A stretch of DNA of 64,000 bases, taken from Hyalangium minutum. GTDB lineage: Bacteria > Myxococcota > Myxococcia > Myxococcales > Myxococcaceae. Location of the stretch: the NCBI RefSeq assembly GCF_000737315.1, contig NZ_JMCB01000001.1:620001-684000 (forward strand), written 5' to 3'. Positions within the stretch are counted from its first letter, which is position 1; every line of letters begins with the position of its first letter. The notes under the pieces are model-generated. The model worked only from the letters and a program-made list of their open reading frames with translations. It made no database searches and was not told the DNA's origin. Below are positions 1 through 64,000 of this stretch, one piece after another. The position numbers and the translations under genes are program-made.

Positions 1-3
1 CTT

Positions 4-49
4 GCACCGCCCGGCGCGGCTTCGATTCCCGCCACTTCCATCCTGAGAA
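4..49 (+). repeat. tmRNA (ssrA)-like 3' end fragment, att-like copy 1
   Basis: gcaccgcccggcgcggcttcgattcccgccacttccatcc: T-arm (GCGG-TTCGATT-CCCGC) plus acceptor 3' strand; near-identical to 17799-17843. Confidence 0.7.
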
Positions 50-128
50 GCCCGAGACGTGGAGGTGCCACGTTCCGGTGGAGCACCCAAATCGCTGCGC
101 TTAGCGCTGCGCGCAGGCGAGGGCTCAA

Positions 129-1958
129 GTGGATGCCCGTGCTCTGGGGATTCACGCGTCCCGTGCCCATTCATTGGGCATGAGGTTCCCTCCCCTGCCC
201 CTGAACCTTGAGTCGCGCCGCGCTCAGGTGTTCCCCGTCCTGGACGCCCGGGACCGCGAGCGCATGCAGCGCTTCGGTGAGGTCCGGCGCTTCAGGGAGG
301 GTGCGTGCCTGGCTGCGGCGGGGCGGCCGAGCCCCGGGCTGCTCGTCATCGCCCAGGGCCGCGTAGCCCTGTCCCGGCGCGATGGCTTGGGGCACAGCGT
401 TCCCATCGTGGAGGAGGGCCCGGGACAGTTCCTCGGCGAGGTGGCCCTGCTGTCCGGACGCCCCGCGCTCGTCGACGCTCACGCGGTGGGCGAAGTGGAG
501 GCGCTGGTCATCCCTCCGCACCGTCTGCGCGCGCTGTTCGTGGCGGAGGCGGACCTCGGCGAGCGCATCATGCGCGCCCTCATCCTGCGTCGCGTGAGCC
601 TGATCCAGACGGGTGCGGGCGGGCCCGTCCTGGTGGGCCCTCCCGAGTGCGCGGGCAGGGTACGTCTGGAGGGCTTCCTCTCGCGCAATGGCCACCCGTA
701 CCTCGTGCTGGACCCGGCGCGGGACGCACAGGCGGTCTCACTGCTCGCGCGCTATTCGCCGCGCGCGGAAGAGCTCCCGCTCGCGGTGTGCCCCGACGGC
801 TCGGTCCTGAAGAACCCCTCGGAGAGCACCATTGCCCGGGTGCTGGGTCTGCTCTCGGAAGTGGCCTTCGAGACGCTCTATGACGTCGCCGTAGTGGGCG
901 CGGGTCCCGCGGGGCTCGCCACCGCCGTGTACGCGGCCTCCGAGGGACTCCGGGTGCTCGTCCTGGACCAGCGGGCCTTCGGGGGGCAGGCGGGCGCGAG
1001 CTCGCGCATCGAGAACTATCTGGGATTCCCCACGGGCATCACCGGTCAGGCGCTCACCGCGCGCGCCTTCGTGCAAGCGCAGAAGTTCGGCGCGGAGATG
1101 GCTATCCCGGCAGAGGTCGCCTCGCTTCGCTGCGAGGCCTCCGGCGCGCCGCTCACCCTCGAGCTGACCGATGGGCGGAAGGTGAGCGCACGGACCGTGG
1201 TCGTGGCCAGCGGAGCACGCTACCGCCGTCCTGCGCTCGCGAACCTCGGCCAGTTCGAGAGCCGCGGGGTCTTCTACTGGGCCAGCCCCATCGAGGCGCG
1301 CATGTGTGAGGGCGAGGAGGTCGTGCTCGTGGGTGGTGGCAACTCCGCGGGCCAGGCAGCTGTGTTCCTCGTGGGCCATGCACGCCGGGTGCGCGTGCTC
1401 GTGCGCGGCCAGGCGCTCGCCGAGAGTATGTCCAGCTACCTGATCGAGCGCATGGCCGCTTCCCCTCATATCGAGCTGCTGATGGAGACAGAGGTGACGG
1501 GGCTGGAGGGCTCGAAGGAGCGCGGCTTGCAGAGGGTGCGCTGGCGTCACCGGCCCAGCGGACGCGAGGAGGAGCACGACGTGCGCCACCTCTTCCTCTT
1601 CATCGGGGCGGATCCGGCCACGGAGTGGCTCACGGGCTGCGGGGTGGCGCTGGACGCGAAGGGCTTCGTGCGCACGGGCGCGGAACTCCGAGAGGAGCCG
1701 CCCCAGGCGGCCACCTGGGAGGCCACCGGGCGAACGCCGTTCACGTACGAGACAAGCCTGCCCGGCGTGTTCGCCATCGGCGACGTTCGCTCGGGCTCCG
1801 TCAAGCGCGTGGGCACAGCGATTGGCGAGGGCTCGGCCGTGGTGGCGCAATTGCACGCCTACCTGGCCTCCACCGCCGAGGTTGAATCCCGGCGAAACCC
1901 GGCCTCCGCCCGAGGCACCTCACTGGCAGAAGGAGAGAGCGATCATGTACGCATGTGA
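129..1958 (+). CDS. Cyclic-nucleotide-binding domain + thioredoxin reductase-like FAD oxidoreductase
   Basis: N-terminal cNMP motif (GEVALL..R.A), FAD motif VVGAGPAG, NAD(P)H motif VGGGNSAG, C-terminal PGVFAIGD; true start may be ATG at 180. Confidence 0.85.
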   Translation: MDARALGIHASRAHSLGMRFPPLPLNLESRRAQVFPVLDARDRERMQRFGEVRRFREGACLAAAGRPSPGLLVIAQGRVALSRRDGLGHSVPIVEEGPGQFLGEVALLSGRPALVDAHAVGEVEALVIPPHRLRALFVAEADLGERIMRALILRRVSLIQTGAGGPVLVGPPECAGRVRLEGFLSRNGHPYLVLDPARDAQAVSLLARYSPRAEELPLAVCPDGSVLKNPSESTIARVLGLLSEVAFETLYDVAVVGAGPAGLATAVYAASEGLRVLVLDQRAFGGQAGASSRIENYLGFPTGITGQALTARAFVQAQKFGAEMAIPAEVASLRCEASGAPLTLELTDGRKVSARTVVVASGARYRRPALANLGQFESRGVFYWASPIEARMCEGEEVVLVGGGNSAGQAAVFLVGHARRVRVLVRGQALAESMSSYLIERMAASPHIELLMETEVTGLEGSKERGLQRVRWRHRPSGREEEHDVRHLFLFIGADPATEWLTGCGVALDAKGFVRTGAELREEPPQAATWEATGRTPFTYETSLPGVFAIGDVRSGSVKRVGTAIGEGSAVVAQLHAYLASTAEVESRRNPASARGTSLAEGESDHVRM

Positions 1959-2265
1959 TCATCTGGCCAATGCAGCGACGAGACAATCGGGGGTTGTCCC
2001 AAGCAGCGAGGGCTGCCAGGAATGTCTCGAGTCCGGAGACGAGTGGGTCCACCTGCGGCTGTGCCTGTCTTGCGGTCATGTGGGTTGCTGCGATGACTCG
2101 AAGAACAAGCACGCGACGAAGCACTATCGAGCGACGCAACACCCGGTCATCCGCTCCTTCGAGCCCGACGAGGAGTGGGGGTATTGCTACCCAGACGAGG
2201 CTTTCGCCGAGAGGCTACCGGCCCGGCATGAGGAGACTGCACCGGTCCATGGCGAAGCGCCCTGA
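1945..2265 (+). CDS. UBP-type zinc finger protein
   Basis: CQEC..W.HLRLCLSCGHVGCCD..K.KHA..H pattern; overlaps upstream stop, GAAGGAG upstream. Confidence 0.85.
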   Translation: MYACDHLANAATRQSGVVPSSEGCQECLESGDEWVHLRLCLSCGHVGCCDDSKNKHATKHYRATQHPVIRSFEPDEEWGYCYPDEAFAERLPARHEETAPVHGEAP

Positions 2266-2470
2266 GACATCCGTCCTTGGGGTGACACGGTCTCGTTCTG
2301 ACATGGTGCACACCCTCCGGCTTGCTACCTCGGCTCTCCCCCCGTTTGAGGGCAGTCGGCGGTTGGAGTGTGAAGCGGCGCCCCGCAGGACCTGAGTCGG
2401 TCTCCGCGGGGCGCCTGGGCTGCGCGTCCGCCTGGCTGCGCGAGGGCAACCGGGCGGTGAAGCCCTGTCC

Positions 2471-4990
2471 TTAGAAGGTGGATCCGTCCGCGCGCTTGCC
2501 GGCCGAGGCCGTGAGCGGCGAGAGCACGTTGTGCAGCACGAAGCTGCCCCCCACAGCGGCATCCGGGCTGCGGTTCATCGACACGCCATCGGCCGCGGCC
2601 AATGCGCTGGAATAGGTGAAGGTGTCGATGACGATGCCAGCGGCGTTCTTCACGGTGACAGTGTCGCCGGTGTTGCCCAGGCTGAGGCCACCGGTGGTGG
2701 CGCCCACGGCATTGGACACACCCGACGGAATACCGGAGCTCGCACCGAACACCACCAAGGCCTTGCCCGGAGCCAGCACGGTGCCGGAAGCAAACGTGTG
2801 GCGCGCCGCCGTGGCATCCCAGAGGACCCAGCCGCTGAGATCCATTTCAGTGCTGCCCACGTTGACCAGCTCGACGAACTCGCCAGCGGTGGCCGAGCCG
2901 GGCTCGTTGGCGAGGAGCTCATTGAGGATGACACGCCCGGAGGTCACAGCGAACGGGGCGTTGCTGGTATCCACGGGGTTGCCGTCCTGGGCGTCCGCGA
3001 TGCGCACGAGGGTACGCGAGGAAGTCGAGGCAGGCAGCAGCCAGGCATAAGAGCCCGCGGAGGCCGGCACGTTGGCGGCGATGAGCGTCCAGGTGGCGCC
3101 GTTGTCGAGCGAATACCGGAGGTCCACCTGGCTCACCGCGGAGGACGTCCAGGTGATGTTCTGGACGGAGCCCGGGGCCCACTGCTCGCCACCGTTGGGG
3201 GCGGTGACGGTCAGCGTCGCGGGAATCTCCACGCAGCTGATGCCATCACCCGTGTAGCCGGAGTTGCAGGCGCACGTGCGCGAGCCGGGGAGGTTCGTGC
3301 AGGCGGCGTTCACGCTGCACCCGCCGTTGTTCACCAAGCACTCGTTGTGGTCGCCAATGACAAACTCCTGGCTGAGGGATGCGGAGAACGTCTGGATCGG
3401 CAGCGGCGTCATCAGGTACGCGAGGTTGGACCCCGGATCGAGCTGCATCGAGGAGTAGGTGCCTGGAAGCATGCGTACCTGGAAGCGGCCGTCGGCTCCA
3501 GACAGGGGAGACAGATCATTCCAGCCGAGGCCTTGATACACCGCGCCCCGCAGGTGCACGTTGGCCACCGGCTGGCCACTGCTGTCGACGACCCGGCCAT
3601 TGAGCTGGATGTCATTGACCGTCAGGCTCAGTGGGGTGGAGGTGCTGAAGGGCTGGGAGAACAGCAGGGTCTGCGAGCCCGTGAAGCCGGGCGAGGTGAA
3701 CTCGACGCCGACGCTGTAGGTGCCAGGGACGAACTGCAGCAAGTACATACCGGCTGCATCCGTGGTGGCCTTATACATGGTGGTGCTGCTCGAGGAGCCC
3801 TTGGCATAAACGGTCACTCCCGCCGCGCTGCTGCCATCGGAGAACTTCACTTGACCGGAGAGGCTGATGACATTGCCCAGGACGAAGTCCTGCGTGGTGT
3901 TGCCTGAGAACGTCTGATTCGGCAAAGGCGTGACGAGGTAGGGGCCACCCGTGGGAGGCTCCAGTTGCATTGAGGAGTAGGTGCCCGGAAACATGCGTAC
4001 CTGGAAGCGGCCGTCGGCTCCAGTCAGGGGAGACAGCTCATTCCAGCCGTTGCCGCGATACACCGAGCCCCGCAGACGCACGTTGGCCACCGGCTGGCCG
4101 CTGCTGTTGACGACCCGGCCCTTGAGCTGGATGTCATTGGCGGTCAGATTGAGCGTGGTGGGGGTGCTGAAGGACTGGGAGGAGAACAGGAGCGTCGTGC
4201 CCGTGAACCCGGGTGAGGTGAACTCGACGCCGACGCTGTAAGTGCCAGGGATGAACTGCAGCGAGTACATACCGGCTGCATCCGTGGTAGCCCGATACGT
4301 GAAGCTGCCCGAGGGTGTTCTGGCATAAACGGTCACACCCGCCGCAATGCTGCCATCAGAGAACTTCACTTGCCCGGAGAGGCTGATGGCATCGCCCAGG
4401 ACGAAGTCCTTCGTGGTGTTGGCCGAGAACGTCTGATTTGGCAGAGGAGTGACGAGGTAGGGGCCACCCGAGGGAGGCTCCAACAGCATTGAGGAGTAGG
4501 TGTCTGGAAGAATGCGCACCTGGAAGCGGCCGTCGGCTCCAGACAGGGGAGACAGCTCATTCAAGCTGTTATTGTTTTGCAGCGCCGAGCCCCACAGGTG
4601 CACGTTGGCCACCGGCTGACCGCTGCTGTTGACGACCCGTCCGTTGAGCAGAATGTCCTGGGTCGTCAGATTGAGCGTGGTGGGGGTGCTGAAGGACTGA
4701 GAGGGCATCAGGAGCTGGCTGCCCGTGAAGTTGTGGAAGGCCAACTCGACGCCGACGCTGTAAGTGTCAGGGACGACCTGCAGCGAGTACATACCGGCTG
4801 CATCCGTGGTGGTCCGATACGCGAGGATGCTCGATTGCGCCCTCGCATAAACGGTCACTCCCGCCGCAATGCTGCCATCGGAGAACTTCACTTGCCCGCT
4901 CAGGGCGGCTTGCGCCCAGGCGGCACCAGGGAGCGACAACAACACAACGGCCACGAGGGCCGTCCGATAAAGGAGAGCGTGTAAAGGCAT
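2471..4990 (-). CDS. Secreted protein: 3 tandem carboxypeptidase-regulatory-like repeats, EGF domain, Ig-like domain, lamin-tail domain
   Basis: Signal peptide (AWA-QA), three ~175-aa repeats LSGQVKFSDGS, EGF pattern NECLVNNGGCS..AAC.N.PG...CAC..GY.GDG..C, C-terminal ILNE.LAN.......EFVEL.N. Confidence 0.8.
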   Translation of the reverse strand: MPLHALLYRTALVAVVLLSLPGAAWAQAALSGQVKFSDGSIAAGVTVYARAQSSILAYRTTTDAAGMYSLQVVPDTYSVGVELAFHNFTGSQLLMPSQSFSTPTTLNLTTQDILLNGRVVNSSGQPVANVHLWGSALQNNNSLNELSPLSGADGRFQVRILPDTYSSMLLEPPSGGPYLVTPLPNQTFSANTTKDFVLGDAISLSGQVKFSDGSIAAGVTVYARTPSGSFTYRATTDAAGMYSLQFIPGTYSVGVEFTSPGFTGTTLLFSSQSFSTPTTLNLTANDIQLKGRVVNSSGQPVANVRLRGSVYRGNGWNELSPLTGADGRFQVRMFPGTYSSMQLEPPTGGPYLVTPLPNQTFSGNTTQDFVLGNVISLSGQVKFSDGSSAAGVTVYAKGSSSSTTMYKATTDAAGMYLLQFVPGTYSVGVEFTSPGFTGSQTLLFSQPFSTSTPLSLTVNDIQLNGRVVDSSGQPVANVHLRGAVYQGLGWNDLSPLSGADGRFQVRMLPGTYSSMQLDPGSNLAYLMTPLPIQTFSASLSQEFVIGDHNECLVNNGGCSVNAACTNLPGSRTCACNSGYTGDGISCVEIPATLTVTAPNGGEQWAPGSVQNITWTSSAVSQVDLRYSLDNGATWTLIAANVPASAGSYAWLLPASTSSRTLVRIADAQDGNPVDTSNAPFAVTSGRVILNELLANEPGSATAGEFVELVNVGSTEMDLSGWVLWDATAARHTFASGTVLAPGKALVVFGASSGIPSGVSNAVGATTGGLSLGNTGDTVTVKNAAGIVIDTFTYSSALAAADGVSMNRSPDAAVGGSFVLHNVLSPLTASAGKRADGSTF

Positions 4991-5148
4991 GGGGACCTTG
5001 TCTTTGAAGAGCTGCGGGGAACGGTCTACTGCGGCACTCAGGCTTCTCTTGGAAACCGTGAGAACCATGCTGTTAGACCATGCGGGTCTGACTTTCTCCC
5101 CACCGCCTCTCCGGGTTCGGCCCCTTCCTCGCCGTTGCTATCGGCGTC

Positions 5149-6879
5149 TCATTTACCTCTTCCGGCTTCGGCGCTGCCCACGTTTGCGGGCGCAGTGGCG
5201 CGGTCTTCCTCCTCCAGGGCGTGAAGCATCTCACGCGCGGTGCGCAGCCCTGCCTCGTGGGCCCCGGCGAACGAACCGTTGTACATGGGCCGCCCTGTGG
5301 CCTCGCCTCCGAAGTACAGCCGCTTGGTGCACCCCTCTTCCGCCGGCTCCTGCTGTGAGGAGGGTTGATAGGAGCAGATGGACTCGCCCAGTTTCTCACG
5401 CAGGGGCCAGGCACCGGGCATGGCCGCGGAGTAGGCCCCGAGCACCCAGGGCTCCAGGCTCCACCGCGTGAGGTAGATGTCCGCCTTGTCCACGGCCTGG
5501 CCGATGTCGAGGGGCGCCGAGGCCCCGGCCGCTGTGCTGGCATTCGAGTGATACATCCGCACCAGGGCCGCCTTGGCATGCTGGACAGCCGCCTCGTCGC
5601 AGGGCTGGCGCTCCGGGGGCAGGGGCTTGTCGCCCGAGATGCTCGCGCACTGCTGCTCATACTGCTTCGCCCGCTCGCCGCCATAGAAGCCAATGGCGAT
5701 GTTCTTGCCGAGCGGCCGGATGACGAACGCCATCACGGAGTTATCGGGCGCCTGGTAGAGGACCCACGAGTTGGGGAGCGTGTCGCCCATGAAGTCAGGC
5801 TGGTCCTTGAAGTCGATGATGACCTTCTGCATGTTGCCCATGGGCAGACCTTCGATGGCCGCCAACTTGCTGGGCGGCAGCGGCGGCTCGAACTGGATCT
5901 TCTTCGCCTGAAGGACGCCAATGGACACCGTCACCAGCGCCTTGCGCGCCTGATAGCGCTTGCCGTTCTTCACGTCGACGACGACGCCGTCATCGGTGTA
6001 GGTGATCTTCGTCACGGGGGAGTTCAGGCAAACAGGCTCTTCCTTTCCAAAGGCCTCGATGAGGTTGCCCATGCCCTGCTTGATGAGGTCATCGTCTCCG
6101 GCCTCGAAGGCGACGGCGTCCACGGTGGAGTTCTGCGAGGTCTCCACCGCGCTCTCCAGGGGTCCGATGTTGCCCTCGAACAAGTGGCGGAAGTCGGAAT
6201 CCTGAGGCAGGTAGTGGGAGACTTGGTCGTTGGCGACCTTCTCCATGTGCTGACAGATCTCCTCGCGATCCGGATCCCTGGGAGCCTGACGCATGGCGGC
6301 CGTGTCACGGCACTCCTTCAAGCCCAGCTGAATGAGGCTGGACACCAGGAGGCGCTGGTAGAAGGCCTCCTCCTCCTGGCTGTACTGCTGGGCCTGGGCG
6401 CCCGAGAGAACAGTCACCTCTTTGCCATTGTCGAGGTAGATGGGGCCATCGAGAACGCTGGTGACGCGCTCGAAGCCCAGGGCGTCCGCCAGGGGGGTGA
6501 GGGGATTGATCGTCACCCCGTGAATCCAGGCGCCGCCCAGATCGATGGGAGGCCCCTTCTTCAGGGTGCTGGCCCGGCCGCCGATGCGGTCAGTGGCCTC
6601 GAGGATGAGGACGTTGTCGCGGCCGCCGCGCCGAAGCTCCTTGGAGGCCGTGAGCCCGCTGAAGCCAGCACCGACGATGATGGCGTCATAGCCCGTGGTC
6701 TTCTCGCAATCAGCCACGGCAGGGGGACGGGAGAGCAGCGCTCGGGAAGTGGGAGCGGTGGAGGCGGTAGCGCTCACGCACCCTGCAGGCACCACGAGCA
6801 GCAGCGCAGCCCAGATCCCCAAACGGGTCCCTGTCGCTGCCTGCATCGGATTCTCTGGCAGTTCATTGTTCAGGCTCAT
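5149..6879 (-). CDS. Flavin monoamine oxidase family protein, probable lipoprotein
   Basis: VGAGFSGL..A..L, EA.DRIGGR, DLGGAWIHG, C-terminal FGGEAT...GAHEAG.R.A; lipobox-like VPAGC. Confidence 0.85.
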   Translation of the reverse strand: MSLNNELPENPMQAATGTRLGIWAALLLVVPAGCVSATASTAPTSRALLSRPPAVADCEKTTGYDAIIVGAGFSGLTASKELRRGGRDNVLILEATDRIGGRASTLKKGPPIDLGGAWIHGVTINPLTPLADALGFERVTSVLDGPIYLDNGKEVTVLSGAQAQQYSQEEEAFYQRLLVSSLIQLGLKECRDTAAMRQAPRDPDREEICQHMEKVANDQVSHYLPQDSDFRHLFEGNIGPLESAVETSQNSTVDAVAFEAGDDDLIKQGMGNLIEAFGKEEPVCLNSPVTKITYTDDGVVVDVKNGKRYQARKALVTVSIGVLQAKKIQFEPPLPPSKLAAIEGLPMGNMQKVIIDFKDQPDFMGDTLPNSWVLYQAPDNSVMAFVIRPLGKNIAIGFYGGERAKQYEQQCASISGDKPLPPERQPCDEAAVQHAKAALVRMYHSNASTAAGASAPLDIGQAVDKADIYLTRWSLEPWVLGAYSAAMPGAWPLREKLGESICSYQPSSQQEPAEEGCTKRLYFGGEATGRPMYNGSFAGAHEAGLRTAREMLHALEEEDRATAPANVGSAEAGRGK

Positions 6880-7031
6880 GCGGGCCCTCTAGCCTCCGGC
6901 CGCCGTGAACTCAAGCGCCGAACCGCCGCAATTCCTTACGGGCGCGCGCAGCGACCGAAACCACCCCAAGACTCCTCGAAGCGAGTGGCCTTGGGTTACG
7001 GTGCCAGACCATCTCGTTGACTGGAGCATGC

Positions 7032-8015
7032 ATGCACTGTGGCTCGTCCCGGCTTCTTCCCTCCTGGCTGTTCGTCGTGCTGTGGAGCGTTGCCTGTGGC
7101 GGTGACCCCGCCCCTGGCAACCAGCCCCCGACCCTCATGGGCCCCACCACGCAGACGGCGCAGGTGAACTCTGGCGCCCCGGTGGCCCTCACCCTGCGGG
7201 CCACGGATCAGGACGGGGATGCGCTCACCTATACCTGGACCCAGATGCCCGCCTCTCCAGCAGGCACCTTCACCGATGCCTCCAGCGCCACGCCGACCTG
7301 GACTTCTCCCTGGGTGACGAGCCCCCAGCGTTTCGCGCTGAAGGTGAGCGTGTCCGACGGCAAGGGCGGCACCGTCAGCGGCACGCTCAACGTGGACGTG
7401 GCCCCACCCGTTCCCCAGAACCGGCCGCCCACCGTGGCCGCCAGCATCACCGGCCCCAGCACACTCCTGGCGGGCGACACGGGCACCTTCTCCCTCACCG
7501 CGAGCGATCCGGATGGCGATCCCCTCACCTGGTCGTGGACCCAGTGGGCTCCGGCCACGCAGGGAACCTTCGTGGGTTCCACCACCCTCTCGAGCGCCCA
7601 GTGGTTCTCGCCCGTGCTGAGCACGCAGACCTCCTTCACCCTCTCGGTGACCGTCACCGATGGCCAGAACCCCGGGGTGACCCGCACCGTCACCGTGCCC
7701 GTCTCCGTCCCCCACTACACCGACGTCCAGAGAACCTGGGAAGCGGTGCCCTGCACCAGCTGCCACGGCTCGAGCGGGGGCGTGAATCTCCGGTCCGGTG
7801 CCAGCTACGGCAACCTGGTCAATGTCAACGCCACCGCGTGTGACCTCAAGCGGGTGGTGCCCGGGGATCCGAACAACTCGGCGCTCGTCCTCAAGATGGA
7901 AGGCAATGCCTGCGGACCCCGCATGCCCTCGAACAACCAAGCCTATTTCGATGACAACCCTGGCATGGTGGTCCAGGTGCGTTCGTGGATCCTCGCGGGA
8001 GCCTCCAACAACTAA
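7032..8015 (+). CDS. Lipoprotein with two PKD/Ig-like repeats and a C-terminal monoheme cytochrome c domain
   Basis: SVAC lipobox; two repeats N.PPT...A.D.DGD.LT..WTQ; CTSCH heme motif followed by RVVPGDP..S.L and MP axial Met candidate. Confidence 0.75.
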   Translation: MHCGSSRLLPSWLFVVLWSVACGGDPAPGNQPPTLMGPTTQTAQVNSGAPVALTLRATDQDGDALTYTWTQMPASPAGTFTDASSATPTWTSPWVTSPQRFALKVSVSDGKGGTVSGTLNVDVAPPVPQNRPPTVAASITGPSTLLAGDTGTFSLTASDPDGDPLTWSWTQWAPATQGTFVGSTTLSSAQWFSPVLSTQTSFTLSVTVTDGQNPGVTRTVTVPVSVPHYTDVQRTWEAVPCTSCHGSSGGVNLRSGASYGNLVNVNATACDLKRVVPGDPNNSALVLKMEGNACGPRMPSNNQAYFDDNPGMVVQVRSWILAGASNN

Positions 8016-8163
8016 GCAACCCGGCCCAGCCCATGCTTGGACTCCTGTCAAAAACGGAAATCTACCTTGGGACACCTGCGCCTTCGTAGGCTCGTGGACA
8101 GTCTCCAGAATCACACGGCCGAAACAGCCCTCCCGGCATGAGTTCCGTGAAAGAGTGAGCGGC

Positions 8164-8547
8164 ATGAGCCGGACCGTTTTGATCCTGGAGGACGACGCGG
8201 ACATTCGCGCGGCCCTGTCCGCACTGCTCGACGATGCGGGCATGACCGTGGCTGCCGCTGCCCATGGCCTGGCGGGGCTTGAGCTGCTGGAGCGGATCGA
8301 CACACCGTGCCTGATCTTTCTCGATTGGTTGATGCCGGTCATGTCAGGCCGGGAGTTCCTCGAGTGCCTGCGCGCGAGTCCGAGGACGTGCACCGTGCCC
8401 GTGGTGGTGATGACGGCAGGCGAGAGCGAGCCTCCGCCCGGCATCGCGGCATTCCTCCGCAAGCCCTTTGGCATTTCCCAAGTGCACGAACTCCTGGCGC
8501 GTTACTGCGACCGAGGGCACGGCGAGTCCCCGTGGACTGACGCCTAG
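8164..8547 (+). CDS. Stand-alone response regulator receiver (CheY-like)
   Basis: VLILEDD, LIFLDWLMP, VVVMTA, FLRKPF. Confidence 0.85.
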   Translation: MSRTVLILEDDADIRAALSALLDDAGMTVAAAAHGLAGLELLERIDTPCLIFLDWLMPVMSGREFLECLRASPRTCTVPVVVMTAGESEPPPGIAAFLRKPFGISQVHELLARYCDRGHGESPWTDA

Positions 8548-8612
8548 TGGGAGTCGCAGTTTCACGGAGAGAGCACGCTGATCACGCCCCGGGCGGCCAA
8601 TGAGCGCGGGAG

Positions 8613-9017
8613 CTAAGGCCGCTTGTTCTTCTCATCCCAGAGCATCGGCTCCCAGAGCTCCACCTTGTTGCCGTCGGGATCCATGAGCCAGGCGAACTTG
8701 CCGTTCTCGTGCGACTCCGGTCCCTTGAGGATCTCCACGCCACCTTCTTTCAACTGCCGGATCAGCGCGTCGAGATCATCCACCCGGTAGTTGATCATGA
8801 AGCTCGACTCGCTCGGGCTGAACCAGCGGCTGTCCTTCTCCGCCACGTTCCAGACGGTGAGCCCCTTGTCCTCAGCCTTGTCCTCGGGCCACCTGATGAT
8901 CGCGCCGCCCCACTCTTCGAGCGCGATCCCCAAGTGGCGCTGGTACCAAGCGGAGAGCGCCTTGTGATCGCTCCTCGACTTGAAGAACACCCCGCCGATT
9001 CCCGTGATTTTCGCCAT
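8613..9017 (-). CDS. VOC/glyoxalase family protein
   Basis: ITGIGGVFF..D...L..WY..LG; MINYRVDDLD; DPDGNKVELWEP. Confidence 0.85.
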   Translation of the reverse strand: MAKITGIGGVFFKSRSDHKALSAWYQRHLGIALEEWGGAIIRWPEDKAEDKGLTVWNVAEKDSRWFSPSESSFMINYRVDDLDALIRQLKEGGVEILKGPESHENGKFAWLMDPDGNKVELWEPMLWDEKNKRP

Positions 9018-9319
9018 GGCCGCGCTTCATATCGCTCATCGCTGGCGAGATCACCCCTTCAGTACACCTGCATGGGGCTTTGTAAGGTGCGCCTCGCTGG
9101 CGCAGTCCCCGGCAGACCACCTCCACTGCCCGGGGACAAGTCCTACTGGATAGAGAACCCACCATGCATCGACTGGTCGGCCCCCACCCACCGGTGTCCT
9201 CCGGGGTCACCTCGATGATCAGAGCGCGCCCTTGCCCAGGATGTCCTCATAGAGGAGGAGCGGGCCGAACTGGGGAGTCCTCGGTATTTGTTCGCCGTGC
9301 CCCGTCGCCGCCCTGACTT

Positions 9320-10114
9320 CAGCCCATCCAGCAGAGCGGCGAAGTGATCGAGTTCCTGCGGCCCGACGCGGCCCTGCTGAAGTTCGGCGTGCGAACCCAA
9401 CCGTTCAAGGGCGAGTTGCACATGGGCATGCAGACGGGGACTTCGGTCTTCAAGTGGGTCGGCGAGGGGGAGACAGTCCCGAAGAGCGCGCCGAAGTACG
9501 GGAAGATCGTGCTCAAGGCGCACAAGGGCATGGTGCTGACCGACATCAGCAACGACCTCCTGCGCACGCCTGGAGTCGGCGACGCGGGAGTCGGCGAGGA
9601 CATCCGCGCCACCGTGGCTGATGGTCTCGACGACGCAGGCTTTAATGGTGACGGTACGGGCGCCGCGCCGAAGGGGCTCTTCGTGCAGCTCGACGCCGCT
9701 TAGGTCTTCGCGAGCACGGGCACGACCGCCGACGCCTACCTCGCCGACATCGACAAGGCGATCGAGCTGCCGCTGACCGCGCACGTGCGGATGGGCACTG
9801 CGGCATGGGTGATCCACCCGACCCGCGCGACGGCGCTGATGCAGCTCAAGGACACCGGCATCTTCATCTTCCGTCAGGAGATGCTCGACAAGGGGACGAT
9901 CCGCGGCTTCCCCTTCGTGATGACGACACGCGTCCCGGTGACGCGGATCACGTTCTCGGCCGACTGGCGTCAGTACCTCTACGGGATCGACGAGGATCTG
10001 ATCCTCTCCGAGCACAACACCCGCGCCGAGTACGACGAGACGACCATCCGCGCGATCGTGAAGGGCGACTTCAAGCTGCGCCAGCCGAAGGCGTTCAGCT
10101 CGATCACCTACTGA
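9320..10114 (+). pseudogene. HK97-family phage major capsid protein remnant (5' truncated, one in-frame TAG)
   Basis: ORFs 9344-9703 and 9785-10114 are in one frame separated only by TAG at 9701-9703; motifs WVGEGE, ISNDLL, NGDGTG..PKGL, W..HP, final D..LRQP.AF. Confidence 0.75.
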
Positions 10115-10274
10115 CCCGCCAGCCTGTCACCGGGGCAACTCGCACAGTGCATGCGGAAGACCTGTTCCCGAGCAGTGCCGCTCGTCGGGGGCGCGTCCAT
10201 CTGGATCGGAAAGGTGTACCGCCGATGATAGACGCGCCCCCGATGTCTGAGCGTCCTGTCACTCCAGGCGGGCG

Positions 10275-10317
10275 AGCCTTGACCCACGGCCCCCCGCTTG
10301 ATTGAAAGGACGCAGCC
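10275..10317 (+). promoter_or_regulatory. Conserved toxin-gene leader (TTGACC element and RBS) shared with locus at 33557-33599
   Basis: agccttgacccacggccccccgcttgattgaaaggacgcagcc vs reverse-strand agccttgacccgcagcacctcgcttgattgaaaggacgaggcc. Confidence 0.6.
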
Positions 10318-11220
10318 ATGCCTCGCCGAACTTGTAGCGCCCCCCTGCTCCTGCTCCTGCTCTCAGCCTGCACAACGATGGATCCGAGCCCGGGAGAGTT
10401 TGAGGCCCCGAGCCCGAGACTCGCCAATCTTCAGCGTGCGGCGCTGTACCCCTGGACGGATGGTGGGCAGTGCGTCGTGCGCGAAGCCTCCAACGAATGG
10501 CCTATCCTGGCGGAGAGATGCTTTTACGCTCTAGAGCGCGACAGGATGAGGTTTCGGGATGTGACAAAGAAATGCGCCGTCGCCCAAGCAGATGCAGCGG
10601 CTCCCGCAGTCGTCGCCCTCTGTATCTTTGCCGCGCCCGAGATCGTCGTCGGTGCAGTGATTGTTGTTGGCGCGGTAGTGGCGGCAGCCGCCATCCAAGA
10701 GGGGATTGATGCTTATCAGCGGAACGCATCCCGCGAGCGCGCGAAGCCCAAGACTCAGACACGGCCCGCGAAGGAACCCGTGGCGCAGAAAGAGCCGAAG
10801 CCGAAGGGCTTGGGGCCGGATGTGCTCCCGCCCATACCATCCGATCCCACCGAGCGCCCGGAAAGCAGGCCCGTTCCGGTTCCGCACGCGGGCGGCAATG
10901 ACCCGCACAACGACTGCGCCGACCTCATTCCGCAGAACAACTTCCCCGGATGGGATGTGCTTGTTAATGGCAAACAATTCGACGCGCTAGTGCTTGTTAC
11001 GCGGACGCTATGGGATGTTAAGACCGACAATTTTGACATCCACTCGCCTCGGTCTCAGGACTTTCTTGCCAGGGTGAAGCTGCCAGAGCTTCAGCGTGAG
11101 AAGAGACTCGCTGAAGAGTGTGGGTATAACTTTGCCATTGGCGTACGGAGCCAAGCTCACAAAGACGTGTTGTTTAAGCTAGACCCGACCCTCACTGTTG
11201 TCGTCATGAATTGGTGCTGA
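10318..11220 (+). CDS. Polymorphic lipoprotein toxin (SitA-like; DUF6310-like) with PD-(D/E)xK nuclease-like C-terminus
   Basis: LSAC lipobox, hydrophobic AVIVVGAVV segment, C-terminal FDAL...LWDVK; N-terminus nearly identical to 32639-33556; followed 1 nt later by immunity-like gene. Confidence 0.75.
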   Translation: MPRRTCSAPLLLLLLSACTTMDPSPGEFEAPSPRLANLQRAALYPWTDGGQCVVREASNEWPILAERCFYALERDRMRFRDVTKKCAVAQADAAAPAVVALCIFAAPEIVVGAVIVVGAVVAAAAIQEGIDAYQRNASRERAKPKTQTRPAKEPVAQKEPKPKGLGPDVLPPIPSDPTERPESRPVPVPHAGGNDPHNDCADLIPQNNFPGWDVLVNGKQFDALVLVTRTLWDVKTDNFDIHSPRSQDFLARVKLPELQREKRLAEECGYNFAIGVRSQAHKDVLFKLDPTLTVVVMNWC

Positions 11221-11221
11221 A

Positions 11222-11980
11222 ATGGCAGCCTTGCAAGCATCCCTCACCCTGAACGTCTACGCGCCTGCGCTCGCAGACGACGACAAGCGCCCTCTCGCCA
11301 TTGTCCATGGAATGGAGCGAGCCCTGCCCGACGTTCGCCTTGGGTGGACGATGTCGGAAAAGGAAAAGCTCATCGCATTGCCCCACCGTGATGAGTGGGT
11401 TGCAACCAACAGGATAGACGGCGGATTTCCCTTTCTTTGCAATGACGATGACAATCGCGTTGTGACACTAACCGGCTGGGAGAACCCAAACGGCCTTGCC
11501 GCAGAAGGCCCACCGCACCTGCAAGTCTATGGGAGGCTCCCACTGGACGCAGGCGGCATCGCAGCGGCTGTGGATGTGTTAGAGGCTATAGGAGACAGTT
11601 CTCGCGCGTTCTGGGGGCATACATCGCCCGAGGGAGTAATGCGAGACATTGCAGACCAGCTTGGCCCGAAAATGTATGGACGGACAGAACCGCCACGGGG
11701 GCTGCCTGCGCTCAAGCTCCCACGGAACATCCCCGCGCAAGAGATCCCGCATTATCTCGGGTGGCTGAACTATTGGTCTGCCGCTGCCGCGATGGCCATC
11801 GGGTTCCCGGACCCGGCCCGCGACGCCGAGCTGCTCATGCGAGCGCATCGCACGCCGTCGGGCGGGTGGGTCGTGCAGCTCACCGATGCTCCGCTCGACC
11901 TCGACGACCCCGCCCACCTGGACGCGCTCAAACGGGCCTACGAGCGCTTCCCGGTGATCGGCGGGCGCGACTCTCCGTGA
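11222..11980 (+). CDS. Putative cognate immunity protein (DUF5953-like)
   Basis: Directly downstream of toxin; paralog of 31884-32642 with conserved C-terminus GWLNYWS...GGWVV.LTD.PLD. Confidence 0.7.
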   Translation: MAALQASLTLNVYAPALADDDKRPLAIVHGMERALPDVRLGWTMSEKEKLIALPHRDEWVATNRIDGGFPFLCNDDDNRVVTLTGWENPNGLAAEGPPHLQVYGRLPLDAGGIAAAVDVLEAIGDSSRAFWGHTSPEGVMRDIADQLGPKMYGRTEPPRGLPALKLPRNIPAQEIPHYLGWLNYWSAAAAMAIGFPDPARDAELLMRAHRTPSGGWVVQLTDAPLDLDDPAHLDALKRAYERFPVIGGRDSP

Positions 11981-12050
11981 CCGCTCGGCTCGGGGCGCGC
12001 TGCGCGGGCGCTTGCGATGGTAGGGTGCGAATCCAGGAGGTCACCCACCT

Positions 12051-12917
12051 TTGATCGTACCCGTCAGATTGGCCCTTCTGCTCGCTCTCTTGCTGGGGGC
12101 TGCCACGCGAGCCGAAGCCGCGCCGAGCCGCACGAAGCGAGATCGGCCCGTCGCCGTCACCGTCAACCCTGCCGAGCCACTACCCGAGATCCACGTCGCG
12201 CCTGACGTGCCCACGGTCCTGCTCTTTCCCGCCGACATCCAGAAGAAGACCATCACGGTAGAGCAGTCGCGAATCCGGGTGGTGGACACGGGGGCGCGCT
12301 CAATCATCGTGCAGGCTGCTCCCGACTACCGGGCCGACGAGCAGCAAGAACTCGAGGTTTTCTTCGCGGACGGCGGGGCGCCAGCACGGGCCGCGTTCGT
12401 GCTCGTCATGGACCCCGCCGAAGTGGACACGCGGATCGACGTGAAGCGGCCCGAGCCGCCGAACGCGGCTTGTCCGGCCGAAACGCAGCGCGCTGAGCCT
12501 CGACCGGAGGACTTCGTCTTGCTGGGCTACGTGGACGCATCCGGCGTGCCCACAACTACGTTCGACGGCGCCCCAGATGAGGCGCAAGGGCTCAAGTCTC
12601 AACCGGGCGTGTCCTATCGCGGTCATGGTTGGGTGCTGATGGATGTGACGATTCGCAACCTGCCCGGTCTGCCACCGTGGACGCCTCGCGATGCGACGTT
12701 GACGGGCAAGGGGGGAGTCACACTGCGGGCGCGGCTTGTGGCGGCACCGAAGGGAGAGATCGCTCCGGGGGAACGTGCGCGGGTGCTCGTGGTGGTAGAC
12801 ACGCTGCCTCCGAGCGCAGGACTTGTCTTTACGTTGGAGGTGCGCGGGGTAGATGGCCGAAGCGTTGTGATTCCACGAGTGACACTTCCGACCGCCGCTC
12901 TGGAGGGCAAGCGATGA
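12051..12917 (+). CDS. DUF2381-like myxobacterial exported protein
   Basis: TTG start with AGGAGG RBS, signal peptide (AEA-AP), PEIHVAPDVPTVLLF motif; stop overlaps kinase start (ATGA). Confidence 0.7.
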   Translation: MIVPVRLALLLALLLGAATRAEAAPSRTKRDRPVAVTVNPAEPLPEIHVAPDVPTVLLFPADIQKKTITVEQSRIRVVDTGARSIIVQAAPDYRADEQQELEVFFADGGAPARAAFVLVMDPAEVDTRIDVKRPEPPNAACPAETQRAEPRPEDFVLLGYVDASGVPTTTFDGAPDEAQGLKSQPGVSYRGHGWVLMDVTIRNLPGLPPWTPRDATLTGKGGVTLRARLVAAPKGEIAPGERARVLVVVDTLPPSAGLVFTLEVRGVDGRSVVIPRVTLPTAALEGKR

Positions 12918-14692
12918 GGACTCTTCTCAGGCTGCCGTCCGGCCTTTTCATTGATGGCTGGCACGTGTTGAAGGAACTCGGCAACGGTGGCTTTGCAGTC
13001 GTCTATCTCGCGGAAAAGAACGGGAAGCGTTGCGCGCTCAAGGTGGCGCGGCACCGCCAGGCCAGCGGGGACGAAAAGCAGACACACGCTCGCGCGAAGC
13101 GCGAATTGACGGTTCTTTCGATGCTGGATCATCCGAACATCGTCGCGCTTTGCGGCCATGGGTACGCGGAGGCAGGCAATTTCTACCTCGCTCTTGAGTA
13201 TGTGGACGGCTGGACGCTCGACGAGTGGAAAGAGCGCAAGCACCCCACCTTTCACGAAATCCTGCGCGTCTTTGTGAAGATCGCCGCCGCTCTAGCCTAC
13301 ATGCACAGCCGGGGCATCCTTCACCGGGATTTGAAGCTCGTGAACGTCCTGATCCGGAAGAGCGACGGCGAGCCGATCATCATCGACTTTGGCTGTGCGA
13401 CATACGAGCAAGCGGCGGATCTGACCGAGAGCGGCCTTCCGCCCGGAACCGATCGCTTCCGTGCGCCTGAGCAGTTCAAATACCTGCGCGAGCACAGGGA
13501 AGAGCACAGGGCGAAGTATGCCTTCCAGGTGGCCGACGAGATCTTCGCCGTCGGCGCGATGATCTACGAGCTGCTAACGGACCCGCGACCGACCGAAGAG
13601 CGCCCGCGCGAGACTCTCAACAGCCCGTTCGATCCGCCCCCGCCGCCCCGGGCTCGAAACCCCCGCGTGCCTGAAGCGCTCAGCGACCTCGTCGAAAGCA
13701 TGCTGTCCCGCGATCCCGCGAGCCGCCCTGTTGATACCGATGCGCTTCACCGCGAGTTGGCCGAGTTGGAGGCGCATCCGGGAGCCGACTACCAAGCGCT
13801 CGCGCATCTCCCCTCAGAGCAGCGTCGGCCCGAGCAGCCTAACGTCAGCGAGCCGGTCGAGCAGCACGCGGGCCGATGGGGCAAGCTACGTGCGTTGGGC
13901 GGCAGAGTGGGTGCCGTCGTCCGTCGCTCGGGGAATGTGCTCGCGGCGAGCGCGATCGCTGCCGTCGTGCTCGGCGTTGCCGTAGCCCTTTGGTTCCGTC
14001 CCCAAACGCCTGAGTCAGTCGCCGAGCCCATCGTCGCCACGAGCCCGACGCCCCCGACAGCCGCCCCTGATATGTCACCCCTCGCCCCCGCGCCTATGGT
14101 GGGCACAGTGCCAACACCCGCCCCCGTATCGGAGGAAGGTTCAACCGTGAAGACACCCCCACCCGAAGACCCGAAAGAAGCACGCCGCCAGAAGACCTCT
14201 TCCGGCTCGGACATGCGCAAAGTCGTGCCGATCGTTTGCTCCCTCGCGGCCGGATGCACCGGCGTTCCAGTCAAGCCTGATGCGTTCACCTGCCCGGAGG
14301 GTTCGCAGCGTGCGATGGAAGAGTTGCACTGGACGGGCCGAGAGCAGTTTAGCCTTGTGCTGGACGACCGACATGACGAGGACGCGGACATTTGGTTGCG
14401 CCCGGGCGACACGGTTGTAGGGATCGTTCCTAAAGGTGTGACGCCATCGCAGGCCAAACTCGCTCCCCCAGGAACGCAGTTCCTCGGAGGGAAGGTCTAC
14501 GTGTGGCCCGAGAAGACGGCATCCGGCAGACCGGGTCGGGTCGTTGTGAAGTACGAGCGCGTGAAACTGCCACGACAGGACGAGGTTCCCGTGTGCTTCG
14601 TCGTCGACGTGGGCGCCCTTGAGCTAAAGGACGGCAACGCGAAGACCGCGAACGGTACGGCAGGATTCATCGAGCGTTACTGGCGACCCTGA
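12914..14692 (+). CDS. Hanks-type Ser/Thr protein kinase, transmembrane, with C-terminal extracytoplasmic domain
   Basis: GNGGFAVVY, ALKVA, LHRDLKLVN, IIDFG; TM segment AIAAVVLGVAVALWF. Confidence 0.9.
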   Translation: MRTLLRLPSGLFIDGWHVLKELGNGGFAVVYLAEKNGKRCALKVARHRQASGDEKQTHARAKRELTVLSMLDHPNIVALCGHGYAEAGNFYLALEYVDGWTLDEWKERKHPTFHEILRVFVKIAAALAYMHSRGILHRDLKLVNVLIRKSDGEPIIIDFGCATYEQAADLTESGLPPGTDRFRAPEQFKYLREHREEHRAKYAFQVADEIFAVGAMIYELLTDPRPTEERPRETLNSPFDPPPPPRARNPRVPEALSDLVESMLSRDPASRPVDTDALHRELAELEAHPGADYQALAHLPSEQRRPEQPNVSEPVEQHAGRWGKLRALGGRVGAVVRRSGNVLAASAIAAVVLGVAVALWFRPQTPESVAEPIVATSPTPPTAAPDMSPLAPAPMVGTVPTPAPVSEEGSTVKTPPPEDPKEARRQKTSSGSDMRKVVPIVCSLAAGCTGVPVKPDAFTCPEGSQRAMEELHWTGREQFSLVLDDRHDEDADIWLRPGDTVVGIVPKGVTPSQAKLAPPGTQFLGGKVYVWPEKTASGRPGRVVVKYERVKLPRQDEVPVCFVVDVGALELKDGNAKTANGTAGFIERYWRP

Positions 14693-14839
14693 GACCCCGG
14701 CTAGTGGAGCGTCTTACAAGTTCGGAACATAGTCGCGGGTCATTACGGGGTTGATCCGTCAAGGCGTGCCCTGGGCATCGGGCCTCGGTGGCGGCGTCGG
14801 CCCTCAACGACTATGTCCAAAGACTTCGCGGACACTCCA

Positions 14840-16326
14840 CTAGTACTACTGTGTCATAAACGTTAGGCTTTGCCGGTGCCGGGGACGCCCCCGCACCACG
14901 GGCAGCAGGGGAGTCGTAGCAGCAGCATGCGTGCCTGACGGATCCTCTGGGTGGTGATGGACGCCGGGTTGTGGCGCTCGGGGCGCAGGGGCAGCACCCC
15001 GCACCTGGAAATCCGCGGGTATTGGAGCGGGGCGCAAGAAGGCAACAGGTGCCGGGGGGGAAGCCGAGCACGCTCGGCGGCGAGGAACGCGTAGGCGGCG
15101 ATGCAGAGCACTCCGTGATGGTGAAAGCCCCGCCACCCCCGGCCCTCGTAATGATCCAGGCCCAGCTCGTCCTTCAGTTCCTGGTAGTCGCGCTCGATGC
15201 GCCACCGAATCTTCACCAGGTAGATGAGTTCCTCCATGGCAGTGGCCTCCGGGACCGTGGATAGCCAGTACTTGGTGGGTTCCTTCTCCCCCTTGGGCCA
15301 CTCCACCAGGAGCCACTCGACAGCGCGCGGCTCTGAGCGGCCATAGTCGCGGTGGGCCGCACGTACACGCAGGCGGGCGAAGCGCGAGTGCATAGTCCCC
15401 TTGGTCCCCTCTCGCCAGTGCACGTTCTGCCACTGCTTGGCGGGCAGTCTCAGGGCCAAGTCCTTGACGGACACGGGCTCATGTCCGGGATGGCGCCGCA
15501 GCCTCTTGGGCGGGCGTCCCATGCCGCTGTAGGGCTTGGGCGATAATGGTTGCTGGGATGGGGTCCAGACTGAAGTCGAGGAGGCGATGCCGACAGCGTA
15601 GGAGAGGCCGCGTTCGGTGAGCGCCTCGCGAAAGGCTGTGACATCTCCGTAGCCCGCATCGGCCACCACGGGAGCCAGGGGCAGTTGCTCCGTCAGCAGT
15701 GCATCCACCTGCCCGAGGGCGATCTCCCACTTGGAGTGGATGTGCACCTGCCTCGGGATGCCTGCTGCCCTACGGCGAGCAGCATTCTCAGCCCAGGACT
15801 CCGGCAGGTAGAGGCGGTACGCGCTGGGCACTCTCAGGCTGTTGCACAGCGACAGCGTCACCACCACCTGGCAGTTATCCTGCTTGCCCAGAGGGCCACA
15901 GTACTGCCGCGCCACCCCGACCGAGTGGGTCCCCTTATTGGGCATGCCCGTATCGTCCACTACCCACGCTTCCACTGGGCCGTGCCTCTCCAACTGCTCG
16001 AGGGCATAGTCCCGGGCCACAGCCAGCATCGCTCTCTCGTCCCATGAGGACACGGCGACGAAGTGGTGCAGCGACTGGTGCCGCGCTCGGACGTGCGTCG
16101 GATCCAACTTCGCCGCCATCGGCTCCACGCTCTTGCGCTCGCCGGAGAGCAGCAGCCCCGTCAGGTAGCCGCGCAGTGGCGCCAGCCGATCCACGTGCCC
16201 GATAACAGCTCCCAGACGTTGGAGGTACCCCTCGAACCTCTCTTCAGGCGTGCTCGCTCGTACCGACATGGCTCGCAGTCCCTCCGGAGTCGGCAAAGCC
16301 TAACGTTTATGACACAGTAGTACTAG
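14840..16326. mobile_element. IS701-family insertion sequence with perfect terminal inverted repeats and CTAG target
   Basis: 14840-14875 ctagtactactgtgtcataaacgttaggctttgccg is the exact reverse complement of 16291-16326; CTAG at both ends. Confidence 0.92.
14863..16269 (-). CDS. IS701-family DDE transposase
   Basis: ERKSVEPMA, QSLHHFV, VDDTG.P.KG.HSVGVARQYCG.LGK..NCQ, ADAGYG, RW.IE..YQELK.ELGLDHYEGR.W.GFHHH. Confidence 0.92.
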   Translation of the reverse strand: MSVRASTPEERFEGYLQRLGAVIGHVDRLAPLRGYLTGLLLSGERKSVEPMAAKLDPTHVRARHQSLHHFVAVSSWDERAMLAVARDYALEQLERHGPVEAWVVDDTGMPNKGTHSVGVARQYCGPLGKQDNCQVVVTLSLCNSLRVPSAYRLYLPESWAENAARRRAAGIPRQVHIHSKWEIALGQVDALLTEQLPLAPVVADAGYGDVTAFREALTERGLSYAVGIASSTSVWTPSQQPLSPKPYSGMGRPPKRLRRHPGHEPVSVKDLALRLPAKQWQNVHWREGTKGTMHSRFARLRVRAAHRDYGRSEPRAVEWLLVEWPKGEKEPTKYWLSTVPEATAMEELIYLVKIRWRIERDYQELKDELGLDHYEGRGWRGFHHHGVLCIAAYAFLAAERARLPPRHLLPSCAPLQYPRISRCGVLPLRPERHNPASITTQRIRQARMLLLRLPCCPWCGGVPGTGKA

Positions 16327-16336
16327 GTGACGTAGC

Positions 16337-16385
16337 AGGTAGGTGGTCGAAATCGGCCGCTTTGGGGCCGGACGATCACCTACCT
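16337..16385. promoter_or_regulatory. Imperfect palindrome upstream of pseudokinase gene (possible operator or RNA hairpin)
   Basis: aggtaggtggtcg ... cgatcacctacct arms (one mismatch) enclosing cggcc/ggccg. Confidence 0.4.
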
Positions 16386-16473
16386 AGCGGGGCGTTCCAC
16401 TCACCCCCATCCACTGGGTAACATGAGCCCGTCTCGCGTTGGCATGGTGCCCATGCGAGTAGGAGGATCGAGC

Positions 16474-17604
16474 ATGGCAGCGATCGAGTTCACGCTTCCG
16501 CAGGGGGCGATTCTGTTCTCCGCCGAAAATGGGGTGTCTTACGAGTTCCGCAAAGACTTGGGCGAGGCACATCACGGGCTGAGCCTCTTTCTGGCGCGGC
16601 GACGCGTCAATGGGTACGCGCAAGGGAAGGTGCTGCTCAAGGCGGTCGGCAATCCGATCGGCGCTGAGCAGGCGATGCGGGTCTTCAAGGCGCGGGCGAA
16701 GCTCGAAGAGCAGGTGCGGCTTTCAGCGTACCTGCGGCACCCGGGCATTGTTCGCACCCACGGCCTGCACAAGACCGCATCGGCTTGGTACGTGGTCACC
16801 GACCATCCGGCGGGGCAGGATCTCGATGACCTGATGGGACTCGCGACCGAACTCGACCGCTGGTTCTCGCCCTTCTTCACGCTCTACGTCGGCGCGCGGG
16901 TGGCGGACGTGTTGCAGTACGCGCACGCGACCAAAGGCGCACAGGGACACTCGCTGGGGATTGTCCACCGGGCAATCGACCTGAGTCACATCTTCATGGA
17001 TTGGGAGGGGCAGGTTCAGGTTTCCGACTTCGGGCTCGCGCTCGCCACCCTGCCGGGCCGCGTCGCCTCCACCGTGCGCCGACCGCAAGGGGATACCTAC
17101 TTCGCTTCGCCCGAGATGCTTCTCGGCGGCAAGGTGGATGCACGCTCGGATCTCTTCTCGCTCGGACTCGTCATGCTCGAAATGTCCACGGGGCGGAACC
17201 TGCTCGATACCGATATGGGGGTCTCCGACGCGGCAAAGTCGGCACTCTCGAAGAGGCAGTTCGCCCGCGTGAAGCGCGCGATCAAGCGCGCTCGGCTGGC
17301 CGGGTGTGAACCCGCGATCGAGCAGACGATCTGGCGTGCGGCGACCTACACGCAGGAAGACCTCGAAGCGGTCACGGAGGGCCTGCCCGATACGCTGCGC
17401 GTCCCCCTTCGCAAGCTGCTTCAGCGCTCACCCACCGCGCGCTACCAGACCGCAGGGGAGTTGGAGACGGACCTGCACCGATGGCTCGGGGGCCAATTCG
17501 GTAAGGAAAAGGCTGCGGCCGAGCTGAAAGAGCTGAAGAGGGAGACAGGCGCGGTCATGGTCGACTGGGGCTTGAAGGGTTCGGACAGCATCACGACGGC
17601 CTGA
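16474..17604 (+). CDS. Ser/Thr kinase-like protein, probable pseudokinase
   Basis: AGGAGG RBS; kinase fold motifs VLLK, VHRAIDLSH (HRD changed to HRA), SDFG, ASPE, DARSDLFSLG; no glycine-rich loop. Confidence 0.8.
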   Translation: MAAIEFTLPQGAILFSAENGVSYEFRKDLGEAHHGLSLFLARRRVNGYAQGKVLLKAVGNPIGAEQAMRVFKARAKLEEQVRLSAYLRHPGIVRTHGLHKTASAWYVVTDHPAGQDLDDLMGLATELDRWFSPFFTLYVGARVADVLQYAHATKGAQGHSLGIVHRAIDLSHIFMDWEGQVQVSDFGLALATLPGRVASTVRRPQGDTYFASPEMLLGGKVDARSDLFSLGLVMLEMSTGRNLLDTDMGVSDAAKSALSKRQFARVKRAIKRARLAGCEPAIEQTIWRAATYTQEDLEAVTEGLPDTLRVPLRKLLQRSPTARYQTAGELETDLHRWLGGQFGKEKAAAELKELKRETGAVMVDWGLKGSDSITTA

Positions 17605-17798
17605 GCGCCCCCGGTGCCGGTCCCCACTGCCCTGGGGGCCGGTCGGGGCGTAGGAGCCCCCGCCCATGTTGCGTCAGTGTTGCGTGAGAGTGCGGAACGG
17701 GTTGGAACGGGGCGGGACGACATGGGACGCGGCGGGATAACGACTCCAGATCATTCCGGGCGGTTCCGAGATAAGGGCGCGATTCTGCGAGAGGTTTC

Positions 17799-17843
17799 GC
17801 ACCGCCCGGCGCGGGTTCGATTCCCGCCGCATCCATCCGAGAA
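17799..17843 (+). repeat. tmRNA (ssrA)-like 3' end fragment, att-like copy 2
   Basis: gcaccgcccggcgcgggttcgattcccgccgcatccatcc; direct repeat of 4-49. Confidence 0.75.
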
Positions 17844-17889
17844 ACTCAGCCAATCGGAGCGAGCAGGCGCTCCTCTTCGGACTCGCGGA

Positions 17890-18957
17890 CTACGGGGCGT
17901 CCCAGGCCACCGTGCCGCTGCAGCTATCGTCGCGGTAGCAGCCGGCGCGGATCTGATACCTGCCTGAGATTGTGGGGGTATAGCTCAGGTTCGAGCCGTA
18001 GCCGTTGCAGGCGTCGTCATTGGCCGCCACCTCATTGCCCGAGGAATCGTAGAGCCGCAGGTAGGAGTCACCGACGATGTTGCTTCCGGCCAACCCGCAG
18101 GTCCCCAAGGTGATCGTCCTGCCGGCGGCGATGTAGACATCCTGGTTCACGGTGTGGATCTGCGCGTTGTCCGTGGTGCTCGTGGCGAAGGCGTAGGTGC
18201 CGCTCGTCGGAGGGAAATCGCCACCGCGCTCCCACGCGACCGTGCCGCTGCAGAAGAGGTTGGCGTAGCAGCCGGCAGCGATCCAGTACGTGTCCGTCGC
18301 CAGGCTCATGTAGCTCAGCTTCGAGCCCGAGCAATCGTTGGCCTCGTTGTTGAACGCCACCTCGATACCCCCGGAGGTGTAGAGGCGCAGGAAGGAGTCA
18401 CCGGAGACGCTGCTCCCCGACACCCCGCAGGTGCCCACGGTGATTGTCTCGCCCGCGGGGACGGTGACCTGCTCGTTCACCGTATACCTCCAGGCGTTCT
18501 GGGTGTTGCCCGTGCTGAAGGGGAACGTCCCTCTTGCAGAAGGGGGCGGCGCGCCGACGACGAGCTCCCACACCACCGTGCCGGTGCAGCTCTCATTGGA
18601 GAAGCAGCCGGCGCGGAGCTCGTAGTCGCCGGCCGTGGGCGCGGTGAAGACGATCTTGGAGCCGCGCCCCCCGCAGGCATCGTCACTCTCGACCACCTGG
18701 AGGGTGTCCGGCCCGAACAGGCGCAGGTACGTGTCACCCGAGAACGCTGTGCCCGCCAGGCCACACGTGCCCACGGTGAGCGTCTGTCCCGCCGTCATCG
18801 CGAAGGTCCTCTGGGTCGTGTTGTGCTGGGCGCTGCCGGTCTGGGTCGCGGAGTACGCGAAGGAGTCGGTCGACAGCAGAGAGATGGCACTGCTCGGAGA
18901 GGCCTGGACCGCCAGCGGGAACACCGCGAGCAGGCACGCCATTCGAATACGGGTCAT
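17890..18957 (-). CDS. Secreted protein with three Cys-containing PPC-like beta-sandwich repeats
   Basis: Signal peptide (VQA-SP); three repeats T.GTCG..G....GD..LRL.....ND.C...S.....AGC.....C.GTV.W. Confidence 0.7.
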   Translation of the reverse strand: MTRIRMACLLAVFPLAVQASPSSAISLLSTDSFAYSATQTGSAQHNTTQRTFAMTAGQTLTVGTCGLAGTAFSGDTYLRLFGPDTLQVVESDDACGGRGSKIVFTAPTAGDYELRAGCFSNESCTGTVVWELVVGAPPPSARGTFPFSTGNTQNAWRYTVNEQVTVPAGETITVGTCGVSGSSVSGDSFLRLYTSGGIEVAFNNEANDCSGSKLSYMSLATDTYWIAAGCYANLFCSGTVAWERGGDFPPTSGTYAFATSTTDNAQIHTVNQDVYIAAGRTITLGTCGLAGSNIVGDSYLRLYDSSGNEVAANDDACNGYGSNLSYTPTISGRYQIRAGCYRDDSCSGTVAWDAP

Positions 18958-19095
18958 CACGGCTCCTGGGATGGGGAATGCAGGAAAGCCTGCACTCACC
19001 GTCATACCCGACAGCACTGACAATCCGTTGACTCCCAGCGTCCTCCAGCACCGCGGAAGCGCCACGCTCGGTGCACCTCTGCAGCGTACGGCGGG

Positions 19096-22000
19096 CTAGC
19101 GCGTCACCGTCACGGTGACGGCCGTGCTGTAGACCGAGTTGCCGGCTCCATCATACGCCCGAGACCTCAGCGTGGTGTTGCCGATGGACACCTTCGTCGT
19201 GTCCCAGGACCAGGTGTACGGCGCCGTGGTGACGGAGCCCAGCAACAGCGAGCCCTGGTAGAACTCCACCTTGGTGATGGTCCCCCGGTCATCACTCGCG
19301 ATGGCGTCAATCTGCACCACCCCGGTGACCGTGGAGCCGCTGGCCGGCGAGGTGATGGACGTCGTGGGCGGCGTGAGATCGTTGTCGAAGATCACATTCA
19401 CGGGAGCCGAGGTCCCGATGTTGTTCAGGGTGTCGTACGCCTTGGCCGTGAGGACCTTGCTGCCATTGACCAGGAGCCGGGTGTTGTAGCTGAAGGAGTA
19501 CGGCGCCGTGGTGGCAGTGCCCACCTGCGTGGTGCCGGCGAAGTAGACCACCTTGGAGATCCCCGCTGCATCGCTGGCCGTGGCCGTGAAGACGACGGTA
19601 CCGGTCAGCGTCTCGCCCTCGGCCGGCGCGGTGAGTGTCACCGTGGGCGGCGTGAAGTCATTCTCGAAGGTCGCATTCACCGGCGCCGAGGTCCCCAGGT
19701 TGTTCAGCGTGTCATACGCCTTGGCCGTGAGGACCTTGGCCCCATTGGGCAGGAGCCGGGTGTTGTAGCTGAAGGAGTACGGCGCCGTGGCGTCGGAGCC
19801 CACCGCCGTGGTGCCGACGAAGAAGTCCACCCGGGCGATCCCCGCAGGATCGCTGGCCGTCGCCGTGAGGACGGCGGTGCCGCTCAGCGTCTCGCCCTCG
19901 GCCGGCGCGGTGAGTGTCACCGTGGGCGGCGTGAAGTCGTTCTCGAAGGTCACGTTCACCGGTGCGGAGGTGCCCATGTTGTTGACGGCGTCATACGCCG
20001 TGGCCGTGAGCACCTTGGCCCCGTTGGGCAGAAGCCGGGTGTTGTAGCTGAAGGAGTATGGCGCCGTGGTGTCGGAGCCCACCTGCGTGGTGCCAATGAA
20101 GAAGAGCACCCGGGTCACAGCCAGGTTATCGCTGGCCGTGGCCGTGAAGACGACGGTGCCTTTCAGGGGAGCGCCCTCGGCCGGCGCGGTGAGCGTCACC
20201 GTGGGCGGCGTGAAGTCGTTGTCGGCGTTCACCCGGACCTCGGCGGTGCCCACGTTGCCCCCGGCGTCATACGCCTTCGCGGTGAGCGTGCGATCACCGT
20301 TGGCGCCTGCACGCGTGTTCCAGTTGTAGGCGTACGGCGAGGAGGTGTCGGTGCCCAGCAACGTGCTGCCCTCGTAGAAATCGACGCGGGTGACTCCCAG
20401 GTTGTCTGTGGCCGTCGCGGTGACCGTGAGGGTGCCCGTCACGGTGGCCCCCTCCACGGGAGCGGAGATCGACACGGTGGGCGCGATCAGATCGTTGTCC
20501 ACCGTCACGTTCACCCCAGGCGAGGTGGAGGACTGCCCCAGGGCGTCATAGGCCTTCACGGTGAGCGAATGGGCGCCATTGCCCGCGGTTCTCGTGGCCC
20601 AGGAGAAGCTGTAGGGCGAGGCGGTGTCGGTCCCCAGCAGCGTGGCCCCGTCGTAGAACTCGACTCGGGTGACGGCCACGTTGTCGGTGGCTGTCGCGGA
20701 GAGCGTCACGGTCCCCTTCAGCGTCGCGCCCTCCACAGGCGCGGTGAGCGTCGCCGTGGGCGGCGTGAGGTCATTGTTGAAGGTCACACTCACCGCAGCG
20801 GAGGTGCCCACGTTGTTCAGGGTGTCATAGGCCTTCGCCGTGAGGGTCTTGGCCCCATTGGGCAGGTTCCGGGTGTTGTAGCCAAAGGAGTACGGCGCCG
20901 TGGTGGCAGTGCCCACCTGGAAGGTGTCGACGAAGAAATCCACCTTGGAGATCCCCGAGGTGTCGCTGGCCGTGGCGGTGAAGACGAGGTTCCCAGACAC
21001 GGTTGCGCCCTGGCGCGGCGCGGTGAGCGTCACCGTGGGCGGCGTGAGGTCATTGTCGAAGGTCACGTTCACCGTGGCGGAGGTGCCCAGGTTGAACAGG
21101 GTGTCATAGGCCTTCGCCGTGAGGGTCTTGGCCCCATTGGGCAGGAGCCGGGTGTCGTAGCTGAAGGAGTACGGCGCCGTGGTGGCAGAGCCCACCTGAG
21201 TGGAGCCGACGAAGAAATCCATCCGGGAGATCCCCGAGGGGTCGCTGGCCGTGGCCGTGAGGACGACGGTGCCGGTCAGCGTCGCACCCTGTCCCGGAGC
21301 GGTGAGCATCACCGTGGGCGGCGTGTAGTCATTGTCGAGGGTCACATTCACCGCTGCGGAAGTGCCCACGTTGTTCAGGGTGTCATACGCCTTGGCCGTG
21401 AGGCTCCAGGCCCCATTGAGCCGGCCCCGGGTGTTGTAGCTGAAGGAGTACGGGGCTGTGGAGTCGGTCCCCACCAGGATGGGGCCGAGGAAGAACTCCA
21501 CCTGGGAGATCCCCGAGGTGTCACTGGCCGTGGCCGTCAAGAGGACGGTGCCGCTCAGGGTCGCGCCCTCGGTTGGCGCGGTGAGCGTCACCGTGGGCGG
21601 CGTGAAGTCGTTGTTGGCCGTCACCGTCACCTGGGCAGTGGCCACGTTGCCCCCGGCGTCATACGCCTTCGCGGTGAGCGTGCGGTCACCGTTGGGGCCT
21701 GTGCGCGTGTTCCAGCTGTAGGCGTACGGCGAGGTGGTGCCCGTGGCCAGCAGCGTGCTGCCCTCGTAGAGCTCGACGCGGGCCACGCCCTGGTCGTCCG
21801 TGGCCATCGCGGTGACCGTGAGGGTGCCCGTCACAGCCGCCCCCGCGGCTGGGGCGGAGATCGACACGGTGGGAGCGATTAGATCATTGTCCACCGTCAC
21901 GTTCACCCCGGGCGAAGTGGCGGACTGCCCGCCGGCGTCATAGGCCTTCACGGTGAGCGAATGGGCGCCATTGCCCGCGGTTCTCGCATCCCAGGAGAAG

Positions 22001-24600
22001 CTGAAGGGTGCGGCGGTGTCGGTCCCCAGCAGCGTGGCCCCGTCGTAGAACTCGACTCGGGTGACGGCGACGTTGTCCAGGGCGGTCGCGGTGAGCGTTA
22101 CGATCCCCCTCAGCGTCGCGCCCTCTCCAGGCGCGGTGAGCGTCACCGTGGGCGGTACGGTGTCCGGCGCTGCGGCGATCTCGATCACCTTGGCGGAGGT
22201 CAGGCCGTTGACGGTGACGGACAACAGGTACTGCCCTGGGGGCGTTGGGGGCACGGTGGAGGTGACGTGCGTGCTCGAGAACCCCTGCGAGGGCAGCACG
22301 GCCAGCGTGCCTCTTTCAATGTCCAGCAACGTCAGGAAGGGGAAGTCGGAGGCAGAGGAGCGGCTACTGCCACCACTGGCTTCCGAGATGCCACGCAACA
22401 GCGAGCCATTCACGGTGAAGGAAGCGCCAGGGATGAGCGGAGCGCTCGCGGAGACACTGACAATGCCAGGCCGCCACAGAGGGTTGGAGCCCGTGTCGTC
22501 GTACAGCTCTACGGTGTCCTGGTCCCCCCCCATCACGAGCACCTGGCCCGAGGGCAGCAGCGTGACCATGGCGAAGGATCGGCCTTGAGAGAGCGAGGCG
22601 GTGTCCGTCCAGGAACCGGTGGCCGGGTCATACACTTCATGGATCGGTTCAGGCGAGGGACTGTACCCGCCCACCACGAGCACCTTGCCCGAGGGCAGCA
22701 GCGTCGCCCTGTTGCCGAAGCGGTCCTTACGGAGCGGAGCGATGTCCGTCCAGGAGCCGGTGGCCGGATCGTACACCTCGACCCTTGTGCCGCCGTTATA
22801 TCCACCCGCGACGAGCACCTTGCCCGAGGGCAGCAGCGTCGCCGTGGCGAGAAACCGAGGCAGAGCCAGTGAGCCCGTGACAGTCCATGAGCCCGAGCCC
22901 GGATCGTACACCTCGGCGCTGCTCAGGTAGCCGGAGGAAGACGCACCCTGGCCACAGACGACGAGCACCTTGCCCGAGGGCAGCAACGCCGCCGCATGCT
23001 TGCTCCGGGCCTGAGCGAGCGAGCCGGTGTTGGCCCAGGTACCGGTCACCGGGTCATACAGCTCGACGCTGTTCAGGTTGCCGCTGTTGTTGACTCCACC
23101 CGCGATGAGCACCGTGCCCGACGGCAGCAGCGTCGCCGTGTGGTAGGCCCGCGCCTGAGCGAGTGAGCCGGTGTCGGCCCAGCGATGGGTGGCTGGGTCA
23201 TACAGCTTGGCGCTGGTCGTGTAGCCGGAGTCGTTCCTCCCCCCCACGACGAGCACCTGGCCCGAAGGCAGCAGCGTCATCGTGTAGTCGTCCCGAGCCG
23301 GAGTGAATGGACCGGTGTCTGTCCAGCTGCCGTTGGCTGGGTCATACAGCTTGGAGTTGATGCTGTAATACCCATACCCCCCGAGGACGAGCACCTTGCC
23401 CGAGGGCAGCAGCGCCGCCTTCTTGCCGTTGTAACTCCCAGGAACCAACGTGCTCGTCCCAGAGCCGGCGGCCGGGTTGTACAGCTCCGCGCTGGCCAGA
23501 GCCCCGCTGGTGCCAGTGCCTCCCACCACCAGCACCTTGCCCGAAGGCAGCAGCGTCGCCGTGTGGAGGGCACGGGCTTGGAAGAGCGAAACGGAGGAAG
23601 CCCAGTAGCCGGAGGACGGGTCATACAGCTCGGCGCTGGTGAGGGCACCACTGGAGTCAGCACCGCCCGCCACGAGCACCCTGCCCGAGGGCAGCAATGT
23701 CGCCGTGGCATGGAAGCGGGCCTGAGCGAGCGAGACAGCGTCAGCCCAGGAACCGGTGACCGGATCATACAGCTCGGTGCGGGCCAGGGCTCCGTTGGGG
23801 CCAACGCCGCCCGCTACGAACACCTTGCCCGACGGCAGCAGCGTGGCCGTAGCGCCGGAGCGGGCCTGAGCGAGCGCGCCGGTGGCAGACCAGGCGCTGG
23901 TGGCCGGATCATACAGCTCGGCGCTGGCCAGGGCTCCGTTGGGGCCAGCGCCGCCCGTCACGAGCACCTGGCCCGAGGCCAGCAATGCCGCCGTGGCGTC
24001 GGAGCGGGCCTGGGTGAGCGAGCCGGTAACGGACCAGGAGCCGGTGACCGGGTCATAGAGTTCGGCGCTGTTCAGGGCACTGCTGGCGCCAACCCCCCCC
24101 ACGACGAGCACCTGGCCCGAGGCCAGCAGCGTCGCCGTGTGGCTCCCACGGGCCTCCACGAGAGAGCCGATGGTGGCCCAGGAGCCAGTGGCTGCATCAT
24201 AGAGCTCGGCGCTGGTGAGCGCGCCGTTGGGGCCCTCGCCTCCCACGATGAGCACCTTGCCCGAGGGCAGCAGCGTCGCGGTGTGGTTCTTGCGGGCCTG
24301 AGCGAGCGAGCCGGTCGAGCCCCACGCGTTGGTGACCGGGTCATACAACTCGGCGTGGGCCTGGGGGCCGCTGGAGCCGTCCCCGCCCGCAACGAGCACC
24401 TTGCCCGAGGGCAGCAGCGTGGTGGTGTGACCGCTCCTGGCAGAGGACAGAGAGGCCGGCATCTCCCAACCCGCTGCGACCAGCCGCGAGGACTGACGAT
24501 GGGCCGTGGCCTCACCCGGGGAACGCTCCGAGGAGGGACTGCACGAGCCAAGGACGAGGACGAGCGCGGCCGCCATGAGTGAAACGAAGGTTCGAAGCAT
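19096..24600 (-). CDS. Large lipoprotein: 14 Kelch repeats + 11 bacterial Ig-like repeats
   Basis: LGSC lipobox after ATG 24600; 14 x (T)LLPSG.VLV.GG; 11 x D..PPTV.LTAP...A.AYD...N. Confidence 0.85.
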   Translation of the reverse strand: MLRTFVSLMAAALVLVLGSCSPSSERSPGEATAHRQSSRLVAAGWEMPASLSSARSGHTTTLLPSGKVLVAGGDGSSGPQAHAELYDPVTNAWGSTGSLAQARKNHTATLLPSGKVLIVGGEGPNGALTSAELYDAATGSWATIGSLVEARGSHTATLLASGQVLVVGGVGASSALNSAELYDPVTGSWSVTGSLTQARSDATAALLASGQVLVTGGAGPNGALASAELYDPATSAWSATGALAQARSGATATLLPSGKVFVAGGVGPNGALARTELYDPVTGSWADAVSLAQARFHATATLLPSGRVLVAGGADSSGALTSAELYDPSSGYWASSVSLFQARALHTATLLPSGKVLVVGGTGTSGALASAELYNPAAGSGTSTLVPGSYNGKKAALLPSGKVLVLGGYGYYSINSKLYDPANGSWTDTGPFTPARDDYTMTLLPSGQVLVVGGRNDSGYTTSAKLYDPATHRWADTGSLAQARAYHTATLLPSGTVLIAGGVNNSGNLNSVELYDPVTGTWANTGSLAQARSKHAAALLPSGKVLVVCGQGASSSGYLSSAEVYDPGSGSWTVTGSLALPRFLATATLLPSGKVLVAGGYNGGTRVEVYDPATGSWTDIAPLRKDRFGNRATLLPSGKVLVVGGYSPSPEPIHEVYDPATGSWTDTASLSQGRSFAMVTLLPSGQVLVMGGDQDTVELYDDTGSNPLWRPGIVSVSASAPLIPGASFTVNGSLLRGISEASGGSSRSSASDFPFLTLLDIERGTLAVLPSQGFSSTHVTSTVPPTPPGQYLLSVTVNGLTSAKVIEIAAAPDTVPPTVTLTAPGEGATLRGIVTLTATALDNVAVTRVEFYDGATLLGTDTAAPFSFSWDARTAGNGAHSLTVKAYDAGGQSATSPGVNVTVDNDLIAPTVSISAPAAGAAVTGTLTVTAMATDDQGVARVELYEGSTLLATGTTSPYAYSWNTRTGPNGDRTLTAKAYDAGGNVATAQVTVTANNDFTPPTVTLTAPTEGATLSGTVLLTATASDTSGISQVEFFLGPILVGTDSTAPYSFSYNTRGRLNGAWSLTAKAYDTLNNVGTSAAVNVTLDNDYTPPTVMLTAPGQGATLTGTVVLTATASDPSGISRMDFFVGSTQVGSATTAPYSFSYDTRLLPNGAKTLTAKAYDTLFNLGTSATVNVTFDNDLTPPTVTLTAPRQGATVSGNLVFTATASDTSGISKVDFFVDTFQVGTATTAPYSFGYNTRNLPNGAKTLTAKAYDTLNNVGTSAAVSVTFNNDLTPPTATLTAPVEGATLKGTVTLSATATDNVAVTRVEFYDGATLLGTDTASPYSFSWATRTAGNGAHSLTVKAYDALGQSSTSPGVNVTVDNDLIAPTVSISAPVEGATVTGTLTVTATATDNLGVTRVDFYEGSTLLGTDTSSPYAYNWNTRAGANGDRTLTAKAYDAGGNVGTAEVRVNADNDFTPPTVTLTAPAEGAPLKGTVVFTATASDNLAVTRVLFFIGTTQVGSDTTAPYSFSYNTRLLPNGAKVLTATAYDAVNNMGTSAPVNVTFENDFTPPTVTLTAPAEGETLSGTAVLTATASDPAGIARVDFFVGTTAVGSDATAPYSFSYNTRLLPNGAKVLTAKAYDTLNNLGTSAPVNATFENDFTPPTVTLTAPAEGETLTGTVVFTATASDAAGISKVVYFAGTTQVGTATTAPYSFSYNTRLLVNGSKVLTAKAYDTLNNIGTSAPVNVIFDNDLTPPTTSITSPASGSTVTGVVQIDAIASDDRGTITKVEFYQGSLLLGSVTTAPYTWSWDTTKVSIGNTTLRSRAYDGAGNSVYSTAVTVTVTR

Positions 24601-24704
24601 GTTCCCCCCTGCTGGAATCGGACAGCCAAGCTGCACGAACGGCCCCTGCTTGTCCATGCCAATCCCGTCTGCTCGGCCCAGTCTCCTCGCGGCGTCTTCT
24701 CCTC

Positions 24705-25196
24705 CTACTTCTGCTCCAGGGCATCCGCCATGGGAGGCACTGCGGGAGCGGCCGTCCGGGTGGAGGTGGTGCTCATGGTGGTCGCCCCACGCGGGACTTG
24801 CATCGAGTTGCGCTCCACATAGAGCTGCGTGCACACCGAGTTGGACTTGTTCCACTGGAATCCCAGGTAGCTCGTGTCGTTGAGCGAGGTGATCAAATCC
24901 ACCACCGACTGCGGAGGATTGCTCAGGGTGCACCATCCCATGTTGTTCAAGGCGTCAACGGCCTGGCACGTGAGGGTCCGTGAAGGGGAGGCGGTGTTGA
25001 TGGCGTTCACCGTGATGTTGCAGACGATGGACTGCTTCGTGTCCGCCGAGTTCTGCGCCGCAGCGATGGTCCCTCCCGCGAAACCATAGTTGGGATTGGC
25101 CAGGTACACGCTCACGTCGTAATTGGCCCGGGCTCCCGCGCTGGCCGCCGTGGCGGCGGCAGTAAGCACCAGGAACAGCAGTTTGTGGGCTTTCAC
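24705..25196 (-). CDS. Secreted hypothetical protein with four Cys
   Basis: GTG start with AAGGGAG RBS, signal peptide (ARA-NY). Confidence 0.65.
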   Translation of the reverse strand: MKAHKLLFLVLTAAATAASAGARANYDVSVYLANPNYGFAGGTIAAAQNSADTKQSIVCNITVNAINTASPSRTLTCQAVDALNNMGWCTLSNPPQSVVDLITSLNDTSYLGFQWNKSNSVCTQLYVERNSMQVPRGATTMSTTSTRTAAPAVPPMADALEQK

Positions 25197-25324
25197 GGCA
25201 TTCTCCCTTGTGGGGCGGTCCTTGGACCGCGAGTCACGCTTCGAGGGCTGAGCAGCTCCCCTCACATGGAAGTGAGCCGACGAGGCGGAGAACGATTCAG
25301 AAAATCAACGTGCTCCTGGGCCCT

Positions 25325-25352
25325 GCGGGTTCGATTCCCGCCGCCTCCATCC
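25325..25352 (+). repeat. tmRNA (ssrA)-like 3' end fragment, att-like copy 3
   Basis: gcgggttcgattcccgccgcctccatcc: perfect T-stem GCGGG/CCCGC and acceptor strand CGCCTCC-A. Confidence 0.8.
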
Positions 25353-25506
25353 CAAGAAGCCCAGCAATCTTCTGATGCTCGCCGAGCGTCGGGCGCAGCG
25401 AGGCTGACGCATCGCGACGCCAGGGTCAGAGCCCTGATGAGCTGAGGGGATTGAATCAAGCCGCTCCTTCACCGTCCTCCCTCCCCAGACACTGAAGGAG
25501 CTGACC

Positions 25507-25719
25507 GTGACTGACTCCCGCTCATGCCGCCGCTCCCATGGCCTTGTCCTCCTCGCAGCCCTGCTCGTTGGCCCCACGGCACTCGCCGACGCCGATGTCG
25601 AGGGCGCGCTCGAAATCTGCCGGCAGCAATGCCTTCCAGCATGCATCGAGTTGGCAGAAGTTCTCTGCTTGCGTCCGCGAGGCACTCACGCGCTACTCGA
25701 CTGCGGACGGTGTCTCTGA
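25507..25719 (+). CDS. Small secreted Cys-rich protein, possibly truncated at the inverted repeat
   Basis: AAGGAG RBS before GTG; hydrophobic signal LVLLAALLVGPTALA; six Cys in mature part; last codons lie inside the 25701-25747 repeat. Confidence 0.45.
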   Translation: MTDSRSCRRSHGLVLLAALLVGPTALADADVEGALEICRQQCLPACIELAEVLCLRPRGTHALLDCGRCL

Positions 25720-25747
25720 AATGTGCAGCGACTCGGGTGACTGACGT
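25701..25747 (+). repeat. 47-bp inverted repeat, left copy
   Basis: ctgcggacggtgtctctgaaatgtgcagcgactcgggtgactgacgt; 45/47 match to reverse complement of 28981-29027 (manual alignment). Confidence 0.9.
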
Positions 25748-25748
25748 T

Positions 25749-27266
25749 TCACTCCCGTTGACTCACGAGCTCAGCGCCCTTGGCCGCGATCATCATGGTG
25801 GCGGCAGCCGTGTTGCCGGAGACCGTGGTGGGGATGATGGAGGCGTCGATGACGCGCAAGCCCTGGGTGCCGAGGACATTGAGGCGAGGCGTCACCACGG
25901 ATTGATCATCCACCCCCATCTTGCAGGTGCCTGCGTAGTGATAGCAGGTGTCCGCCGTCTGGCGGACGTAGGCTTCGAGCTCGGCATCCGTTTGCACTTC
26001 AGGTCCCGGCAAGAGCTCCTGAGAGAACCAGGAAGCCATGTTGGGGTGGTGGCCCATGCGGCGGGCCAGCTTGACGCCGTGGATGCAACGCTGGAGATCC
26101 TCGGGGGCCGTGAGGTAGCGCGGATCGATGAGGGGGGGCTCGGTAGGGTTGGAGCTCGAGAGCCTGATGGTACCGCGGCTCTTCAGGAGCTGGAGATTGG
26201 GGTAGATGAAGTAGCTCTGCTGCTTGTCGGGAGGCAGATCCATCCCCTTCATGGTGCCGCTGGCCAGAGAGCACTCCACGTCCGTAAGGTGAGGGAGCGT
26301 GGAAGGATCCGTGGAGGTGAAGATCACCGCGCCTATGAGGCCGTAAGGCTGAGGCGGCAGGGGTTTCTTGCTCGCGAAACCGCCCGTGACGAAGAGGTCA
26401 TCTTGAAAGTTCTCGCCGACCCCGGGGAGCGCTGACACCACGGGGATCCCCATGTCGCGGAGCTGATCCTCCGGGCCCACCCCGGAGAGCAGCAAGAGGT
26501 GGGGGCTGCCAATGGCACCCGCACAGAGCAGGATCTCCCGCCTGGCGGGAAGTTCGACTTGTCGCTGAGTGCGCAGGTCGGTCGCCACCACGGCCACCGC
26601 CCGCCGCTCGGGGTCGAAGAGGATGCGATCGAAGCGGACGCCGCTCGCGATCTTCAGGCGGCGGGGCTTCCTGGCACCCAAGAAGTGGCTGAAGGCTGTT
26701 TCCCGCCTCCCCTGCTGGCTGATGAGAAACTGGAATGGGGAGACACCGAACGCGTGAGGGGAGGCGTTGTAGTCGAGGTTGTAGGGAATGCCCAGGTGGT
26801 TGCAAGCGCCTATCAACTCCATGACAAAGGGATCCGCCTTGGCATGGGTGATGTGGAGCCGCTGCTCGACGCGGTGGAAGGAAGGCAGCAGGCTCTCATA
26901 GTCCCAGCCCTCACAGCCCGCCTGGGCCCACTGGTCAAAGCCATACCTGCCACCGCGCACGTACACCATCGCATTGTGGATGCTGCAACCGCCCAGCGCC
27001 TTGGCCCGGGCGAGCCGGATGGTGCGGCCATTGAGCCCGGCCTGGGCGACCGAGCGGTAGCCCCATTCCCGCTGGGGATCACGAGAGACCAGCAGCCAGC
27101 GGGTGGGATCCCAGACGGTTGCGTCCTTCGGGGGGATGTCATGGCCGGCTTCCAGCAAGAGGATCCGGGCATCCGGGAGCTTCTCCGCGAGCATGGCTGC
27201 CAGCACGCAGCCGGCGGAGCCAGCCCCGAGGACGATGTAGTCGAAGGTCCCTTTGAGTGGATTCAT
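25749..27266 (-). CDS. GMC family oxidoreductase (choline dehydrogenase-like)
   Basis: VLGAGSAG, LLEAG, LGGCS.HNAMVYVRG, AGAIGSP.LL.LSG.G, YH..GTC.MG, LRV.DAS..P, GNT.A. Confidence 0.9.
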   Translation of the reverse strand: MNPLKGTFDYIVLGAGSAGCVLAAMLAEKLPDARILLLEAGHDIPPKDATVWDPTRWLLVSRDPQREWGYRSVAQAGLNGRTIRLARAKALGGCSIHNAMVYVRGGRYGFDQWAQAGCEGWDYESLLPSFHRVEQRLHITHAKADPFVMELIGACNHLGIPYNLDYNASPHAFGVSPFQFLISQQGRRETAFSHFLGARKPRRLKIASGVRFDRILFDPERRAVAVVATDLRTQRQVELPARREILLCAGAIGSPHLLLLSGVGPEDQLRDMGIPVVSALPGVGENFQDDLFVTGGFASKKPLPPQPYGLIGAVIFTSTDPSTLPHLTDVECSLASGTMKGMDLPPDKQQSYFIYPNLQLLKSRGTIRLSSSNPTEPPLIDPRYLTAPEDLQRCIHGVKLARRMGHHPNMASWFSQELLPGPEVQTDAELEAYVRQTADTCYHYAGTCKMGVDDQSVVTPRLNVLGTQGLRVIDASIIPTTVSGNTAAATMMIAAKGAELVSQRE

Positions 27267-27391
27267 GGGCGCTCCTGGGGCGAGTGAGTCTGAGCATCGG
27301 AAAAATGAAGGCCCTCCCCCTTTTTCCTGGGCGTTTCTTAGGAGGGTGCATCGCCCTGCCGTACATTCCGCACGGCGGCAGGAGGTGAGGC

Positions 27392-28903
27392 TTGCTGAAT
27401 CGAACTCAGCGGCAGCAGATCTATCAGCAGCTCAATGCGATCGTCGCCACCGTGCGCGGCATCGACCCCGACGCCGCCGACGATCTCTCCGCGAGTGTCT
27501 ACTCCATGTCAGACGACGACCTGGAGTGGATTGCGCGCGAGGTCGTTCGCGGCGATGCGTACGGCTGGTTCTGGCAGGCGTCGTGGAAGGCCATGGCGCG
27601 CGCGTGGCTGCTGGTGGTGTTCGCCGGTGGTCCGCCACGGGGAGCCTATGACGAGCCGTCGCCCCAAGTGATGGCCGGCCACCTGAACTACCTGCGCACC
27701 GCCTCGGAGGCGACGCTGCGCGCCGGGATCGTCCATCGTATCCTCGACGCACAGACCGGGCGCGATGCCATCGCGGGGATCGTCCCGATGCTCACGGATG
27801 CGAGCCGTGATGCCTGGGATCCCAGCCTGTTCACCGATCCGACGCAGCACCGCGGCAATGCCTACCGGTACATCATCAACGCGCTCCGTCCGACCCGGAT
27901 CCAAGTCTCGGACGCGGCGGAGGTTCAGTACCTCCGCACCCACCGGTCGACGTTCATCGAGCCCGTCTCCGGCAACCCGAACGCCGTCGTGTATCACCTC
28001 ACCCGCTATTACCTGAGTGAACCGGATGCCTTGTGCTCGGAGGTCTTGAGCTGCTCGCTGATATCGCAGGCCAAGAAGACCACGTACCAGAACATGACGT
28101 TCGGCTTCGTCCTCTACGTGCCGAAGGCCAATATCTGCAACGCGGGCACGATCGATCTGGTGGCCGCCCAGGTGCAGAACACCGCGCGCGGAATGAACCT
28201 CTCGGGGCGGAGCACCTATCGCCGGACCCAGCGCATCACCGACTTCCTGTCCCAGCTCGGCGGGAAGGCGCGGCAGGTCATTCCCACGCCAGACCAGATC
28301 CTCACCGGCACCAGCGTGCATGGCCACAATGAGCTGATCGTCCTCGGCACCTTCATGGGGCAGGTGCGGGCACGTGCGCTGTTCGTCAAGGTGAGCAACG
28401 GGTGCCTGTGGCGGTCGTTCGTGGAGGACGACGTGAAACACAAGCTCACCGAGCTGATCTTCGCCTGCGCCCAGGCACGAAGAATTCCGGTGATCCCCAT
28501 TCGCGACGACTCCGGTGAAGCGTCGAAGATCAGCTTCCTCGATTGGTACAGGAATCGCTCGCTTCCTCGCGAGGAGCCACGGAGCGTGCAGTCCTCCATC
28601 CAGGCGGTGGTCTCGTCATCGAGAGAGCTGGTCGTCGACGATCGCTTTCCGAACGTCCAGCTGTCGATGGGGCAGGCGCGGGCGCTCCTTGCGCGCGAGC
28701 TGAACGTGTCTCCGTTCCTGGAACTCTCCGCGCTGCGCAGCACCTATCGCCGATTCGCCGTCACGCATCATCCGGACAAAACTGCTGACAAAGAGAAGCA
28801 GGCCAAATTCGTAGTCGTCCGCGGACTCCTGACCCTCATCGAGGGGGAGGAGACCGGGACGCGCGAGCCGCTCCCGATTGCGTGGAAGAAGCAGCTGGAC
28901 TGA
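27392..28903 (+). CDS. Hypothetical protein with possible ADP-ribosyltransferase-like core and C-terminal J-domain-like HPD motif
   Basis: AGGAGGT RBS before TTG; YRY...SCS...HNE motifs; C-terminal LRSTYRRFAVTHHPDK. Confidence 0.7.
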   Translation: MLNRTQRQQIYQQLNAIVATVRGIDPDAADDLSASVYSMSDDDLEWIAREVVRGDAYGWFWQASWKAMARAWLLVVFAGGPPRGAYDEPSPQVMAGHLNYLRTASEATLRAGIVHRILDAQTGRDAIAGIVPMLTDASRDAWDPSLFTDPTQHRGNAYRYIINALRPTRIQVSDAAEVQYLRTHRSTFIEPVSGNPNAVVYHLTRYYLSEPDALCSEVLSCSLISQAKKTTYQNMTFGFVLYVPKANICNAGTIDLVAAQVQNTARGMNLSGRSTYRRTQRITDFLSQLGGKARQVIPTPDQILTGTSVHGHNELIVLGTFMGQVRARALFVKVSNGCLWRSFVEDDVKHKLTELIFACAQARRIPVIPIRDDSGEASKISFLDWYRNRSLPREEPRSVQSSIQAVVSSSRELVVDDRFPNVQLSMGQARALLARELNVSPFLELSALRSTYRRFAVTHHPDKTADKEKQAKFVVVRGLLTLIEGEETGTREPLPIAWKKQLD

Positions 28904-28980
28904 GTGCTACCGCTAGCCCGGATCGGTCACAGGAGACGGCTTGTCGCTCGGCAGCGTCCAGGGCGGATGTCCTGCGCAAC

Positions 28981-29027
28981 ACGTCCGTCACCCGAGCCGC
29001 TGCACATTTCAGAGACACCGTCCGCAG
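28981..29027 (-). repeat. 47-bp inverted repeat, right copy
   Basis: acgtccgtcacccgagccgctgcacatttcagagacaccgtccgcag. Confidence 0.9.
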
Positions 29028-29114
29028 GGATGGGGCGGCAGAACGAACCGATGAGAAATCAAGGCGTTCGCAGGTAACAGCGCGACCTGCTTGGGGTTTT
29101 GCTTCCGCCTTGCC

Positions 29115-29142
29115 GCGAGTTCGATTCCCACCGCCTCCATCC
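29115..29142 (+). repeat. tmRNA (ssrA)-like 3' end fragment, att-like copy 4
   Basis: gcgagttcgattcccaccgcctccatcc; two substitutions relative to copy 3. Confidence 0.7.
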
Positions 29143-29168
29143 TCGTCCGTGTGTGAATGGACAGATCT

Positions 29169-30803
29169 TCAGTTCATGATGTTGTCCATCTTCTTTCCGA
29201 CCTTGTCGAACGCGACCATGTTCTCCATGGTCGCGCCCTCGGCGTGCTGCTGCATGAAGTCCGACTCCACCTTGGTGGACTCGCCCAGCACGAGCGTCCT
29301 GTCCTGCCCTTCCTTGTTCTGGGGCCATGCGGGCCCCGTGGCGGATGAAGGCGTCCCGGTCACAGCGAACTTGAAGAAGTATTCATTGGCGAGGGCCGCC
29401 ACCCCGCGATCCTTCTCCGTGACCGTGACCGGCTCATTGGGTTTGCCCGGCGGAAAGGGCGGGGCGTAGGCGAGCGTGTCCATGGTGAAGATGACATCAT
29501 CACCGTGACGAGTCCCCTTCGGGACCGTGGCGCGGTGGTTCTCCGCGGTGTAGTCGAAGTAGTACCGCCAGGTCGGCGCGAGCTTGCTATGCGCCTTGGC
29601 GAGGTTGTACGTCGTCACGGTGAAGACCGCGTCGCGCGCCAGGCGGCGGCCGACCTCGTCCCGGACGTCTTCTGCTTCCCCCGACGCGAGATCCGGGTAG
29701 TAGTTCCTCGGGACATCGGGTGTCGGGATGGGCGCGGGCAGCCCGGTCACCGCCACGAGGATGATGGAGCCCGTGTTTATCCCGGGGACATCGAGCACCA
29801 CGCTGCCATCATCACTGGTGTTGCCGATGATGAGCGGCAATGCCGACACCGCGCCGTTCAGGAAGCTATCGATGACCCCGGCCTCGTTGGGCAGCACGGA
29901 GTCTCCGCTGACCGCGACCGGAGAGTTCGACGTCCCCTTGAGCTGCTGCTGGGTGAGCTTGCCCTCCATGTTCATGATGTCCTTCGCATCCAGCTCGCGG
30001 AGCTCCGCGGCGGTCACATCTTTCCCGCCCGCCCCGAGCAGGCCCATGAGCTTCTTGCCGCGCGCAAGCGCCTGCGTCTGGCTGACCTCGGGGAACCTGT
30101 ACACGCTCTGGGCGATCCCCCGGTGGAACAGGGGCTTTTGCCGTTTGTTGACAAGCGGCGAGGCGAACAGCGCGAGAACGCTCCTCGCGCCGGCGGATTG
30201 ACCGAAGAGGGTCACGTTGTCCGGATCGCCCCCGAACTGTTCGATGTTCCTCTGCACCCACTCGAGCGCCGCGATCTGATCGAGCAGCCCGAAGTTGTTC
30301 ACGCGAGGCTCGTTTTTTTCGAGGCGCTCCTTCTCGAGTGCCTCGTGCGCGAAGAAGCCGAGGGCGCCGAGCCGGTAATTGATGGTGACCAGGATCACGC
30401 CCCGCTTCACCAGGGGCGCCCCGTGATAAACAGGCAGCCTGCCTGCGCCAAGGGTGTAGGCGCCGCCGTGGATCCACACCATGACCGGGAGCTTCGGGGC
30501 GCCCGCCTCACGCTCGGGCGTCCAGACGTTGAGATAGAGGCAATCCTCATCCATGGGATCCGGATCGCCGCCACCCACCTGGATGCAGGTCTCCCGATTC
30601 TGGTAGCAAGACGGGGCCTTGTCATTGGATGGGCGCGGCTGGGTCCAGTGCTGGACGGGGCGCGGAGGGTGCCAGCGCCCCTCCTGTCCCGTGGGTGGCT
30701 GAGCGTAGGGAATACCCATATAGGCAACGACGCCGGGCTCGATGATGGCGCCTTGAACCGGGCCTTCGACAGTCTGGACGGGCGGCGTGGTCTTGGTGGT
30801 CAT
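29169..30803 (-). CDS. Type-B carboxylesterase/lipase
   Basis: GIPYAQPP, EDCLYLNVW.P, VMVWIHGG, NYRLG.LGF, GLLDQ.AALEWVQ.NI..FGGDP.NVTLFGQSAG, HGDD. Confidence 0.9.
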   Translation of the reverse strand: MTTKTTPPVQTVEGPVQGAIIEPGVVAYMGIPYAQPPTGQEGRWHPPRPVQHWTQPRPSNDKAPSCYQNRETCIQVGGGDPDPMDEDCLYLNVWTPEREAGAPKLPVMVWIHGGAYTLGAGRLPVYHGAPLVKRGVILVTINYRLGALGFFAHEALEKERLEKNEPRVNNFGLLDQIAALEWVQRNIEQFGGDPDNVTLFGQSAGARSVLALFASPLVNKRQKPLFHRGIAQSVYRFPEVSQTQALARGKKLMGLLGAGGKDVTAAELRELDAKDIMNMEGKLTQQQLKGTSNSPVAVSGDSVLPNEAGVIDSFLNGAVSALPLIIGNTSDDGSVVLDVPGINTGSIILVAVTGLPAPIPTPDVPRNYYPDLASGEAEDVRDEVGRRLARDAVFTVTTYNLAKAHSKLAPTWRYYFDYTAENHRATVPKGTRHGDDVIFTMDTLAYAPPFPPGKPNEPVTVTEKDRGVAALANEYFFKFAVTGTPSSATGPAWPQNKEGQDRTLVLGESTKVESDFMQQHAEGATMENMVAFDKVGKKMDNIMN

Positions 30804-31042
30804 TCGTATGACTCCTTCGGGGTTGATGTGAGTCCCTGCTTGCACGGATGGTGATTCTTGAACCCTGGGCGCAGGCTTGGATCTCTGACTGATTCCCAGA
30901 CAGGGACCCAGGAGCGCTCAGGGCGGAGTCGCATATAGGCTTAGATCACGGCGTGGCCCATTGAGATCTTTGTTGAATTGACTCGCGACTCGACCTGTGC
31001 TGAGCGGCCAAGTCGGTGCCATTCTGCCGGACGGGTCAAGCA

Positions 31043-31729
31043 TCACGGGGTGACGGTGAGGAGTTTCTGCCCGTTCAGCCACGCGTCGATCATCCCGTCC
31101 TCGAGCAACCGCCCCACGATGTGGTAGCGCGATTCCATCGCTGGCGAGGTGAGCGCGTCCTCGCAGAGGACCTTCGCGTCACCCAAGTATGAGGCGTGGC
31201 ACATCCACACCTGCTCGCCGTCGTTCCACAGGAACCCGACGTGGTAGTCGAGCCCCACGAGGTAGAGCCCCGCGCCTGCACCCTTGACGCGGAGGATGAC
31301 CTCGGACACCGGCCGATTACGGAAGCGCCAGGTCTTCGCGGGAGGGACCAGGGTCTTCACGATGTTCTCGGCGCTCTGCTGCGCCATCCGCACGCGCTCT
31401 ACGCGGAAGCCCGCATCCTTCAAGACCGTAGACACCAGGTAGCCACAGGCGATGCTTCCCGTGCCTGGCGTCTGGCTGTCACCGTAGAACTCCCAGGGTG
31501 TGCCGAACCAGGCGGGAAGGATGTGTCGGGTGATCGCCTCTCGCACGATTGTGCGGGCCTCGTCCCGCACAGCCTTGCGATCAACCTTGGGTTGGAGCCA
31601 CCGCTCGGCGAGTGCCATGCGCTGAGCGGCGAGCGCGGAGACCCCTGCGGCGTACGTTCCACCCACCGGTGACACCGTGCGCTCTGCATCCGCCTGGGTG
31701 AGGGCGAGGAGCAACAGAAAAGGGAGCAT
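31043..31729 (-). CDS. Exported protein with NlpC/P60-like (papain-fold) Cys-His motifs
   Basis: Signal peptide; W.GTPW.F.G...IACGYLVS, HVGFL, HAS. Confidence 0.6.
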   Translation of the reverse strand: MLPFLLLLALTQADAERTVSPVGGTYAAGVSALAAQRMALAERWLQPKVDRKAVRDEARTIVREAITRHILPAWFGTPWEFYGDSQTPGTGSIACGYLVSTVLKDAGFRVERVRMAQQSAENIVKTLVPPAKTWRFRNRPVSEVILRVKGAGAGLYLVGLDYHVGFLWNDGEQVWMCHASYLGDAKVLCEDALTSPAMESRYHIVGRLLEDGMIDAWLNGQKLLTVTP

Positions 31730-31883
31730 GCCACGGTGGACGCTTGAGAGCTTCCCACGGGTCCAAAACGATAGGAGAAATCATGGTCGCCGCGTCCTGC
31801 TCGGCCCGGGGGCGCGCGCGAGGGTGTCCGACAGTGCCAGCTCGGGCCGGTGGAGTGTGCCAGGAGACGCGCAGCAGCCTCCT

Positions 31884-32642
31884 TCAGCGTGGAGAGTCGC
31901 GTCCGCCGATCTTTGGGAAGCGCTCGTAGGCCCGCTTGAGCGCGTCCAGGTGGGCGGGGTTGTCATAATCGAGCGGCGCATCCGTGAGCTTCACAACCCA
32001 TCCGCCCGACGGCGTGCGCCGCGCCCGCGTGAGCAGTTCGGCGTCGCGAGCAGGATCCGGGAACCCGATGGCCTGCGCGGCAGCAGCAGACCAATAGTTC
32101 AACCACCCGAGGAAATAGGGAATCTCAGGCCCGGGGAGTTTTTCTGGAAGATTGAGCATGGGAAGCCCACGGGGTGAGCGCTCCGGCCCATGAGCGGAGC
32201 GGCGAAACTGGTCCCCGACTTCCGAGCCGTAACCATACCGGGACGCATGCCCCCAGAACGCGCGCGCCCCCTCCGCCACGGCCTCAAGCATAGCCTCCGC
32301 TGCCGAGATAACGGCCTCGTCTAGCGGCAACTCCGCATGAACTTGGAGCTGCGGCTGACCGCCCGGGCTGAAGAGTACCGAGCTTTCCCTGCCGTTCACC
32401 GTCACGGGGTAACTCTCGTCCCCGTTGCACAGAAGAGGGAATCTCCCGTCCTGCGTCCTTTCCACGAGCCACGCGTCGCGATGCGGCAATGCGATGGGGC
32501 GCCCTCCTTCGGAGATCCTCCACGCCAAGCGCAAACCGGGAAGTGCTTTTTCCATCCCATGGATGACATCGAGCGTACGGCCGTCTTTGCTCACGAGCGC
32601 AGGCGCGTAGACGATGAGGGTGAGGGCTCTGGGCTTGGTCAT
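31884..32642 (-). CDS. Putative immunity protein (DUF5953-like), paralog 2
   Basis: ATGA overlap with upstream toxin; paralog of 11222-11980. Confidence 0.7.
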   Translation of the reverse strand: MTKPRALTLIVYAPALVSKDGRTLDVIHGMEKALPGLRLAWRISEGGRPIALPHRDAWLVERTQDGRFPLLCNGDESYPVTVNGRESSVLFSPGGQPQLQVHAELPLDEAVISAAEAMLEAVAEGARAFWGHASRYGYGSEVGDQFRRSAHGPERSPRGLPMLNLPEKLPGPEIPYFLGWLNYWSAAAAQAIGFPDPARDAELLTRARRTPSGGWVVKLTDAPLDYDNPAHLDALKRAYERFPKIGGRDSPR

Positions 32643-33556
32643 CGTATGCACCCCGTAACGACGATATTGAGTTCGGGAAGCGCTTCGCGCAGCGCGTCTT
32701 TGTGCGCTTGCGTGCTCACCCCAACGACGAAGTCGTATCCACAGGCCCGCGCAGCGCCGAGTTCCTTCTTCAATTGCTCCACCGCCTTCTCAAGCTCCCG
32801 CCTCCGGATAAAGTCAGGATAGGTGTCAAATCGGTGGGTCTTGATCTCCCACAGCACGCGCACACCGACTTGCAGCGCATCGAAGCGCTCACCGCCCACG
32901 AATACGTCCATGCCGGGGTAACGGTTGGGCGGAAACTTATCGGCGCACTCATTATGCGGGACATCTCCGCCCGCGTGCCGCACCGGGATGGGCTCGCACG
33001 ACGGACGGCGCGGCGTGGTTTCTGGCGGTGGGGGGAACATGTCTCCGGAGGGTGATCCCTTTGGCTTTGGCGTTCGGTTCGCTAACGGTTCCTGAGCGGG
33101 CTGCGTTTGAGCCTGGGGCTTCGCGCGCTCGCGGGATGCGTTCCGTTGATAAGCATCAATCCCCTCTTGGATGGCGGCGGCCACCACCACCGCACCAACA
33201 ACAATCACTGCACCGACGACGATCTCGGGTGCCGCAAAGACACAGAGGGCCACGACTGCGGGAGCGGCTGCATCCGCGTAGGCGACAGCGCATCTTTTGG
33301 TGACATCCCGGAACCTGACCCTGTCGCGATCAAGAGCGTGAAAGCACCGCTCCGCAAGGATCGGCCACTCGTTGGAGGCTTCCCTCACCACGCAATGCCC
33401 GTCATCCGTCCACGGGTACTGCGCCGCCCGCTGAAGGTTGGCGAATCTCGGACTCTGGGGACTCGGGTCCTCCAGCTCTCCCGGGCTCGGATCCATCGTG
33501 GCGCAGGCCGAGAGCAGGATCAGGATCAGGGGGACGGTCCAAGTTCGCGAACGCAT
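32639..33556 (-). CDS. Polymorphic lipoprotein toxin (SitA-like; DUF6310-like), paralog 2
   Basis: LSAC lipobox; conserved N-terminus with 10318-11220; C-terminal FDAL...LWEIK. Confidence 0.75.
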   Translation of the reverse strand: MRSRTWTVPLILILLSACATMDPSPGELEDPSPQSPRFANLQRAAQYPWTDDGHCVVREASNEWPILAERCFHALDRDRVRFRDVTKRCAVAYADAAAPAVVALCVFAAPEIVVGAVIVVGAVVVAAAIQEGIDAYQRNASRERAKPQAQTQPAQEPLANRTPKPKGSPSGDMFPPPPETTPRRPSCEPIPVRHAGGDVPHNECADKFPPNRYPGMDVFVGGERFDALQVGVRVLWEIKTHRFDTYPDFIRRRELEKAVEQLKKELGAARACGYDFVVGVSTQAHKDALREALPELNIVVTGCIR

Positions 33557-33901
33557 GGCCTCGTCCTTTCAATCAAGCGAGGTGCTGCGGGTCAAGGCTA
33601 CGCCGATTCACCTCTGGAGAATATCAGCACGCCCCAACAGCTTGAGGGAGCTCACGCCGATGAGGACGGCCAGAGGGAAGCGCTCGCGCAGGCGGGACAT
33701 GAGGCAAGGTGCCGGACACGAGCGCCCCGCGTCCCCTTCTCAGGAACGCGGGGCCGTGCTGGTTGCAGGCGAGGTTCGTTGTGTACGGGAGCAGGCCGAC
33801 CGTTTCATGGTCACAGCCCACAATGGCCAGGGCAAGCTCCTGTCCACATTCCAACTTGATGCTCGAGCACACCCGCTCTGAACCCTGTGGGAGACACAAC
33901 G

Positions 33902-34351
33902 ATGCTCAAAGAGAGACTTGTTGGCACCTGGCAACTCATCGCCGTCGAGGGCCGCTTGCCTGATGGCAGCCGGAACCACCCTTACGGGAAGAATCCCCTC
34001 GGCATGCTGATCTATGACAGCCACGGGAACATGGCGGTGCAACTCATGAACCGAAACCGCCCTTCCTTCACGTCCGCAGACTTGAAGGGGAGCACAGGAC
34101 AGGAGGCAAAAGAAGCGCTCGACGGGGCCGCCGTGTACTTCGGGAGCTACGAGACCGACGAGCAGACGGCGAGGGTCTGCCACCACATCCAGGGCAGCGT
34201 CTTTCCGAACTGGATTGGAACTGTTCAGAGAAGGAGGGCAACCTTGGAAGGCAACCGGCTGGTCTTGAGCACGGGCCCCCTGCTGATGGGAGGCACCGAA
34301 TCCGAGATCGTCCTGGAATGGCAGCGCGTGGCCCCATCAGAAGTGACATAG
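33902..34351 (+). CDS. Lipocalin-like domain protein
   Basis: LVGTW.LI.....P.G..P.G.LIY...G.M.VQ, Y.G.Y, H......FPNW.G..Q.R. Confidence 0.75.
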   Translation: MLKERLVGTWQLIAVEGRLPDGSRNHPYGKNPLGMLIYDSHGNMAVQLMNRNRPSFTSADLKGSTGQEAKEALDGAAVYFGSYETDEQTARVCHHIQGSVFPNWIGTVQRRRATLEGNRLVLSTGPLLMGGTESEIVLEWQRVAPSEVT

Positions 34352-34368
34352 GAGGGAAGAGAGGCCCC

Positions 34369-35862
34369 TCATCCCGAAGATGCGGCGCGCGTCTCTGACT
34401 GCACTCCCGGTGTCATGGGGGCCGGGTGAAGGCTCTGAACGAGCAAGCCTCGCAGGGCCTCGGTGAGATCGTCTCCCAGTGCGATGGATCCGGCGGGCGC
34501 ACCGTTCAGCTTGTCCGGCACGGTGGAGCCCAGCACGGCGATGGGCACTCGAATCTCCCACGCCAGGTAGTGGGCGAGCCGCACCGCCGCCTCGGAGCTG
34601 TCCATCAGAAGCGCTCCCACCGCTCCCGCACTGAACGGCCGCCAGAGCGGACGGGCCGCCTCAGCCGGCGGCAGGACGCAGAAGTCCAGGTGAAGCACCT
34701 CGCTCAGCTCCAGCCGCCCCAGCGTCCCGAAGCCGCTCTTCACCGCTTTGGGCTCCGCTGACACGGCCGCCAGTCCCGGCAACTGCGCGAACAACCGCCG
34801 GGCTGCCGCCGGGCCGTTGCCGCAGATGAACACCTTCGCCGTCACCACCTTCAGCGGTGACTTCCCGCGCAGCACCCGGCTCCGCAGCGCGTGCAGCTCC
34901 GCGGGCCCCAGCAGCGGGCCGCTCCCCTCCCCTTCGCCCTCCGCGACCCGCGCCACGCCCTTCTGCATCAGCGTGATGAGGACGCCCAGCACCTCCAGGT
35001 CCGGCGCCGGCGCCAGGTCCAGCACCTCGCCCAGCGCCCGAGGCTGCCGCAGCAGGTCCACCACCTGCGCCGTCACCGGGTGCTGCTCCTGCGGCAGGTC
35101 CGCGTCCGGCGCCAACACCATCCGCGTCGTGCGCGGCGGCAGCGAGGGCAACAGACGGTTCACCTCGTCCGCCTGCCGCATGCCCTCCAACAGCGCGTCA
35201 TCCATCGCCCGGTCGATGCGCGGCTTGCCCAGGTTCGTCCCCGGCGAGAACGTGAACGTGCCCTCCGTCCACGCCAGCAGCCGGAACAGCGCCTTCTCTC
35301 CCTCCACCCGCCCCACCCGCGCGTTCACCGAGCGGCCCTCTGTCACGAGGATCTCTCCCCGCTCGCTGCCCCGCTCCAGGCTCAGCTTCCCGCTGCGCTT
35401 GTTCATCCCCAGGATCTGCAGCAGATCCGGGATGCCCAGCTGCGTCAGCGAGCCTTCAATCTCCTGGGCGTCGTTCTTGAGATCCTTCGCCGCCTCGTTG
35501 CGCCGGAAGATGTGCTCCAGCCGGCTCAGCACCTCGTCCAGGTTGAACGGCTTCTTCAGGTGCGCCGCCAGCCGCAGTCCGCGCAGCCGGTCCACGTCCA
35601 GGTTCGTCGTCGTGAGGACGACTGGCACCTCCTCCGTCCGAGGGTTCGTCCGCAGAATCTGGATGAACGTGCGCGCGTCCAGCAGCCTGCACGCCTCGTC
35701 GAACAGCACCAGGTCCGGGTGCCGCAGCACGCAGATCTCCAGCGCCCGCGAGCCATCCGGCGCGTAGTGCACCTGATAGCCCCGGGCCCTCAGCGCGCGC
35801 GTGAGCGTCCGCACCGACTCGATGTCGGGATCTGCGATGAGGATCTTGCGGACCTGGGCCAC
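34369..35862 (-). CDS. Response regulator with DUF4388-like domain
   Basis: Receiver (ILIAD, DLVLFD, KKPF) then GSL.Q..IPDLLQIL.MNKRSG.L motif. Confidence 0.8.
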   Translation of the reverse strand: MAQVRKILIADPDIESVRTLTRALRARGYQVHYAPDGSRALEICVLRHPDLVLFDEACRLLDARTFIQILRTNPRTEEVPVVLTTTNLDVDRLRGLRLAAHLKKPFNLDEVLSRLEHIFRRNEAAKDLKNDAQEIEGSLTQLGIPDLLQILGMNKRSGKLSLERGSERGEILVTEGRSVNARVGRVEGEKALFRLLAWTEGTFTFSPGTNLGKPRIDRAMDDALLEGMRQADEVNRLLPSLPPRTTRMVLAPDADLPQEQHPVTAQVVDLLRQPRALGEVLDLAPAPDLEVLGVLITLMQKGVARVAEGEGEGSGPLLGPAELHALRSRVLRGKSPLKVVTAKVFICGNGPAAARRLFAQLPGLAAVSAEPKAVKSGFGTLGRLELSEVLHLDFCVLPPAEAARPLWRPFSAGAVGALLMDSSEAAVRLAHYLAWEIRVPIAVLGSTVPDKLNGAPAGSIALGDDLTEALRGLLVQSLHPAPMTPGVQSETRAASSG

Positions 35863-35874
35863 CGTGCGCGCTCG

Positions 35875-37725
35875 CTAGTACGGCTGCAGGTCGTACTCGG
35901 CCTGCAGCTTGGAGATGAGCCCGTCCACCACCGCGGTGTCCGAGGAATGGAAGCCCCACGTCGCGCCCCGCCCCCGCCGCTGGATCAGCGCGTAGGAGGC
36001 GTGCTCCGAGAGCCAGAACAAGAACTCATGCCGCGACACCCGGTCGTCGCCCTCCAGGAACACCGGCGTCACCGCCGGGTGCGACTCCAGATCCACCCGC
36101 CGCCCCAGCAGATAGATGCGCGAGGCCAGCTCCGGCGGCGCCGTCTCCAGCCCCGAAGCAATGGGCAGGTCCGAACGGATCTCCGGCCCGCCCACGTACA
36201 GCAGCCCGCGCGAGCCCGGATCCCTCAACAGCTCGCGGGCGATCTCCGTCTGCAGCTCGTCGAAGAGCACGTCCGACACCTTGCCCCGCCGCGAGGGTTC
36301 GGCCCGCTCGTCCGAGGGCAGCTTCGGACTGTTCGGGCTCCCGAGCAGCAGCTCCACCTCGTCCCAGAACGGCAGCCCGTCCAGCAGCAGCCGCCGCTGC
36401 AGCGAGGCCCGGCGCTCGTCCATGCGCCGCCGGCAGCGGTGCACCAGCTCGTCGAAGTCCTCGCCGTCCTTCGGGAACGTGCTCGCCCCGCCCACCAGCG
36501 CTAGCGGCAGCTTCCCCTCTACCTCCTGCACGTCCTGCTCGTCCCGCAACGCCGCCATGGCTCGGCGCACGAACATCAGTGCCCCGAAGAAGTCCGTCTC
36601 CGGCAGCAGCAGGTAGAACTCCTGATCGCTCGCCTTCGCGATGACGTCCGAGTCCCGGATGATCCGCGACAGCGCCCGGATGATGCCCCGCACCGCCTTC
36701 TTCGCGTCCGCCGCGCCCAGCCGCACCCGCACCAGCGGCAGGTTGTCGATCGAGAACGTCAGCAGCGAGAACGTCCGCCCGTAGCGCCGCGCCTTGTAGA
36801 TCTCCTTCGAGGCGTAGTCCGTGAAGTAGCTCAGGTTGTACGCCGCGGTGTCCCGGTCCCTCAGCCCCAGCCGCTGCAGCGCCAGCATGCGGCGGCCGTT
36901 CTTCACGCCCACCGCCGCGAAGTCGCCAATCACCCGCGCCTGCCGCACGTGCTCCGGGAGGAACTCGGCGCCGATCGGATCCGACAGCTGCGCCAGCCCC
37001 ATCAGCTCCCCCCCCGCCACCAGCGGCACGTACAGCACCGGCGAGCGCTCCTCGCGCATCAGCCACGGCGAGGACTCGCGCAGCCGCGCGGCCAGCGGAC
37101 CCTCGGGCCGCATCCGCTCCACCAGGAACTGCCGATCCAGCAGCCCCCGGTACGCCCGCAACACCAGCTCGCCGCGATCGTCCACCAGCCACAGCGCCGC
37201 GCTCTGCGCGTCACACACCGCCGCCAGATCCGCGGTGACACGCTCCTGCAGCCCCTCCAGGTCCGGGTACGCCAGGAACTCCAGGCAGCGGCGGTGCAGG
37301 TTCTGGTAGCGCGCGAACTCGAGGTTCTCGTCACGCAGCAGGGCGCGCTCGTGGCGCAGGGCCACGCGTTGCAGGGCGCGATCCACCGCGAGGTAGAGAT
37401 CGTCCTCGTCCACGGGCTTGGTGAGGCAGTCGGCCGCCCCGGCCCGGAGCGCCATCTCCGAGCCCTTCACGTCCGGCCGCGCGCTGATGAGGAGAACCTC
37501 CTGGTCCGGATCCCGCTCCCGCAGCTTCGCCGTGAGCTCGAAGCCGTCCATGCCCGGCATCATCACGTCGGTGATGACGAGATCGAACCGCGTGAGGCCC
37601 GCTTCCTCCAGCGCACGCAGGGCGTTCTCCGCCGTGACGATGCGGTACCCGCGCCGCGTGAGCATGTCCGTGGCGAGCTCGAGGAAGAAATGGTCGTCGT
37701 CGACGAGGAGGATGGTGCCGGCCAC
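35875..37725 (-). CDS. Response regulator with GAF and degenerate GGDEF-like domain
   Basis: ILLVDDD, DLVITDVMMP, KP; RD.DT..YN..YF; GGDEF position reads ASDQEF. Confidence 0.8.
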   Translation of the reverse strand: MAGTILLVDDDHFFLELATDMLTRRGYRIVTAENALRALEEAGLTRFDLVITDVMMPGMDGFELTAKLRERDPDQEVLLISARPDVKGSEMALRAGAADCLTKPVDEDDLYLAVDRALQRVALRHERALLRDENLEFARYQNLHRRCLEFLAYPDLEGLQERVTADLAAVCDAQSAALWLVDDRGELVLRAYRGLLDRQFLVERMRPEGPLAARLRESSPWLMREERSPVLYVPLVAGGELMGLAQLSDPIGAEFLPEHVRQARVIGDFAAVGVKNGRRMLALQRLGLRDRDTAAYNLSYFTDYASKEIYKARRYGRTFSLLTFSIDNLPLVRVRLGAADAKKAVRGIIRALSRIIRDSDVIAKASDQEFYLLLPETDFFGALMFVRRAMAALRDEQDVQEVEGKLPLALVGGASTFPKDGEDFDELVHRCRRRMDERRASLQRRLLLDGLPFWDEVELLLGSPNSPKLPSDERAEPSRRGKVSDVLFDELQTEIARELLRDPGSRGLLYVGGPEIRSDLPIASGLETAPPELASRIYLLGRRVDLESHPAVTPVFLEGDDRVSRHEFLFWLSEHASYALIQRRGRGATWGFHSSDTAVVDGLISKLQAEYDLQPY

Positions 37726-37763
37726 GGCGGGAAAGGCCTTGGGGGACGAGGAAGACTCGAAGG

Positions 37764-38615
37764 TTACCGGCCCGGTGGAGCCCTCACAACGCCCTCAAAG
37801 ACGAACGCGACAGGTCCTCGGAGGCGGATGTCGGACAGGTCGGGAGGTACCCGGATTTGCAGGTCCCCTCCCGGCAGGGTAACGCGCAGCCAGGCATCTG
37901 CCGGGAGCCGCTGGGCCAGCACCGCCGCCGTGGCCGAGGCACACGCCCCCGTTCCACAGGCCTGCGTCAGCCCGCAGCCGCGCTCCCACACCACCACAGT
38001 GAGACCGTCTGGGTCCACCCGGACGAACTCGACATTGGTTCGATCCTTGAACGCGGGGTGGACCTCTAAGGTCGGGCCCAGGCGCTCGGCCTCCTCCAGC
38101 GGGCGGTCGAGCAACACCAGGTGAGGATTGCCCATGCTCACCGCGAAGCCACGCAGCCCAGGGTGTCCCGGAACAGGCGCATCCAGGAATGGCTGGCCCG
38201 TGGCTCCCGAGGGTAGGTTGGGCGCCACCAGCCGGGCAGGACCCATGGAGATGTCCACCTCAGCCACCCCATCGGCTTTGTAGCCCGGGACGCATGAGAG
38301 CACCCCCGCGCCGGTCTCCACATTGAGGCGCTCGGGGCGGCCGTCCGCGTGGTCCGCGAGGTACTTCACTGCACAGCGCAGACCATTGCCGCACATCTCC
38401 GCGATGCTGCCGTCGGCGTTATGCACCACCATCCGCGCCACGCCGGCCTTCGAGGGGAGCAGGGAGAGCACTCCGTCCGCACCGATGCCTCGCCGCCGGT
38501 CGCACATCCACCGCGACGTCTCGGCGTCGATGTCCACGCCCGTCTGGCGCCGATCGAGCACGACGAAGTCGTTGCCGAGCCCGTGATACTTGAAGATGCG
38601 TTCGCGTTCCGCCAC
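37764..38615 (-). CDS. dapF: Diaminopimelate epimerase
   Basis: KYHGLGNDF, GIGADG, EMCGNG.RC, SMGNPH, NVEF, ERG.G.T.ACGTGA. Confidence 0.95.
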   Translation of the reverse strand: MAERERIFKYHGLGNDFVVLDRRQTGVDIDAETSRWMCDRRRGIGADGVLSLLPSKAGVARMVVHNADGSIAEMCGNGLRCAVKYLADHADGRPERLNVETGAGVLSCVPGYKADGVAEVDISMGPARLVAPNLPSGATGQPFLDAPVPGHPGLRGFAVSMGNPHLVLLDRPLEEAERLGPTLEVHPAFKDRTNVEFVRVDPDGLTVVVWERGCGLTQACGTGACASATAAVLAQRLPADAWLRVTLPGGDLQIRVPPDLSDIRLRGPVAFVFEGVVRAPPGR

Positions 38616-38638
38616 GCCCTCATCCTAGCGGCGGAGCC

Positions 38639-41600
38639 TTATTCCTGCCCGTCTCCGTTGGAGGTGCCCGCAGGCCCCCCCACGGTGGGGACCGAGCTGC
38701 TCGGCCCGTTGGAGCCGGGCGGCGCCCCAGCGGCCCCAGGAATAGGAGCCAAGGTGGGTGGACGGGCCGGAGCGGCCACGGGCCTCCGAGCGACTGTAGC
38801 CGAGGCCAACGCTCCGGGGCCCGGCTTGAGGACGGGAGCCGCCGGAGCCGTTCCGGCTACGGGGGGCCGGGTCGCCGGGCTCCCTGGAATCGGAGGGAGC
38901 GTCGCGGGCTTCCGGGCCGGATCAGGCTTGGCGGCAATCGGGGCTGGCGTGGGTCGGGTGCCGACCGTGGGCTTGGGCGGGGTGGCCAAGGGCGCGGGGG
39001 TGGGACGCGCGGACTGCGGAACCGTCGTGGGCTTGGCGACCGCAGCGGCTTTGGGCCGGGCCATGGTCTCTCGCAGCTCCTTCAGCTCCGCCTCAAGCTT
39101 CTCGCGCTCGCTCTTGAGCCGCTCCAGCTCCTCGGCCATGGCGGGATCGACAGCGGGCGTCTTGCCTGCCTCGGCCTCTTCCAAGCGGGCCGTGAGTCCG
39201 CGGATCTGGGTCTCGAGCCGGCTCTGGTCCTCCAGGAGGATCCGCTTCTCCGCGCCGAGGCTCTCCACCGCCTCGCGCAGCAGAGGCATCTCCGCCTGGA
39301 GCGTCGCGAGGCGCTCCTGGGCCTCCTTCTCGCGCTGCTTCGCGGCCTGGGCCGCCTCCTGGGCCTCTCTCTCGCGCTGCTGGGCCGCCGCCAGGGCCTC
39401 GGCGGTCTCCTTCTCGCGCTGCTGGAGCGTCTCCTGAGCCCCTTCCGCGGCCTGGGACTGGCGCGAGCGCTCGGCCTTCTCGGTCTCGAGCTGCCGCGCC
39501 GTCTCCACCGTCGCGCTCTCCAGGCTCGCAACCTTCCCTTCCAGCCGCACGCGGGCCGCCTTCGCCACGGTCAGCTCCGACTGGAGCCGCTCCCGCTCAG
39601 CCACCACGCTCGCACGCTCGGCCTCGATGCGGCTGAGGCGCTCCTGCTCGGTCCGGAGTGTCTCGTTGCTCTTGGCCAGCTCGGCGCGGGCGGACTCCAG
39701 CGCCGCCAGTTCGGTTTCGAGGCGACCGATGCGCTCCTGTCCTGTCCGCAGCGCCTCCTGCGCCTGGACGAGCTCGCCGCGCACCGTCTCCAGGGCGGCC
39801 GCGCCTTCCTTCTCGAAGCGCCCGCTCCGCTCCTGCTCCTCGCGCAGCGCCTCCTGAACCTTGGCCAGCTCGGCGCGAGCGGCCTCCAGATCGGTGCGAG
39901 CAGCCTCCAGCGCCGAGCGCTCGGCCTCCAACGAGGCCTCCGCCACGGAGGCACGTCCCGCGAACCGCCGAGCGGACTCGAGCTGGACTCCGAGCAGTTC
40001 CACCTGCTCGTGCTCCGCCAGGAGGCGGGCGCGGGCGTCGTTCAGCTCGCCCTCCATCTGGGCGATGTGGAAGTCGCGCTGCTGGAGCGCCTGGAGCATG
40101 CGCTGCAGCTCCATGCCCAGCCGCATGATCTCGGCGCGAGCAGCCTCGAACTGGGCCACACCGGCCAGGAGGCTCTGGCGCTCGGTCTCCCACGCGGCCT
40201 CGCGCTCGCGAGCCGTAGCCCGCTCCTGCTCCCGCGCCGCGTCGCTCTCCTCGCCGCGCGTGGTGAGCTGCCGGGCCTGATCCTCGACCGCCGCAAGGGA
40301 CTGCTCCAGCGCGGCCACCCGGGCACGCTGCTCCTCCAGGGCCGCGAGCTGCTCCCGCGAGGAGCCCTCCACCGCGCTCTTCTCGGCCTCCAGACGCTCC
40401 AGGGAGGCACGCAGCTCCTTCTCGCGGGCCTCGGCCGCCGAGAGGCTCTCGGCGCTCGCGCCACGCTCCTGCTCCACGAGCGTCTTCAGCTCCGCCATCG
40501 AGCGCTGCTGCTCCGCCAGCTGGGCGTTGAGCGTCTCCAGCTCGGTGCGAAGCTGGGCCGCCGCCTCGCGTTCGGAGTCCCAGCCCTTCCGAGCCTCCGA
40601 GAGCAACGCGGCGATCTGCTCGCGCTCCTGCTGTTCGGTGTCCAGGCGCTCCTGGGCCTCTGCGAGCGACGCCTCGATCGCCTCGCGCTCCTTCCGCTCT
40701 GTCGCGAACGCCGCCCGAAGCTCCGCGAGCCCCGCCTCCCCAGCGGACCGGCCCTGGCGCTCGGCCGCGAGCTCCGCGCGGACACCCGACAGCTCCTCAT
40801 CGAGCCGGGTGTGGGCCTCGCGCTCCGTCGCCAGCTCGGCGCGGACTTCTTCGAGCACGGTGCCCAGCCGCTTCTGCTCCTGTCCTGCCGTCTCGAGCTC
40901 GGTCCGAGCCTGGGAGAGGGATGTCTCCGCCTGAGCGCGCTGCTCCTGCTCCGCCGCGAAGCCCGAGCGGAGCTGGACCAGCAGCTCGTCAGCCTCCAGG
41001 CGCCGCTGCCGCTCCGCGCCGAGCGCGCCCTGAACCGCCGCGAGGGCCTCCGCGTCCTGAGAGCGCCCGCTCTGCTCCGAGTCGAGCCGGGTCCGCAGCT
41101 CCGCGAGCGCCTCTTCGAGCCGGGCCCGCTCCTGGCGCTCGGTGGCCAGCTCCCCGCGCAGCGTCGCGGAGGCCTCGTCGGTCCGAGCGCGCTGCCCCTG
41201 CTCCTCGGTCAGGGCGGTCCGGAGCTGCTCCAGCATCGTATCGACTTGAGCGCGCCGAGCCTGCTCCGCCTCCAGCGCCGCACGAGCCTCCACCCGTGCA
41301 GCGTCGGACTGAGCACGCTGATGCCGCTCGCCCTCGAGCTCCGTGCGAACCTGGGCCAGCGCTTCCCCTGACCGAGCACGCTCTCCGCGCTCGGTCTCCA
41401 GGGTTGCGCGGACCTCCGCCAGCTCCGTATCGAGCTGGGCCCGCCCTTGCCGCTCCGCCTCGAGCGCCTCACCCGTCCGAACCGCCAGCGCCTCGGCCGC
41501 GGTCCAGGAGTCACGCGTACTCAGCAGCTCCGCCTGGAGGCCGGCCAGTGCCTGCCGCACCTCTTCACGCCGCTGCCCTTCGGCGGCCAATTCAGCTCGC

Positions 41601-43903
41601 AGCCCCGTCAGCTCCTGCTGCAGACCTTCCCGCTGGCGCTCCGAAGCGGAGAGCTCGGCCCGAAGCCCGCTCAGCTCCTGCTCCAGTCCTCCGCGCTCCC
41701 GCTGTCCAGCGGCTACCTCGGACCGCAGGGTGGCCAGCTCCTGCTCCAAGCCTCCCCGCTGCTGCTCTTCCGAAGAGAGTTCCGCCCGCAGCCGGGTCAG
41801 CTCCTGCTCCAGCCCGGCCCGGCGCTGCTGCTCCGCCTCAAAGTCGGCGCGCAGACCGGTCAGCTCCTGCTCCAGCGCTGCCTGGCGCCGCTGTCCGGCC
41901 TCGAGCGCGTCTCGAGTACTCTGAAGCGCGGCCTCGGTCTCGGCCAGCTGGCCTCGCAGCTCCTTGCGCTCCGCCTCCAGCTCCTGGACCTTCTGCTCGG
42001 CCTCGGCCAGCGCCCGAGCCATCTCTGCCAGAGCCTCGGACTCCTTCTGAGCCTGGGCCCGGAGCTGCTCGATCTGCTGTTCCAGAGCCTCTCGTGCCGC
42101 CGTCTCCCGCGCGAGCTGGACGGACACCGCCTCCGTCTTCGCCCGTTCCTCCGCGACCACCTGGGAGAGCCGCTGCTCCCCCAGCTCCCGCTCGGCCTCG
42201 AGCGACTGGGCGAACGCCGCGGCGGCCTTCTCGCGGTCCTCCTTGAGGTCCGCCATGCGCCCGGTGGTGACCTGGAGCTCCTCCTCGTACTTGGCGGCGG
42301 TCTCTCGGGCCTCCTTCTCGGCGCGCTGCAGCGCCTCCAGCTCCGTCTTCAGCCGGGCCGCGGCCGAACGCGCCGCCTCCAGCTCCGTCTCCACCCCACG
42401 CAGCTCCGCCGCGCGCTCCTCCAGGCGCTGCTCCGCCTCCTGGCGCCCGGCCTCTGCCGCCGAGACCCGCTGCCGGCTCTCCTCGAGCCCCCGGGCCACC
42501 CGCGCCAGCTCCGCCTCCTTAATAAGGAGCGAATCACTGGACGCCTTCGAGGCCTCCTTCAGCTGCGACAGCTCGGACTTGAGGTGCTCCACCGCGGCGA
42601 GCGCCTGCGAGTACTGCTCGGCGATGCGCAGCTCCCGCTCCCGGGCCGCATCCGCCTGCCGCCGCCGATCCTCGGACTGCTCCTGAGCCCGATCGGCCGC
42701 GAGCCGATCCTTCTCCCGATCAATCCGCAGGTTCGACAGCTGATCCTGCAGCTGGCCCACCTCGGAGTACGCCTGGGTCAACCGCTCGCGCGTCTCCTCC
42801 AGCGCGGCGGCGGACTCCTCGCGGCGGGCACGCTCCAGCCGATGGGCCTCCTGAGCGGCCAGCACCTTCACCTGCGCCTCGGTCTGGACGCGCTGCACGC
42901 CCTCCAGTTCCAGGCGCTGCTGCGTCAGGCGGCGCTCGGCATCGGCGAGCCGCTCCTGCGCCACCTGCAGCTCCAGCTCTCGGCGGCGCAGCTTGGCGGC
43001 CAGCTCATCCCGCTCGCGGGCCTGCTCGGGCGAGCCCCGAGCCTGCTCCAGCTGCGCGGTCAGCCGGGCCACCTCATCCTTCGCCAGCTCCAGCTTCGGA
43101 TGAAGGGCGGTCACCTCGGCCTCGCGGTCGGACAGCTCCGTGCGCAGCTTGGAGACAACCTCCTTCTGCTTGCTGGTGCGCTCTTCCCAAGCCTTGGCGC
43201 GCTGGGCCACCTCCTCCAGGCGCCCCCGGGTGAACGCGAGCGGCTCGGGAGGCAGCTGGACCCACGTGGGGTCCACCATCCGCGCCGGCTCGTGGCCGGC
43301 CATCACGACGAAGTAGGCCGCCTCGCCGCCACGTATCAGCGAGCCATCCACCTGGAGTCCCTCGCCGCGCTCGAACGCGAGCTGGTAACCCAGCAAGGGG
43401 CTCTGGGTGGCCACCTCCACATGCGGGAAGTGGGTGGAGAGCACGTCGAGGAGCTGCCCGTAGGTGGGGGGCACGTCCTCCTCCACCTCCATGAGCTGCC
43501 ACAGCGCGAGGCCTCCAGAGCTGCGCAGGCCTCCAATGAGGTAGCCCTGCTTGGCCACGAGCCGTGTCAGCTCGGCCAGCAGCGCCGGGGCGCGCACATA
43601 CGGAGCGAGGTCCGCCACGAGCACGGCATCGAAGCTGCCCGGCTCCAGGTCCTCATAGTGGTTGGCGCGGTAGCGCAGGGTGGGCCCGCCGTGGGCTTTC
43701 TGCGCGGCCTCCACGGCGGCGAGGTCCGCGTCACAGGCCACCACCACCCGAGCACCACGCTCCAGCAGGAAACGAGCGCTCTCGCCGCCCGTCGAGGCCA
43801 CGGAGTCCACCTCGAGCACCCGCCGGCGCGCGATGAGGCTCTCTACGAAGATGTAGCGGGGCAGCAGTTCACTGGGCCCCATGCGGCGGAAAGTGGGATG
43901 CAT
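38639..43903 (-). CDS. Very large coiled-coil protein with N-terminal SAM-methyltransferase-like domain and Pro/Ala-rich tail
   Basis: RRVLEV...VVACD...SFDAVL N-terminus; over 1300 aa of E/R/A/L heptads; APA-rich C-terminus. Confidence 0.8.
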   Translation of the reverse strand: MHPTFRRMGPSELLPRYIFVESLIARRRVLEVDSVASTGGESARFLLERGARVVVACDADLAAVEAAQKAHGGPTLRYRANHYEDLEPGSFDAVLVADLAPYVRAPALLAELTRLVAKQGYLIGGLRSSGGLALWQLMEVEEDVPPTYGQLLDVLSTHFPHVEVATQSPLLGYQLAFERGEGLQVDGSLIRGGEAAYFVVMAGHEPARMVDPTWVQLPPEPLAFTRGRLEEVAQRAKAWEERTSKQKEVVSKLRTELSDREAEVTALHPKLELAKDEVARLTAQLEQARGSPEQARERDELAAKLRRRELELQVAQERLADAERRLTQQRLELEGVQRVQTEAQVKVLAAQEAHRLERARREESAAALEETRERLTQAYSEVGQLQDQLSNLRIDREKDRLAADRAQEQSEDRRRQADAARERELRIAEQYSQALAAVEHLKSELSQLKEASKASSDSLLIKEAELARVARGLEESRQRVSAAEAGRQEAEQRLEERAAELRGVETELEAARSAAARLKTELEALQRAEKEARETAAKYEEELQVTTGRMADLKEDREKAAAAFAQSLEAERELGEQRLSQVVAEERAKTEAVSVQLARETAAREALEQQIEQLRAQAQKESEALAEMARALAEAEQKVQELEAERKELRGQLAETEAALQSTRDALEAGQRRQAALEQELTGLRADFEAEQQRRAGLEQELTRLRAELSSEEQQRGGLEQELATLRSEVAAGQRERGGLEQELSGLRAELSASERQREGLQQELTGLRAELAAEGQRREEVRQALAGLQAELLSTRDSWTAAEALAVRTGEALEAERQGRAQLDTELAEVRATLETERGERARSGEALAQVRTELEGERHQRAQSDAARVEARAALEAEQARRAQVDTMLEQLRTALTEEQGQRARTDEASATLRGELATERQERARLEEALAELRTRLDSEQSGRSQDAEALAAVQGALGAERQRRLEADELLVQLRSGFAAEQEQRAQAETSLSQARTELETAGQEQKRLGTVLEEVRAELATEREAHTRLDEELSGVRAELAAERQGRSAGEAGLAELRAAFATERKEREAIEASLAEAQERLDTEQQEREQIAALLSEARKGWDSEREAAAQLRTELETLNAQLAEQQRSMAELKTLVEQERGASAESLSAAEAREKELRASLERLEAEKSAVEGSSREQLAALEEQRARVAALEQSLAAVEDQARQLTTRGEESDAAREQERATAREREAAWETERQSLLAGVAQFEAARAEIMRLGMELQRMLQALQQRDFHIAQMEGELNDARARLLAEHEQVELLGVQLESARRFAGRASVAEASLEAERSALEAARTDLEAARAELAKVQEALREEQERSGRFEKEGAAALETVRGELVQAQEALRTGQERIGRLETELAALESARAELAKSNETLRTEQERLSRIEAERASVVAERERLQSELTVAKAARVRLEGKVASLESATVETARQLETEKAERSRQSQAAEGAQETLQQREKETAEALAAAQQREREAQEAAQAAKQREKEAQERLATLQAEMPLLREAVESLGAEKRILLEDQSRLETQIRGLTARLEEAEAGKTPAVDPAMAEELERLKSEREKLEAELKELRETMARPKAAAVAKPTTVPQSARPTPAPLATPPKPTVGTRPTPAPIAAKPDPARKPATLPPIPGSPATRPPVAGTAPAAPVLKPGPGALASATVARRPVAAPARPPTLAPIPGAAGAPPGSNGPSSSVPTVGGPAGTSNGDGQE

Positions 43904-44008
43904 GGGTGTTCGGGCGGGTGGGAGTATAGCCTTCAGGCCTCAGGTCCCAAGGAAAGCGACGGGCGCGGGGACGCAGCGGAACGATCGGATGATAGGAGAG
44001 CAGGCGAG

Positions 44009-44785
44009 ATGAACGGGAACCCTCAGCAGGGCTTCGGCTCGTGGGCGATGCGGGCGCTTACACGGCTGGTGGTGACGCTGCTGGTGCTGGCCATGGCGGG
44101 GGCGGTGGTGTTCCTGCTCTCGCAGCTCAACGCGCGCACCTTCACGCTGGAGGTGGAGAGCAACCACCTCTTGGTGATGAAGGGGCGGATGCTGCCGTGG
44201 GGGGCAGTGCCCTTCCGGCCGAGCGACCCGGGCCTCGCGGACACCTACGCCCCCATCCCTCTGGAGGGGCACGACGTGCCGAGGAGCGTCCTCGAGCAGC
44301 GCTACACCGAGCGGGACGAGCTGGACCGGGCGCTCTTCTCCCAGCTGGAGGCACTGGCTCGGCCGCGCATTGCCTCGGACGAACCCCGGCGGGTGGAGCG
44401 AGGCGTTTACTACCTGCGCCGCGCGGAGCGGCTGACGGGGCTCAGCGAGGAGCAGCGCACCTCGCTCAAGCAGATGCTGGCGGAGGTGGCCTACTACCAG
44501 GCGCGGCAGAAGATGGATGACGCGCGCAAGCTCATCGCCGAGGCCCTGGCCCAGCTCAAGCTGGCGGCGGGGGCGGACACCCGGCATGCCCGCAGCGCCA
44601 ACCAGATGTTGACCGAGGTCGGTCCCGCGGCCGACAAGCTGGAGGAGGCCCTGCGCAACGCCGTCCATACCCTGAGCACGCCGCCCTCCCAGGAGCCCCC
44701 AGCGGCCCCGCCAGGCACCGGAACGCCCCCAACTCCCCCAGTCCCAGGCCCCGCCGCTCTGGATGGCGGCAGCGGGCCTCCGTAG
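44009..44785 (+). CDS. Single-pass membrane hypothetical protein
   Basis: N-terminal TM LVVTLLVLAMAGAVVFLL; GC3-biased codon usage. Confidence 0.7.
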   Translation: MNGNPQQGFGSWAMRALTRLVVTLLVLAMAGAVVFLLSQLNARTFTLEVESNHLLVMKGRMLPWGAVPFRPSDPGLADTYAPIPLEGHDVPRSVLEQRYTERDELDRALFSQLEALARPRIASDEPRRVERGVYYLRRAERLTGLSEEQRTSLKQMLAEVAYYQARQKMDDARKLIAEALAQLKLAAGADTRHARSANQMLTEVGPAADKLEEALRNAVHTLSTPPSQEPPAAPPGTGTPPTPPVPGPAALDGGSGPP

Positions 44786-44982
44786 TGGTCGGAACCGGAC
44801 ACCGTAACCCCCCTGTTTTTCCACCTGAATTCCCTGGAATTCAGCATTTCTGAAATACGACCCTGACCCCCCTTTGTAGGTGGGGTCAAGACGCCGCTGG
44901 AGAAGGCCCTGGCGCATCGCGCAAACACCCGCGCAGAAGCGTTCGCTCATGATCATAGATTGCAAGCCATGGGCCCAGGCAG

Positions 44983-45029
44983 ACCCCAGATCTCGCGTTG
45001 ACATGGACCCAGACCCCCCATAGGTTGTG
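44983..45029 (+). promoter_or_regulatory. Tandem NrdR boxes overlapping a sigma70-type promoter of nrdAB
   Basis: accccagatctcgcgt (44983-44998) and cccccataggttgtgc (45014-45029), 31-bp period; TTGACA (44998-45003) N16 TAGGTT (45020-45025). Confidence 0.7.
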
Positions 45030-45148
45030 CCCCCTCCCGCTGGCCCATGGGCCTCTGTGGGTTCAGTGGGGGACCTCTACCAACCGCCTGAAAAAGCACG
45101 ACGGACCCTCCCAGGGAACCGAACGGGAGGGGTCTGTCTGGCTGTGAC

Positions 45149-47689
45149 TTGACCCGGAGTGAGCCGCTCGTGAACGTCGAGACCCCCGCGAAGCCTGCCT
45201 CCCCTTCCGTGCCCCCTCAGTTGACGGATGCCGCACCGCATCAACAGACGCCGGCCAACGAGCTGGCGCCGACGATGATGCGGGTGCGCAAGCGCAACGG
45301 CAACGCGGAGCCGGTGGACCTGAACAAGATCGTCCGGGCGGTGGGCCGCTGCTGTGTGGGCCTGACGCGGGTGGACGCGCTGCGGGTGGCCACCAAGACG
45401 ATCAGCGGGCTGTATGACGGGGCCACGACGAAGGAGCTGGACAGCCTGTCCATCCAGACGGCGGCGGCGCTCATCGTCGAGGAGCCCGAGTACGCCAAGC
45501 TGTCGGCGCGCCTGCTGGCCACGTACATCCAGAAGGAAGTCTCCAACCAGGAGATCCACTCCTTCTCGCAGTCGGTGGCGGCCGGGCACAAGCACGGGCT
45601 CATCGCGGAGCGGCTGCTGCAGTTCGTGCAGACGAACGCGCGCAAGCTGAACGCGGCCATTGATCCGTCGCGCAATGACTTGTTCGAGTACTTCGGCCTG
45701 CGGACGGTGTACGACCGGTACCTGTTGAAGAACCCGCAGACGCGTCAGGTGATCGAGACGCCGCAGGACTTCTTCCTCCGGGTGGCGTGCGCGCTGACGG
45801 ACTCGGCGAAGGATGCCATCGAGCTGTACCGGCTGTTCAGCTCGCTGGAGTACCTGCCCAGCTCGCCCACGCTGTTCAACGCGGGCACGCGGCACGAGCA
45901 GCTGAGCAGCTGCTTCCTGCTGGACTCGCCGGCGGACGATCTGGAGGCCATCTACAAGAAGTACACGGACGTGGCGATGCTCTCGAAGTTCTCGGGGGGC
46001 ATCGGCGTGGCGTACCACCGGGTGCGGGCGCGCGGCTCGCTGATCAAGTCGACCAACGGGCACTCGAACGGGATTGTGCCGTGGCTGAAGACGATGGACG
46101 CATCAGTGGCGGCGGTGAACCAGGGCGGCAAGCGCAAGGGCGCGTGCTGCGTGTACCTGGAGACGTGGCACGCGGACATCGAGGACTTCCTCGAGCTGCG
46201 GGACAACACGGGTGACGAGGCACGGCGCACGCACAACCTGAACCTGGCCAACTGGGTGCCGGACCTGTTCATGCGGCGGGTGGAGCAGGACGGCGAGTGG
46301 TCGCTGTTCGATCCGAAGTCCGTGGGGCACCTGACGGACCTGTACGGGGCGGCCTTCGAGCAGGCGTACGCGGAGGCCGAGGCGAAGGGCCTGGCGGTGC
46401 GCAAGGTGAAGGCGAGAGATTTGTACGCCCGGATGATGAAGACGCTGGCGCAGACGGGCAACGGCTGGATGACATTCAAGGACATCAGCAACCGGAAGAG
46501 CAACCAGACGGCGAAGGACGGCAACGTCATCCACCTGTCGAACCTGTGCACGGAGATCCTCGAGGTGACGAACGCCTCGGAGACGGCGGTGTGCAACCTG
46601 GGCTCGCTGAACCTGGGCCGGATGATGGCGGATGGGAAGTTCGACTTCGAGAAGCTGCGGGCGAACGTGGCGCTGGCGATCCGGCAGCTCGACCGGGTGA
46701 TCGACCTGAACTACTACCCCATCTCGACGGCGGCGGAGTCCAACCGCAAGTGGCGTCCGGTGGGCCTGGGGCTGATGGGCCTGCAGGACGTGTTCTTCCA
46801 GATGCGGCTGCCGTTCGACGCGCCCGAGGCCCGGGCTCTGTCGAAGAAGATCTCGGAGGAGATCTACTTCTCGGCGCTGAACGCCTCGGCGGACCTGGCG
46901 GAGCAGAACGGGCCGCACCTGACGTTCTCGGAGACACGGGCGGCGAAGGGCGAGCTGCAGTTCGACGCATGGGGCGTGGTGCCCGAGGACAAGGAGCGGT
47001 GGGACTTGCTCCGGGCGCGAATCCAGAAGGTGGGTCTGCGCAACTCGCTGATGATCGCGATTGCGCCGACGGCGACGATCGCGTCGATCGCGGGCTGCTA
47101 CGAGTGCATCGAGCCGCAGGTGTCGAACCTGTTCAAGCGCGAGACGCTGTCGGGAGACTTCCTGCAGGTGAACAAGTACCTGGTGCGGGAGCTGCAGGCG
47201 CTGGGGCTGTGGAACGAGTCGATGCGCTCGCGGCTGAAGATGTCCGAGGGCAGCGTGCAGGAGCTGACGGAGCTGCCGGCGGAGCTGCGGACGGTGTACC
47301 GGACGGCGTGGGAGCTGCCGATGCGGTCGCTGATCGACATGGCAGCGGATCGCGGGGCGTTCATCGACCAGAGCCAGTCGCTGAACCTGTTCGTGGAGGC
47401 GCCGAACATCGGGAAGCTGTCCTCGATGTACTTCTACGCGTGGCAGAAGGGGCTGAAGACGACGTACTACATGCGCTCTCGCCCGGCGACGCGCATCGCG
47501 AAGGCCACGGTGGGCACGCTGGACGGAGGCGCCATCACCTCCACGCCGAACGTGCCGGTGGCCAGCGCGGCTCCAGCGCAGGCCCAGGCGCCGGCGGTGA
47601 CTCCGGAGCCGGCGGTGCCCACGTACACGGAGGCCGAGGCGGTCGCGTGCTCGCTGGAGAACCCGGAGATGTGCGAGGCCTGCCAGTAG
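45149..47689 (+). CDS. nrdA: Ribonucleoside-diphosphate reductase class I alpha subunit with ATP cone
   Basis: VRKRNG ATP-cone, PSSPTLFNAG, SSCFL, SNLCTEI, CNLGS, IAIAPT, C-terminal CxxC; exact start uncertain. Confidence 0.95.
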   Translation: MTRSEPLVNVETPAKPASPSVPPQLTDAAPHQQTPANELAPTMMRVRKRNGNAEPVDLNKIVRAVGRCCVGLTRVDALRVATKTISGLYDGATTKELDSLSIQTAAALIVEEPEYAKLSARLLATYIQKEVSNQEIHSFSQSVAAGHKHGLIAERLLQFVQTNARKLNAAIDPSRNDLFEYFGLRTVYDRYLLKNPQTRQVIETPQDFFLRVACALTDSAKDAIELYRLFSSLEYLPSSPTLFNAGTRHEQLSSCFLLDSPADDLEAIYKKYTDVAMLSKFSGGIGVAYHRVRARGSLIKSTNGHSNGIVPWLKTMDASVAAVNQGGKRKGACCVYLETWHADIEDFLELRDNTGDEARRTHNLNLANWVPDLFMRRVEQDGEWSLFDPKSVGHLTDLYGAAFEQAYAEAEAKGLAVRKVKARDLYARMMKTLAQTGNGWMTFKDISNRKSNQTAKDGNVIHLSNLCTEILEVTNASETAVCNLGSLNLGRMMADGKFDFEKLRANVALAIRQLDRVIDLNYYPISTAAESNRKWRPVGLGLMGLQDVFFQMRLPFDAPEARALSKKISEEIYFSALNASADLAEQNGPHLTFSETRAAKGELQFDAWGVVPEDKERWDLLRARIQKVGLRNSLMIAIAPTATIASIAGCYECIEPQVSNLFKRETLSGDFLQVNKYLVRELQALGLWNESMRSRLKMSEGSVQELTELPAELRTVYRTAWELPMRSLIDMAADRGAFIDQSQSLNLFVEAPNIGKLSSMYFYAWQKGLKTTYYMRSRPATRIAKATVGTLDGGAITSTPNVPVASAAPAQAQAPAVTPEPAVPTYTEAEAVACSLENPEMCEACQ

Positions 47690-47820
47690 TCGCAGGGTCT
47701 CCCCTCCCCTCCCAGCCGTCCTGAACCAGGAATCCCCCTCTCCTTCGGGAGAGGGGCGGGCGAGCCGTGTGTGCGGGCTCGCCTGCTGAAACGAATTCAC
47801 CCCACGAATTGCAGAAGAGG

Positions 47821-48840
47821 ATGCCGACGATGCTGCTGGACCCCGGGATGAACCTGACGCTGCGCCCCATGGCGCATCCGGTGTTTTTCGAGATGTACCG
47901 GAACGCGATCAAGAACACGTGGACGGTGGAAGAGGTGGACTTCTCGACGGACCTGGTGGACCTGCGCAGCAAGATGACGGAGGCGGAGCGGCACCTGATC
48001 CACCGGCTGGTGGCGTTCTTCGCGACGGGCGACTCGATCGTGGGGAACAACCTGGTGTTGAACCTCTACAAGCACGTCAACGCGCCCGAGGCACGGATGT
48101 ACCTGTCGCGGCAGCTCTTCGAGGAGGCGCTGCACGTTCAGTTCTACCTGACGCTGCTGGACACGTACGTGCCGGATCCGGCGGATCGAGCAAAGGCGTT
48201 CGCGGCGGTGGACAACATCCCGTCGATTCAGCGCAAGGCGCAGTTCTGCCTGCGGTGGATGGACTCGATCCACGACCTGGCGCAGCTGAAGACGAAGGCG
48301 GATCGGCGGCGGTTCCTGCTGAACCTGATCTGCTTCGCGGGGTGCATCGAGGGGCTCTTCTTCTTCGCGGCGTTCGCGTACGTGTACTTCCTGCGGAGCA
48401 AGGGTCTGCTGAACGGGCTGGCGGCGGGAACGAACTGGGTGTTCCGGGACGAGAGCGCGCACATGGCGTTCGCGTTCGAAGCGATCAAGATCGCCCGGCA
48501 GGAGGAGCCGGACCTCTTTGATGCGGGGATGCAGGCGGACGTGATGCAGATGGTGCGCGAGGCGGTGGAGTGCGAGACGCAGTTCGCGCAGGACCTGCTG
48601 AGCGGGGGCGTGGCGGGACTGTCAGTGCAGGAGATGCGGCAGTACCTGGAGTACGTGGCGGACCAGCGGCTGATGATGCTGGGGATGCAGCCGATGTTCC
48701 GGGTGAAGAACCCGCTGCGGTTCATGGACCTGCAGGACGTGCAGGAGCTCACGAACTTCTTCGAGCGTCGCGTGAGCGCCTACCAGGTGGCGGTGGGCGT
48801 GGGCGCGGCGAACGACGTGGTGCTCGACGCCGCGTTCTGA
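47821..48840 (+). CDS. nrdB: Ribonucleoside-diphosphate reductase beta subunit
   Basis: W..EEVD...D, FFA.GD, EEALH..FY, EG.FF, RDES.H, NFFE.R...YQ. Confidence 0.95.
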   Translation: MPTMLLDPGMNLTLRPMAHPVFFEMYRNAIKNTWTVEEVDFSTDLVDLRSKMTEAERHLIHRLVAFFATGDSIVGNNLVLNLYKHVNAPEARMYLSRQLFEEALHVQFYLTLLDTYVPDPADRAKAFAAVDNIPSIQRKAQFCLRWMDSIHDLAQLKTKADRRRFLLNLICFAGCIEGLFFFAAFAYVYFLRSKGLLNGLAAGTNWVFRDESAHMAFAFEAIKIARQEEPDLFDAGMQADVMQMVREAVECETQFAQDLLSGGVAGLSVQEMRQYLEYVADQRLMMLGMQPMFRVKNPLRFMDLQDVQELTNFFERRVSAYQVAVGVGAANDVVLDAAF

Positions 48841-49169
48841 GAAGGTGTGGCGTAGCAGCAGGGAGGCAGGCGTCCAACCCCTGCCTCCTGTGCTGATCCG
48901 CCTGCAGGGAAGCCAAGCCACCTTTCGGCGGCACTGATAGCGGGGCTCAGTTGGTTTGAGCAGCCGAATAGCCGGAGTAGCTGAACCAGCCCTGTGCATC
49001 GGCGGGGATGATGTAGGCGATGGCTTGGTGGCTCGCCTTATGGAGCGCTTGGCGGGTGCGCGCGGCACTCTTGCGCAGCAGGGGTTTGGTAAGACTTCGC
49101 CGTGCCCCGTCGTGACGGGTTCCAGGCTGTCGTGAGATCTCCAGTGCTCCCTTGGTATCGTCTCACGCC

Positions 49170-49643
49170 ATGCGCACACATCCTCTCCTCGTAGTCTTAG
49201 CTCTCACTGCCTCGGTTGGGTGTGCTCTACCCGGGCACGTACGCGCTGGCCTGCCCCCGCAAGACCCCTTCGTTGGACCACGAGAGATAGTGGTGTTGGG
49301 CAATGAACCGGACGTGGTGCGTACCTTGGAGGAGGCGCTTCGTGCCAGAGGCTTTCGGGTGAAGCGTCAGTACGTACAGGCTGCCGAGGCGGAGCCTCAG
49401 CGCTACGTGCTGGAAATAACCAGCGACACCCTAGTGCGCTGTTTCGGAGGAGGCTTCCGTCTTCGCTCCCTCGCGGTGGAACTTATCGACGTGGCGCGCA
49501 ACGAGGCTGTCTATTCAGCCGAGGCGAGTGGATACACCGAAAAGTGCCAGCCCATGTCCGGCAGCGTCTTTGGTGACATTGCCGACACGCTGAGCCAGAA
49601 CTGGAGAGACGCACCCACTCGCCCCGCCGGACTCACGCTGTAG
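49170..49643 (+). CDS. Hypothetical lipoprotein
   Basis: SVGC lipobox; atypical codon usage; stop abuts the nrdB 3' duplicate. Confidence 0.65.
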   Translation: MRTHPLLVVLALTASVGCALPGHVRAGLPPQDPFVGPREIVVLGNEPDVVRTLEEALRARGFRVKRQYVQAAEAEPQRYVLEITSDTLVRCFGGGFRLRSLAVELIDVARNEAVYSAEASGYTEKCQPMSGSVFGDIADTLSQNWRDAPTRPAGLTL

Positions 49644-49644
49644 T

Positions 49645-49782
49645 TACGTGGCAGACCAGCGATTGATGCTGCTGGGCAGGACGTGCAGGCGTTCACGAAC
49701 TTCTTCGAGCGTCGCGTAAGCGACTACCAGGTGGCGGTAGGCGTGGGCGCGGCGAACGACGTGGTGCTCGACACTGCGTTCT
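49645..49782 (+). pseudogene. Degenerate duplicate of nrdB 3' end (internal deletion)
   Basis: 49645-49676 matches 48652-48683 and 49677-49782 matches 48733-48838, skipping about 49 nt. Confidence 0.85.
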
Positions 49783-50261
49783 TAAAACTCGAAGGGCCCG
49801 GGCACTGGAGCGCTCCGTGCAAACCTGTCGGACAGCTGGACCAGTTCGGCCAGAGCGCGCCTCAAGGCCTTCGCGTCGCTGGAGCCGCTGAAGTAGCTGG
49901 GCTCTAGGGATCCGCGACCTTGCGGGCCCAAGCGGATCGGCGTGGCCCTGGGGCTTTGCCTGAGTTCCCCTAGAAGAGCCAAGTCTGGGAGCATGGACCG
50001 GGCAGCTATCGCTCTTTCAGCCGCTCCAACTCAACCTGTAGCTCCGCCACGCGATTTTCGGCCTCTTGCCCCCTGCGGACCTCCTCCTCAGCGCGTTGGC
50101 ACTCTCGTTTGCCCTGCTGCCCCATCCTCGTAGAGGTGCCGCCGATCTTCTCCGATACCTGGAAGCGCGGCGACCACGCGCTCACGTGACTCCCCGCTCA
50201 TGGCATCCCACTCTTCTTGAGAGGGTGCCTGCGAGAAGTCCCCATCACTCGTGCGAACGCC

Positions 50262-50795
50262 CTACTTCCCCTTCATCACGCCGATGAAGGGCAGGTTCCG
50301 GTACTTCTCGCCGTAGTCCAGGCCGTAGCCCACGACGAACACGTCGTCGATCACGAAGCCCTTGTAGTCGATCTGGATCTTCGTCCGCGCCCGAGACGGC
50401 TTCTCCAGCAGCGACGCCACCTTCAGCGACGCCGGGTGCCGCGCCCGCAGGCTCTCCAGCAGGAAGCTCATCGTCAGCCCGGTGTCGATGATGTCCTCGA
50501 TCACCAGCAGGTGCTTGCCCGCCATCGGCTTGCTCACATCCGTGGTGATGCGCACCTCGCCTGTCGTCTCCGTCCCGCCCTGGTACGAGGACACCCCCAG
50601 GAACTCCATCTCCAGCGGCAGATCGATCGCCCGCGCCAGGTCCATCGCAAAGAACGTGGAGCCCTTCAGCACGCACACCAGCGTCAGATCACTGCCCTGG
50701 TAGTCCCGGGTGATCTCCGCGCCCAGCTCGCGCACTCGCGCCTGGACCTTCTTCTCATCCAGCAGCGTCCCGACTTCCTTCTCGTAGAAAGGCAC
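50262..50795 (-). CDS. hpt: Hypoxanthine phosphoribosyltransferase
   Basis: VLKGS..F..DL, VIEDIIDTG.T, FVVGYGLDY. Confidence 0.95.
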   Translation of the reverse strand: MPFYEKEVGTLLDEKKVQARVRELGAEITRDYQGSDLTLVCVLKGSTFFAMDLARAIDLPLEMEFLGVSSYQGGTETTGEVRITTDVSKPMAGKHLLVIEDIIDTGLTMSFLLESLRARHPASLKVASLLEKPSRARTKIQIDYKGFVIDDVFVVGYGLDYGEKYRNLPFIGVMKGK

Positions 50796-50804
50796 GGCTC
50801 TCCC

Positions 50805-51620
50805 CTACACGTACGCGTTGTTCATGATCTCCCCGAAGCCGCCGCCTCCGGGAACGATGTACTGCCGGTCGTCCAGCCCCCGCTCCTTGTCCCAGTGCGT
50901 CCCGGGCTCCGTCCCGAACACCTCCGGCGGAGACAGCCCCCGGTCCAGCCGGAGCGCGTAGATCGTCACGTCCGGATGATCCGTCGTCATCTTCCGCAGG
51001 TACTCCGGCGTGACGATCAGGTTCAGCGTAATGATCCGCCGCGGCTTCCCGGGCACCTTCGTCTTGTAGAGCGAGATCGCCGTCGACAAGCTGCCACCCG
51101 TCGCCCCCATCGGATCCGGGAACAGGACGATCGCGTCATCCACGTCCCCGCCGATCTTCGCCCCGCCAATGTTCGAGCCCACCACCGTGTGCTCCGCATC
51201 GATCATCCGGCTCATGATGATGTGGTCCTGCCGCACCAGCGTCGGATCCACCGTCACGTTCAGCAAGTCGTACGTCACCTGCGAGGGCAGCGTGCCCGCC
51301 CGGGCGATGTTCACCGTCACCACACGCGTGTGCGCGTCGATCACCTCGCCCTGGAAGATGCCCTGCGGCGTCGAGTCCACCATCCGCGTGGGGATGGCCA
51401 CCATCTTCCGCGGGAACTCCGCGTTGATGACCGTCTTCACCAGATCCGCGTAGAGCAGTTCCACCAGCCGGTTGATCTGCGGCTGCATCGTCCCCTTGGC
51501 GCACAGCGTGGCCAACTGGGACAAGAGAAAAGGATTTCCCACCAAGTGAACCTGCGGGCCATACCGGTGGGAGATCTCGTTCAGCCGGAATGGAACGTTG
51601 GCATAGAGCGTGTCGCGCAT
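50805..51620 (-). CDS. upp: Uracil phosphoribosyltransferase-like protein
   Basis: IARAG, DPMGATGGS PRPP-binding loop, YIVPG.G.FG. Confidence 0.7.
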   Translation of the reverse strand: MRDTLYANVPFRLNEISHRYGPQVHLVGNPFLLSQLATLCAKGTMQPQINRLVELLYADLVKTVINAEFPRKMVAIPTRMVDSTPQGIFQGEVIDAHTRVVTVNIARAGTLPSQVTYDLLNVTVDPTLVRQDHIIMSRMIDAEHTVVGSNIGGAKIGGDVDDAIVLFPDPMGATGGSLSTAISLYKTKVPGKPRRIITLNLIVTPEYLRKMTTDHPDVTIYALRLDRGLSPPEVFGTEPGTHWDKERGLDDRQYIVPGGGGFGEIMNNAYV

Positions 51621-51641
51621 CGGACGCTTCCCTCTCCTGAG

Positions 51642-52241
51642 TCAGTCGAACAGCTTCAGCGCCTGCGGAGGCGTGGCCTCGGTGGGCTCCGCCACGTGGC
51701 ACTTGCGGCAGCGCGCCTCGTAGGCCCCCGCCGCCCCCACCACCACCCGCTCCCCTCGGGACACCAGCCGCTGTGACCGGTTGGCCGGATTGCCACACAC
51801 CACACAGATGGCCAGCTCCTTCGTCACGTACTCGGCCACCGCCAGAAGCTGCGGCATCGGCTCGAAGGGCCGCCCCTGGTAGTCCTGATCCAGCCCCGCG
51901 CAGATGACGCGCAGCCCCTTGTTGGCCAGCGCCTCGCACACCTGCACCACCTCGGGCCCGAAAAATTGGACCTCGTCGATACCCACCACCTGTGTGTCAG
52001 CCGACAGATGGTAAAAAATTTCTTCAGCCCGCTCGATGGGCGTCGACACCAGCTTGAGCTGCGAGTGGCTGACCACCTGGGTCTCGTCGTAGCGGTCATC
52101 CAGCTTCGGCTTGAAGACCTGGACGCGCTGCTTGCCGTACACGGCCCGCTTGATCCGGCGGATCAACTCCTCCGTCTTGCCGGAGAACATCGAGCCGCAG
52201 ATGACCTCTATCCACCCGATATCTTTGGGGAATTGGTGCAC
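51642..52241 (-). CDS. tdk: Thymidine kinase
   Basis: GSMFSGKT, GIDEVQF, AGLD.D, C..CG, Y.ARCR.C. Confidence 0.95.
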   Translation of the reverse strand: MHQFPKDIGWIEVICGSMFSGKTEELIRRIKRAVYGKQRVQVFKPKLDDRYDETQVVSHSQLKLVSTPIERAEEIFYHLSADTQVVGIDEVQFFGPEVVQVCEALANKGLRVICAGLDQDYQGRPFEPMPQLLAVAEYVTKELAICVVCGNPANRSQRLVSRGERVVVGAAGAYEARCRKCHVAEPTEATPPQALKLFD

Positions 52242-52453
52242 GAGACGTTCAGGATCCAGGAGGGGCCGAGGGCGCGCGGATACTCTTTCAGCGCCCCCAC
52301 GGAGTCAATGATCCCGTGAAACACCGAGCGCCCGACCCCGGCCACCAGGGGCTCCGCGCACGCCGCCGTGCCTCCCCCTACCTGGAAGGTCCCCAGCGTT
52401 GGCGCGCGTCTTGAAAGGCACCTACTCGCAGGATTCTCAACGGGGAGGCGCGG

Positions 52454-52825
52454 GTGGCGGCGACAGCACAACAGCAAGAGCGCGATTTCTGGGCGGCACT
52501 GCGGTCTTTCTACCTCTCACCGGCATCCGTGGCCCTGCTGGTGCTCAATCTCCTGGACGGGCTCTTCACCCTGACCTTTCTACAGTTGGAGGTCGCCGAG
52601 GAGCTCAACCCGCTGATGCGCCTGGCGTACGAGCACTCTCCGCTGCTCTTCATGTTCGCCAAGCTGGTCATCGTGAACGCGGGCCTGGCGCTCTTGTGCC
52701 TCCACCGGGGCATGACGGCCAGCCGCATGGCCATTCGGGCAGGAGCCCTCATCTACGCGGTCATCAACGTTTACCACCTCGCGTTCCTGGCCCACCTCCT
52801 ACACCGCTGGCCCCACTTGGGATGA
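52454..52825 (+). CDS. Small membrane protein (DUF5658-like)
   Basis: LN.LDG.FT......E.NPLM motif with several TM segments. Confidence 0.7.
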   Translation: MAATAQQQERDFWAALRSFYLSPASVALLVLNLLDGLFTLTFLQLEVAEELNPLMRLAYEHSPLLFMFAKLVIVNAGLALLCLHRGMTASRMAIRAGALIYAVINVYHLAFLAHLLHRWPHLG

Positions 52826-52929
52826 CAGCCGCACAACGTACTGAGTAGCGAAGGACTTGCATTTTTGGGTCATTCCGTCCCAGGCTTCCCGCCAACACCG
52901 CTCTTTCGGGTTGCTGGTGGGGGGCCAAC

Positions 52930-53229
52930 ATGAACATCACCGACGTCAGGGTGTTTCCGGTCGAAGAGGACAAGCTCAAAGCCTACGTGACCATCACCCT
53001 GGATCACTGCTTCGTCATCCGTGACCTCAAGGTCATCCACGGCGCCTCCGGGCTCTTCATCGCGATGCCCGCGAAGAAGCGCAAGGACGGCACGTACAAG
53101 GACATCGCCCACCCGCTGAACGCGGACACGCGCAGCGAGATGGAGCGCATCATCTTGTCGGAGTACGAACGACAGACACACAACGGTCACGCCGCTCAGA
53201 ACCTGATGGCGGCGGCCGAAGCCGACTAA
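52930..53229 (+). CDS. spoVG: SpoVG family regulator
   Basis: MNITDVRV...LKA...ITLD..FVI..LKVI.G..GLFIAMP..K..DG.Y.DIAHP. Confidence 0.92.
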   Translation: MNITDVRVFPVEEDKLKAYVTITLDHCFVIRDLKVIHGASGLFIAMPAKKRKDGTYKDIAHPLNADTRSEMERIILSEYERQTHNGHAAQNLMAAAEAD

Positions 53230-53271
53230 GGCGCTTCCCTTGCGGGCGCGGGCAGGTTAGTAGCGCGCCCC

Positions 53272-54225
53272 ATGCAGCCCTCGCGCGACTTCAAGGTGTT
53301 CTCCGGCAGTTCCAATCCGGGGCTGGCCCAGCGGATCTGCGAGTACCTCAAGCGGCCCCTGGGCAAGGCGACGGTCGATCGCTTCTCCGACGGGGAGATC
53401 CACGTCGAGATCGGCGAGAACGTCCGCGGCAATGACGTCTTCATCATCCAGTCCACGTGCCCGCCGGCCAATGATCACCTGATGGAGCTGCTGATCATGT
53501 GCGACGCCCTGAAGCGGGCGAGCGCGGGTTCCATCAACGCCGTCATCCCGTACTACGGCTACGCCCGGCAGGACCGGAAGGTGGCGCCGCGCACGCCCAT
53601 CACCGCCAAGCTGATCGCGGACATGCTGGAGACGGCGGGCGTCAACCGGGTGGTGTCCATGGACATGCACGCCGGGCAGATCCAGGGCTTCTTCAACATC
53701 CCCTCGGACCACCTGTATGGCTCGCCGGTGTTCATCGAGGACCTGCGCAAGCGCTTCCCGGACCCGCAGGAGATGGTGCTGGTGTCGCCGGACGCGGGCG
53801 GCGTGGAGCGCGCCCGGGCCTACTCCAAGAGGCTGAACACGGGCCTGGCCATCATCGACAAGCGGCGCCCGCGCCCCAACGCCTCCGAGGTGATGAACCT
53901 CATCGGCGACGTGAATGGCAAGGACGCGGTGCTGCTGGACGACATGGTGGACACCGCGGGCACGCTGGCGCAGGCGGCCTCCGCGCTGAAGGACAAGGGC
54001 GCGCGCCGGGTGGTGGCGTACGCGGTGCACCCCATCCTCTCCGGGCCGGCGATCCAGCGCATCACCGACTCCGTGCTGGAGGAGGTGGTGGTCACGGACA
54101 CGGTGCCCCTGGCACCCAACGCCCAGGCGTGCCCGAAGATCCGCGTGCTCACCACCGAGCGGCTCTTCGGCGAGGCCATCGCCCGCATCCACCGGGCCGA
54201 TTCGCTGAGCTCGCTGTTCGTGTAA
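53272..54225 (+). CDS. prs: Ribose-phosphate pyrophosphokinase
   Basis: [42 protein letters not shown]. Confidence 0.97.
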
Positions 54226-54409
54226 GTCCGCCCAGGCGTGCGCTGGGTTGGCGGGCGGCTTGACTCCAGGCCCGCTGGCTGGCATGTGCCACCTCCACTC
54301 CACCGTCTCCCCTCAAAGGAGGCGCCGTCATCGGGGCTCGCCATCGGGGCGGGATGCCGAGAGCGCCAGGGGCCCGGTGGACACCCGTAGTCCCAGAAGA
54401 GGCATTTCC

Positions 54410-55129
54410 ATGTCCGTCGATAAGAGCACTCTCGAGGCGAAGGGCCGTCAGGGCGCTGGCAAGGGCGCTGCCCGCAAGCTGCGCAGCCAGGGCCTGGTGC
54501 CCGCCGTCGTCTATGGCAAGCACCTGCAGGCGCCGGTCCACGTCGCGGTGGATCCGAAGTCCATCCGCCAGTCCATCAACACCCCGCACAAGCTCAACAC
54601 CCTCATCACCCTGAAGCTGGACGGCGCCTCGCACCAGGTGCTGCTGAAGGACTACCAGCAGGATCCCGTCACCCGTGAGATCCTCCACGCGGACTTCATC
54701 GCCGTGACGGAGAAGGAGCAGGTGAAGGTGAACGTGCCGCTGGTGCTCACCGGCAAGGCGCTGGGCGTGGCGGACGGAGGTCTGCTCACCCAGGCTCGCC
54801 GCCAGCTCGAGGTCTGGGCGCTGCCTGCCGCCATCCCGGAGAAGATCGAGGTGGACGTCACCCCCCTCAAGATCGCCCAGGCGCTCCACATCAACGACAT
54901 CAAGCTCCCCGAGGGCGTGTCGGTGAAGACGAACGTCAACTACACCCTGGCCGTGGTCTCCGCGCCTGAGCGCGAGGAGGTTCCGGCGGCGGCGGCGGCG
55001 GCGGCTCCGGCGGCGGGTGCTGCGGCGGCTCCGGCGGCGGCCAAGGCGGGCGATGCCAAGGCGGGCGATGCCAAGGCGGGCGATGCCAAGGCGGCGGGCG
55101 GCGCGGCCAAGGCCCCGGCGAAGAAGTAA
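54410..55129 (+). CDS. rplY: 50S ribosomal protein L25/general stress protein Ctc
   Basis: GKGAAR.LR..G.VPAVVYG, HADF; Ala/Lys-rich tail with GDAKA x3. Confidence 0.93.
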   Translation: MSVDKSTLEAKGRQGAGKGAARKLRSQGLVPAVVYGKHLQAPVHVAVDPKSIRQSINTPHKLNTLITLKLDGASHQVLLKDYQQDPVTREILHADFIAVTEKEQVKVNVPLVLTGKALGVADGGLLTQARRQLEVWALPAAIPEKIEVDVTPLKIAQALHINDIKLPEGVSVKTNVNYTLAVVSAPEREEVPAAAAAAAPAAGAAAAPAAAKAGDAKAGDAKAGDAKAAGGAAKAPAKK

Positions 55130-55198
55130 GCTCGGAGCTGTTGTCTCGAAGCGGGGCTGGCCTCTCGGGGCCGGCCCCGTTTGCTTTAGGAGCCTGCC

Positions 55199-55774
55199 AT
55201 GAAGCTCATCTGCGGGTTGGGCAATCCCGGGCGCGAGTACGAGCGCAACCGGCACAACATCGGGTTCATGGTGGTGGAGGCGCTGCTGTCACGCGCCCGG
55301 GCGGAGCTGAACCAGGAGAAGTTCCAGGCCAAGGTGGGCCAGGGCTCCCTGGGCAGCGAGCGCATCCTCTTCCTGGAGCCACAGACGTACATGAACTTGT
55401 CGGGGCGCTCGCTGGCGGAGGCCGCGCGCTTCTACAAGGTGGCGGTGGAGGACATCCTCGTCATCCACGACGAGCTGGATCTGCCCTTCGGCCGGCTGCA
55501 GCTGAAGGCGGGCGGCGGCACGGGCGGGCACAACGGGCTGAAGAGCTCCGTGCAGAGCCTGGGGGCGGACAGCTTCATCCGCCTGCGCTTCGGCATTGGC
55601 AAGCCGGAGGGCCCCAACGCCAAGGAGCGGGTCGCCGACTACGTGCTCTCCAACTTCGACGATGGGGAGCGGCGCCAGCTGGAGGAGTTCATCGGCAAGG
55701 CCTCGGACATGGCGGAGACGTGGGCCCGCGAGGGGCTCTCCACCGCCATGAACCGCTTCAACCGCAAAGCCTGA
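55199..55774 (+). CDS. pth: Peptidyl-tRNA hydrolase
   Basis: GLGNPG.EY...RHNIGF, TYMN.SG, IHDELD, GGHNG. Confidence 0.97.
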
Positions 55775-56041
55775 GCCCGCCTGCCTGCTCCAAGAGTGGG
55801 GCTCCAGAGCCACCCTCGCCTTGACTTGGGGGGAGCCCCCCCCTAAAAGGCCCTTCCCCACCCACCTCCCGTGGGTGGGGATGTTCTTTTCCAGCTTCCC
55901 GTGTTGGTTCGCACGGGACGAAGCGCGAAGGCGACGGCGCGCGGTTTCCCGTCCCCGGTGGACGGCCTTCTGGGCCGGACGTCCGTTTCCCCGCTCTCCG
56001 GATTGGCCGGAGGGCACTCGACCCCATGGGGAGAGAAAACA

Positions 56042-56518
56042 ATGGCTGAGACACAGGCCGCTAAGCGGCTTCGTGAGTACGAGACCATCTTCCTGGTCAA
56101 GCCCGACCTGACCGACGACAACGTGGACCGCATCAAGGAGCGCGTCCGCGGCATCGTCAGCCGGGAGGGTGGCAAGGTCATCCGCTTCACGGTGTGGGGC
56201 AAGAAGAAGACGCTCTACCCCATCGCGAAGCAGCCCCGCGCCATCTACGTGCACACCCACTACCTGGGCAGCTCCTCCCTGGTGGCCGAGGTGGAGCGCA
56301 ACCTGCGCATCCTCGACGAAGTCACCCGCTACCTGTCCGTGAAGATCGCGGACGAGATCGACCCCGAGTCCCGTCCGGTGCTCGAGGACGTGAAGATGGC
56401 GGGCGACGTGGATGACAACGCGCGTCCGGGCGCTGCCGAGCGCGACACGGGCTTCCGTGGCGTCGAGGGTGGCGACGAGGTTGGCGACGCCGAGGAGGAG
56501 GCCTCCGAGGAGGCCTAA
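56042..56518 (+). CDS. rpsF: 30S ribosomal protein S6
   Basis: REYET.FL..PD, WG.K.L.YPI.K, acidic tail. Confidence 0.95.
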   Translation: MAETQAAKRLREYETIFLVKPDLTDDNVDRIKERVRGIVSREGGKVIRFTVWGKKKTLYPIAKQPRAIYVHTHYLGSSSLVAEVERNLRILDEVTRYLSVKIADEIDPESRPVLEDVKMAGDVDDNARPGAAERDTGFRGVEGGDEVGDAEEEASEEA

Positions 56519-56569
56519 CGGCCCCCCGGTCCTTCACGAACCCTTTCGAGTTCGAGAACGAGAACGCTC

Positions 56570-56998
56570 ATGAACGGTACGGATAACAAGACGGCTTCCT
56601 CGGCGCCCTCGCGCGCTGGTGGTGGTGGCGGCGGTGGCCGCAGCTTCGGCGGTGGCGGTGGTGGCTTCGGCGGCGGTGATCGCGGCGATCGCGGTGATCG
56701 TGGCGGCCGTGACGGTGGCCGCGACGGTGGCCGCGATGATCGCGGCGGCGGCATGGATGACGACAAGCGCGGTGGCCGCGGCTTCGGCCGCAAGAAGGTG
56801 TGCCGCTTCTGCGCCGAGAAGAACGCCAAGGTGGACTTCAAGGATCAGGCGACCCTGAAGTACTTCGTCACGGAGCGCGGCAAGATCATTCCCCGCCGCA
56901 TCTCCGGCAACTGCGCGAAGCACCAGCGTGAGGTGGCGGTGGCCATCAAGCGCGCTCGGGGCCTGGCGCTCCTCCCCTACAACGCGATGGTGGGCTAG
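56570..56998 (+). CDS. rpsR: 30S ribosomal protein S18 with Gly/Arg/Asp-rich N-terminal extension
   Basis: [12 protein letters not shown]...L, ERGKI.PRRISG.C.KHQR. Confidence 0.95.
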
Positions 56999-57028
56999 CC
57001 GCCCCGCCTGGGATTTCGGAGAACGCAC

Positions 57029-57472
57029 ATGAAGGTCATTCTTCGTGAAGACATCGACGGCCTCGGCAAGTCCGGGGAGCTCGTCACCGTCAAGGACGGC
57101 TTCGGGCGCAACTTCCTGCTGCCGCGCAAGAAGGCGGTGCTGGCCAGCGAGCAGAACCTGCGCCAGCTCGAGCACGAGAAGGCGGTCATCACCGCGCGCA
57201 ACGCCAAGCTGAAGGGCGCTGCCGAGGAGACGGCCAAGAAGCTCGGCTCGCTCAAGGTCACCCTGAAGCGCAAGGTGGGCGAGCAGGACAAGCTGTTCGG
57301 CTCCGTCACGGCGCTGGACATCGCCGAGGCCCTGGCCTCTCAGGGCCAGCAGGTGGATCGCCGCGGCCTGCACCTCGCCGAGCCCATCAAGACGGTGGGC
57401 ACGCACGAGGTGGAGCTGCGCCTGCACCGTGAGGTTTCGGCCAAGATCAAGGTCGAGGTCGTCGCCGAGTAA
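57029..57472 (+). CDS. rplI: 50S ribosomal protein L9
   Basis: MKVIL...LGK.GE.V.VKDGF.RNFL.P, KLFGSVT. Confidence 0.97.
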
Positions 57473-57494
57473 CGCCTTCCCGCAAGGGAACGCC

Positions 57495-57529
57495 AGGCCG
57501 CCCGGGTCTCTCCCGGGCGGCCTTTTTTT
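57495..57529 (+). terminator. Rho-independent terminator after rplI
   Basis: aggccgcccggg-tctct-cccgggcggcct followed by T run. Confidence 0.85.
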
Positions 57530-57602
57530 ACGCCTTGTGCGGGCCCACAGGGGGGCCTTTTCACCCCTGCCCGCGCTGCTTGTAAAATGAAGAGGGAAAG
57601 CC

Positions 57603-58982
57603 ATGTCCAACGTGCTCGATGGTCGTGAAGGGCGGAAGGTCCTCGAGGATCTTGCCGCGGAGCGCGCGGTGCTCGGCGCCGTGCTGGCGGACAACACCCT
57701 CCTGACGAACGTGGCGGAGGTGGTCCACTCGGACGACTTCTCCAGTCCGCAGCATGGGGCCATCTTCGCCGCGATGCTGAAGCTCGACGGCTCGCAGCGT
57801 CCGGTGGACCACCTGACGCTCTCCGAGGAGCTGAAGGTGCTGGGGCAGCTGGCCGCGGTGGGCGGCCCGGCGTATCTGATGTCCCTGGACCAGGGCGTGC
57901 CGCTGACGCACAACGCGGTCCAGTACGCCACGATCGTCCGCGATCAGGCGTTGCGGCGCCGGCTGGCCAGCGTGGGGCGCGAGATCCTGGACATGGCCAG
58001 CCAGGACTCGGGCGATGTCGAGGTCATGCTCGACGAGTCCGAGCGCAAGCTCTTCAACCTCGCCGAGAAGCGGCGCGAGGGAGACCTCCGGGCCGTCAGC
58101 GAGCTGATGGAGCAGACGCTGGATCTGCTCGACAAGATGAAGGCCTCGTCGTCGGGCGTGACGGGCCTGTCCACTGGCTACGTGGACCTGGACATGCAGC
58201 TGACGGGTCTGCACGCCGGTGAGCTCATCATCCTCGCGGCGCGTCCTGGCATCGGCAAGACGTCGTTCGCGATGAACATCGCCACGCACGCGGCGCTGGA
58301 GGACGAGCCCAAGGCCGTTGCCATCTTCAGCCTGGAAATGCCCGCCGACCAGCTGCTGATGCGTCTGCTGGCCTCCAGTGCCCGCGTGGACATGAAGAAG
58401 CTGCGCGGCGGCCGGCTCACGCAGAATGACGAGGAAAAGTTCCAGGAGATGGCCGGCAAGCTCTACAACGCGCCCATCTACATCGACGACTCGGGCGGCC
58501 TGTCGCCGTTCGACCTGCGCGCGAAGGCGCGTCGCCTCAAGCAGAAGGACCCTCGGCTGTCGCTGATCGTGATCGACTACCTCCAGCTGATGCACCAGAA
58601 GGGCAAGGTGGAGAGCCGCCAGCTCGAGGTGTCGGAGATCTCCCGCTCGCTCAAGCAGCTTGCCAAGGAGCTGGAGGTGCCGATCATCGCGCTCAGCCAG
58701 CTCAACCGTAAGGTGGAAGAGCGCAAGGGCGGCAAGCCGATGCTCAGCGACCTCCGCGAGTCGGGCTCCATCGAGCAGGACGCCGACGTGGTGATGTTCA
58801 TCCACCGAGAGGACCAGGACGAGGGCTCACCTGACGGCGATGAGGCCGCGAAGTCCCGCACGGCCATCCCCGTGGAGCTGATCGTCGCCAAGCAGCGTAA
58901 CGGCCCGATAGGCTCGGTCGATCTCGTCTTCCTGGCGGAGTTCACACGCTTCGAGAGCCGCGCCCGAGGAGAGTTCCAGTAG
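57603..58982 (+). CDS. dnaB: Replicative DNA helicase
   Basis: AE.AVLG, AARPG.GKT, FSLEM, IDYLQL, LSQLNR, DLRESGSIEQDAD, KQRNGP. Confidence 0.97.
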   Translation: MSNVLDGREGRKVLEDLAAERAVLGAVLADNTLLTNVAEVVHSDDFSSPQHGAIFAAMLKLDGSQRPVDHLTLSEELKVLGQLAAVGGPAYLMSLDQGVPLTHNAVQYATIVRDQALRRRLASVGREILDMASQDSGDVEVMLDESERKLFNLAEKRREGDLRAVSELMEQTLDLLDKMKASSSGVTGLSTGYVDLDMQLTGLHAGELIILAARPGIGKTSFAMNIATHAALEDEPKAVAIFSLEMPADQLLMRLLASSARVDMKKLRGGRLTQNDEEKFQEMAGKLYNAPIYIDDSGGLSPFDLRAKARRLKQKDPRLSLIVIDYLQLMHQKGKVESRQLEVSEISRSLKQLAKELEVPIIALSQLNRKVEERKGGKPMLSDLRESGSIEQDADVVMFIHREDQDEGSPDGDEAAKSRTAIPVELIVAKQRNGPIGSVDLVFLAEFTRFESRARGEFQ

Positions 58983-59090
58983 TCCGCACTCGGGAACAAA
59001 GTGGGTAGCGGGCTTCCGCCCTGGCTTGTTACCAGAGGAGCGCCGGCCACGACCGCCGGTGAACCTCTCTCTCACCCAGGAAGGAAACCT

Positions 59091-59945
59091 GTGGCTCCTC
59101 ACGCTGGCACGATTTCCGGCAGCTATCTCACCACCCAGGACGGCACTCAGATCTATTTCAAGGACTGGGGCCCGAAGGATGGCCAGCCCATCGTCTTCTC
59201 TCACGGCTGGCCACTCAGCTCGGACGCCTGGGAGGACCAGATGCTGTTCTTGTCGGAACAGGGCTACCGCACCATCGCACATGACCGCCGGGGCCATGGC
59301 CGCTCGTCCCAGCCGTGGGATGGCCACACCATGGACACCTATGCCGATGATCTCGCCCAGCTCACCGCGGCGCTGAATCTCAAGAAGGCCGTCCATGTCG
59401 GGCACTCAACTGGCGGCGGCGAAGTCGCTCGGTACATCGGCCGTCATGGCACCTCGCGCATCGCCAAGGCCGTGCTGGTCGGCGCCGTGCCGCCGATCAT
59501 GCTCAAGACCGACTGGCACCCGAACGGCCTGCCCATGGAGGTCTTCGATGGAATCCGCTCGGGCGTGCGCAATGACCGCTCCTCTTTCTTCAAGGAGCTG
59601 ACCACGGCGTTCTACGGCTTCAACCGCCCGGGAGTGAAGGTGTCCGAAGGCCTGCGCGAGAGCTTCTGGCTGCAGGGCATGATGGGCTCACTGAAGGCGG
59701 AGTACGACTGCATCAAGGCCTTCTCCGAGACCGACTTCCGCGCGGACCTCGCCAAGTTCGACGTGCCGACCCTGGTGATGCACGGCGATGACGATCAGAT
59801 CGTTCCGTTCGACGGCTCGGCGAAGCTCACGGCGTCCCTGGTCAAGGGCGCGCAGTCGAAGACCTATGCGGGCTTCAGCCACGGCATGTGCTCGGTGAAC
59901 AAGGACGTCATCAACAAGGACCTGCTGGCCTTCATCAAGGGCTAG
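59091..59945 (+). CDS. Non-heme chloroperoxidase-type alpha/beta hydrolase
   Basis: [32 protein letters not shown]; AGGAAGG RBS before GTG. Confidence 0.9.
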
Positions 59946-60225
59946 AGATTTTCGGTGGCTCGGGCTCGGGTCGTCCTCCCCCGTCAAGAGGGTCGAGAAC
60001 GACCTGATCCTTCGAATGGCTCCTGTGTGACAAAACACAGTGCGACATGAAACACGACGAGCGCTTCTGTTGAATGTCACAGGGGCTCCTTAACATCATT
60101 TCCATGTCGCGCTGAGCCACCCCGAGTTGGCCGCGCAGCGCGTCCTCGCGGCCCAGAGTTCAGTTCCTGCTTCTTCTCCGCGTCGGGTGGCGATGGAGGA
60201 GCTCACCCCATTGCCTGGAGCCACC

Positions 60226-63018
60226 ATGCATGACCGAAGTGCCGCACCTCGAACCCTCAACTCCAGAACCTTCATCATCGCGTCACTGCTCGCCTGCGTC
60301 TGGGTGAGTACGGAGGCATCCGCCCAGCAGTACACCCTCTTCGAGAGTGGCCAGGTCCGACCGCTCGCGCTCTCCCCCAGCGGGGATCTCCTCTTCGCCG
60401 TCAACACGCCGGACCACACGCTGGAGGTCTTCCAGGTCAACTCCAGTGGACTCAGCCGCCGCGCATCCATCCCCGTGGGCATGGAGCCGGTGGCGGTCGC
60501 GGCCCGGAGCGACACGGAGGTCTGGGTCGTCAACCACCTGTCCGACAGCGTGAGCGTCGTGCAGCTCTCCTCGAGTGGCCATGTGGGTGTCGTCACGCGC
60601 ACCCTGCTCGTCGGCGACGAGCCGCGCGACATCGTCTTCGCTGGCCCTGGGAAGACGCGCGCCTTCATCACCACCGCCCATCGCGGGCAGAACGCTCCTT
60701 ATGATCCCCAGCTCACCACGCCGGGCATCGGCCGGGCGGATGTCTGGGTCTTCGACGCCACGGCGCTGGGCTCCTCGGTCGGCGGGGATCCGCTTACCAT
60801 CCTCACCCTGTTCAGTGACACGCCGCGCGCGCTCGCGGTGACGCCCGACGGCACGCGCGTCTACGCGGCCGCGTTCCACTCGGGCAACCGCACCACGGTG
60901 CTCCACGATCTGCAGATCCCCGACGGCGGCGAGTCAGCGGGCGGCGTCCCGGGCCCCAATGCCAATGTGCAGGGCGTGCAAGCGCCCGAGGTGGGCCTCA
61001 TCGTCAAGTACAACGGCTCGCACTGGGTGGACGTGCTCAACCGCACCTGGGATAGCGCGCTGCGCTTCTCCCTGCCGGACAAGGATGTGTTCGTCATCGA
61101 TGCCACCGCCACCCCGCCGGCCCAGCTCTCTGGCAGCGCGGGCTTCTACTCCGGCGTGGGCACCATCCTGTTCAACATGGCGGTGAACCCGGTGAATGGG
61201 AAGGTGTACGTCAGCAACACCGAGGCCCGGAATGATCTGCGCTTCGAGGGCCCTGGCACCTTCGCCGGCAACACCCTGCGGGGGCACCTGCACGAGAGCC
61301 GGATCACCGTGCTGAGCTCCTCGGGTGTCGCTCCCCGGCACCTCAACAAGCACATCAACTACGCGGTCTGCTGCGCGGCGGTCCCCAACACGGAGAGCGA
61401 GAAGAGCCTCGCGCAGCCGCTCGGGATGGCGGTGACCTCCGACGGCGCCACGCTGTATGTGGCCGCTTACGGCTCCTCGAAGCTCGGCGTCTACTCCACC
61501 GCCGCGCTGGAGAACGACACCTTCGTGCCGAGCACCGCCAACCAGATCGAGCTGACCGGCGGCGGGCCCACGGGCATCGTGCTGGACGAGGCCCGCGGCC
61601 GCCTGTACACGCTGACGCGCTTCGACAACGGGGTCTCCGTCGTGAACCTGTCCACCCAGACGGAGACGGCCCACCACCTGATGCACAACCCCGAGCCCCC
61701 GAGCGTGGTGGCGGGGCGCCGGTTCCTCTACGACGCGCGCTACAGTTCGAGCCACGGAGACTCGTCCTGTGGGAGCTGCCACATCTTCGGTGACTGGGAC
61801 AGCTTGGCGTGGGATCTGGGCAATCCGGACGGGACAGTGATGACCAACCCCGGCCCCATCGCGCCTCCTGTGGTGAGCGGGTTCGGCACGGATCCCACGT
61901 TCGGCCAGAACTCCAACATCCATCCGATGAAGGGCCCCCTGACGACCCAGAGCCTGCGTGGGATGGCCAACCACGGTCCCATGCACTGGCGCGGTGACCG
62001 CTCGGCCGGTAATGACGAGCCCACCGCGCAGCCGGATGACGGCTCGTTCGATGAGGCCGCCGCCTTCGCCAAGTTCAACCCGGCCTTCATGGATCTGCTC
62101 GGGCGCAGCGCGCAGCTGACTCACGCGGAGATGGAGCAGTTCGCGGACTTCGTGCTGCAGATCACCTACCCGCCCAACCCGATCCGGAACCTGGACAACA
62201 CGCTCACGCCCACGCAGCAGGCCGGCCGGGACTTCTACTTCGCCCAGACCGTCACCCCGCAGGGAACGTGCGAGACCTGCCACAAGCTCGATCCCAACGC
62301 CAACCCCAGTGCGGGCCAGTTCAAGGGCTTCTTCGGAACGGACGGCCGCAGCTCGTTCGACCCGGTGCCCCAGTTCTTCAAGATCCCGCAGCTGCGGAAC
62401 ATGTACCAGAAGGTCGGAATGTTCGGAGCGGGCTACGACTTCTTCACCGTCCCCGCCGATTCCTTCCTGGGAGATCAAGTCCGCGGCTTCGGCTTCGGCC
62501 ATAACGGCGCCATCCCGGACATGTTCCGCTTCAACAGCAGCTTTGACCAGAACGCGGCGAACCCCGTGGGGCTCGCTAACACCCCCGCGAACGTCACGAA
62601 CAAGCGGAACGTGGAGCAGTTCATGTTCGTCTACGAAAACAACCTGGCGCCGATCGTCGGCCAGCAGGTGACGCTGACGGCCAGCAACCTGCTCGTCATG
62701 GCTCCCCGGCTGAATCTGCTGATCACACGCGCGAATGCCGGCGAGTGCGATCTGGTGGTGAGAGGCCGCCTCAACTCCCACGACGTGGGATTCCTGTACG
62801 TGGGCGGCCAGCAGTACAAGAGGGACGAAGTGGCCCTGCCCAACATCTCCGACTCGAACCTCCGTGCGTCCATCGTGACGTTCGATGCGCTGACCTTTAC
62901 CTGCTTCCCGCCTTCCACGGGCACGCGTAACGGCATCGATCACGACCTGGATGGACACCTCAACGGTGACGAGCGGACGGCGGGGACGGACCTGGCGGAC
63001 CCCAACAGCCATCCCTGA
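60226..63018 (+). CDS. Secreted YncE-like beta-propeller fused to di-heme cytochrome c (peroxidase-like)
   Basis: Signal peptide (ASA-QQ); propeller repeats VGMEP, VGDEP; CGSCH and CETCH heme motifs. Confidence 0.8.
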   Translation: MHDRSAAPRTLNSRTFIIASLLACVWVSTEASAQQYTLFESGQVRPLALSPSGDLLFAVNTPDHTLEVFQVNSSGLSRRASIPVGMEPVAVAARSDTEVWVVNHLSDSVSVVQLSSSGHVGVVTRTLLVGDEPRDIVFAGPGKTRAFITTAHRGQNAPYDPQLTTPGIGRADVWVFDATALGSSVGGDPLTILTLFSDTPRALAVTPDGTRVYAAAFHSGNRTTVLHDLQIPDGGESAGGVPGPNANVQGVQAPEVGLIVKYNGSHWVDVLNRTWDSALRFSLPDKDVFVIDATATPPAQLSGSAGFYSGVGTILFNMAVNPVNGKVYVSNTEARNDLRFEGPGTFAGNTLRGHLHESRITVLSSSGVAPRHLNKHINYAVCCAAVPNTESEKSLAQPLGMAVTSDGATLYVAAYGSSKLGVYSTAALENDTFVPSTANQIELTGGGPTGIVLDEARGRLYTLTRFDNGVSVVNLSTQTETAHHLMHNPEPPSVVAGRRFLYDARYSSSHGDSSCGSCHIFGDWDSLAWDLGNPDGTVMTNPGPIAPPVVSGFGTDPTFGQNSNIHPMKGPLTTQSLRGMANHGPMHWRGDRSAGNDEPTAQPDDGSFDEAAAFAKFNPAFMDLLGRSAQLTHAEMEQFADFVLQITYPPNPIRNLDNTLTPTQQAGRDFYFAQTVTPQGTCETCHKLDPNANPSAGQFKGFFGTDGRSSFDPVPQFFKIPQLRNMYQKVGMFGAGYDFFTVPADSFLGDQVRGFGFGHNGAIPDMFRFNSSFDQNAANPVGLANTPANVTNKRNVEQFMFVYENNLAPIVGQQVTLTASNLLVMAPRLNLLITRANAGECDLVVRGRLNSHDVGFLYVGGQQYKRDEVALPNISDSNLRASIVTFDALTFTCFPPSTGTRNGIDHDLDGHLNGDERTAGTDLADPNSHP

Positions 63019-63094
63019 TATCCCTGAGGTGAAGGGACACAGGCCCCTCCGCGCTCACTGCGGAGGGGCCTCGGGGTTCCTGAGGTGAAGCGGG

Positions 63095-63679
63095 ATGAAG
63101 GCTCGGACGGTGATGGCGAACGTGCTGGTACCGGTGGGACTCGCAGGGGGCTTCCACCTCGTGGGCATCCGGCCGTTTGCTGTCTTCTTCCTGTTCCTGC
63201 CCTACTGGGTGGCGCTGCTCCTGGGGCCGCTCGACCGGCGGCTCCACAAGTACCTGCCCCCCAGTGAGGGGGGTGGGTATCTGGCCAACCGGGGCTATGC
63301 GGTTGCCCTGCTCGCGGTGCTGCTCGGGTTCGGGTGGATCCAGGAGCGCCTCGACAAGCCGACCTTCTCGTTACTGCTCGGCGTCGCCTTCTTTGATCTC
63401 TGGCCCCTGCTGATGCTGCTGTTGATGGGCCTGCTTCGTTTCGTGAAGCCGGGCGTCTTCGGCTCCAAGGGAGAGGGCTGGCTCGCCCTGCTGGCCTTCC
63501 CAGTGCCGCTGGTGGTGGACCTCGTCATTTATGCGATGTGGATCCCGCCATCGCGCGTCCTCACCCTGCCCCTGGCAGCGGGAGCGGTGCTGACGCTCTT
63601 CATCACGTTCGCAGCGATGGCGGTGCTCGGTGAACGGATCGTCCATCAGCCTGAGCCGCCCCAGTCCCAGCCCGAGTAA
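63095..63679 (+). CDS. Integral membrane hypothetical protein
   Basis: Multiple hydrophobic segments. Confidence 0.65.
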   Translation: MKARTVMANVLVPVGLAGGFHLVGIRPFAVFFLFLPYWVALLLGPLDRRLHKYLPPSEGGGYLANRGYAVALLAVLLGFGWIQERLDKPTFSLLLGVAFFDLWPLLMLLLMGLLRFVKPGVFGSKGEGWLALLAFPVPLVVDLVIYAMWIPPSRVLTLPLAAGAVLTLFITFAAMAVLGERIVHQPEPPQSQPE

Positions 63680-63696
63680 CACGGCCAGGGGTGGGC

Positions 63697-64000
63697 CTAC
63701 CCCTTCCCCGTGCGAAGGTACTGGCTCACGTGCGCCTTGGCCCGGCGGGCAGCGGCTTCCACCGAGCGGCCTCGCCCCAGTTCCGCGGCCAGCGCCGAGG
63801 CCAACCTGCAACCCGTTCCCCGGCGCTCAGACGATCGCTGGACACGCTTGCCCGTGAGCAGCCGCGTCGTGCCCGGCGTGCACAGCACGTCCACGGCTCC
63901 GCGCTCGCGGTGGCCGCCCTTCACCAGGACCGCTCCGAAGCCACGCGCCACCAGCGTCCGCCCGGCCTCTGCGGCTTCCTCCACCGTCTCAACCGCTGGC
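63697..64000 (-). CDS. thiD: Hydroxymethylpyrimidine/phosphomethylpyrimidine kinase, 3' part (runs off window)
   Basis: AVLVKGGH, RGTGC.LASA.AA.L. Confidence 0.7.
   Translation of the reverse strand, partial: PAVETVEEAAEAGRTLVARGFGAVLVKGGHRERGAVDVLCTPGTTRLLTGKRVQRSSERRGTGCRLASALAAELGRGRSVEAAARRAKAHVSQYLRTGKG

Follow-up and report, generated by a model that had tools for sequence, protein, structure and literature searches.

A detached array of ssrA 3′-end repeats in Hyalangium minutum, probably left by mobile elements of at least two arm families

What process could leave four copies of one short sequence on the same strand, each separating different gene blocks? This question is raised by a 64,000-nt stretch of Hyalangium minutum contig JMCB01000001.1 (the window; negative positions lie upstream of it). 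A 28-nt block, GCG(G/A)(C/G)TTCGATTCCC(G/A)CC(A/G)C(T/A/C)TCCATCC, is present on the + strand at 16-43, 17811-17838, 25325-25352 and 29115-29142, at the places where same-strand repeats had originally been described. Searching for 22-mer matches with up to three mismatches returned exactly four sites, all + (19-40, 17814-17835, 25328-25349 and 29118-29139), against a chance expectation of 0.01, and none of 100 shuffles gave four. A Hamming scan of both strands from -9872 to 64000, allowing up to 8 mismatches, found no fifth copy of the core. Copies 1 to 4 carry 3, 1, 0 and 2 mismatches to the consensus core, respectively, so that copy 1 is the most degenerate. The array is laid out as follows.

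-75..-10: C-terminal remnant of DUF5953 (22 codons), just upstream of copy 1 and followed by a 16-nt class-A-like block
4..15, + strand: element-side block gcaccgcccggc, common to class A arms
16..53, + strand: copy 1, core 16-43 with 10 nt of type-1 tail (tgagaagccc)
54..12015: composite cargo segment (segment A; Pfam), no integrase
9344-10114: split HK97-type capsid pseudogene, within segment A
10318-11980: DUF6310-DUF5953 pair, within segment A
12016..17690, + strand: kinase cassette (Pfam)
12051-12917: DUF2381, kinase cassette
12629-14692: Ser/Thr kinase 1, kinase cassette
14840..16326, - strand: intact insertion sequence with 43-nt terminal inverted repeats, between the two kinase genes
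14863-16296, - strand: DDE_5 transposase of the insertion sequence
16423-17604: Ser/Thr kinase 2, kinase cassette
17691..17810, + strand: class A element-side arm (P arm) of copy 2
17811..17855, + strand: copy 2, core 17811-17838 with ~17 nt of diverged type-1 tail
17856..25269, - strand: segment B (Pfam), no integrase
17890-19065: PPC-domain protein, segment B
19096-24936: 1946-aa Kelch/Big_7 protein, segment B
25270..25324, + strand: copy 3 upstream flank, resembling distal class B by eye (gaacgat..aaaatcaa)
25325..25371, + strand: copy 3, perfect core 25325-25352 with 19 nt of type-1 tail (caagaagcccagcaatctt)
25372..29026: segment C (Pfam), no integrase
25749-27266, - strand: GMC oxidoreductase, segment C
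27392-28903, + strand: 503-aa protein with a weak DnaJ match, segment C
29027..29114, + strand: class B element-side arm of copy 4
29115..29142, + strand: copy 4 core; type-1 tail similarity ends right after ATCC
29143..34300, - strand: segment D, with low GC3 and no closing repeat (Pfam, GC3)
29169-30845: carboxylesterase, segment D
31884-33556: inverted second DUF5953-DUF6310 pair, segment D

Segment A additionally encodes a cNMP-binding flavoprotein oxidoreductase, large secreted repeat proteins, an amine oxidase, a response regulator and a glyoxalase, and its GC3 is 0.71-0.89, compared with 0.92-0.96 in flanking core genes. Segments B and D also include ORFs of 186 and 228 aa, respectively. 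GC3 stays below that of the flanking genes from about -1700 to 34300, a zone of 36 kb whose outer ends show no att repeat or flanking direct repeat; core genes start again at 34369. Neither a core copy nor a type-1 terminator was found beyond segment D, and the internal core expected in segment A just before DUF2381, at about 12011, is absent.

The block corresponds to the T-arm, acceptor strand and discriminator of tmRNA followed by TCC, i.e., the last 25-28 bases of ssrA. This origin had been proposed from the repeat itself, and comparison with the genome's own ssrA bore it out: copy 3 is identical at 25/25 positions from T-arm to discriminator, and the H. minutum tmRNA gene (L226 1893-2252, where L numbers denote loci; tag ANDNVELALAA) begins with the predicted GGGGGCG. 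The core also matches ssrA of related genomes. Similarity to ssrA begins exactly at the T-stem, and upstream of this point the copies show no resemblance to ssrA (z < 0.3). ARAGORN reported 0 tRNA or tmRNA genes in the window and Rfam nothing at gathering score, and the copies lack the full tRNA-like domain, tag frame, pseudoknots and gathering score of a tmRNA gene. Sub-threshold Rfam tmRNA (RF00023) matches fall on all four copies (best 30.4 bits; threshold 47), which agrees with the ssrA assignment.

Upstream of the cores, the arms fall into two classes: class A in copies 1 and 2, and class B in copy 4 and, by eye only, in copy 3. As originally noted, gcaccgcccggc directly abuts the core in both copies 1 and 2; it also precedes the core at L212, L214 and L180, and with one mismatch at L138. 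The motif AAATCAA, likewise noted before, lies upstream of both copies 3 and 4, and that of copy 4 falls inside the class B module. The class A arm of copy 2 shares 85.5% identity with L138 across 166 nt and is continuous with L212. The class B arm and core of copy 4 are 84-87% identical over 112-121 nt to L203, L192, L217, L138 and L134, loci whose neighbouring genes are unrelated, and the cargo of segment C has no counterpart at the other class B loci. The class B arm is a cargo-independent module of ~88 nt, or about 116 nt with the core. By visual comparison only, the copy 3 flank looks like this module minus about 45 nt; global alignment of the copy 3 and copy 4 upstream flanks detected no significant similarity (score -14; null -9.3 +/- 5). 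Both arm classes recur in other myxobacterial genomes, in line with the prediction of at least two element types. The arm of copy 2 contains four GG(G/A)ACG hexamers at 10-nt spacing (17694-17729). Relative to the core, these hexamers occupy -117/-107/-97/-87 in class A, while class B has them at -108/-98/-88, on a background of 0.2 per 160 nt. They are candidate arm-type sites to which the integrase or its excisionase would bind. Arm repeats are decayed or missing at copies 1, 3 and 4.

Alignments with other genomes revealed breakpoints at the repeats, as had been predicted, with homology ending exactly at repeat edges. Homology of the window to L212 and L138 stops at core+17 (17855), and that of H. 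minutum locus L225, on another contig, to L178, L130 and L188 stops at the 5′ edge of the core. Across 33 copies, the points at which the sequence following the core departs from the type-1 tail cluster at 0-5 nt or at 16-19 nt, or else the match continues through the whole terminator; beyond the tail, the left ends of the segments have nothing in common. Copy 3 (47 nt) is 96-98% identical to copies in many genomes. The kinase cassette is collinear with L212 (77-86% identity), where the orthologous cassette lacks the insertion sequence, and with L201 (about 70%), where cassette homology begins 5 nt past a core copy. Homologues of the Kelch/Big_7 protein (44-49% identity) come after core copies in L180 and L176. 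Arrays of 2-3 copies, 2.4-5.3 kb apart, occur in other genomes, and copies with unique non-ssrA upstream flanks are common there; the contigs scanned for copies came from genomes other than H. minutum itself.

The window encodes no integrase, as originally stated: none was detected in it by Pfam on ORFs or by tblastn, nor from -9872 to 64000 by six-frame hmmsearch with a family profile (E <= 10). At L130, L188, L178 and L142, a convergent gene for a 395-aa Phage_integrase/SAM_3 protein lies right after the core and terminator, and int and xis adjoin the repeat in complete relatives of the kinase-cassette element. Locus L225 of H. minutum has a frameshifted integrase together with xis and a DUF2381-kinase-kinase cassette. 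Among the best 120 of 694 integrase homologues, which were those examined, the closest from H. minutum is 94% identical to that of L130 and split by a frameshift.

An intact ssrA just upstream of the window, and a kinase-cassette-like element ending before base 1, were parts of the original prediction that failed. The 10 kb upstream contain no tmRNA or further core copy, and base 1 is preceded by the DUF5953 remnant and then the 16-nt class-A-like block. A high-GC3 SulP-DabA-antiporter operon lies in these 10 kb; three other Hyalangium species have kept it, and in them no ssrA or fragment was found within 10 kb either side of the operon. The true ssrA lies on contig JMCB01000032.1 of this draft assembly and adjoins M16 peptidase genes, as in relatives. 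With a conserved operon in the upstream 10 kb and the true ssrA located on another contig, the array stands apart from the gene that it targets.

We conclude that the repeats are probably att junctions or scars from mobile elements of at least two arm families that target the ssrA 3′ end, and that the array is a detached remnant; this reading rests on sequence comparison. Such elements would integrate site-specifically at the ssrA 3′ end in Myxococcaceae and Archangiaceae, and the attP of each would include a duplicate of the T-arm and acceptor strand of ssrA, often with 17-19 nt more or a whole replacement terminator. Because attP carries the ssrA 3′-end copy, each integration would add one direct copy. 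New elements entering at the copy that flanks a resident element would make the array grow by accretion, and each joint would read, in order, left element's arm, ssrA core and next element's left end. Class A would represent elements with a DUF2381 and two-kinase cassette, and class B a cargo-independent module; complete relatives have their tyrosine integrase and HTH_17 excisionase directly behind core and terminator. Since integrase/excisionase modules are gone from the window, its segments would be immobile, at best cis- or trans-mobilisable remnants. Most likely, we infer, an internal piece of an ssrA-linked array was relocated by chromosomal rearrangement; alternatively, a first copy may have entered a secondary site and the array grown from there. 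Insertion of the insertion sequence and deletions would have come later.

Other explanations fit parts of this evidence. An intact ssrA just outside the window, with a classical tandem island array starting directly downstream of it, would account for four fragments that share one strand and all represent the 3′ end, and Rfam does align window 1-43 as a 5′-truncated tmRNA. However, neither a tmRNA nor an extra copy lies in the upstream 10 kb, whose operon three sister species keep, likewise lacking ssrA or a fragment of it within 10 kb either side; the true ssrA sits beside M16 peptidase genes on another contig; and copy 1 is both the most degenerate copy and preceded by the DUF5953 remnant. 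This placement is thus highly improbable, and ssrA at the head of the array is rejected at the level of the present assembly. We give an equally small chance to the copies being functional RNAs (tRNA-like 3′ modules, mini-tmRNAs or terminators) retained for their own sake. A T-arm and acceptor minihelix can in principle be a substrate of tRNA enzymes, and Infernal aligned copy 2 full-length as a 'mini-tmRNA' at 30 bits, but every Rfam match is below gathering score, the flanks show no tmRNA homology, mismatches break the T-stem in copies 1 and 4, and by direct reading copies 1, 3 and 4 have not kept the 5′ pairing partner. Scarcely more credible is local duplication of one att scar, or gene conversion, in place of independent integrations. 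The 12 nt upstream common to copies 1 and 2 and the duplicated DUF6310-DUF5953 pairs would suit such an origin, yet the flanks are otherwise mutually unrelated and match different arm classes, which other genera have conserved next to other cargo, and the inter-copy segments share no sequence.

The strongest competitor, although still unlikely, holds that arm and core form portable sites and that integrase-less cassettes are captured, stacked and still moved in trans by a conserved ssrA-linked integrase and excisionase. Arrays at several loci other than ssrA would be explained if arm plus core served as a portable recombination site, and the idea draws support from the discrete ~116-nt class B module beside unrelated cargo in at least 5 genomes, the phased hexamers at a fixed distance from the core, the discrete break points and the many copies with unique non-ssrA upstream flanks. 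Against it, the sole close H. minutum integrase among the best 120 of 694 homologues is frameshifted, arms are decayed in 3/4 window copies, no cassette turned up in identical form at two sites with both of its ends intact, and segment left ends share nothing past the tail. This reading would cover kinase cassettes, DUF6310/DUF5953 pairs and secreted repeat proteins as cargo; if true, myxobacteria would have cassette arrays at several loci away from ssrA and a lambda-type functional analogue of the integron.

Detached att scars remain the favoured reading, and they have parallels in known systems. In the Islander database, tyrosine-integrase elements use the 3′ part of ssrA with T-stem sublocation (Williams 2003; PMC4383910); an element restores the gene and displaces its 3′ fragment, and repeated events give direct-fragment arrays that begin at intact tDNA and whose members each have their own integrase, arrays of 3 or more being rare (4 cases; PMC4383910). 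The H. minutum array has the same ssrA 3′-end/T-stem target and displaced direct fragments matching the genome's own gene (four + copies; copy 3 25/25), but it lacks an intact ssrA at its head (window and 10 kb upstream) and an integrase in any member (-9872 to 64000). Dehalococcoides carries many tandem islands between direct repeats of the ssrA 3′ end (McMurdie et al. 2011, PMC3146451). About half of these lack an integration module and were proposed to be cis-mobilisable and gathered by accretion, a conserved motif lies just upstream of each repeat, and a serine recombinase (DsiB) acts with a 20-bp repeat, all repeats lying within 100 kb downstream of ssrA (PMC3146451). Tandem ssrA repeats, integrase-less members and conserved sequence upstream of the repeat are thus common to both systems, whereas the myxobacterial elements have a tyrosine recombinase and a repeat of 28-47 bp or longer, and the H. 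minutum array is off ssrA. The CIMEs related to ICESt1 and ICESt3 of Streptococcus thermophilus are att-flanked segments without recombination genes, formed or kept via a related element at a flanking att; their target is the fda locus rather than tDNA, and mobilisation was shown by experiment. Three H. minutum segments (54-17810, 17856-25324 and 25372-29114) likewise lie between two att-type repeats and lack recombination and transfer genes, the first also holding an unrelated IS transposase, although their mobilisation is putative. Myxophages Mx8 and Mx9 integrate in the Myxococcus xanthus tRNA genes trnD and trnG. They share with our elements a myxobacterial tyrosine integrase and a small-RNA-gene 3′ end as attB, but they are complete phages, while the H. 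minutum target is ssrA and its sole phage trace is the split capsid pseudogene. The likeness to integron arrays, a row of integrase-less segments each with a conserved terminal recombination site, is analogy only: IntI, attI and attC are missing and the sites are ssrA-derived with lambda-like arms. We rejected integron membership on these ssrA-derived repeats and the lack of any kind of integrase in the window.

Tandem ssrA islands, integrase-less ones included, are already known from Dehalococcoides and the Islander database, and this genomic-island array is of an ordinary kind, only its position being unusual. In our literature search, no account of an ssrA-targeting element family turned up for myxobacteria. 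Such a family is now documented. It has an integrase, an excisionase, a replacement terminator and two or three arm classes, its typical cargo is Ser/Thr-kinase cassettes and toxin-like DUF6310/DUF5953 pairs, and its phased hexamers are directly testable candidate arm-type sites. The locus also indicates that att scars can survive as arrays far from their target gene. Because island-finding software expects intact tDNA at the head and an integrase per member, it would miss this 36-kb accessory zone. Together, these findings bear on how very large myxobacterial genomes acquire strain-specific kinase and secreted-protein genes.

A search of the window with a 22-mer, allowing up to three mismatches, returned exactly four matches against 0.01 expected. 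All lie on the + strand at the predicted positions, establishing the four same-strand repeats as real. They share a 28-nt core with the consensus GCG(G/A)(C/G)TTCGATTCCC(G/A)CC(A/G)C(T/A/C)TCCATCC:

16-43, + strand: copy 1 core, 28-nt common block
17811-17838, + strand: copy 2 core, 28-nt common block
25325-25352, + strand: copy 3 core, 28-nt common block
29115-29142, + strand: copy 4 core, 28-nt common block

A Hamming scan that tolerated up to eight mismatches and covered the whole window plus the 9.9 kb preceding it revealed no fifth core copy. The window contains no tRNA or tmRNA gene, and all four copies gave sub-threshold matches to the Rfam tmRNA model. The core pattern with a TCC tail had no match in viral contigs, and the plain 22-mer matched very many unrelated ones; both scans are uninformative.

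The original prediction assigned the repeats to the 3' end of ssrA, reasoning from a G3-U70 pair. Scanning 185,579 species genomes with a degenerate 28-mer yielded 100 loci, the source genome H. minutum not being among them. Several were intact tmRNA genes ending 3' in the core sequence, including those of an uncultured Archangiaceae MAG (L142) and a MAG labelled Myxococcaceae (L172), which both encode the tag ANDNVELALAA and have an M16 peptidase gene upstream of ssrA. We reached the H. minutum ssrA via this conserved neighbour, whose orthologue (83% identity) lies on contig JMCB01000032.1 (L226):

L226 1893-2252, - strand: H. minutum ssrA, adjoining the M16 peptidase gene, tag ANDNVELALAA (ARAGORN)

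This gene has the 5' end GGGGGCG and the 3' end ...ggctttcggacGCGGGTTCGATTCCCGCCGCCTCCA. Copy 3 is identical to it over 25 nt, which bears out both the assignment to ssrA and the reasoning from G3-U70. M16 peptidase genes also lie beside the Dab operon (the SulP-DabA-antiporter genes found upstream of the window) in H. rubrum; these were rejected as an ssrA marker, with 29% identity to the ssrA-linked gene, and are paralogues of it. The similarity of the copies to ssrA starts exactly at the T-stem, and the 30-110 nt 5' of each copy scored no better against true ssrA than random window sequence did (z <= 0.2). An Rfam alignment that presents copy 2 as a mini-tmRNA is therefore not meaningful and was rejected, as was the reading of the upstream flanks as diverged tmRNA sequence.

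Many non-gene core copies occur in related genomes, and their upstream flanks form recurring classes. Class A (...gggcgcgattctgc.agaggtttcgcaccgcccggc, followed directly by the core) is found at window copy 2, in H. versicolor (L138) and in two MAGs labelled Myxococcaceae (L212 and L214); its final 14-16 nt also stand 5' of copy 1 and of the L180 core. Class B, of about 88 nt, is found at window copy 4 and in L203, L192, L217, L138 and L134. Class B arm and core together are 84-87% identical over 112-121 nt, and the adjoining genes differ between loci. The flank of copy 3 resembles class B minus about 45 nt by eye but is statistically no closer to the copy 4 flank than random sequence is, so that its reading as a shortened class B is weak. 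A class C flank was seen outside the window only. Classes A and B are dissimilar apart from phased GG(G/A)ACG hexamers, which recur at 10-nt spacing at -117/-107/-97/-87 from the core in class A (window 17694-17729) and at -108/-98/-88 in class B (L203, L192, L217), against a background of 0.2 per 160 nt. There are none in class C, nor in the unique flanks directly 5' of integrase-bearing copies. These hexamers are candidate arm-type protein-binding sites.

On the other side of the core, the L142 and L172 ssrA genes and many fragment copies continue into cgagaagcccagcaatcttaaNgggttgctgggttttt, a terminator hairpin that we call the type-1 tail. Among loci that have DNA available beyond a full tail and tested positive, the tail leads into a convergent 395-aa tyrosine integrase with Phage_integrase and SAM_3 domains (L130, L188, L178, L142 and H. 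minutum L225, on contig JMCB01000005.1; remnants in L127 and L204). We conclude that the type-1 tail is the left end of an element which carries an integrase and supplies a terminator of its own to ssrA. Different terminators follow the current ssrA genes in H. minutum and H. versicolor, with a further copy 1.0-1.4 kb downstream. In a comparison of 33 copies, departure from the type-1 tail fell at 0-5 nt in six, including window copy 4, and at 16-19 nt in nine, among them copy 3 (with one indel allowed, copy 2 as well); a third cluster keeps the whole terminator, and four copies depart at intermediate points (23-34 nt). Most of the departure points are discrete ends of identity blocks and not random deletions.

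Homology between genomes ends at the core edges, which bears out the predicted breaks at the repeats. Window segments 12066-14646 and 16325-17855 match L212 at 77-86% identity, ending at core+17, and the L138 match covers 17691-17855. In L201, homology to the kinase cassette (DUF2381 and two Ser/Thr kinases) begins 5 nt past a core. The H. minutum L225 locus aligns with L178 (89% over 5.3 kb) and also with L130 and L188, and this homology stops at the 5' edge of the core. A complete element runs in the order core and terminator, int, HTH_17 excisionase, DUF2381, kinase, kinase, and H. minutum carries a second ssrA-fragment junction of this kind:

L225 9780-11302, strand not given: type-1 terminator, int pseudogene, HTH_17 excisionase, DUF2381-kinase-kinase cassette

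Its integrase is frameshifted (237 + 121 aa), and the contig terminates in an IS66 TnpB gene. Other arrays, of two to three copies spaced 2.4-5.3 kb apart, occur in H. versicolor, a MAG labelled Myxococcaceae and an uncultured deltaproteobacterium. L226 880-2252 contains the H. minutum ssrA itself and, downstream of it, a terminator of its own, a 1-kb mini-island and a fragment copy of 22 nt (two mismatches); the contig stops 0.9 kb further on, so that the assembly interrupts the real array linked to ssrA. In H. versicolor, the true ssrA is followed 1.4 kb downstream by a copy with a class C arm (L227 8017-9810, contig JAHXBF010000010.1), and the two have about 90 nt of identical downstream terminator in common. 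This unit is a very small element with long repeats at its ends.

The window was predicted to lack an integrase, and each search agreed. Pfam annotation of credible ORFs from -1.7 to 38.6 kb (negative coordinates lie upstream of window base 1) found no recombinase besides one DDE_5 transposase, and neither tblastn with the family integrase nor an unfiltered six-frame hmmsearch with the family profile gave a match in the window. The profile was built from the full-length members among the best 120 of 694 homologues, and the same six-frame search recovered both halves of the L225 integrase pseudogene. The features identified in and next to the window were as follows:

-75 to -10 (L001 9798-9863, upstream flank), strand not given: DUF5953 remnant of 22 codons, directly upstream of copy 1
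9344-9703 and 9785-10114, strand not given: split HK97-type major capsid gene, profile positions 17-128 and 166-277
10318-11980, + strand: DUF6310-DUF5953 pair 1
12629-14692 and 16423-17604, strand not given: Ser/Thr kinases of the cassette, matching PADLOC models PD-T4-6 and mad6 (E down to 1e-57)
14840-16326, strand not given: intact IS with the DDE_5 transposase and 43-nt terminal inverted repeats (93%)
19096-24936, - strand: 1946-aa protein with about 9 Kelch repeats and 11 Big_7 domains
31884-33556, - strand: DUF6310-DUF5953 pair 2

The IS separates the two kinase genes, and the orthologous L212 cassette lacks it. The PADLOC matches of both kinases are probably generic kinase-domain matches, and the cassette may have a defence role. 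The two DUF6310-DUF5953 pairs have diverged (60-64% amino acid identity, opposite orientation) and may represent a toxin/immunity-type module travelling with the ssrA-targeting elements. The split capsid gene is the sole phage structural trace in the region. Homologues of the Kelch/Big_7 protein (44-49% identity) follow core copies in L180 and L176, in the opposite orientation to the core. Window 38639-44785 (73% GC) holds very long overlapping ORFs on both strands (1754 aa on -; 453 and 1112 aa on +). PHROGs returned no match for nine unknown proteins, and no family matched the 367-aa minus-strand gene that was called 5' of copy 1 and whose reality is doubtful.

An intact ssrA had also been expected upstream of the window; this was not borne out. 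The 10 kb upstream contain no tmRNA and no core copy, and the true ssrA lies on contig JMCB01000032.1; the window itself comes from JMCB01000001.1 (620001-684000) of assembly GCA_000737315.1. That stretch encodes SulP, DabA and two antiporter subunits at a third-position GC (GC3) of 0.92-0.96. H. versicolor, H. gracile and H. rubrum share the Dab operon, with different genes after it in each and no ssrA fragment within 10 kb on either side. GC3 is low between about -1700 and about 34300 and recovers at a block of response-regulator, GGDEF and DapF genes. A 5-kb segment follows copy 4, and scanning to the window end revealed no closing copy or type-1 terminator beyond it. No direct or inverted repeat of 13 nt or more joins the outer borders of the low-GC3 zone, and tblastx of the true-ssrA and sister-species loci against the window gave noise or no match. 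With no upstream tmRNA, closing copy or border repeat, the array stands apart from ssrA and is truncated on both sides.

The array is best explained by ssrA-targeting elements of at least two arm families that integrated serially, or by accretion. Loss of the int-xis modules, an IS insertion and decay of three of the four arms would have followed; the array may also either have been relocated or have grown from a secondary-site copy. Tandem ssrA islands are well known (Islander). As in the H. minutum window, the tandem ssrA arrays of Dehalococcoides include integrase-less members, there read as cis-mobilisable elements (PMC3146451). We found no description of ssrA-targeting elements in myxobacteria in the literature. 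Tandem ssrA arrays themselves being known already, the more interesting features here are the orphan position of the array and its phased arm motifs.

Follow-up and report, generated by a model that had tools for sequence, protein, structure and literature searches.

The window, a 64,000-nt stretch of the Hyalangium minutum genome, contains a cassette of eight elements between positions 9,317 and 17,838. These are an HK97-type major capsid pseudogene (9317..10114), a gene for a 300-aa DUF6310 lipoprotein that is a putative toxin (10318..11220), a DUF5953 gene (11222..11980), a gene for a secreted DUF2381/TIGR02268 protein (12051..12917), a gene for a 592-aa Hanks-type membrane Ser/Thr kinase (12914..14692), an IS701-family insertion sequence of 1487 bp (14840..16326), a gene for a cytoplasmic pseudokinase of 393 aa (16423..17604), and a non-coding arm that ends in a core resembling the 3′ end of ssrA (17640..17838). 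Annotation located every element named in a preliminary description of this DNA, which had placed all of them on the plus strand; this is so except for IS701, whose transposase (14863–16296) is encoded on the minus strand. The single nucleotide separating the lipoprotein and DUF5953 genes (TGA A ATG) and the ATGA overlap between the DUF2381 and kinase genes were both confirmed in the sequence.

The capsid pseudogene matches Pfam Phage_capsid, TIGR01554 and the PHROG major head protein, and its identity to sequenced phages does not exceed 28%. It is missing ~98 N-terminal codons, carries an in-frame stop (CAG to TAG at 9701–9703) and, aligned from 9322, shows ~90% nucleotide identity to the intact 361-aa capsids of three other loci (L021, L034 and L054). 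On one IMG/VR contig (L060), the gene order is portal, protease, capsid, toxin, immunity and then the DUF2381–kinase–pseudokinase triad. At the other end of the cassette, a tmRNA-like fragment or mini-helix (17775–17838, plus strand) was detected with Rfam at 30.4 bits (E 4e-10), below the gathering score of 47. A pattern search identified four copies of a 26-nt ssrA-like core in the window where none is expected, with the downstream core of the cassette at 17810–17835. In an alignment of the four, the first copy (1..43, plus strand), which bounds a 17.8-kb island on the left, is the terminus of the genuine ssrA gene or else a further att scar. The ssrA-like att scars of the window are arranged in tandem. 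The same arm and core are found 170–950 nt past the pseudokinase in eight other loci, and homology among loci stops exactly at the 3′ end of the core; the arm and core thus appear, from these comparisons, to be an attR-type boundary of the element. In Myxococcus xanthus (locus L141), the triad ends beside an intact tRNA-Leu and not an ssrA-like core. Linkage to a capsid gene and an att-like terminus, both proposed earlier, are conserved across loci.

The locus resembles ssrA-targeting integrative elements and myxobacterial prophage-like regions such as Mx-alpha in that islands are flanked by direct repeats of the ssrA 3′ end and in its head genes, toxin cargo and conserved arm-plus-core boundary, but the window retains just a capsid pseudogene, and its large ORFs, scanned at 1–35 kb, include no integrase. 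With these two features, the element is decayed and probably immobile, and the preliminary description of a mobile module seems not to apply to it as it now stands.

The lipoprotein has a conserved, Cys-rich N-terminal region of ~175 aa with a nearly invariant lipobox (L-S-A-C; Cys18). Hydropathy analysis places a conserved hydrophobic segment at residues ~91–132, a feature at odds with a simple outer-membrane lipoprotein. A Pro/Lys-rich linker joins this half to the C-terminal domain (residues 178–300), which matches DUF6310 (Pfam, 6e-55) and models as a PD-(D/E)xK nuclease-like fold (AF2, pLDDT >90); D222 and K235 are invariant, and position 233 is D or E. The best PDB matches found with Foldseek are to TseT–TsiT (PA3907–PA3908; PDB 7dym, 9oz0), a T6SS nuclease effector–immunity pair of Pseudomonas aeruginosa, followed by XisH, nickases and Vsr. 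The TseT–TsiT matches (probability 1.0 and 0.99) share the PD-(D/E)xK-type core, and each is paired with an immunity protein, although sequence identity is 9–11%, the E-values are only 2e-3 and 9e-3, and TseT is T6SS cargo whereas DUF6310 is found in a lipoprotein delivery context.

The DUF5953 gene (Pfam, 1e-115) encodes a cytoplasmic protein and follows the DUF6310 toxin in 43 of 49 metagenomic loci. Across 13 cassettes, a set that includes the window and three cassettes cut at a contig end, pairwise identity of the toxin C-domain and of the DUF5953 protein are correlated (rho 0.74), whereas either of the two against the toxin N-region, DUF2381 or the kinase gives rho of only -0.12 to 0.11. 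Conversely, the toxin N-region co-varies with DUF2381 (rho 0.72) and DUF2381 with the kinase (rho 0.82). DUF5953 is thus presumably the cognate immunity protein, and the lipoprotein, judged by its modeled fold, is a plausible nuclease toxin whose immunity gene varies along with it. A second, paralogous DUF6310/DUF5953 pair, identified by tblastn and ORF analysis, is present in the window on the minus strand (31884..33556; toxin 32639–33556, immunity 31884–32651) with no triad downstream. Its N-region is 81%, its C-domain 47% and its immunity protein 61% identical to those of the first pair.

The pair is similar to SitA/SitI (PMC5562445; PMC8546572) in its lipoprotein with a lipobox and a residue other than Lys at +2, its C-terminal nuclease-type domain with an immunity gene immediately downstream, its multiple copies per genome, its location on prophage-like or mobile DNA, and its swappable C-domain/immunity modules. 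It differs in having an N-region of ~175 aa with a long hydrophobic segment, compared with the ~375-aa SitA escort (PMC8546572), and in its DUF6310 toxin domain. The lipoprotein matched neither SitA5_escort, the sole SitA escort model seen in NCBIfam, nor any other NCBIfam model. The nuclease-like fold and the co-variation support the lipoprotein toxin and immunity gene of the preliminary description, but as judged by sequence the protein is not a member of SitA5_escort, the only SitA family for which a model was compared.

The second part of the cassette is the triad. The DUF2381 protein (Pfam/NCBIfam) carries a signal peptide and is modeled as two beta-sandwich domains with a VirB9-like architecture (AF2, pLDDT 85.7); its top eight PDB matches in Foldseek (E 1.5e-8 to 5e-4) appear, from their entry titles, to be VirB9-family subunits. 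The kinase gene comes after DUF2381 in 46 of 47 loci. Its product (Pfam Pkinase) consists of a cytoplasmic kinase domain (16–280) with the motifs GNGGFA, ALKV, HRD137, DFG158 and APE184, one transmembrane segment (341–362), a Pro/Thr-rich linker, and a periplasmic C-domain (~455–592) that is conserved in 40 of 41 loci and for which searches returned no detectable relative. The pseudokinase, which in 34 of 40 loci is encoded within 5 kb on the 3′ side of the kinase gene, matches Pfam Pkinase at 5.5e-18. Its HRD motif reads HRA (residues 182–184), so that the catalytic Asp is missing; the Gly loop has degenerated, the beta3 Lys and DFG remain, and this pattern is kept across 31 orthologues.

Upstream of the triad is a leader (12000..12050, plus strand) with CTGCGCG at 12000–12006, GATGGTAGGGT at 12016–12026, which fits TGnTAnnnT, and GGAGGTCA at 12036–12043, followed by the TTG start. 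An alignment of 27 loci shows that the leader (CTGCGCG..GATGGTAGnnT..GGAGG..TTG) is present whatever lies upstream, in three different contexts. It may be the triad's own promoter, a reading based only on resemblance to a consensus; a sigma-70 scan found nothing in 9–18 kb of the window.

The signaling arm had been considered uncharacterized, which is only partly right. Paralogous clusters with the same order (DUF2381, STPK and a kinase-like gene), for example MXAN_1233-1234, 2177, 3182-3183 and 4841, have been described in M. xanthus, where these STPK/PKc-like/DUF2381 clusters are tied to phase variation and show phase-variation-dependent expression and a sporulation bias (PMC3986340; bioRxiv 10.64898/2026.08.28.747804). 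The different regulation of an STPK (+2-fold) and a PKc-like gene (-41-fold) in M. xanthus (PMC3986340) implies separate promoters. Orthologous pseudokinase genes of M. xanthus are switched off 35–46-fold in tan phase variants. At L141, to which no particular MXAN cluster is assigned, the triad order is kept and the pseudokinase is 57% identical to that of the window. In the published work on the M. xanthus clusters, we found nothing on a toxin linkage or a mobile-element context, and nothing on the pseudokinase as such or on protein folds; more generally, DUF6310 is named in none of the papers searched, and no published mention was found of its nuclease fold, of the toxin linkage, of the att-proximal position or of the VirB9-like fold of DUF2381.

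The cassette layout recurs in Myxococcaceae/Archangiaceae, and the arrangement exceeds chance, because the same gene order is found in dozens of independent loci. Elsewhere, at least nine loci seen in full (eight from the genome scan plus the IMG/VR contig) keep all five genes together, with order and orientation unchanged. A lipoprotein toxin/immunity pair or its remnant lies directly upstream of at least 24 of 43 triads and 19 of 43 have no toxin pair, while only 3 of 36 DUF6310 pairs have DUF2381 or a triad downstream and 33 do not; the fractions are biased, as the genome scan started from near homologues of the DUF2381 in the window, and many of the loci are paralogues within a few genomes and hence not independent. 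Thus, the linkage of toxin and triad is real but not obligatory. The slot upstream of the triad is occupied by two unrelated toxin families, DUF6310 and SitA5-AHH/Imm11 (the latter in L141, L038, L040, L041 and L043), both on the same strand and 70–190 nt upstream, and in M. xanthus and relatives it holds a bona fide SitA5 toxin. Such regularity exceeds what simple hitch-hiking would predict and could reflect function.

In the model of the preliminary description, the five genes would form one system, in which DUF2381 and the kinase ectodomain sense an envelope cue and the kinase and pseudokinase control the expression or activity of the toxin pair or the maintenance or induction of the element. 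The constant order, orientation and short spacers in all loci with both modules, the sharing of one slot by two toxin families, the co-variation of the toxin N-region with DUF2381 and the kinase, and the proximity of the att-like boundary are consistent with this proposal. However, either module is often found alone, as in the second pair of the window, and triads persist after toxin loss, with orphan immunity remnants adjoining intact triads in L001, L030, L034, L039 and L049. Toxin C-domain and immunity alleles are shuffled and are not tracked by DUF2381 or the kinase, and it is with phase variation and biased sporulation, rather than killing, that the M. xanthus clusters have been linked (PMC3986340; bioRxiv 10.64898/2026.08.28.747804). 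The separability of the modules and the conserved promoter-like leader specific to the triad weaken the proposed control of toxin expression or element maintenance by the kinase arm, and we consider a single system unlikely.

A role in phage defense is improbable. The triad would then be a prophage-borne module for lysogenic conversion or for defense by superinfection exclusion or abortive infection, and the toxin pair a separate addiction or competition module; the membrane kinase would sense an envelope breach or incoming DNA and signal via the pseudokinase. The cargo position between head genes and the att-like end, the resemblance of the kinase domains to the PADLOC defense kinases PD-T4-6, mad6 and Stk2, and the Xre-type regulators that M. 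xanthus clusters adjoin and respond to (PMC3986340) would suit such a role. The PADLOC matches are generic kinase-domain matches, however, and no PADLOC family was matched by DUF2381, the toxin or the immunity protein. None of 50,697 phage records contains DUF2381, and some triads are found in ordinary metabolic neighborhoods (e.g., L005).

Very improbable is a third proposal, that the triad is an envelope-spanning device for export, release, import or neutralization of the adjacent toxin, gated by the kinase domain. Its components would be a VirB9-like periplasmic protein and a membrane protein of VirB10/TonB-like topology (transmembrane segment, Pro-rich linker and C-terminal periplasmic domain). 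DUF2381 does resemble the VirB9 family (VirB9, TrwF, CagX, DotH) as a secreted periplasmic protein with two beta-sandwich domains, its top matches apparently coming from five T4SSs, and the kinase topology and the linkage of two lipoprotein toxin families to the triad also point this way. Yet the likeness is at the fold level only (10–19% identity, TM ≤0.63 per domain), generic Ig-like matches rank close behind, and there is no Pfam VirB9/CagX or other sequence-family match. No VirB7, VirB10, ATPase or other T4SS genes lie nearby, the partner of DUF2381 is a Ser/Thr kinase whose C-domain lacks a detectable relative, and most toxins of both families occur without a triad.

Two insertions interrupt the kinase–pseudokinase spacer. 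A MITE-like insertion of 141 nt (14699..14839, no strand assigned), bounded by 13-nt terminal inverted repeats and absent from L001, L008 and L009, adjoins IS701 (NCBIfam transpos_IS701, 418 bits), which has 43-nt terminal inverted repeats (14840–14882 and 16284–16326) and limits set against the same three uninterrupted loci. The capsid pseudogene, these insertions, the tandem att scars and the missing integrase among large ORFs of 1–35 kb would fit non-functional debris of an old element with no present role in H. minutum, but this is the least probable explanation, as all five cassette ORFs match the full length of their orthologues and have conserved motifs, the insertion begins 6 nt past the kinase stop, and upstream of the pseudokinase the native spacer is kept almost entirely.

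On balance, the cassette probably represents the end, next to the att site, of a decayed prophage-like element that is associated with ssrA, encodes an HK97-type capsid and carries two genetically separable cargo modules, the triad being dispensable for the toxin. One module would be an autonomous envelope-signaling triad with its own promoter-like leader, in which the secreted DUF2381 protein, translationally coupled to the kinase, may bind the periplasmic C-domain of the kinase, and the active kinase may act on or with the catalytically dead pseudokinase. The other would be a polymorphic toxin–immunity pair. The conserved N-terminal half of the outer-membrane-type lipoprotein may serve in delivery or entry, and the DUF6310 domain would act as a PD-(D/E)xK nuclease that is neutralized by cytoplasmic DUF5953; recombination would swap the nuclease domain and the immunity gene jointly and independently of the remaining cassette. 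The two modules would travel together as cargo at the same end of one element family, with the multi-copy triad providing a fixed right-hand boundary for toxin-module swapping without being needed for toxin function. Given its position and architecture, the DUF6310/DUF5953 pair would most likely act like SitA/SitI, in kin discrimination and in addiction to the element.

The region from 9.3 to 17.9 kb was annotated by GC3-guided ORF calling and profile searches, which bore out the genes and coordinates listed for the cassette in a preliminary description. On the plus strand lie an HK97-type capsid fragment (9317–10114), a 300-aa lipoprotein with a C-terminal DUF6310 domain (10318–11220; the putative toxin), a 252-aa DUF5953 protein whose gene begins 1 nt past the toxin stop codon (11222–11980; the putative immunity protein), a DUF2381/TIGR02268 protein of 288 aa that bears a signal peptide (12051–12917), a 592-aa Ser/Thr kinase whose gene shares an ATGA overlap with that of DUF2381 (12914–14692), and a 393-aa kinase-like protein (16423–17604). 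A tmRNA-like fragment is found at 17775–17838 (30.4 bits, E 4e-10, under the Rfam gathering score). The sole error in the earlier inventory was to place all genes on the plus strand: the IS701 transposase (14863–16296) is encoded on the minus strand. The IS701 element spans 14840–16326 with terminal inverted repeats of 43 nt, and its left end abuts a 141-nt MITE-like element (14699–14839) with 13-nt terminal inverted repeats (CTAGTGGAGCGTC / GACACTCCACTAG). CTAG flanks both elements (window 14699–14839 region), which suggests a common CTAG target. Loci that lack the interruption align with the window to 14698 and again from 16325–16329; thus, both insertions lie 6 nt past the kinase stop codon, and the native spacer 5' of the kinase-like gene is almost wholly retained.

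The toxin carries a type II signal peptide whose lipobox (L-S-A-C18) is nearly invariant across 44 homologues. Its sequence has Thr at position +2 and Ser at +7, and because such residues direct lipoproteins to the outer membrane under a published sorting rule (PMC5562445), outer-membrane sorting of the toxin is predicted. In the AlphaFold2 model, residues 178–300 have a pLDDT >90 and the N-terminal 177 residues <50. The DSSP order of the C-domain is a helix (196–202), four strands (213–234), a second helix (244–267) and a strand (271–276); D222 and K235 are invariant, with D or E at 233, so the domain displays the alpha-beta-beta-beta-alpha-beta core and the D...(D/E)xK signature of PD-(D/E)xK enzymes. 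Its best PDB matches are to the P. aeruginosa T6SS nuclease effector TseT with TsiT (9oz0_B, probability 1.0, E 2e-3; 7dym_A, probability 0.99, E 9e-3; identity 9–11%), and the next Foldseek matches are to XisH, to nicking and restriction endonucleases (Nt.BspD6I, BstEII) and to Vsr. DUF6310 is the sole Pfam match, no Pfam Tox-REase family being matched, and a profile of the toxin against PDB sequences returned nothing significant. From this fold-level argument, made at 9–11% identity, the DUF6310 domain is predicted to be a PD-(D/E)xK nuclease.

The toxin and immunity genes appear to travel together. In a toxin-centred metagenome scan, DUF5953 lies 3' of DUF6310 in 43 of 49 cases. Pairwise identities among 13 complete cassettes (78 pairs, Spearman rho) co-vary between the toxin C-domain and the immunity protein (0.74), between the toxin N-region and DUF2381 (0.72), and between DUF2381 and the kinase (0.82), and fall to between −0.12 and 0.11 when the C-domain or the immunity protein is compared with the toxin N-region, DUF2381 or the kinase. 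Thus, the nuclease domain and the immunity gene were swapped jointly within an otherwise co-inherited cassette, which, on these identities, is the behaviour of a polymorphic toxin system. A second DUF6310/DUF5953 pair is encoded on the minus strand (toxin 32639–33556, immunity 31884–32651) with no DUF2381–kinase–pseudokinase triad beside it; it is 81% identical to the first in the N-region, 47% in the C-domain and 61% in the immunity protein, and is followed by a 228-aa secreted protein. In two database proteins (P0202 and P0229), Pfam matches DUF2381 and DUF6310, or DUF5953 and DUF6310, in a single chain, which reflects either a fusion of genes or an artefact of gene calling. All of the 120 homologues listed are named solely 'DUF6310 domain-containing' or 'hypothetical', and no mention of DUF6310 or DUF5953 was found in the papers searched. 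DUF6310/DUF5953 is predicted from sequence to behave as an unnamed polymorphic nuclease toxin–immunity family.

The preliminary description had set the toxin beside the SitA lipoproteins of myxobacteria, and this likeness holds in part. The lipobox, the C-terminal nuclease-type domain and the immunity gene directly 3' of the toxin (1-nt gap) are those of a SitA-type locus. The family-defining N-terminal escort domain was not found: at E≤0.01 the toxin has no NCBIfam match, SitA5_escort (NF050093) included, and its N-region of ~175 aa is about half the length of SitA escort domains (~375 aa; PMC8546572). On paper, the window toxin is therefore SitA-like, with SitA membership not established by an escort comparison made with the SitA5 model. 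True SitA5 toxins occur at related loci, where the toxins of L141 (M. xanthus CP017174), L040 and L041 score 298–306 bits on SitA5_escort. In L141, the slot upstream of the triad holds a 440-aa AHH-nuclease lipoprotein and an Imm11 protein, the lipoprotein N-terminus scoring 298 bits where the cut-off is 160, and a SitA5/Imm11 pair likewise precedes the triad in L038, L040, L041 and L043. SitA5/SitI5 (Imm11) pairs are described as toxins for which outer-membrane exchange (OME) is the delivery route (PMC8546572; bioRxiv 10.64898/2026.08.28.747804).

To examine conservation of the gene order, a DUF2381 alignment was used to seed a genome scan; it yielded 54 loci, which belong to Myxococcus, Corallococcus, Pyxidicoccus, Hyalangium and MAGs. 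Window proteins were mapped on them by tblastn and counted over loci with enough flanking DNA. In this sample, which includes many paralogues of few genomes and was seeded by close relatives, so that the fractions describe the sample and are no unbiased census, the kinase directly follows DUF2381 in 46/47 loci, its periplasmic C-domain is conserved in 40/41, and the pseudokinase lies within 5 kb downstream in 34/40; DUF5953 is upstream in 20/43 and DUF6310 in 16/43. All five genes are in view in eight loci, so the order from toxin to pseudokinase does recur elsewhere. For instance, L060, an IMG/VR contig, carries portal, protease and capsid genes and, after ~400 nt, toxin, immunity, DUF2381, kinase and pseudokinase genes; by gene content this is the layout of the window, but with an intact capsid gene.

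In the window, the capsid gene has become a pseudogene: from 9322 on, it can be aligned with the intact 361-aa capsids of the comparison loci L021, L034 and L054 at ~90% nucleotide identity, lacks the first ~98 codons and carries a CAG-to-TAG change at 9701–9703. Capsid homologues with 88–96% aa identity lie 3–4 kb upstream in these three loci. The capsid remnant (9322–10164) is ~90% identical in nucleotides and 88–96% in amino acids to intact capsids of other genera (L021, L034, L054, L060), the adjoining cassette proteins being merely 45–75% identical to those of the same loci; from these identities, the head module seems to be recently shared and the cargo old or diversified. The prohead protease and capsid form a single fused ORF of 634 aa in L034 (3716–5620) and L054 (3412–5316) and separate ORFs in L021, where they overlap, and L060. 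In a phage database search, the capsid was ≤28% identical to those of known phages and DUF2381 was absent.

A 26-nt core of the ssrA 3' end occurs four times in the window, always on the plus strand (15–40, 17810–17835, 25324–25349 and 29114–29139; 0 expected), and these direct repeats delimit islands of 17.8, 7.5 and 3.8 kb, as around islands that integrate at ssrA. The intact structural or replication module and integrase of such islands are not found, a search for Phage_integrase among the large ORFs of 1–35 kb having been negative, and the large ORFs between core copies are ordinary cargo; from 45 kb on, the window is housekeeping DNA. The array looks like a tandem series of decayed islands adjoining ssrA, with the cassette as the right end of the first island. 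Neither ARAGORN nor Rfam at gathering score called a tRNA or tmRNA gene in the window, the att core being detected only as a tmRNA fragment below the Rfam threshold; the window probably starts inside or just past ssrA. The next island holds, on the minus strand, a PPC-domain repeat protein (17890–19065) and a 1946-aa protein with Kelch and Ig-like repeats (19096–24936). An asgB mutant of M. xanthus shows strong up-regulation of Big-domain and Kelch genes (PMC3986340).

That the cassette ends at an att-like site, as first described, is borne out by other loci. An ssrA-like core lies 170–950 nt past the pseudokinase stop codon in L001/L006, L009, L013, L017, L018, L034, L036 and L049, and in a seven-locus alignment homology spans the pseudokinase stop codon, an arm of ~210 nt and the core, whose final base is also where it ends. 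This is the picture that an attR-type junction would give; an element-borne decoy core that later took up other insertions would leave the same pattern. Within the arm, ~65 nt upstream of the ssrA core, lies a near-copy of that core in inverted orientation (17725–17746 vs 17815–17835: GGGACGCGGCGGGATAACGA vs TTCGATTCCCGCCGCATCC). The arm also has repeated GGAAC/GGGAC motifs, and its conservation exceeds that of the coding sequence next to it. The RNAalifold covariation term for arm and core is +1.22, which gives no covariation support, and so no claim of a structured RNA is made. An ARAGORN tmRNA call in L018 (13861–14196) overlaps the 3' end of the pseudokinase and has an atypical tag (ARRARASDFPA), and Rfam at gathering score found no tmRNA in eight loci examined, L018 among them; the call is therefore probably spurious or degenerate. 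In L141, the triad ends instead at an intact tRNA-Leu(taa) gene (9427–9512), 212 nt past the pseudokinase stop codon; integrase and excisionase-like genes of another element lie 3' of the tRNA, and endolysin-like genes lie upstream of the sitAI5–triad block.

The first triad kinase (12914–14692) is of the Hanks type, with GNGGFA, ALKV, HRDLKLVN, DFG and APE motifs, followed by a transmembrane segment (341–362), a Pro/Thr-rich linker and a conserved C-domain of ~135 aa. The protein at 16423–17604 retains the beta3 Lys and DFG, but its HRD has become HRA, its catalytic-loop Asn is replaced by His and its Gly loop is degenerate, changes shared by all 31 aligned orthologues; it is thus a predicted pseudokinase, as first proposed. 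No relatives of the kinase C-domain were detected by PDB-sequence profile, permissive Pfam or hhalign against DUF2381 (probability 1.3%); a permissive Pfam search of this domain and of the toxin N-region gave nothing beyond a weak Fn3-like hint. Invariant cysteines occur in DUF2381 (Cys141-Pro142) and in the kinase C-domain (Cys459-Pro460 and Cys560), both partners carrying a C-P motif, and an intermolecular disulfide between them is conceivable. Upstream of DUF2381, ~60 nt are conserved in 27 loci irrespective of upstream context, with CTGCGCG, GATGGTAG(C/G)(C/G)T (which fits TGnTAnnnT), GGAGG and a conserved TTG start codon in this order. The conserved leader suggests that the triad has its own, putative, promoter; a sigma-70 and terminator scan of 9–18 kb gave no informative output. 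In L016, an ssrA-like core (9933–9958) lies ~10 nt upstream of the GATGGTAG leader, so that the triad begins directly after an att-like core. In M. xanthus tan variants, an STPK gene rises 2-fold and the adjacent PKc-like gene falls 41-fold (PMC3986340). The DUF2381–STPK–PKc-like clusters of M. xanthus have the gene order of the window and L141, and by this order the window triad is the same kind of cluster as those whose switching accompanies yellow/tan phase variation in M. xanthus.

The toxin pair and the triad are, somewhat more probably than not, two autonomous modules that one family of capsid-encoding elements keeps together as cargo at its att-proximal end. Where both occur, the toxin pair is always on the same strand, 70–190 nt upstream of DUF2381. 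Orphan immunity fragments lie beside intact triads in L001, L030, L034, L039 and L049, so several loci with only a triad formerly carried a toxin; with DUF6310 pairs, SitA5 pairs and remnants counted together, at least 24/43 triads have a lipoprotein toxin–immunity pair or its remnant upstream. The slot is thus filled by two unrelated toxin families. Conversely, 19/43 triads have neither family upstream, some lying amid metabolic genes (L005), and among DUF6310 pairs with enough downstream DNA, DUF2381 follows in 3/36 and the kinase in 1/30. The triad's conserved leader and the opposed changes of the STPK and PKc-like genes in tan variants likewise speak against an obligatory coupling. The idea that all triad-only loci hide another toxin family was rejected, SitA5 pairs being present in just 4/23 and the rest having heterogeneous neighbours. 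As two modules, the toxin pair would have its role in competition or addiction, and the triad would be an envelope-signalling unit related to the phase-variation-regulated M. xanthus clusters; its conserved, multi-copy sequence may also act as a fixed arm at which toxin modules are swapped.

The model proposed at the outset, in which the DUF2381–kinase–pseudokinase arm controls the toxin and immunity genes or the element, is unlikely: the fixed strand and spacing are to be set beside the rarity of DUF2381 and the kinase next to DUF6310 pairs and the triads with neither toxin upstream. Equally doubtful is that the triad forms a toxin-associated envelope device that senses toxin traffic, OME or envelope breach, with DUF6310 and SitA5 modules plugging in upstream. 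In such a device, a VirB9-like DUF2381 would dock on the periplasmic domain of a VirB10/TonB-built kinase, signals passed from the complex via the pseudokinase would change the state of the cell (for instance phase variation, immunity or element induction), and DUF6310/DUF5953 would be a further, so far unnamed, OME-type toxin–immunity family. The AlphaFold2 model of DUF2381 (pLDDT 85.7) has two beta-sandwich domains, and its eight best PDB matches appear, from entry titles, to be VirB9-family subunits from five type IV secretion systems, among them Dot/Icm, Xanthomonas, R388 and Cag (E 1.5e-8 to 5e-4, per-domain TM ≤0.63). Against viral structures, Foldseek of DUF2381 returned generic Ig-like matches only. 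A profile search against PDB sequences gave nothing significant for DUF2381 or the kinase C-domain, Pfam gives DUF2381 alone, and neither the VirB9 sequence family nor VirB7, VirB10 or ATPase genes are found in the window or the loci; the VirB9 likeness is therefore a lead and no classification. A role of the triad in prophage defence or exclusion is very unlikely, since PADLOC leaves the toxin, immunity protein and DUF2381 unmatched and gives only generic kinase-domain matches for the kinases. There is little to recommend a VirB9/VirB10-like toxin-handling device, for which the DUF2381 fold and the missing secretion genes are the relevant observations. Least probable is that the cassette is non-functional debris in the H. 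minutum genome.

Polymorphic lipoprotein toxins on myxobacterial mobile elements and STPK/PKc-like/DUF2381 clusters are already known. In the published literature, no mention was found of DUF6310/DUF5953 as a nuclease toxin–immunity family, of two toxin families recurring in one slot beside the triad, of a toxin–triad block with head genes on one side and an ssrA-like boundary on the other, or of a VirB9-like fold for DUF2381. Kin discrimination in myxobacteria depends on large repertoires of lipoprotein toxins, and the regulation and mobilisation of their loci are poorly known. Here, toxin modules of two unrelated families recur beside the triad at the end of a capsid-encoding element family. 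If this linkage is functional, toxin-based self-recognition would be tied to both phase variation and Ser/Thr signalling; otherwise, the triad remains the marker of a recombination hot-spot at which toxins are exchanged. M. xanthus has an equivalent sitAI5–triad locus, in which both outcomes are directly testable.

What the first reader, a model, noticed from the sequence alone, without database searches (positions are those of the whole stretch)
27392..28903. Novel protein fusing an ADP-ribosyltransferase-like core to a C-terminal J-domain
Seen: central motifs AYRYII, VLSCSLIS, FGFVL.VP..NI and GHNELIV; C-terminal LRSTYRRFAVTHHPDKTADKEKQAKF; no signal peptide. Knowledge: the HPD motif after a basic helix is the DnaJ signature that stimulates Hsp70, and R-S-E ARTs use Y/R, SxS and a catalytic Glu in this order. 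Inference: an Hsp70-activated or Hsp70-targeting toxin, effector or anti-phage protein, co-mobilised with a GMC oxidoreductase. The ART assignment is tentative.
Basis: partly seen in the sequence, partly recalled or inferred. Interest (0 to 1): 0.72.

Follow-up and report, generated by a model that had tools for sequence, protein, structure and literature searches.

The report
Unknown enzyme domain with J-domain tail
A myxobacterial gene encodes a protein that joins a confidently folded, enzyme-like domain with no known relatives to a real Hsp70-recruiting J-domain; it looks like a new effector or toxin module aimed at the Hsp70 chaperone, but it is not a recognisable ADP-ribosyltransferase.

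Summary
The ORF 27392-28903 (+), 503 aa, is a real gene. It has an AGGAGG ribosome-binding site, GC3 of 0.84, and homologues at 45-89% identity.

The C-terminus is a genuine J-domain. A profile of nine homologous tails hits only J-domains in the PDB (best E 8.5e-9), the model superposes on J-domains, and the HPD motif is intact.

The central ~250 residues belong to a rare, unannotated superfamily. There are 160 representatives among 1.84 billion proteins, and none has a Pfam or NCBIfam hit for this domain. AlphaFold gives a very confident model (pLDDT 97, pTM 0.93), yet Foldseek finds no neighbour in the PDB or BFVD, and no ART.

The proposed ART arginine is not conserved (62 of 103). S220, S222, N313 and E314 are nearly invariant, and W142, G238 and D255 are invariant. 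Relatives carry Sec signal peptides, eCIS-loading (DUF4157) domains, FYVE-like fingers or other tails in place of the J-domain.

Best reading: a modular effector or toxin-type enzyme of unknown chemistry, docked on Hsp70/DnaK by its J-domain. ART membership and co-mobilisation with the GMC oxidoreductase are not supported.

The parts
27380..27385 (+). Shine-Dalgarno sequence AGGAGG, 6 nt upstream of the TTG start codon
   Evidence: Read directly from the sequence.
27392..28903 (+). Complete gene, 503 codons plus stop. Domain order: N-terminal helical domain, conserved core, linker, J-domain.
   Evidence: ORF list. GC3 is 0.843. Homologues P0002-P0008 share 45-89% identity.
27392..27754 (+). 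N-terminal all-helical domain, aa 1-121. Function unknown. Shared only by the closer relatives.
   Evidence: The AF2 full-length model shows helices 4-24, 26-37, 41-57, 63-79, 91-103 and 106-134, with pLDDT mostly 67-86 (one 10-residue block at 51). Most of the closest representatives cover it (profile positions 1-383). No Pfam or PDB hit.
27755..28567 (+). Conserved enzyme-like core, aa 122-392 (conserved part about 135-385). The fold has no detectable known neighbour.
   Evidence: AF2 with 103 sequences gives pLDDT 97.1 and pTM 0.93. Foldseek finds no hit at E <= 1e-3 in the PDB or BFVD. 160 representatives at E <= 1e-3 among 1.84 billion proteins. No Pfam family for the core in 148 members.
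27815..27817 (+). W142, invariant in 103 of 103 relatives. It sits in the motif R..W.P..FTDP..H....[FY]R[Y].
   Evidence: Column counts on alignment A4.
27863..27871 (+). It is not conserved.
   Evidence: R in 62 of 103, C in 10, K in 7, other residues in the rest. P0003 and P0004 read YCY.
28049..28057 (+). S220-C221-S222, the S-x-S motif on a beta strand. The two serines are nearly invariant; the middle residue varies.
   Evidence: S220 in 96 of 103 (5 Cys). S222 in 97 of 103 (6 Thr). Strand 218-225 in the model.
28154..28156 (+). D255, invariant. Candidate catalytic or ligand-binding carboxylate.
   Evidence: Present in 103 of 103.
28328..28333 (+). N313-E314 at the start of a beta strand. 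Best candidate catalytic pair.
   Evidence: N in 98 of 103. E in 102 of 103, plus 1 Asp. Strand 314-318 in the model. H312 is not conserved outside the close clade.
28568..28660 (+). Flexible linker, aa 393-423. Poorly conserved.
   Evidence: pLDDT about 26-34. Variable and gapped in alignment A1.
28661..28855 (+). J-domain, aa about 424-488: helix I 426-437, helix II 445-459, helix III 467-488.
   Evidence: Pfam DnaJ matches aa 437-476 at E 4.7e-5 for the whole protein and 27.5 bits for the tail alone. Tail profile against the PDB: best E 8.5e-9, all 50 hits are J-domains. Foldseek probability 1.00. Helices.
28769..28777 (+). H460-P461-D462, the HPD motif between helices II and III.
   Evidence: H and D are invariant in 9 tails. 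P is replaced by S only in P0005. It aligns to the HPD of E. coli DnaJ.

Best explanation
The gene encodes a cytoplasmic, stand-alone, modular protein with four parts: an N-terminal helical domain, a ~250-residue enzyme-like core, a disordered linker of about 30 residues, and a canonical J-domain.

**Shown.**
- The core belongs to an uncharacterised superfamily with invariant W142, G238 and D255, and near-invariant S220, S222, N313 and E314.
- The J-domain has an intact HPD and DnaJ-like helix II and III residues.
- The same core occurs elsewhere behind Sec signal peptides, behind the eCIS cargo-loading domain DUF4157, or followed by other C-terminal modules such as a FYVE-like zinc finger or an unannotated helical tail.

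**Inferred.**
- The core is a catalytic effector or toxin-type domain. It is probably a hydrolase or transferase that uses the D255 and E314 carboxylates, with N313, the two serines and the tryptophan shaping the substrate pocket.
- The interchangeable C-terminal modules act as targeting devices.
- In this clade the J-domain docks the enzyme onto ATP-bound Hsp70/DnaK. The tethered core could then act on Hsp70 itself, on an Hsp70-bound client, or be handled by Hsp70.

The chemistry and the substrate remain unknown.
For: **Core domain**
- Very confident fold: pLDDT 97.1, pTM 0.93.
- Polar residues are invariant or nearly so across 103 relatives at only 21-39% identity outside the close clade.
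- Rare but real superfamily: 160 hits at E <= 1e-3, 31 at E <= 1e-30.

**Delivery contexts of relatives**
- N-terminal eCIS_core/DUF4157 in P0133 and P0108, E 2e-31 and 1.5e-27. DUF4157 marks eCIS toxins whose toxin domain is C-terminal (PMC8213781).
- About 30 of 155 representatives have Sec-type signal peptides.

**Swapped C-terminal modules**
- Modules follow clades of the core tree: J-domain, FYVE-like, 'tail B', or none.
- A divergent member, P0016, also has a J-like tail with HPD.

**J-domain**
- Evidence: - Y452, R453, R454, H460, P461, D462, K463 and F473 align to DnaJ Y25, K26, R27, H33, P34, D35, R36 and F47. The role of these DnaJ residues in binding DnaK is from my knowledge of the DnaJ-DnaK complex 5NRO.

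**Precedents**
- The T3SS effector HopI1 has a C-terminal J-domain that binds Hsp70 and stimulates its ATPase (PMC8150971).
- A Legionella kinase inhibits Hsp70 by phosphorylating T495 (PMC13215673 abstract).
Against: - No biochemical function can be assigned. There is no fold neighbour and no family hit.
- No immunity-like gene is conserved next to the gene in any of about 12 loci. That is unusual for a toxin active on bacteria.
- The window protein has no secretion signal, and no secretion system is encoded nearby.
- Only 2 of 148 relatives carry a known toxin-delivery domain.
- The J-domain lacks a clear helix IV, and the window's own Pfam score is marginally below the curated threshold.
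- One homologue, P0005, has HSD instead of HPD.
- The gene has native composition and sits among ordinary chromosomal genes. This fits a housekeeping role equally well.
Confidence: 0.4

Rival explanations
1. The core is a divergent R-S-E ADP-ribosyltransferase with R159, S220-x-S222 and E314, which uses NAD+ to modify Hsp70 or another target.
For: - The linear order of elements resembles C3/iota-type ARTs: an aromatic-R-aromatic strand, a helix, an h-S-x-S-h-I strand, an hhhh-x-h-P strand, and an N-E-hhh strand. Many distant relatives literally read ISTSLI. The comparison with ART motifs rests on my knowledge.
- S220, S222 and E314 are nearly invariant.
- Some eCIS toxins are ARTs (PMC8213781).
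Against: - The pLDDT 97 model has no ART among its Foldseek hits. The best ART-related entry is DarTG 7omu at E 1.1, TM 0.12.
- Profiles A2 and A4 against all PDB sequences, which include the solved ARTs, give nothing.
- No ART Pfam family is hit in 148 members.
- R159 is replaced in 41 of 103 relatives, including the close J-domain homologues.
- The residue two positions before E314 is variable, and the preceding residue is an invariant Asn instead of the [QE]-x-E pattern.
- About 60 residues of helices lie where the short ARTT loop would be.
Confidence: 0.08
2. A non-toxic, specialised class-C J-domain co-chaperone of the producer. The core binds or processes a particular endogenous client or metabolite and hands it to DnaK, for example in stress or development. 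It has no role in antagonism.
For: - Stand-alone chromosomal gene with native GC and GC3, no immunity partner and no secretion signal.
- From my knowledge, bacterial J-proteins with a C-terminal J-domain and a specialised partner domain are well known (DjlA), and myxobacteria encode many Hsp70 and J paralogues.
Against: - The same core occurs as eCIS cargo and as a Sec-exported protein.
- Most relatives have no J-domain at all. The core's function is therefore not intrinsically tied to the chaperone.
- The patchy, very rare distribution is unlike a housekeeping factor.
Confidence: 0.2
3. The J-domain acts in cis in the producer. It recruits the producer's own DnaK to keep the effector unfolded, inactive or secretion-competent until export, instead of targeting the victim's Hsp70.
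For: - No immunity gene is present, so some self-protection mechanism is needed if the core is toxic.
- A flexible linker separates the core from the J-domain.
Against: - No secretion signal or nearby secretion apparatus.
- Alternative tails such as the FYVE-like finger look like target-cell localisation modules, not producer-side chaperone handles.
Confidence: 0.15
4. An anti-phage abortive-infection effector, possibly accessory to type III CRISPR-Cas, that monitors or poisons DnaK during infection.
For: - Homologue P0003 lies 195 bp downstream of cmr6 in a cmr2-3-4-5-6 operon, in two metagenome contigs.
- Single-gene units in variable contexts.
- Host DnaJ can mediate phage sensing by bNACHT25 (PMC12169576).
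Against: - The Cmr adjacency is confined to one lineage. The closely related L018/P0004 locus lacks it.
- No CARF or SAVED-type sensor domain, and no PADLOC hit.
- No defence genes next to the window gene.
- No phage, plasmid or viral-contig homologues.
Confidence: 0.07

Closest known systems
HopI1 (Pseudomonas syringae type III effector with a C-terminal J-domain)
   Same: An effector-type protein whose C-terminal J-domain, with HPD, engages Hsp70 and stimulates its ATPase. The rest of the protein provides the specific function (PMC8150971).
   Different: No sequence relation outside the J-domain. HopI1 has no known catalytic domain and is secreted by a T3SS into plant cells. The window protein has a conserved enzyme-like core and no recognised secretion signal.
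Canonical bacterial J-domain proteins (DnaJ, CbpA, DjlA)
   Same: J-domain fold, HPD motif and helix II/III residues. These are the best sequence and structure matches: 1bqz, 5nro and 3ucs. From my knowledge, DjlA also carries its J-domain at the C-terminus.
   Different: No G/F region, zinc-finger or client-binding domains as in DnaJ and CbpA, and no membrane anchor as in DjlA. The partner domain is an unannotated enzyme-like fold. Helix IV is not evident.
R-S-E ADP-ribosyltransferase toxins (C3, iota/VIP2, cholera-toxin type)
   Same: Same linear order of an aromatic-Arg strand, an S-x-S strand and a Glu-initiated strand. Many relatives contain 'ISTSLI'.
   Different: Fold not matched. Arg not conserved. 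N-E in place of [QE]-x-E. A large helical insertion. No ART family or sequence hit.
eCIS-associated toxins with an N-terminal DUF4157 (EATs)
   Same: Two distant relatives, P0133 and P0108, have exactly this architecture: DUF4157, then a linker, then this core as the C-terminal toxin position (PMC8213781).
   Different: The window protein has no DUF4157 and no eCIS locus nearby. Its own N-terminal domain is a different helical module.
Hsp70-targeting effector enzymes (Legionella kinase LegK4)
   Same: The concept of a bacterial enzyme that modifies Hsp70 to disable it (PMC13215673 abstract).
   Different: LegK4 is a protein kinase without a J-domain. Here Hsp70 as the substrate is only inferred from the J-domain.

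Membership tests
J-domain (Pfam PF00226, DnaJ) | Significant match to the family profile | tested here: met
   Whole protein scores 23.8 bits, E 4.7e-5. The isolated tail scores 27.5 bits against the 27.8-bit cut-off. 8 of 9 homologous tails match, best E 4.4e-8. The tail profile against the PDB gives 50 hits, all J-domains, best E 8.5e-9.
J-domain (Pfam PF00226, DnaJ) | His-Pro-Asp tripeptide in the loop between helices II and III | tested here: met
   H460-P461-D462 lies between predicted helices 445-459 and 467-488 and aligns to the DnaJ HPD.
J-domain (Pfam PF00226, DnaJ) | Compact helical J-fold | tested here: met
   Foldseek of the full-length model: 5nro_B at TM 0.70, rmsd 3.3 A; 3ucs_D at rmsd 1.7 A; 7jtk_y at TM 0.72. 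Probability 1.00 for each. Local pLDDT is 73-83. Helix IV is not evident.
J-domain (Pfam PF00226, DnaJ) | Binds Hsp70 and stimulates its ATPase | not testable with these tools
   Needs a DnaK ATPase assay and pull-down with an H460Q control.
R-S-E ADP-ribosyltransferases | Conserved NAD-binding Arg on strand beta-1 | tested here: not met
   R159 is present in 62 of 103 relatives. It is Cys in P0003 and P0004, and Val, Lys, Thr or Leu in others.
R-S-E ADP-ribosyltransferases | S-T-S motif on strand beta-2 | tested here: met
   S220 in 96 of 103 and S222 in 97 of 103, on a predicted strand. This is a motif-level match only.
R-S-E ADP-ribosyltransferases | Catalytic Glu in a [QE]-x-E motif after the ARTT loop | tested here: inconclusive
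   E314 is present in 102 of 103. However, the -2 position is variable (H, Y, W, K and others), the -1 position is an invariant Asn, and the preceding segment is about 60 residues of helices.
R-S-E ADP-ribosyltransferases | ART fold (split beta-sheet NAD+ cleft) | tested here: not met
   Foldseek of the pLDDT 97 model against 350,542 PDB chains gives no hit at E <= 1e-3 and no ART among the listed matches except DarTG at E 1.1, TM 0.12.
R-S-E ADP-ribosyltransferases | NAD+-dependent ADP-ribosyl transfer | not testable with these tools
   Needs NAD+ consumption and labelling assays.
Papain-like or NlpC/P60-type Cys-His hydrolases | Conserved catalytic Cys and His | tested here: not met
   C221 and H312 are conserved only in the close clade. 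Distant relatives read STS, SAS or SSS at the first site and YNE, WNE or KNE at the second.
PD-(D/E)xK nucleases | D ... (D/E)-x-K motif on adjacent strands, and the restriction-endonuclease fold | tested here: not met
   D255 and E314 are conserved, but position 316 is hydrophobic. K333 is present in only 69 of 103. Matches to viral endonucleases are at noise level, E around 1 and TM around 0.13.
eCIS-associated toxins (DUF4157 cargo) | N-terminal DUF4157, or location in an eCIS operon | tested here: not met
   Absent from the window protein and its neighbours. Present in the distant relatives P0133 and P0108.
Type III CRISPR-Cas accessory effectors | Conserved linkage to cas10/csm/cmr genes and a cyclic-oligoadenylate sensor (CARF/SAVED) | tested here: not met
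   Cmr adjacency is seen only for P0003. It is absent in the window and in all other loci. No CARF/SAVED or PADLOC hit.

The most novel reading that the evidence does not exclude
The core is a previously undescribed enzyme fold that covalently modifies or cleaves Hsp70/DnaK, or clients held by it. It would use its own J-domain as the substrate-recognition device. This would be the first toxin or effector family that exploits the J-domain/Hsp70 docking reaction to find its target. The same catalytic module would be redeployed through eCIS particles, Sec export and FYVE-like membrane targeting in other lineages.
Probability: 0.2. Interest if true: 0.85.

Novelty: new variant of a known kind. Interest (0 to 1): 0.55.

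Why it matters
- **A new domain family.** J-domain proteins are defined by what they bring to Hsp70. Here the partner is a confidently folded domain with an invariant polar constellation (W, S-x-S, D, N-E). It has no Pfam or NCBIfam family and no solved or viral structural neighbour, so it is a candidate new enzyme fold.
- **A likely offensive or effector role.** The core is also found as eCIS cargo, as a Sec-exported protein, and with FYVE-like tails.
- **A possible new targeting principle.** If the J-domain is the targeting device, this would be a new way for toxins to select Hsp70, a central proteostasis hub. It would also offer a compact natural tool for directing an enzyme to Hsp70.
- **Value even if it is a housekeeping co-chaperone.** It would still define a new J-protein class in myxobacteria.

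Tried and rejected
**Family and sequence searches with no result for the core**
- ART membership was rejected on fold, on the non-conserved Arg and on the absence of any profile hit.
- Pfam, NCBIfam, PADLOC and PHROGs scans of the whole protein returned only the J-domain.
- PDB sequence searches with the single protein and with profiles A2 and A4 returned nothing for the core. The only match was a non-significant resemblance of the last helix-strand element to eS12 (E 0.4-0.9).

**Alternative catalytic classes**
- Papain-like Cys/His hydrolase: suggested by 'SCS' and 'GHNE', rejected because C221 and H312 are not conserved outside the close clade.
- PD-(D/E)xK nuclease: prompted by noise-level BFVD hits, rejected because there is no E-x-K motif and TM is about 0.13.
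- Ser-His-Asp or SGNH hydrolase: rejected because no His is invariant.

**Structure prediction**
- The first AF2 run, full length with 8 sequences, was poor in the core (pLDDT below 50 for aa 214-326). It was useful only for the N-terminal and J-domains.

**Genomic context and distribution**
- Co-mobilisation with the GMC oxidoreductase is not seen in any homologous locus.
- CRISPR type III-B linkage occurs in one lineage only.
- tblastn against plasmids and phages found nothing.
- The viral-contig scan found no relative.
- The metagenome scan found only L017, which is the same locus as L001, and L018.
- The genome-contig scan with A4 failed because the alignment had no conserved stretch usable for patterns. 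With A2 it found only one Myxococcaceae MAG.
- The second word-indexed homologue search, with A4, added only P0157 and P0158.

**Literature and annotation**
- Searches for J-domain toxins, J-domain defence systems and DUF6310/DUF5953 found no description of this family.
- The NCBI copy of the Myxococcaceae homologue is annotated 'hypothetical protein' (RYZ43329.1).

**Not done**
Full report
**1. The observation**

All the quoted peptide motifs are present:
- AYRYII at aa 157-162
- VLSCSLIS at aa 218-225
- FGFVLYVPKANI at aa 237-248
- GHNELIV at aa 311-317
- ALRSTYRRFAVTHHPDKTADKEKQAKF at aa 447-473, with HPD at aa 460-462

In a 65-67% GC window, long spurious ORFs are common; a 310-aa antisense ORF overlaps this one. 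I therefore checked that this frame is the coding one.
- AGGAGG lies 6 nt before the TTG.
- GC by codon position is 0.63/0.45/0.84, the same signature as the flanking GMC oxidoreductase and carboxylesterase genes. The antisense ORF has its GC excess in position 1.
- Seven other proteins from metagenomes share 45-89% identity over the full length, with long invariant blocks.

There is no N-terminal hydrophobic segment.

**2. The C-terminus is a J-domain**

- On its own the window protein matches Pfam DnaJ at 23.8 bits (E 4.7e-5). The isolated tail scores 27.5 bits, just under the 27.8-bit curated cut-off.
- Eight of nine homologous tails match DnaJ, best E 4.4e-8.
- A profile of the nine tails searched against all PDB sequences returns 50 hits. 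Every one is a J-domain, led by E. coli DnaJ at E 8.5e-9.
- In the full-length AlphaFold model the region forms helices 426-437, 445-459 and 467-488 at pLDDT 73-83.
- Foldseek's best hits for that model are J-domains at probability 1.00, TM 0.6-0.72 (normalised to the target) and rmsd 1.7-3.3 A. They include the DnaJ J-domain bound to DnaK, 5nro_B.
- In the tool alignments, Y452-R453-R454, H460-P461-D462-K463 and F473 correspond to DnaJ Y25-K26-R27, H33-P34-D35-R36 and F47. From my knowledge of the DnaJ-DnaK complex, these are the residues that contact DnaK.

Two caveats apply. A fourth helix is not evident, and one homologue (P0005) reads HSD.

**3. The central domain**

Word-indexed searching found only eight family members among 5.8 billion clusters. 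An exhaustive profile search without the J-domain, against 1.84 billion representatives, found 160 proteins at E <= 1e-3 and 31 at E <= 1e-30.

The shared unit is aa ~135-385 of the window protein. Across 103 relatives, most only 21-39% identical to the window protein:
- W142, G238 and D255 are invariant.
- P150, S220, S222, P244, P300, N313, E314, G319 and P366 are present in at least 90%.

The consensus reads R..W.P..FTDP..H....FRY.VH ... hS.S.I......T....GFIL.VP..NI..A...D ... L..P..IL..T.....NEV.V.G ... GIF.KV ... PIV.I.

None of 148 members hits any Pfam family in this region. NCBIfam, PADLOC and PHROGs are also silent. NCBI calls the one GenBank copy 'hypothetical protein'.

With the 103-sequence alignment, AlphaFold2 gives an exceptionally confident alpha/beta model: mean pLDDT 97.1, pTM 0.93. 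Foldseek nevertheless finds nothing at E <= 1e-3 in 350,542 PDB chains. The best hits are tautomerase-type and Hsp90 N-domain entries at probability <= 0.11 and TM 0.1-0.2. BFVD gives nothing either. Profile searches against all PDB sequences are empty apart from a non-significant eS12-like helix-strand match.

**4. Is it an ADP-ribosyltransferase?**

The order aromatic-R-aromatic strand, helix, S-x-S strand, hhhh.hP strand, N-E-hhh strand mirrors C3/iota-type toxins, and many distant relatives even read ISTSLI.

The defining features fail when tested:
- The arginine (R159) is present in only 62 of 103 relatives. It is cysteine in the J-domain-bearing homologues P0003 and P0004.
- The Glu is preceded by an invariant Asn and a variable residue, not the [QE]-x-E pattern.
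- About 60 residues of helices occupy the place of the short ARTT loop.
- The confident model has no ART neighbour. DarTG appears at E 1.1, TM 0.12.
- No solved ART or ART family is reached by profile or HMM searches.

I therefore do not file it as an ART. ART-like chemistry, meaning cleavage of a glycosidic bond by a carboxylate with Ser and aromatic helpers, remains one of several possibilities for a D/E/N/S/W active site.

Other classes were also rejected:
- Cys-His hydrolases, because C221 and H312 are conserved only in the close clade.
- PD-(D/E)xK nucleases, because there is no E-x-K.
- Ser-His-Asp hydrolases, because no His is invariant.

**5. What the relatives say**

The J-domain is restricted to the window's own clade (P0001-P0008) and to the divergent P0016.

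Other close relatives fall into four groups:
- They stop right after the core, for example P0009 on a 34-kb contig and P0157 in a 7.2-Mb contig.
- They carry a conserved unannotated ~50-residue tail (..QVHRxLHD..GIPHxV..LGHRDYL).
- They carry a FYVE-like zinc finger, at 22-24 bits, below threshold.
- They carry other tails.

In a rough neighbour-joining tree of the core, tail types follow clades. The FYVE-like protein is sister to the main J-clade, and P0016 branches next.

Among distant relatives:
- Two have an N-terminal eCIS_core/DUF4157 domain, E 2e-31 and 1.5e-27. This is the marker of toxins loaded into extracellular contractile injection systems, with the toxin domain at the C-terminus (PMC8213781).
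- About 30 of 155 have typical Sec signal peptides (heuristic).

One catalytic module combined with several delivery or localisation modules is the hallmark of effector or toxin domains.

**6. Genomic context**

In the window the gene is divergent from a GMC oxidoreductase and convergent with a carboxylesterase. Further neighbours are a DUF6310 lipoprotein/DUF5953 pair, Ser/Thr kinases, response regulators and giant secreted repeat proteins. This is an ordinary myxobacterial chromosome region. The gene's composition is native.

About a dozen homologous loci show no conserved neighbour, no GMC gene and no candidate immunity gene.

One homologue (P0003) follows a type III-B cmr2-6 operon, but its close relative in L018 does not. 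Only about 100 nt upstream of the start codon are conserved between the two loci. The gene therefore behaves as a self-contained unit, and the CRISPR linkage looks incidental.

There are no homologues in plasmids, phages or viral contigs. Among 185,579 species-representative genomes only one Myxococcaceae MAG carries it.

**7. Most likely mechanism**

Shown:
- A genuine J-domain is tethered by a disordered linker (pLDDT ~26-34) to a conserved enzyme-like domain.
- That domain's relatives are exported or injected.

Inferred:
- The core is catalytic, with D255 and E314 as candidate catalytic carboxylates, and N313, S220, S222 and W142 lining the site.
- The C-terminal modules are targeting devices.
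- In this clade the J-domain docks the enzyme on ATP-bound Hsp70/DnaK, so the core acts on Hsp70 or on a bound client, or is handled by Hsp70.

Precedents are the J-domain effector HopI1 (PMC8150971) and the Hsp70-inactivating Legionella kinase (PMC13215673). I put this at about 0.4.

The rivals are:
- a non-toxic specialised co-chaperone (0.2)
- a cis-acting J-domain for self-handling in the producer (0.15)
- a true ART (0.08)
- an anti-phage effector (0.07)

The main weaknesses are the missing immunity gene, the missing secretion signal and the unknown chemistry.

**8. Novelty and verdict**

J-domain proteins with specialised partner domains, and effectors with J-domains, are known kinds. 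This is a new variant whose partner is an unannotated domain with no detectable structural neighbour.

The finding is real and moderately interesting. The headline 'ART-J-domain fusion' should be replaced by 'unknown enzyme-like effector domain with a J-domain tail'. Interest 0.55.

Noticed in passing
window 31884-33556 (-): A lipoprotein (signal/lipobox LLSAC) with a C-terminal DUF6310 domain, at 32639-33556, overlaps by 13 nt the downstream DUF5953 gene at 31884-32651. Both are families of unknown function. The arrangement resembles a toxin-immunity pair. A literature search on these DUFs found nothing.
   Followed up: partly
window 19096-24936 (-): A 1946-aa secreted protein made of Kelch-like repeats followed by about ten Ig-like repeats. 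It is encoded by 279-bp tandem repeats (8-10 copies, 74-76% matches) and 144-bp repeats.
   Followed up: no
window 14863-16296 (-): A DDE_5/DDE_Tnp_1 transposase (E 8e-82), the only mobile-element gene seen. It lies 11 kb from the finding and is not adjacent to it.
   Followed up: no
L001 773-6345 and L002 (homologue P0003 at L001 6540-8084): A complete-looking type III-B CRISPR-Cas effector operon (cmr2/cas10, cmr3, cmr4, cmr5, cmr6) ends 195 bp upstream of the J-domain homologue on the same strand. The related locus L018 does not share this.
   Followed up: partly
L001 ~6440-6540 versus L018 ~3220-3320: About 100 nt immediately upstream of the start codon are conserved between two homologous loci whose upstream genes are unrelated. 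This suggests the gene travels with its own promoter or 5' leader.
   Followed up: no
Proteins P0010, P0012, P0015, P0017, P0023, P0024 (C-terminal ~50 aa): A conserved, unannotated C-terminal module (..REY...IR..AQ.LL..G.TP.QVHR.LHD..GIPH.V.E.VLN.LGHRDYL) replaces the J-domain in another clade of the family. It has no Pfam hit.
   Followed up: partly
Proteins P0021 and P0033 (C-terminal ~85 aa): Cys-rich tails match the FYVE zinc finger over the whole model, at 22-24 bits against a 27.8-bit cut-off. From my knowledge, FYVE is a PI3P-binding module typical of eukaryotes. P0021 is on a bacterial-looking contig next to merC.
   Followed up: partly
Proteins P0058, P0073, P0092, P0110, P0144, P0153 and about 25 others: Short (214-260 aa) distant members consist of a Sec-type signal peptide plus the core domain, often with a conserved Cys just after the predicted cleavage site (..Q/S/D-V-G-C).
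   Followed up: partly
window 38639-43903 (-): A 1754-aa ORF in the most GC-rich part of the window (71-73% GC). It has only an N-terminal methyltransferase domain recognised, and internal 42-96-bp tandem repeats.
   Followed up: no
window protein aa ~330-370 (28379-28501): The last strand-helix-strand element of the core (..LTELIFACAQARRIPVIPI..) repeatedly gives a weak, non-significant match to ribosomal protein eS12 of the L7Ae-like family (E 0.4-0.9).
   Followed up: no
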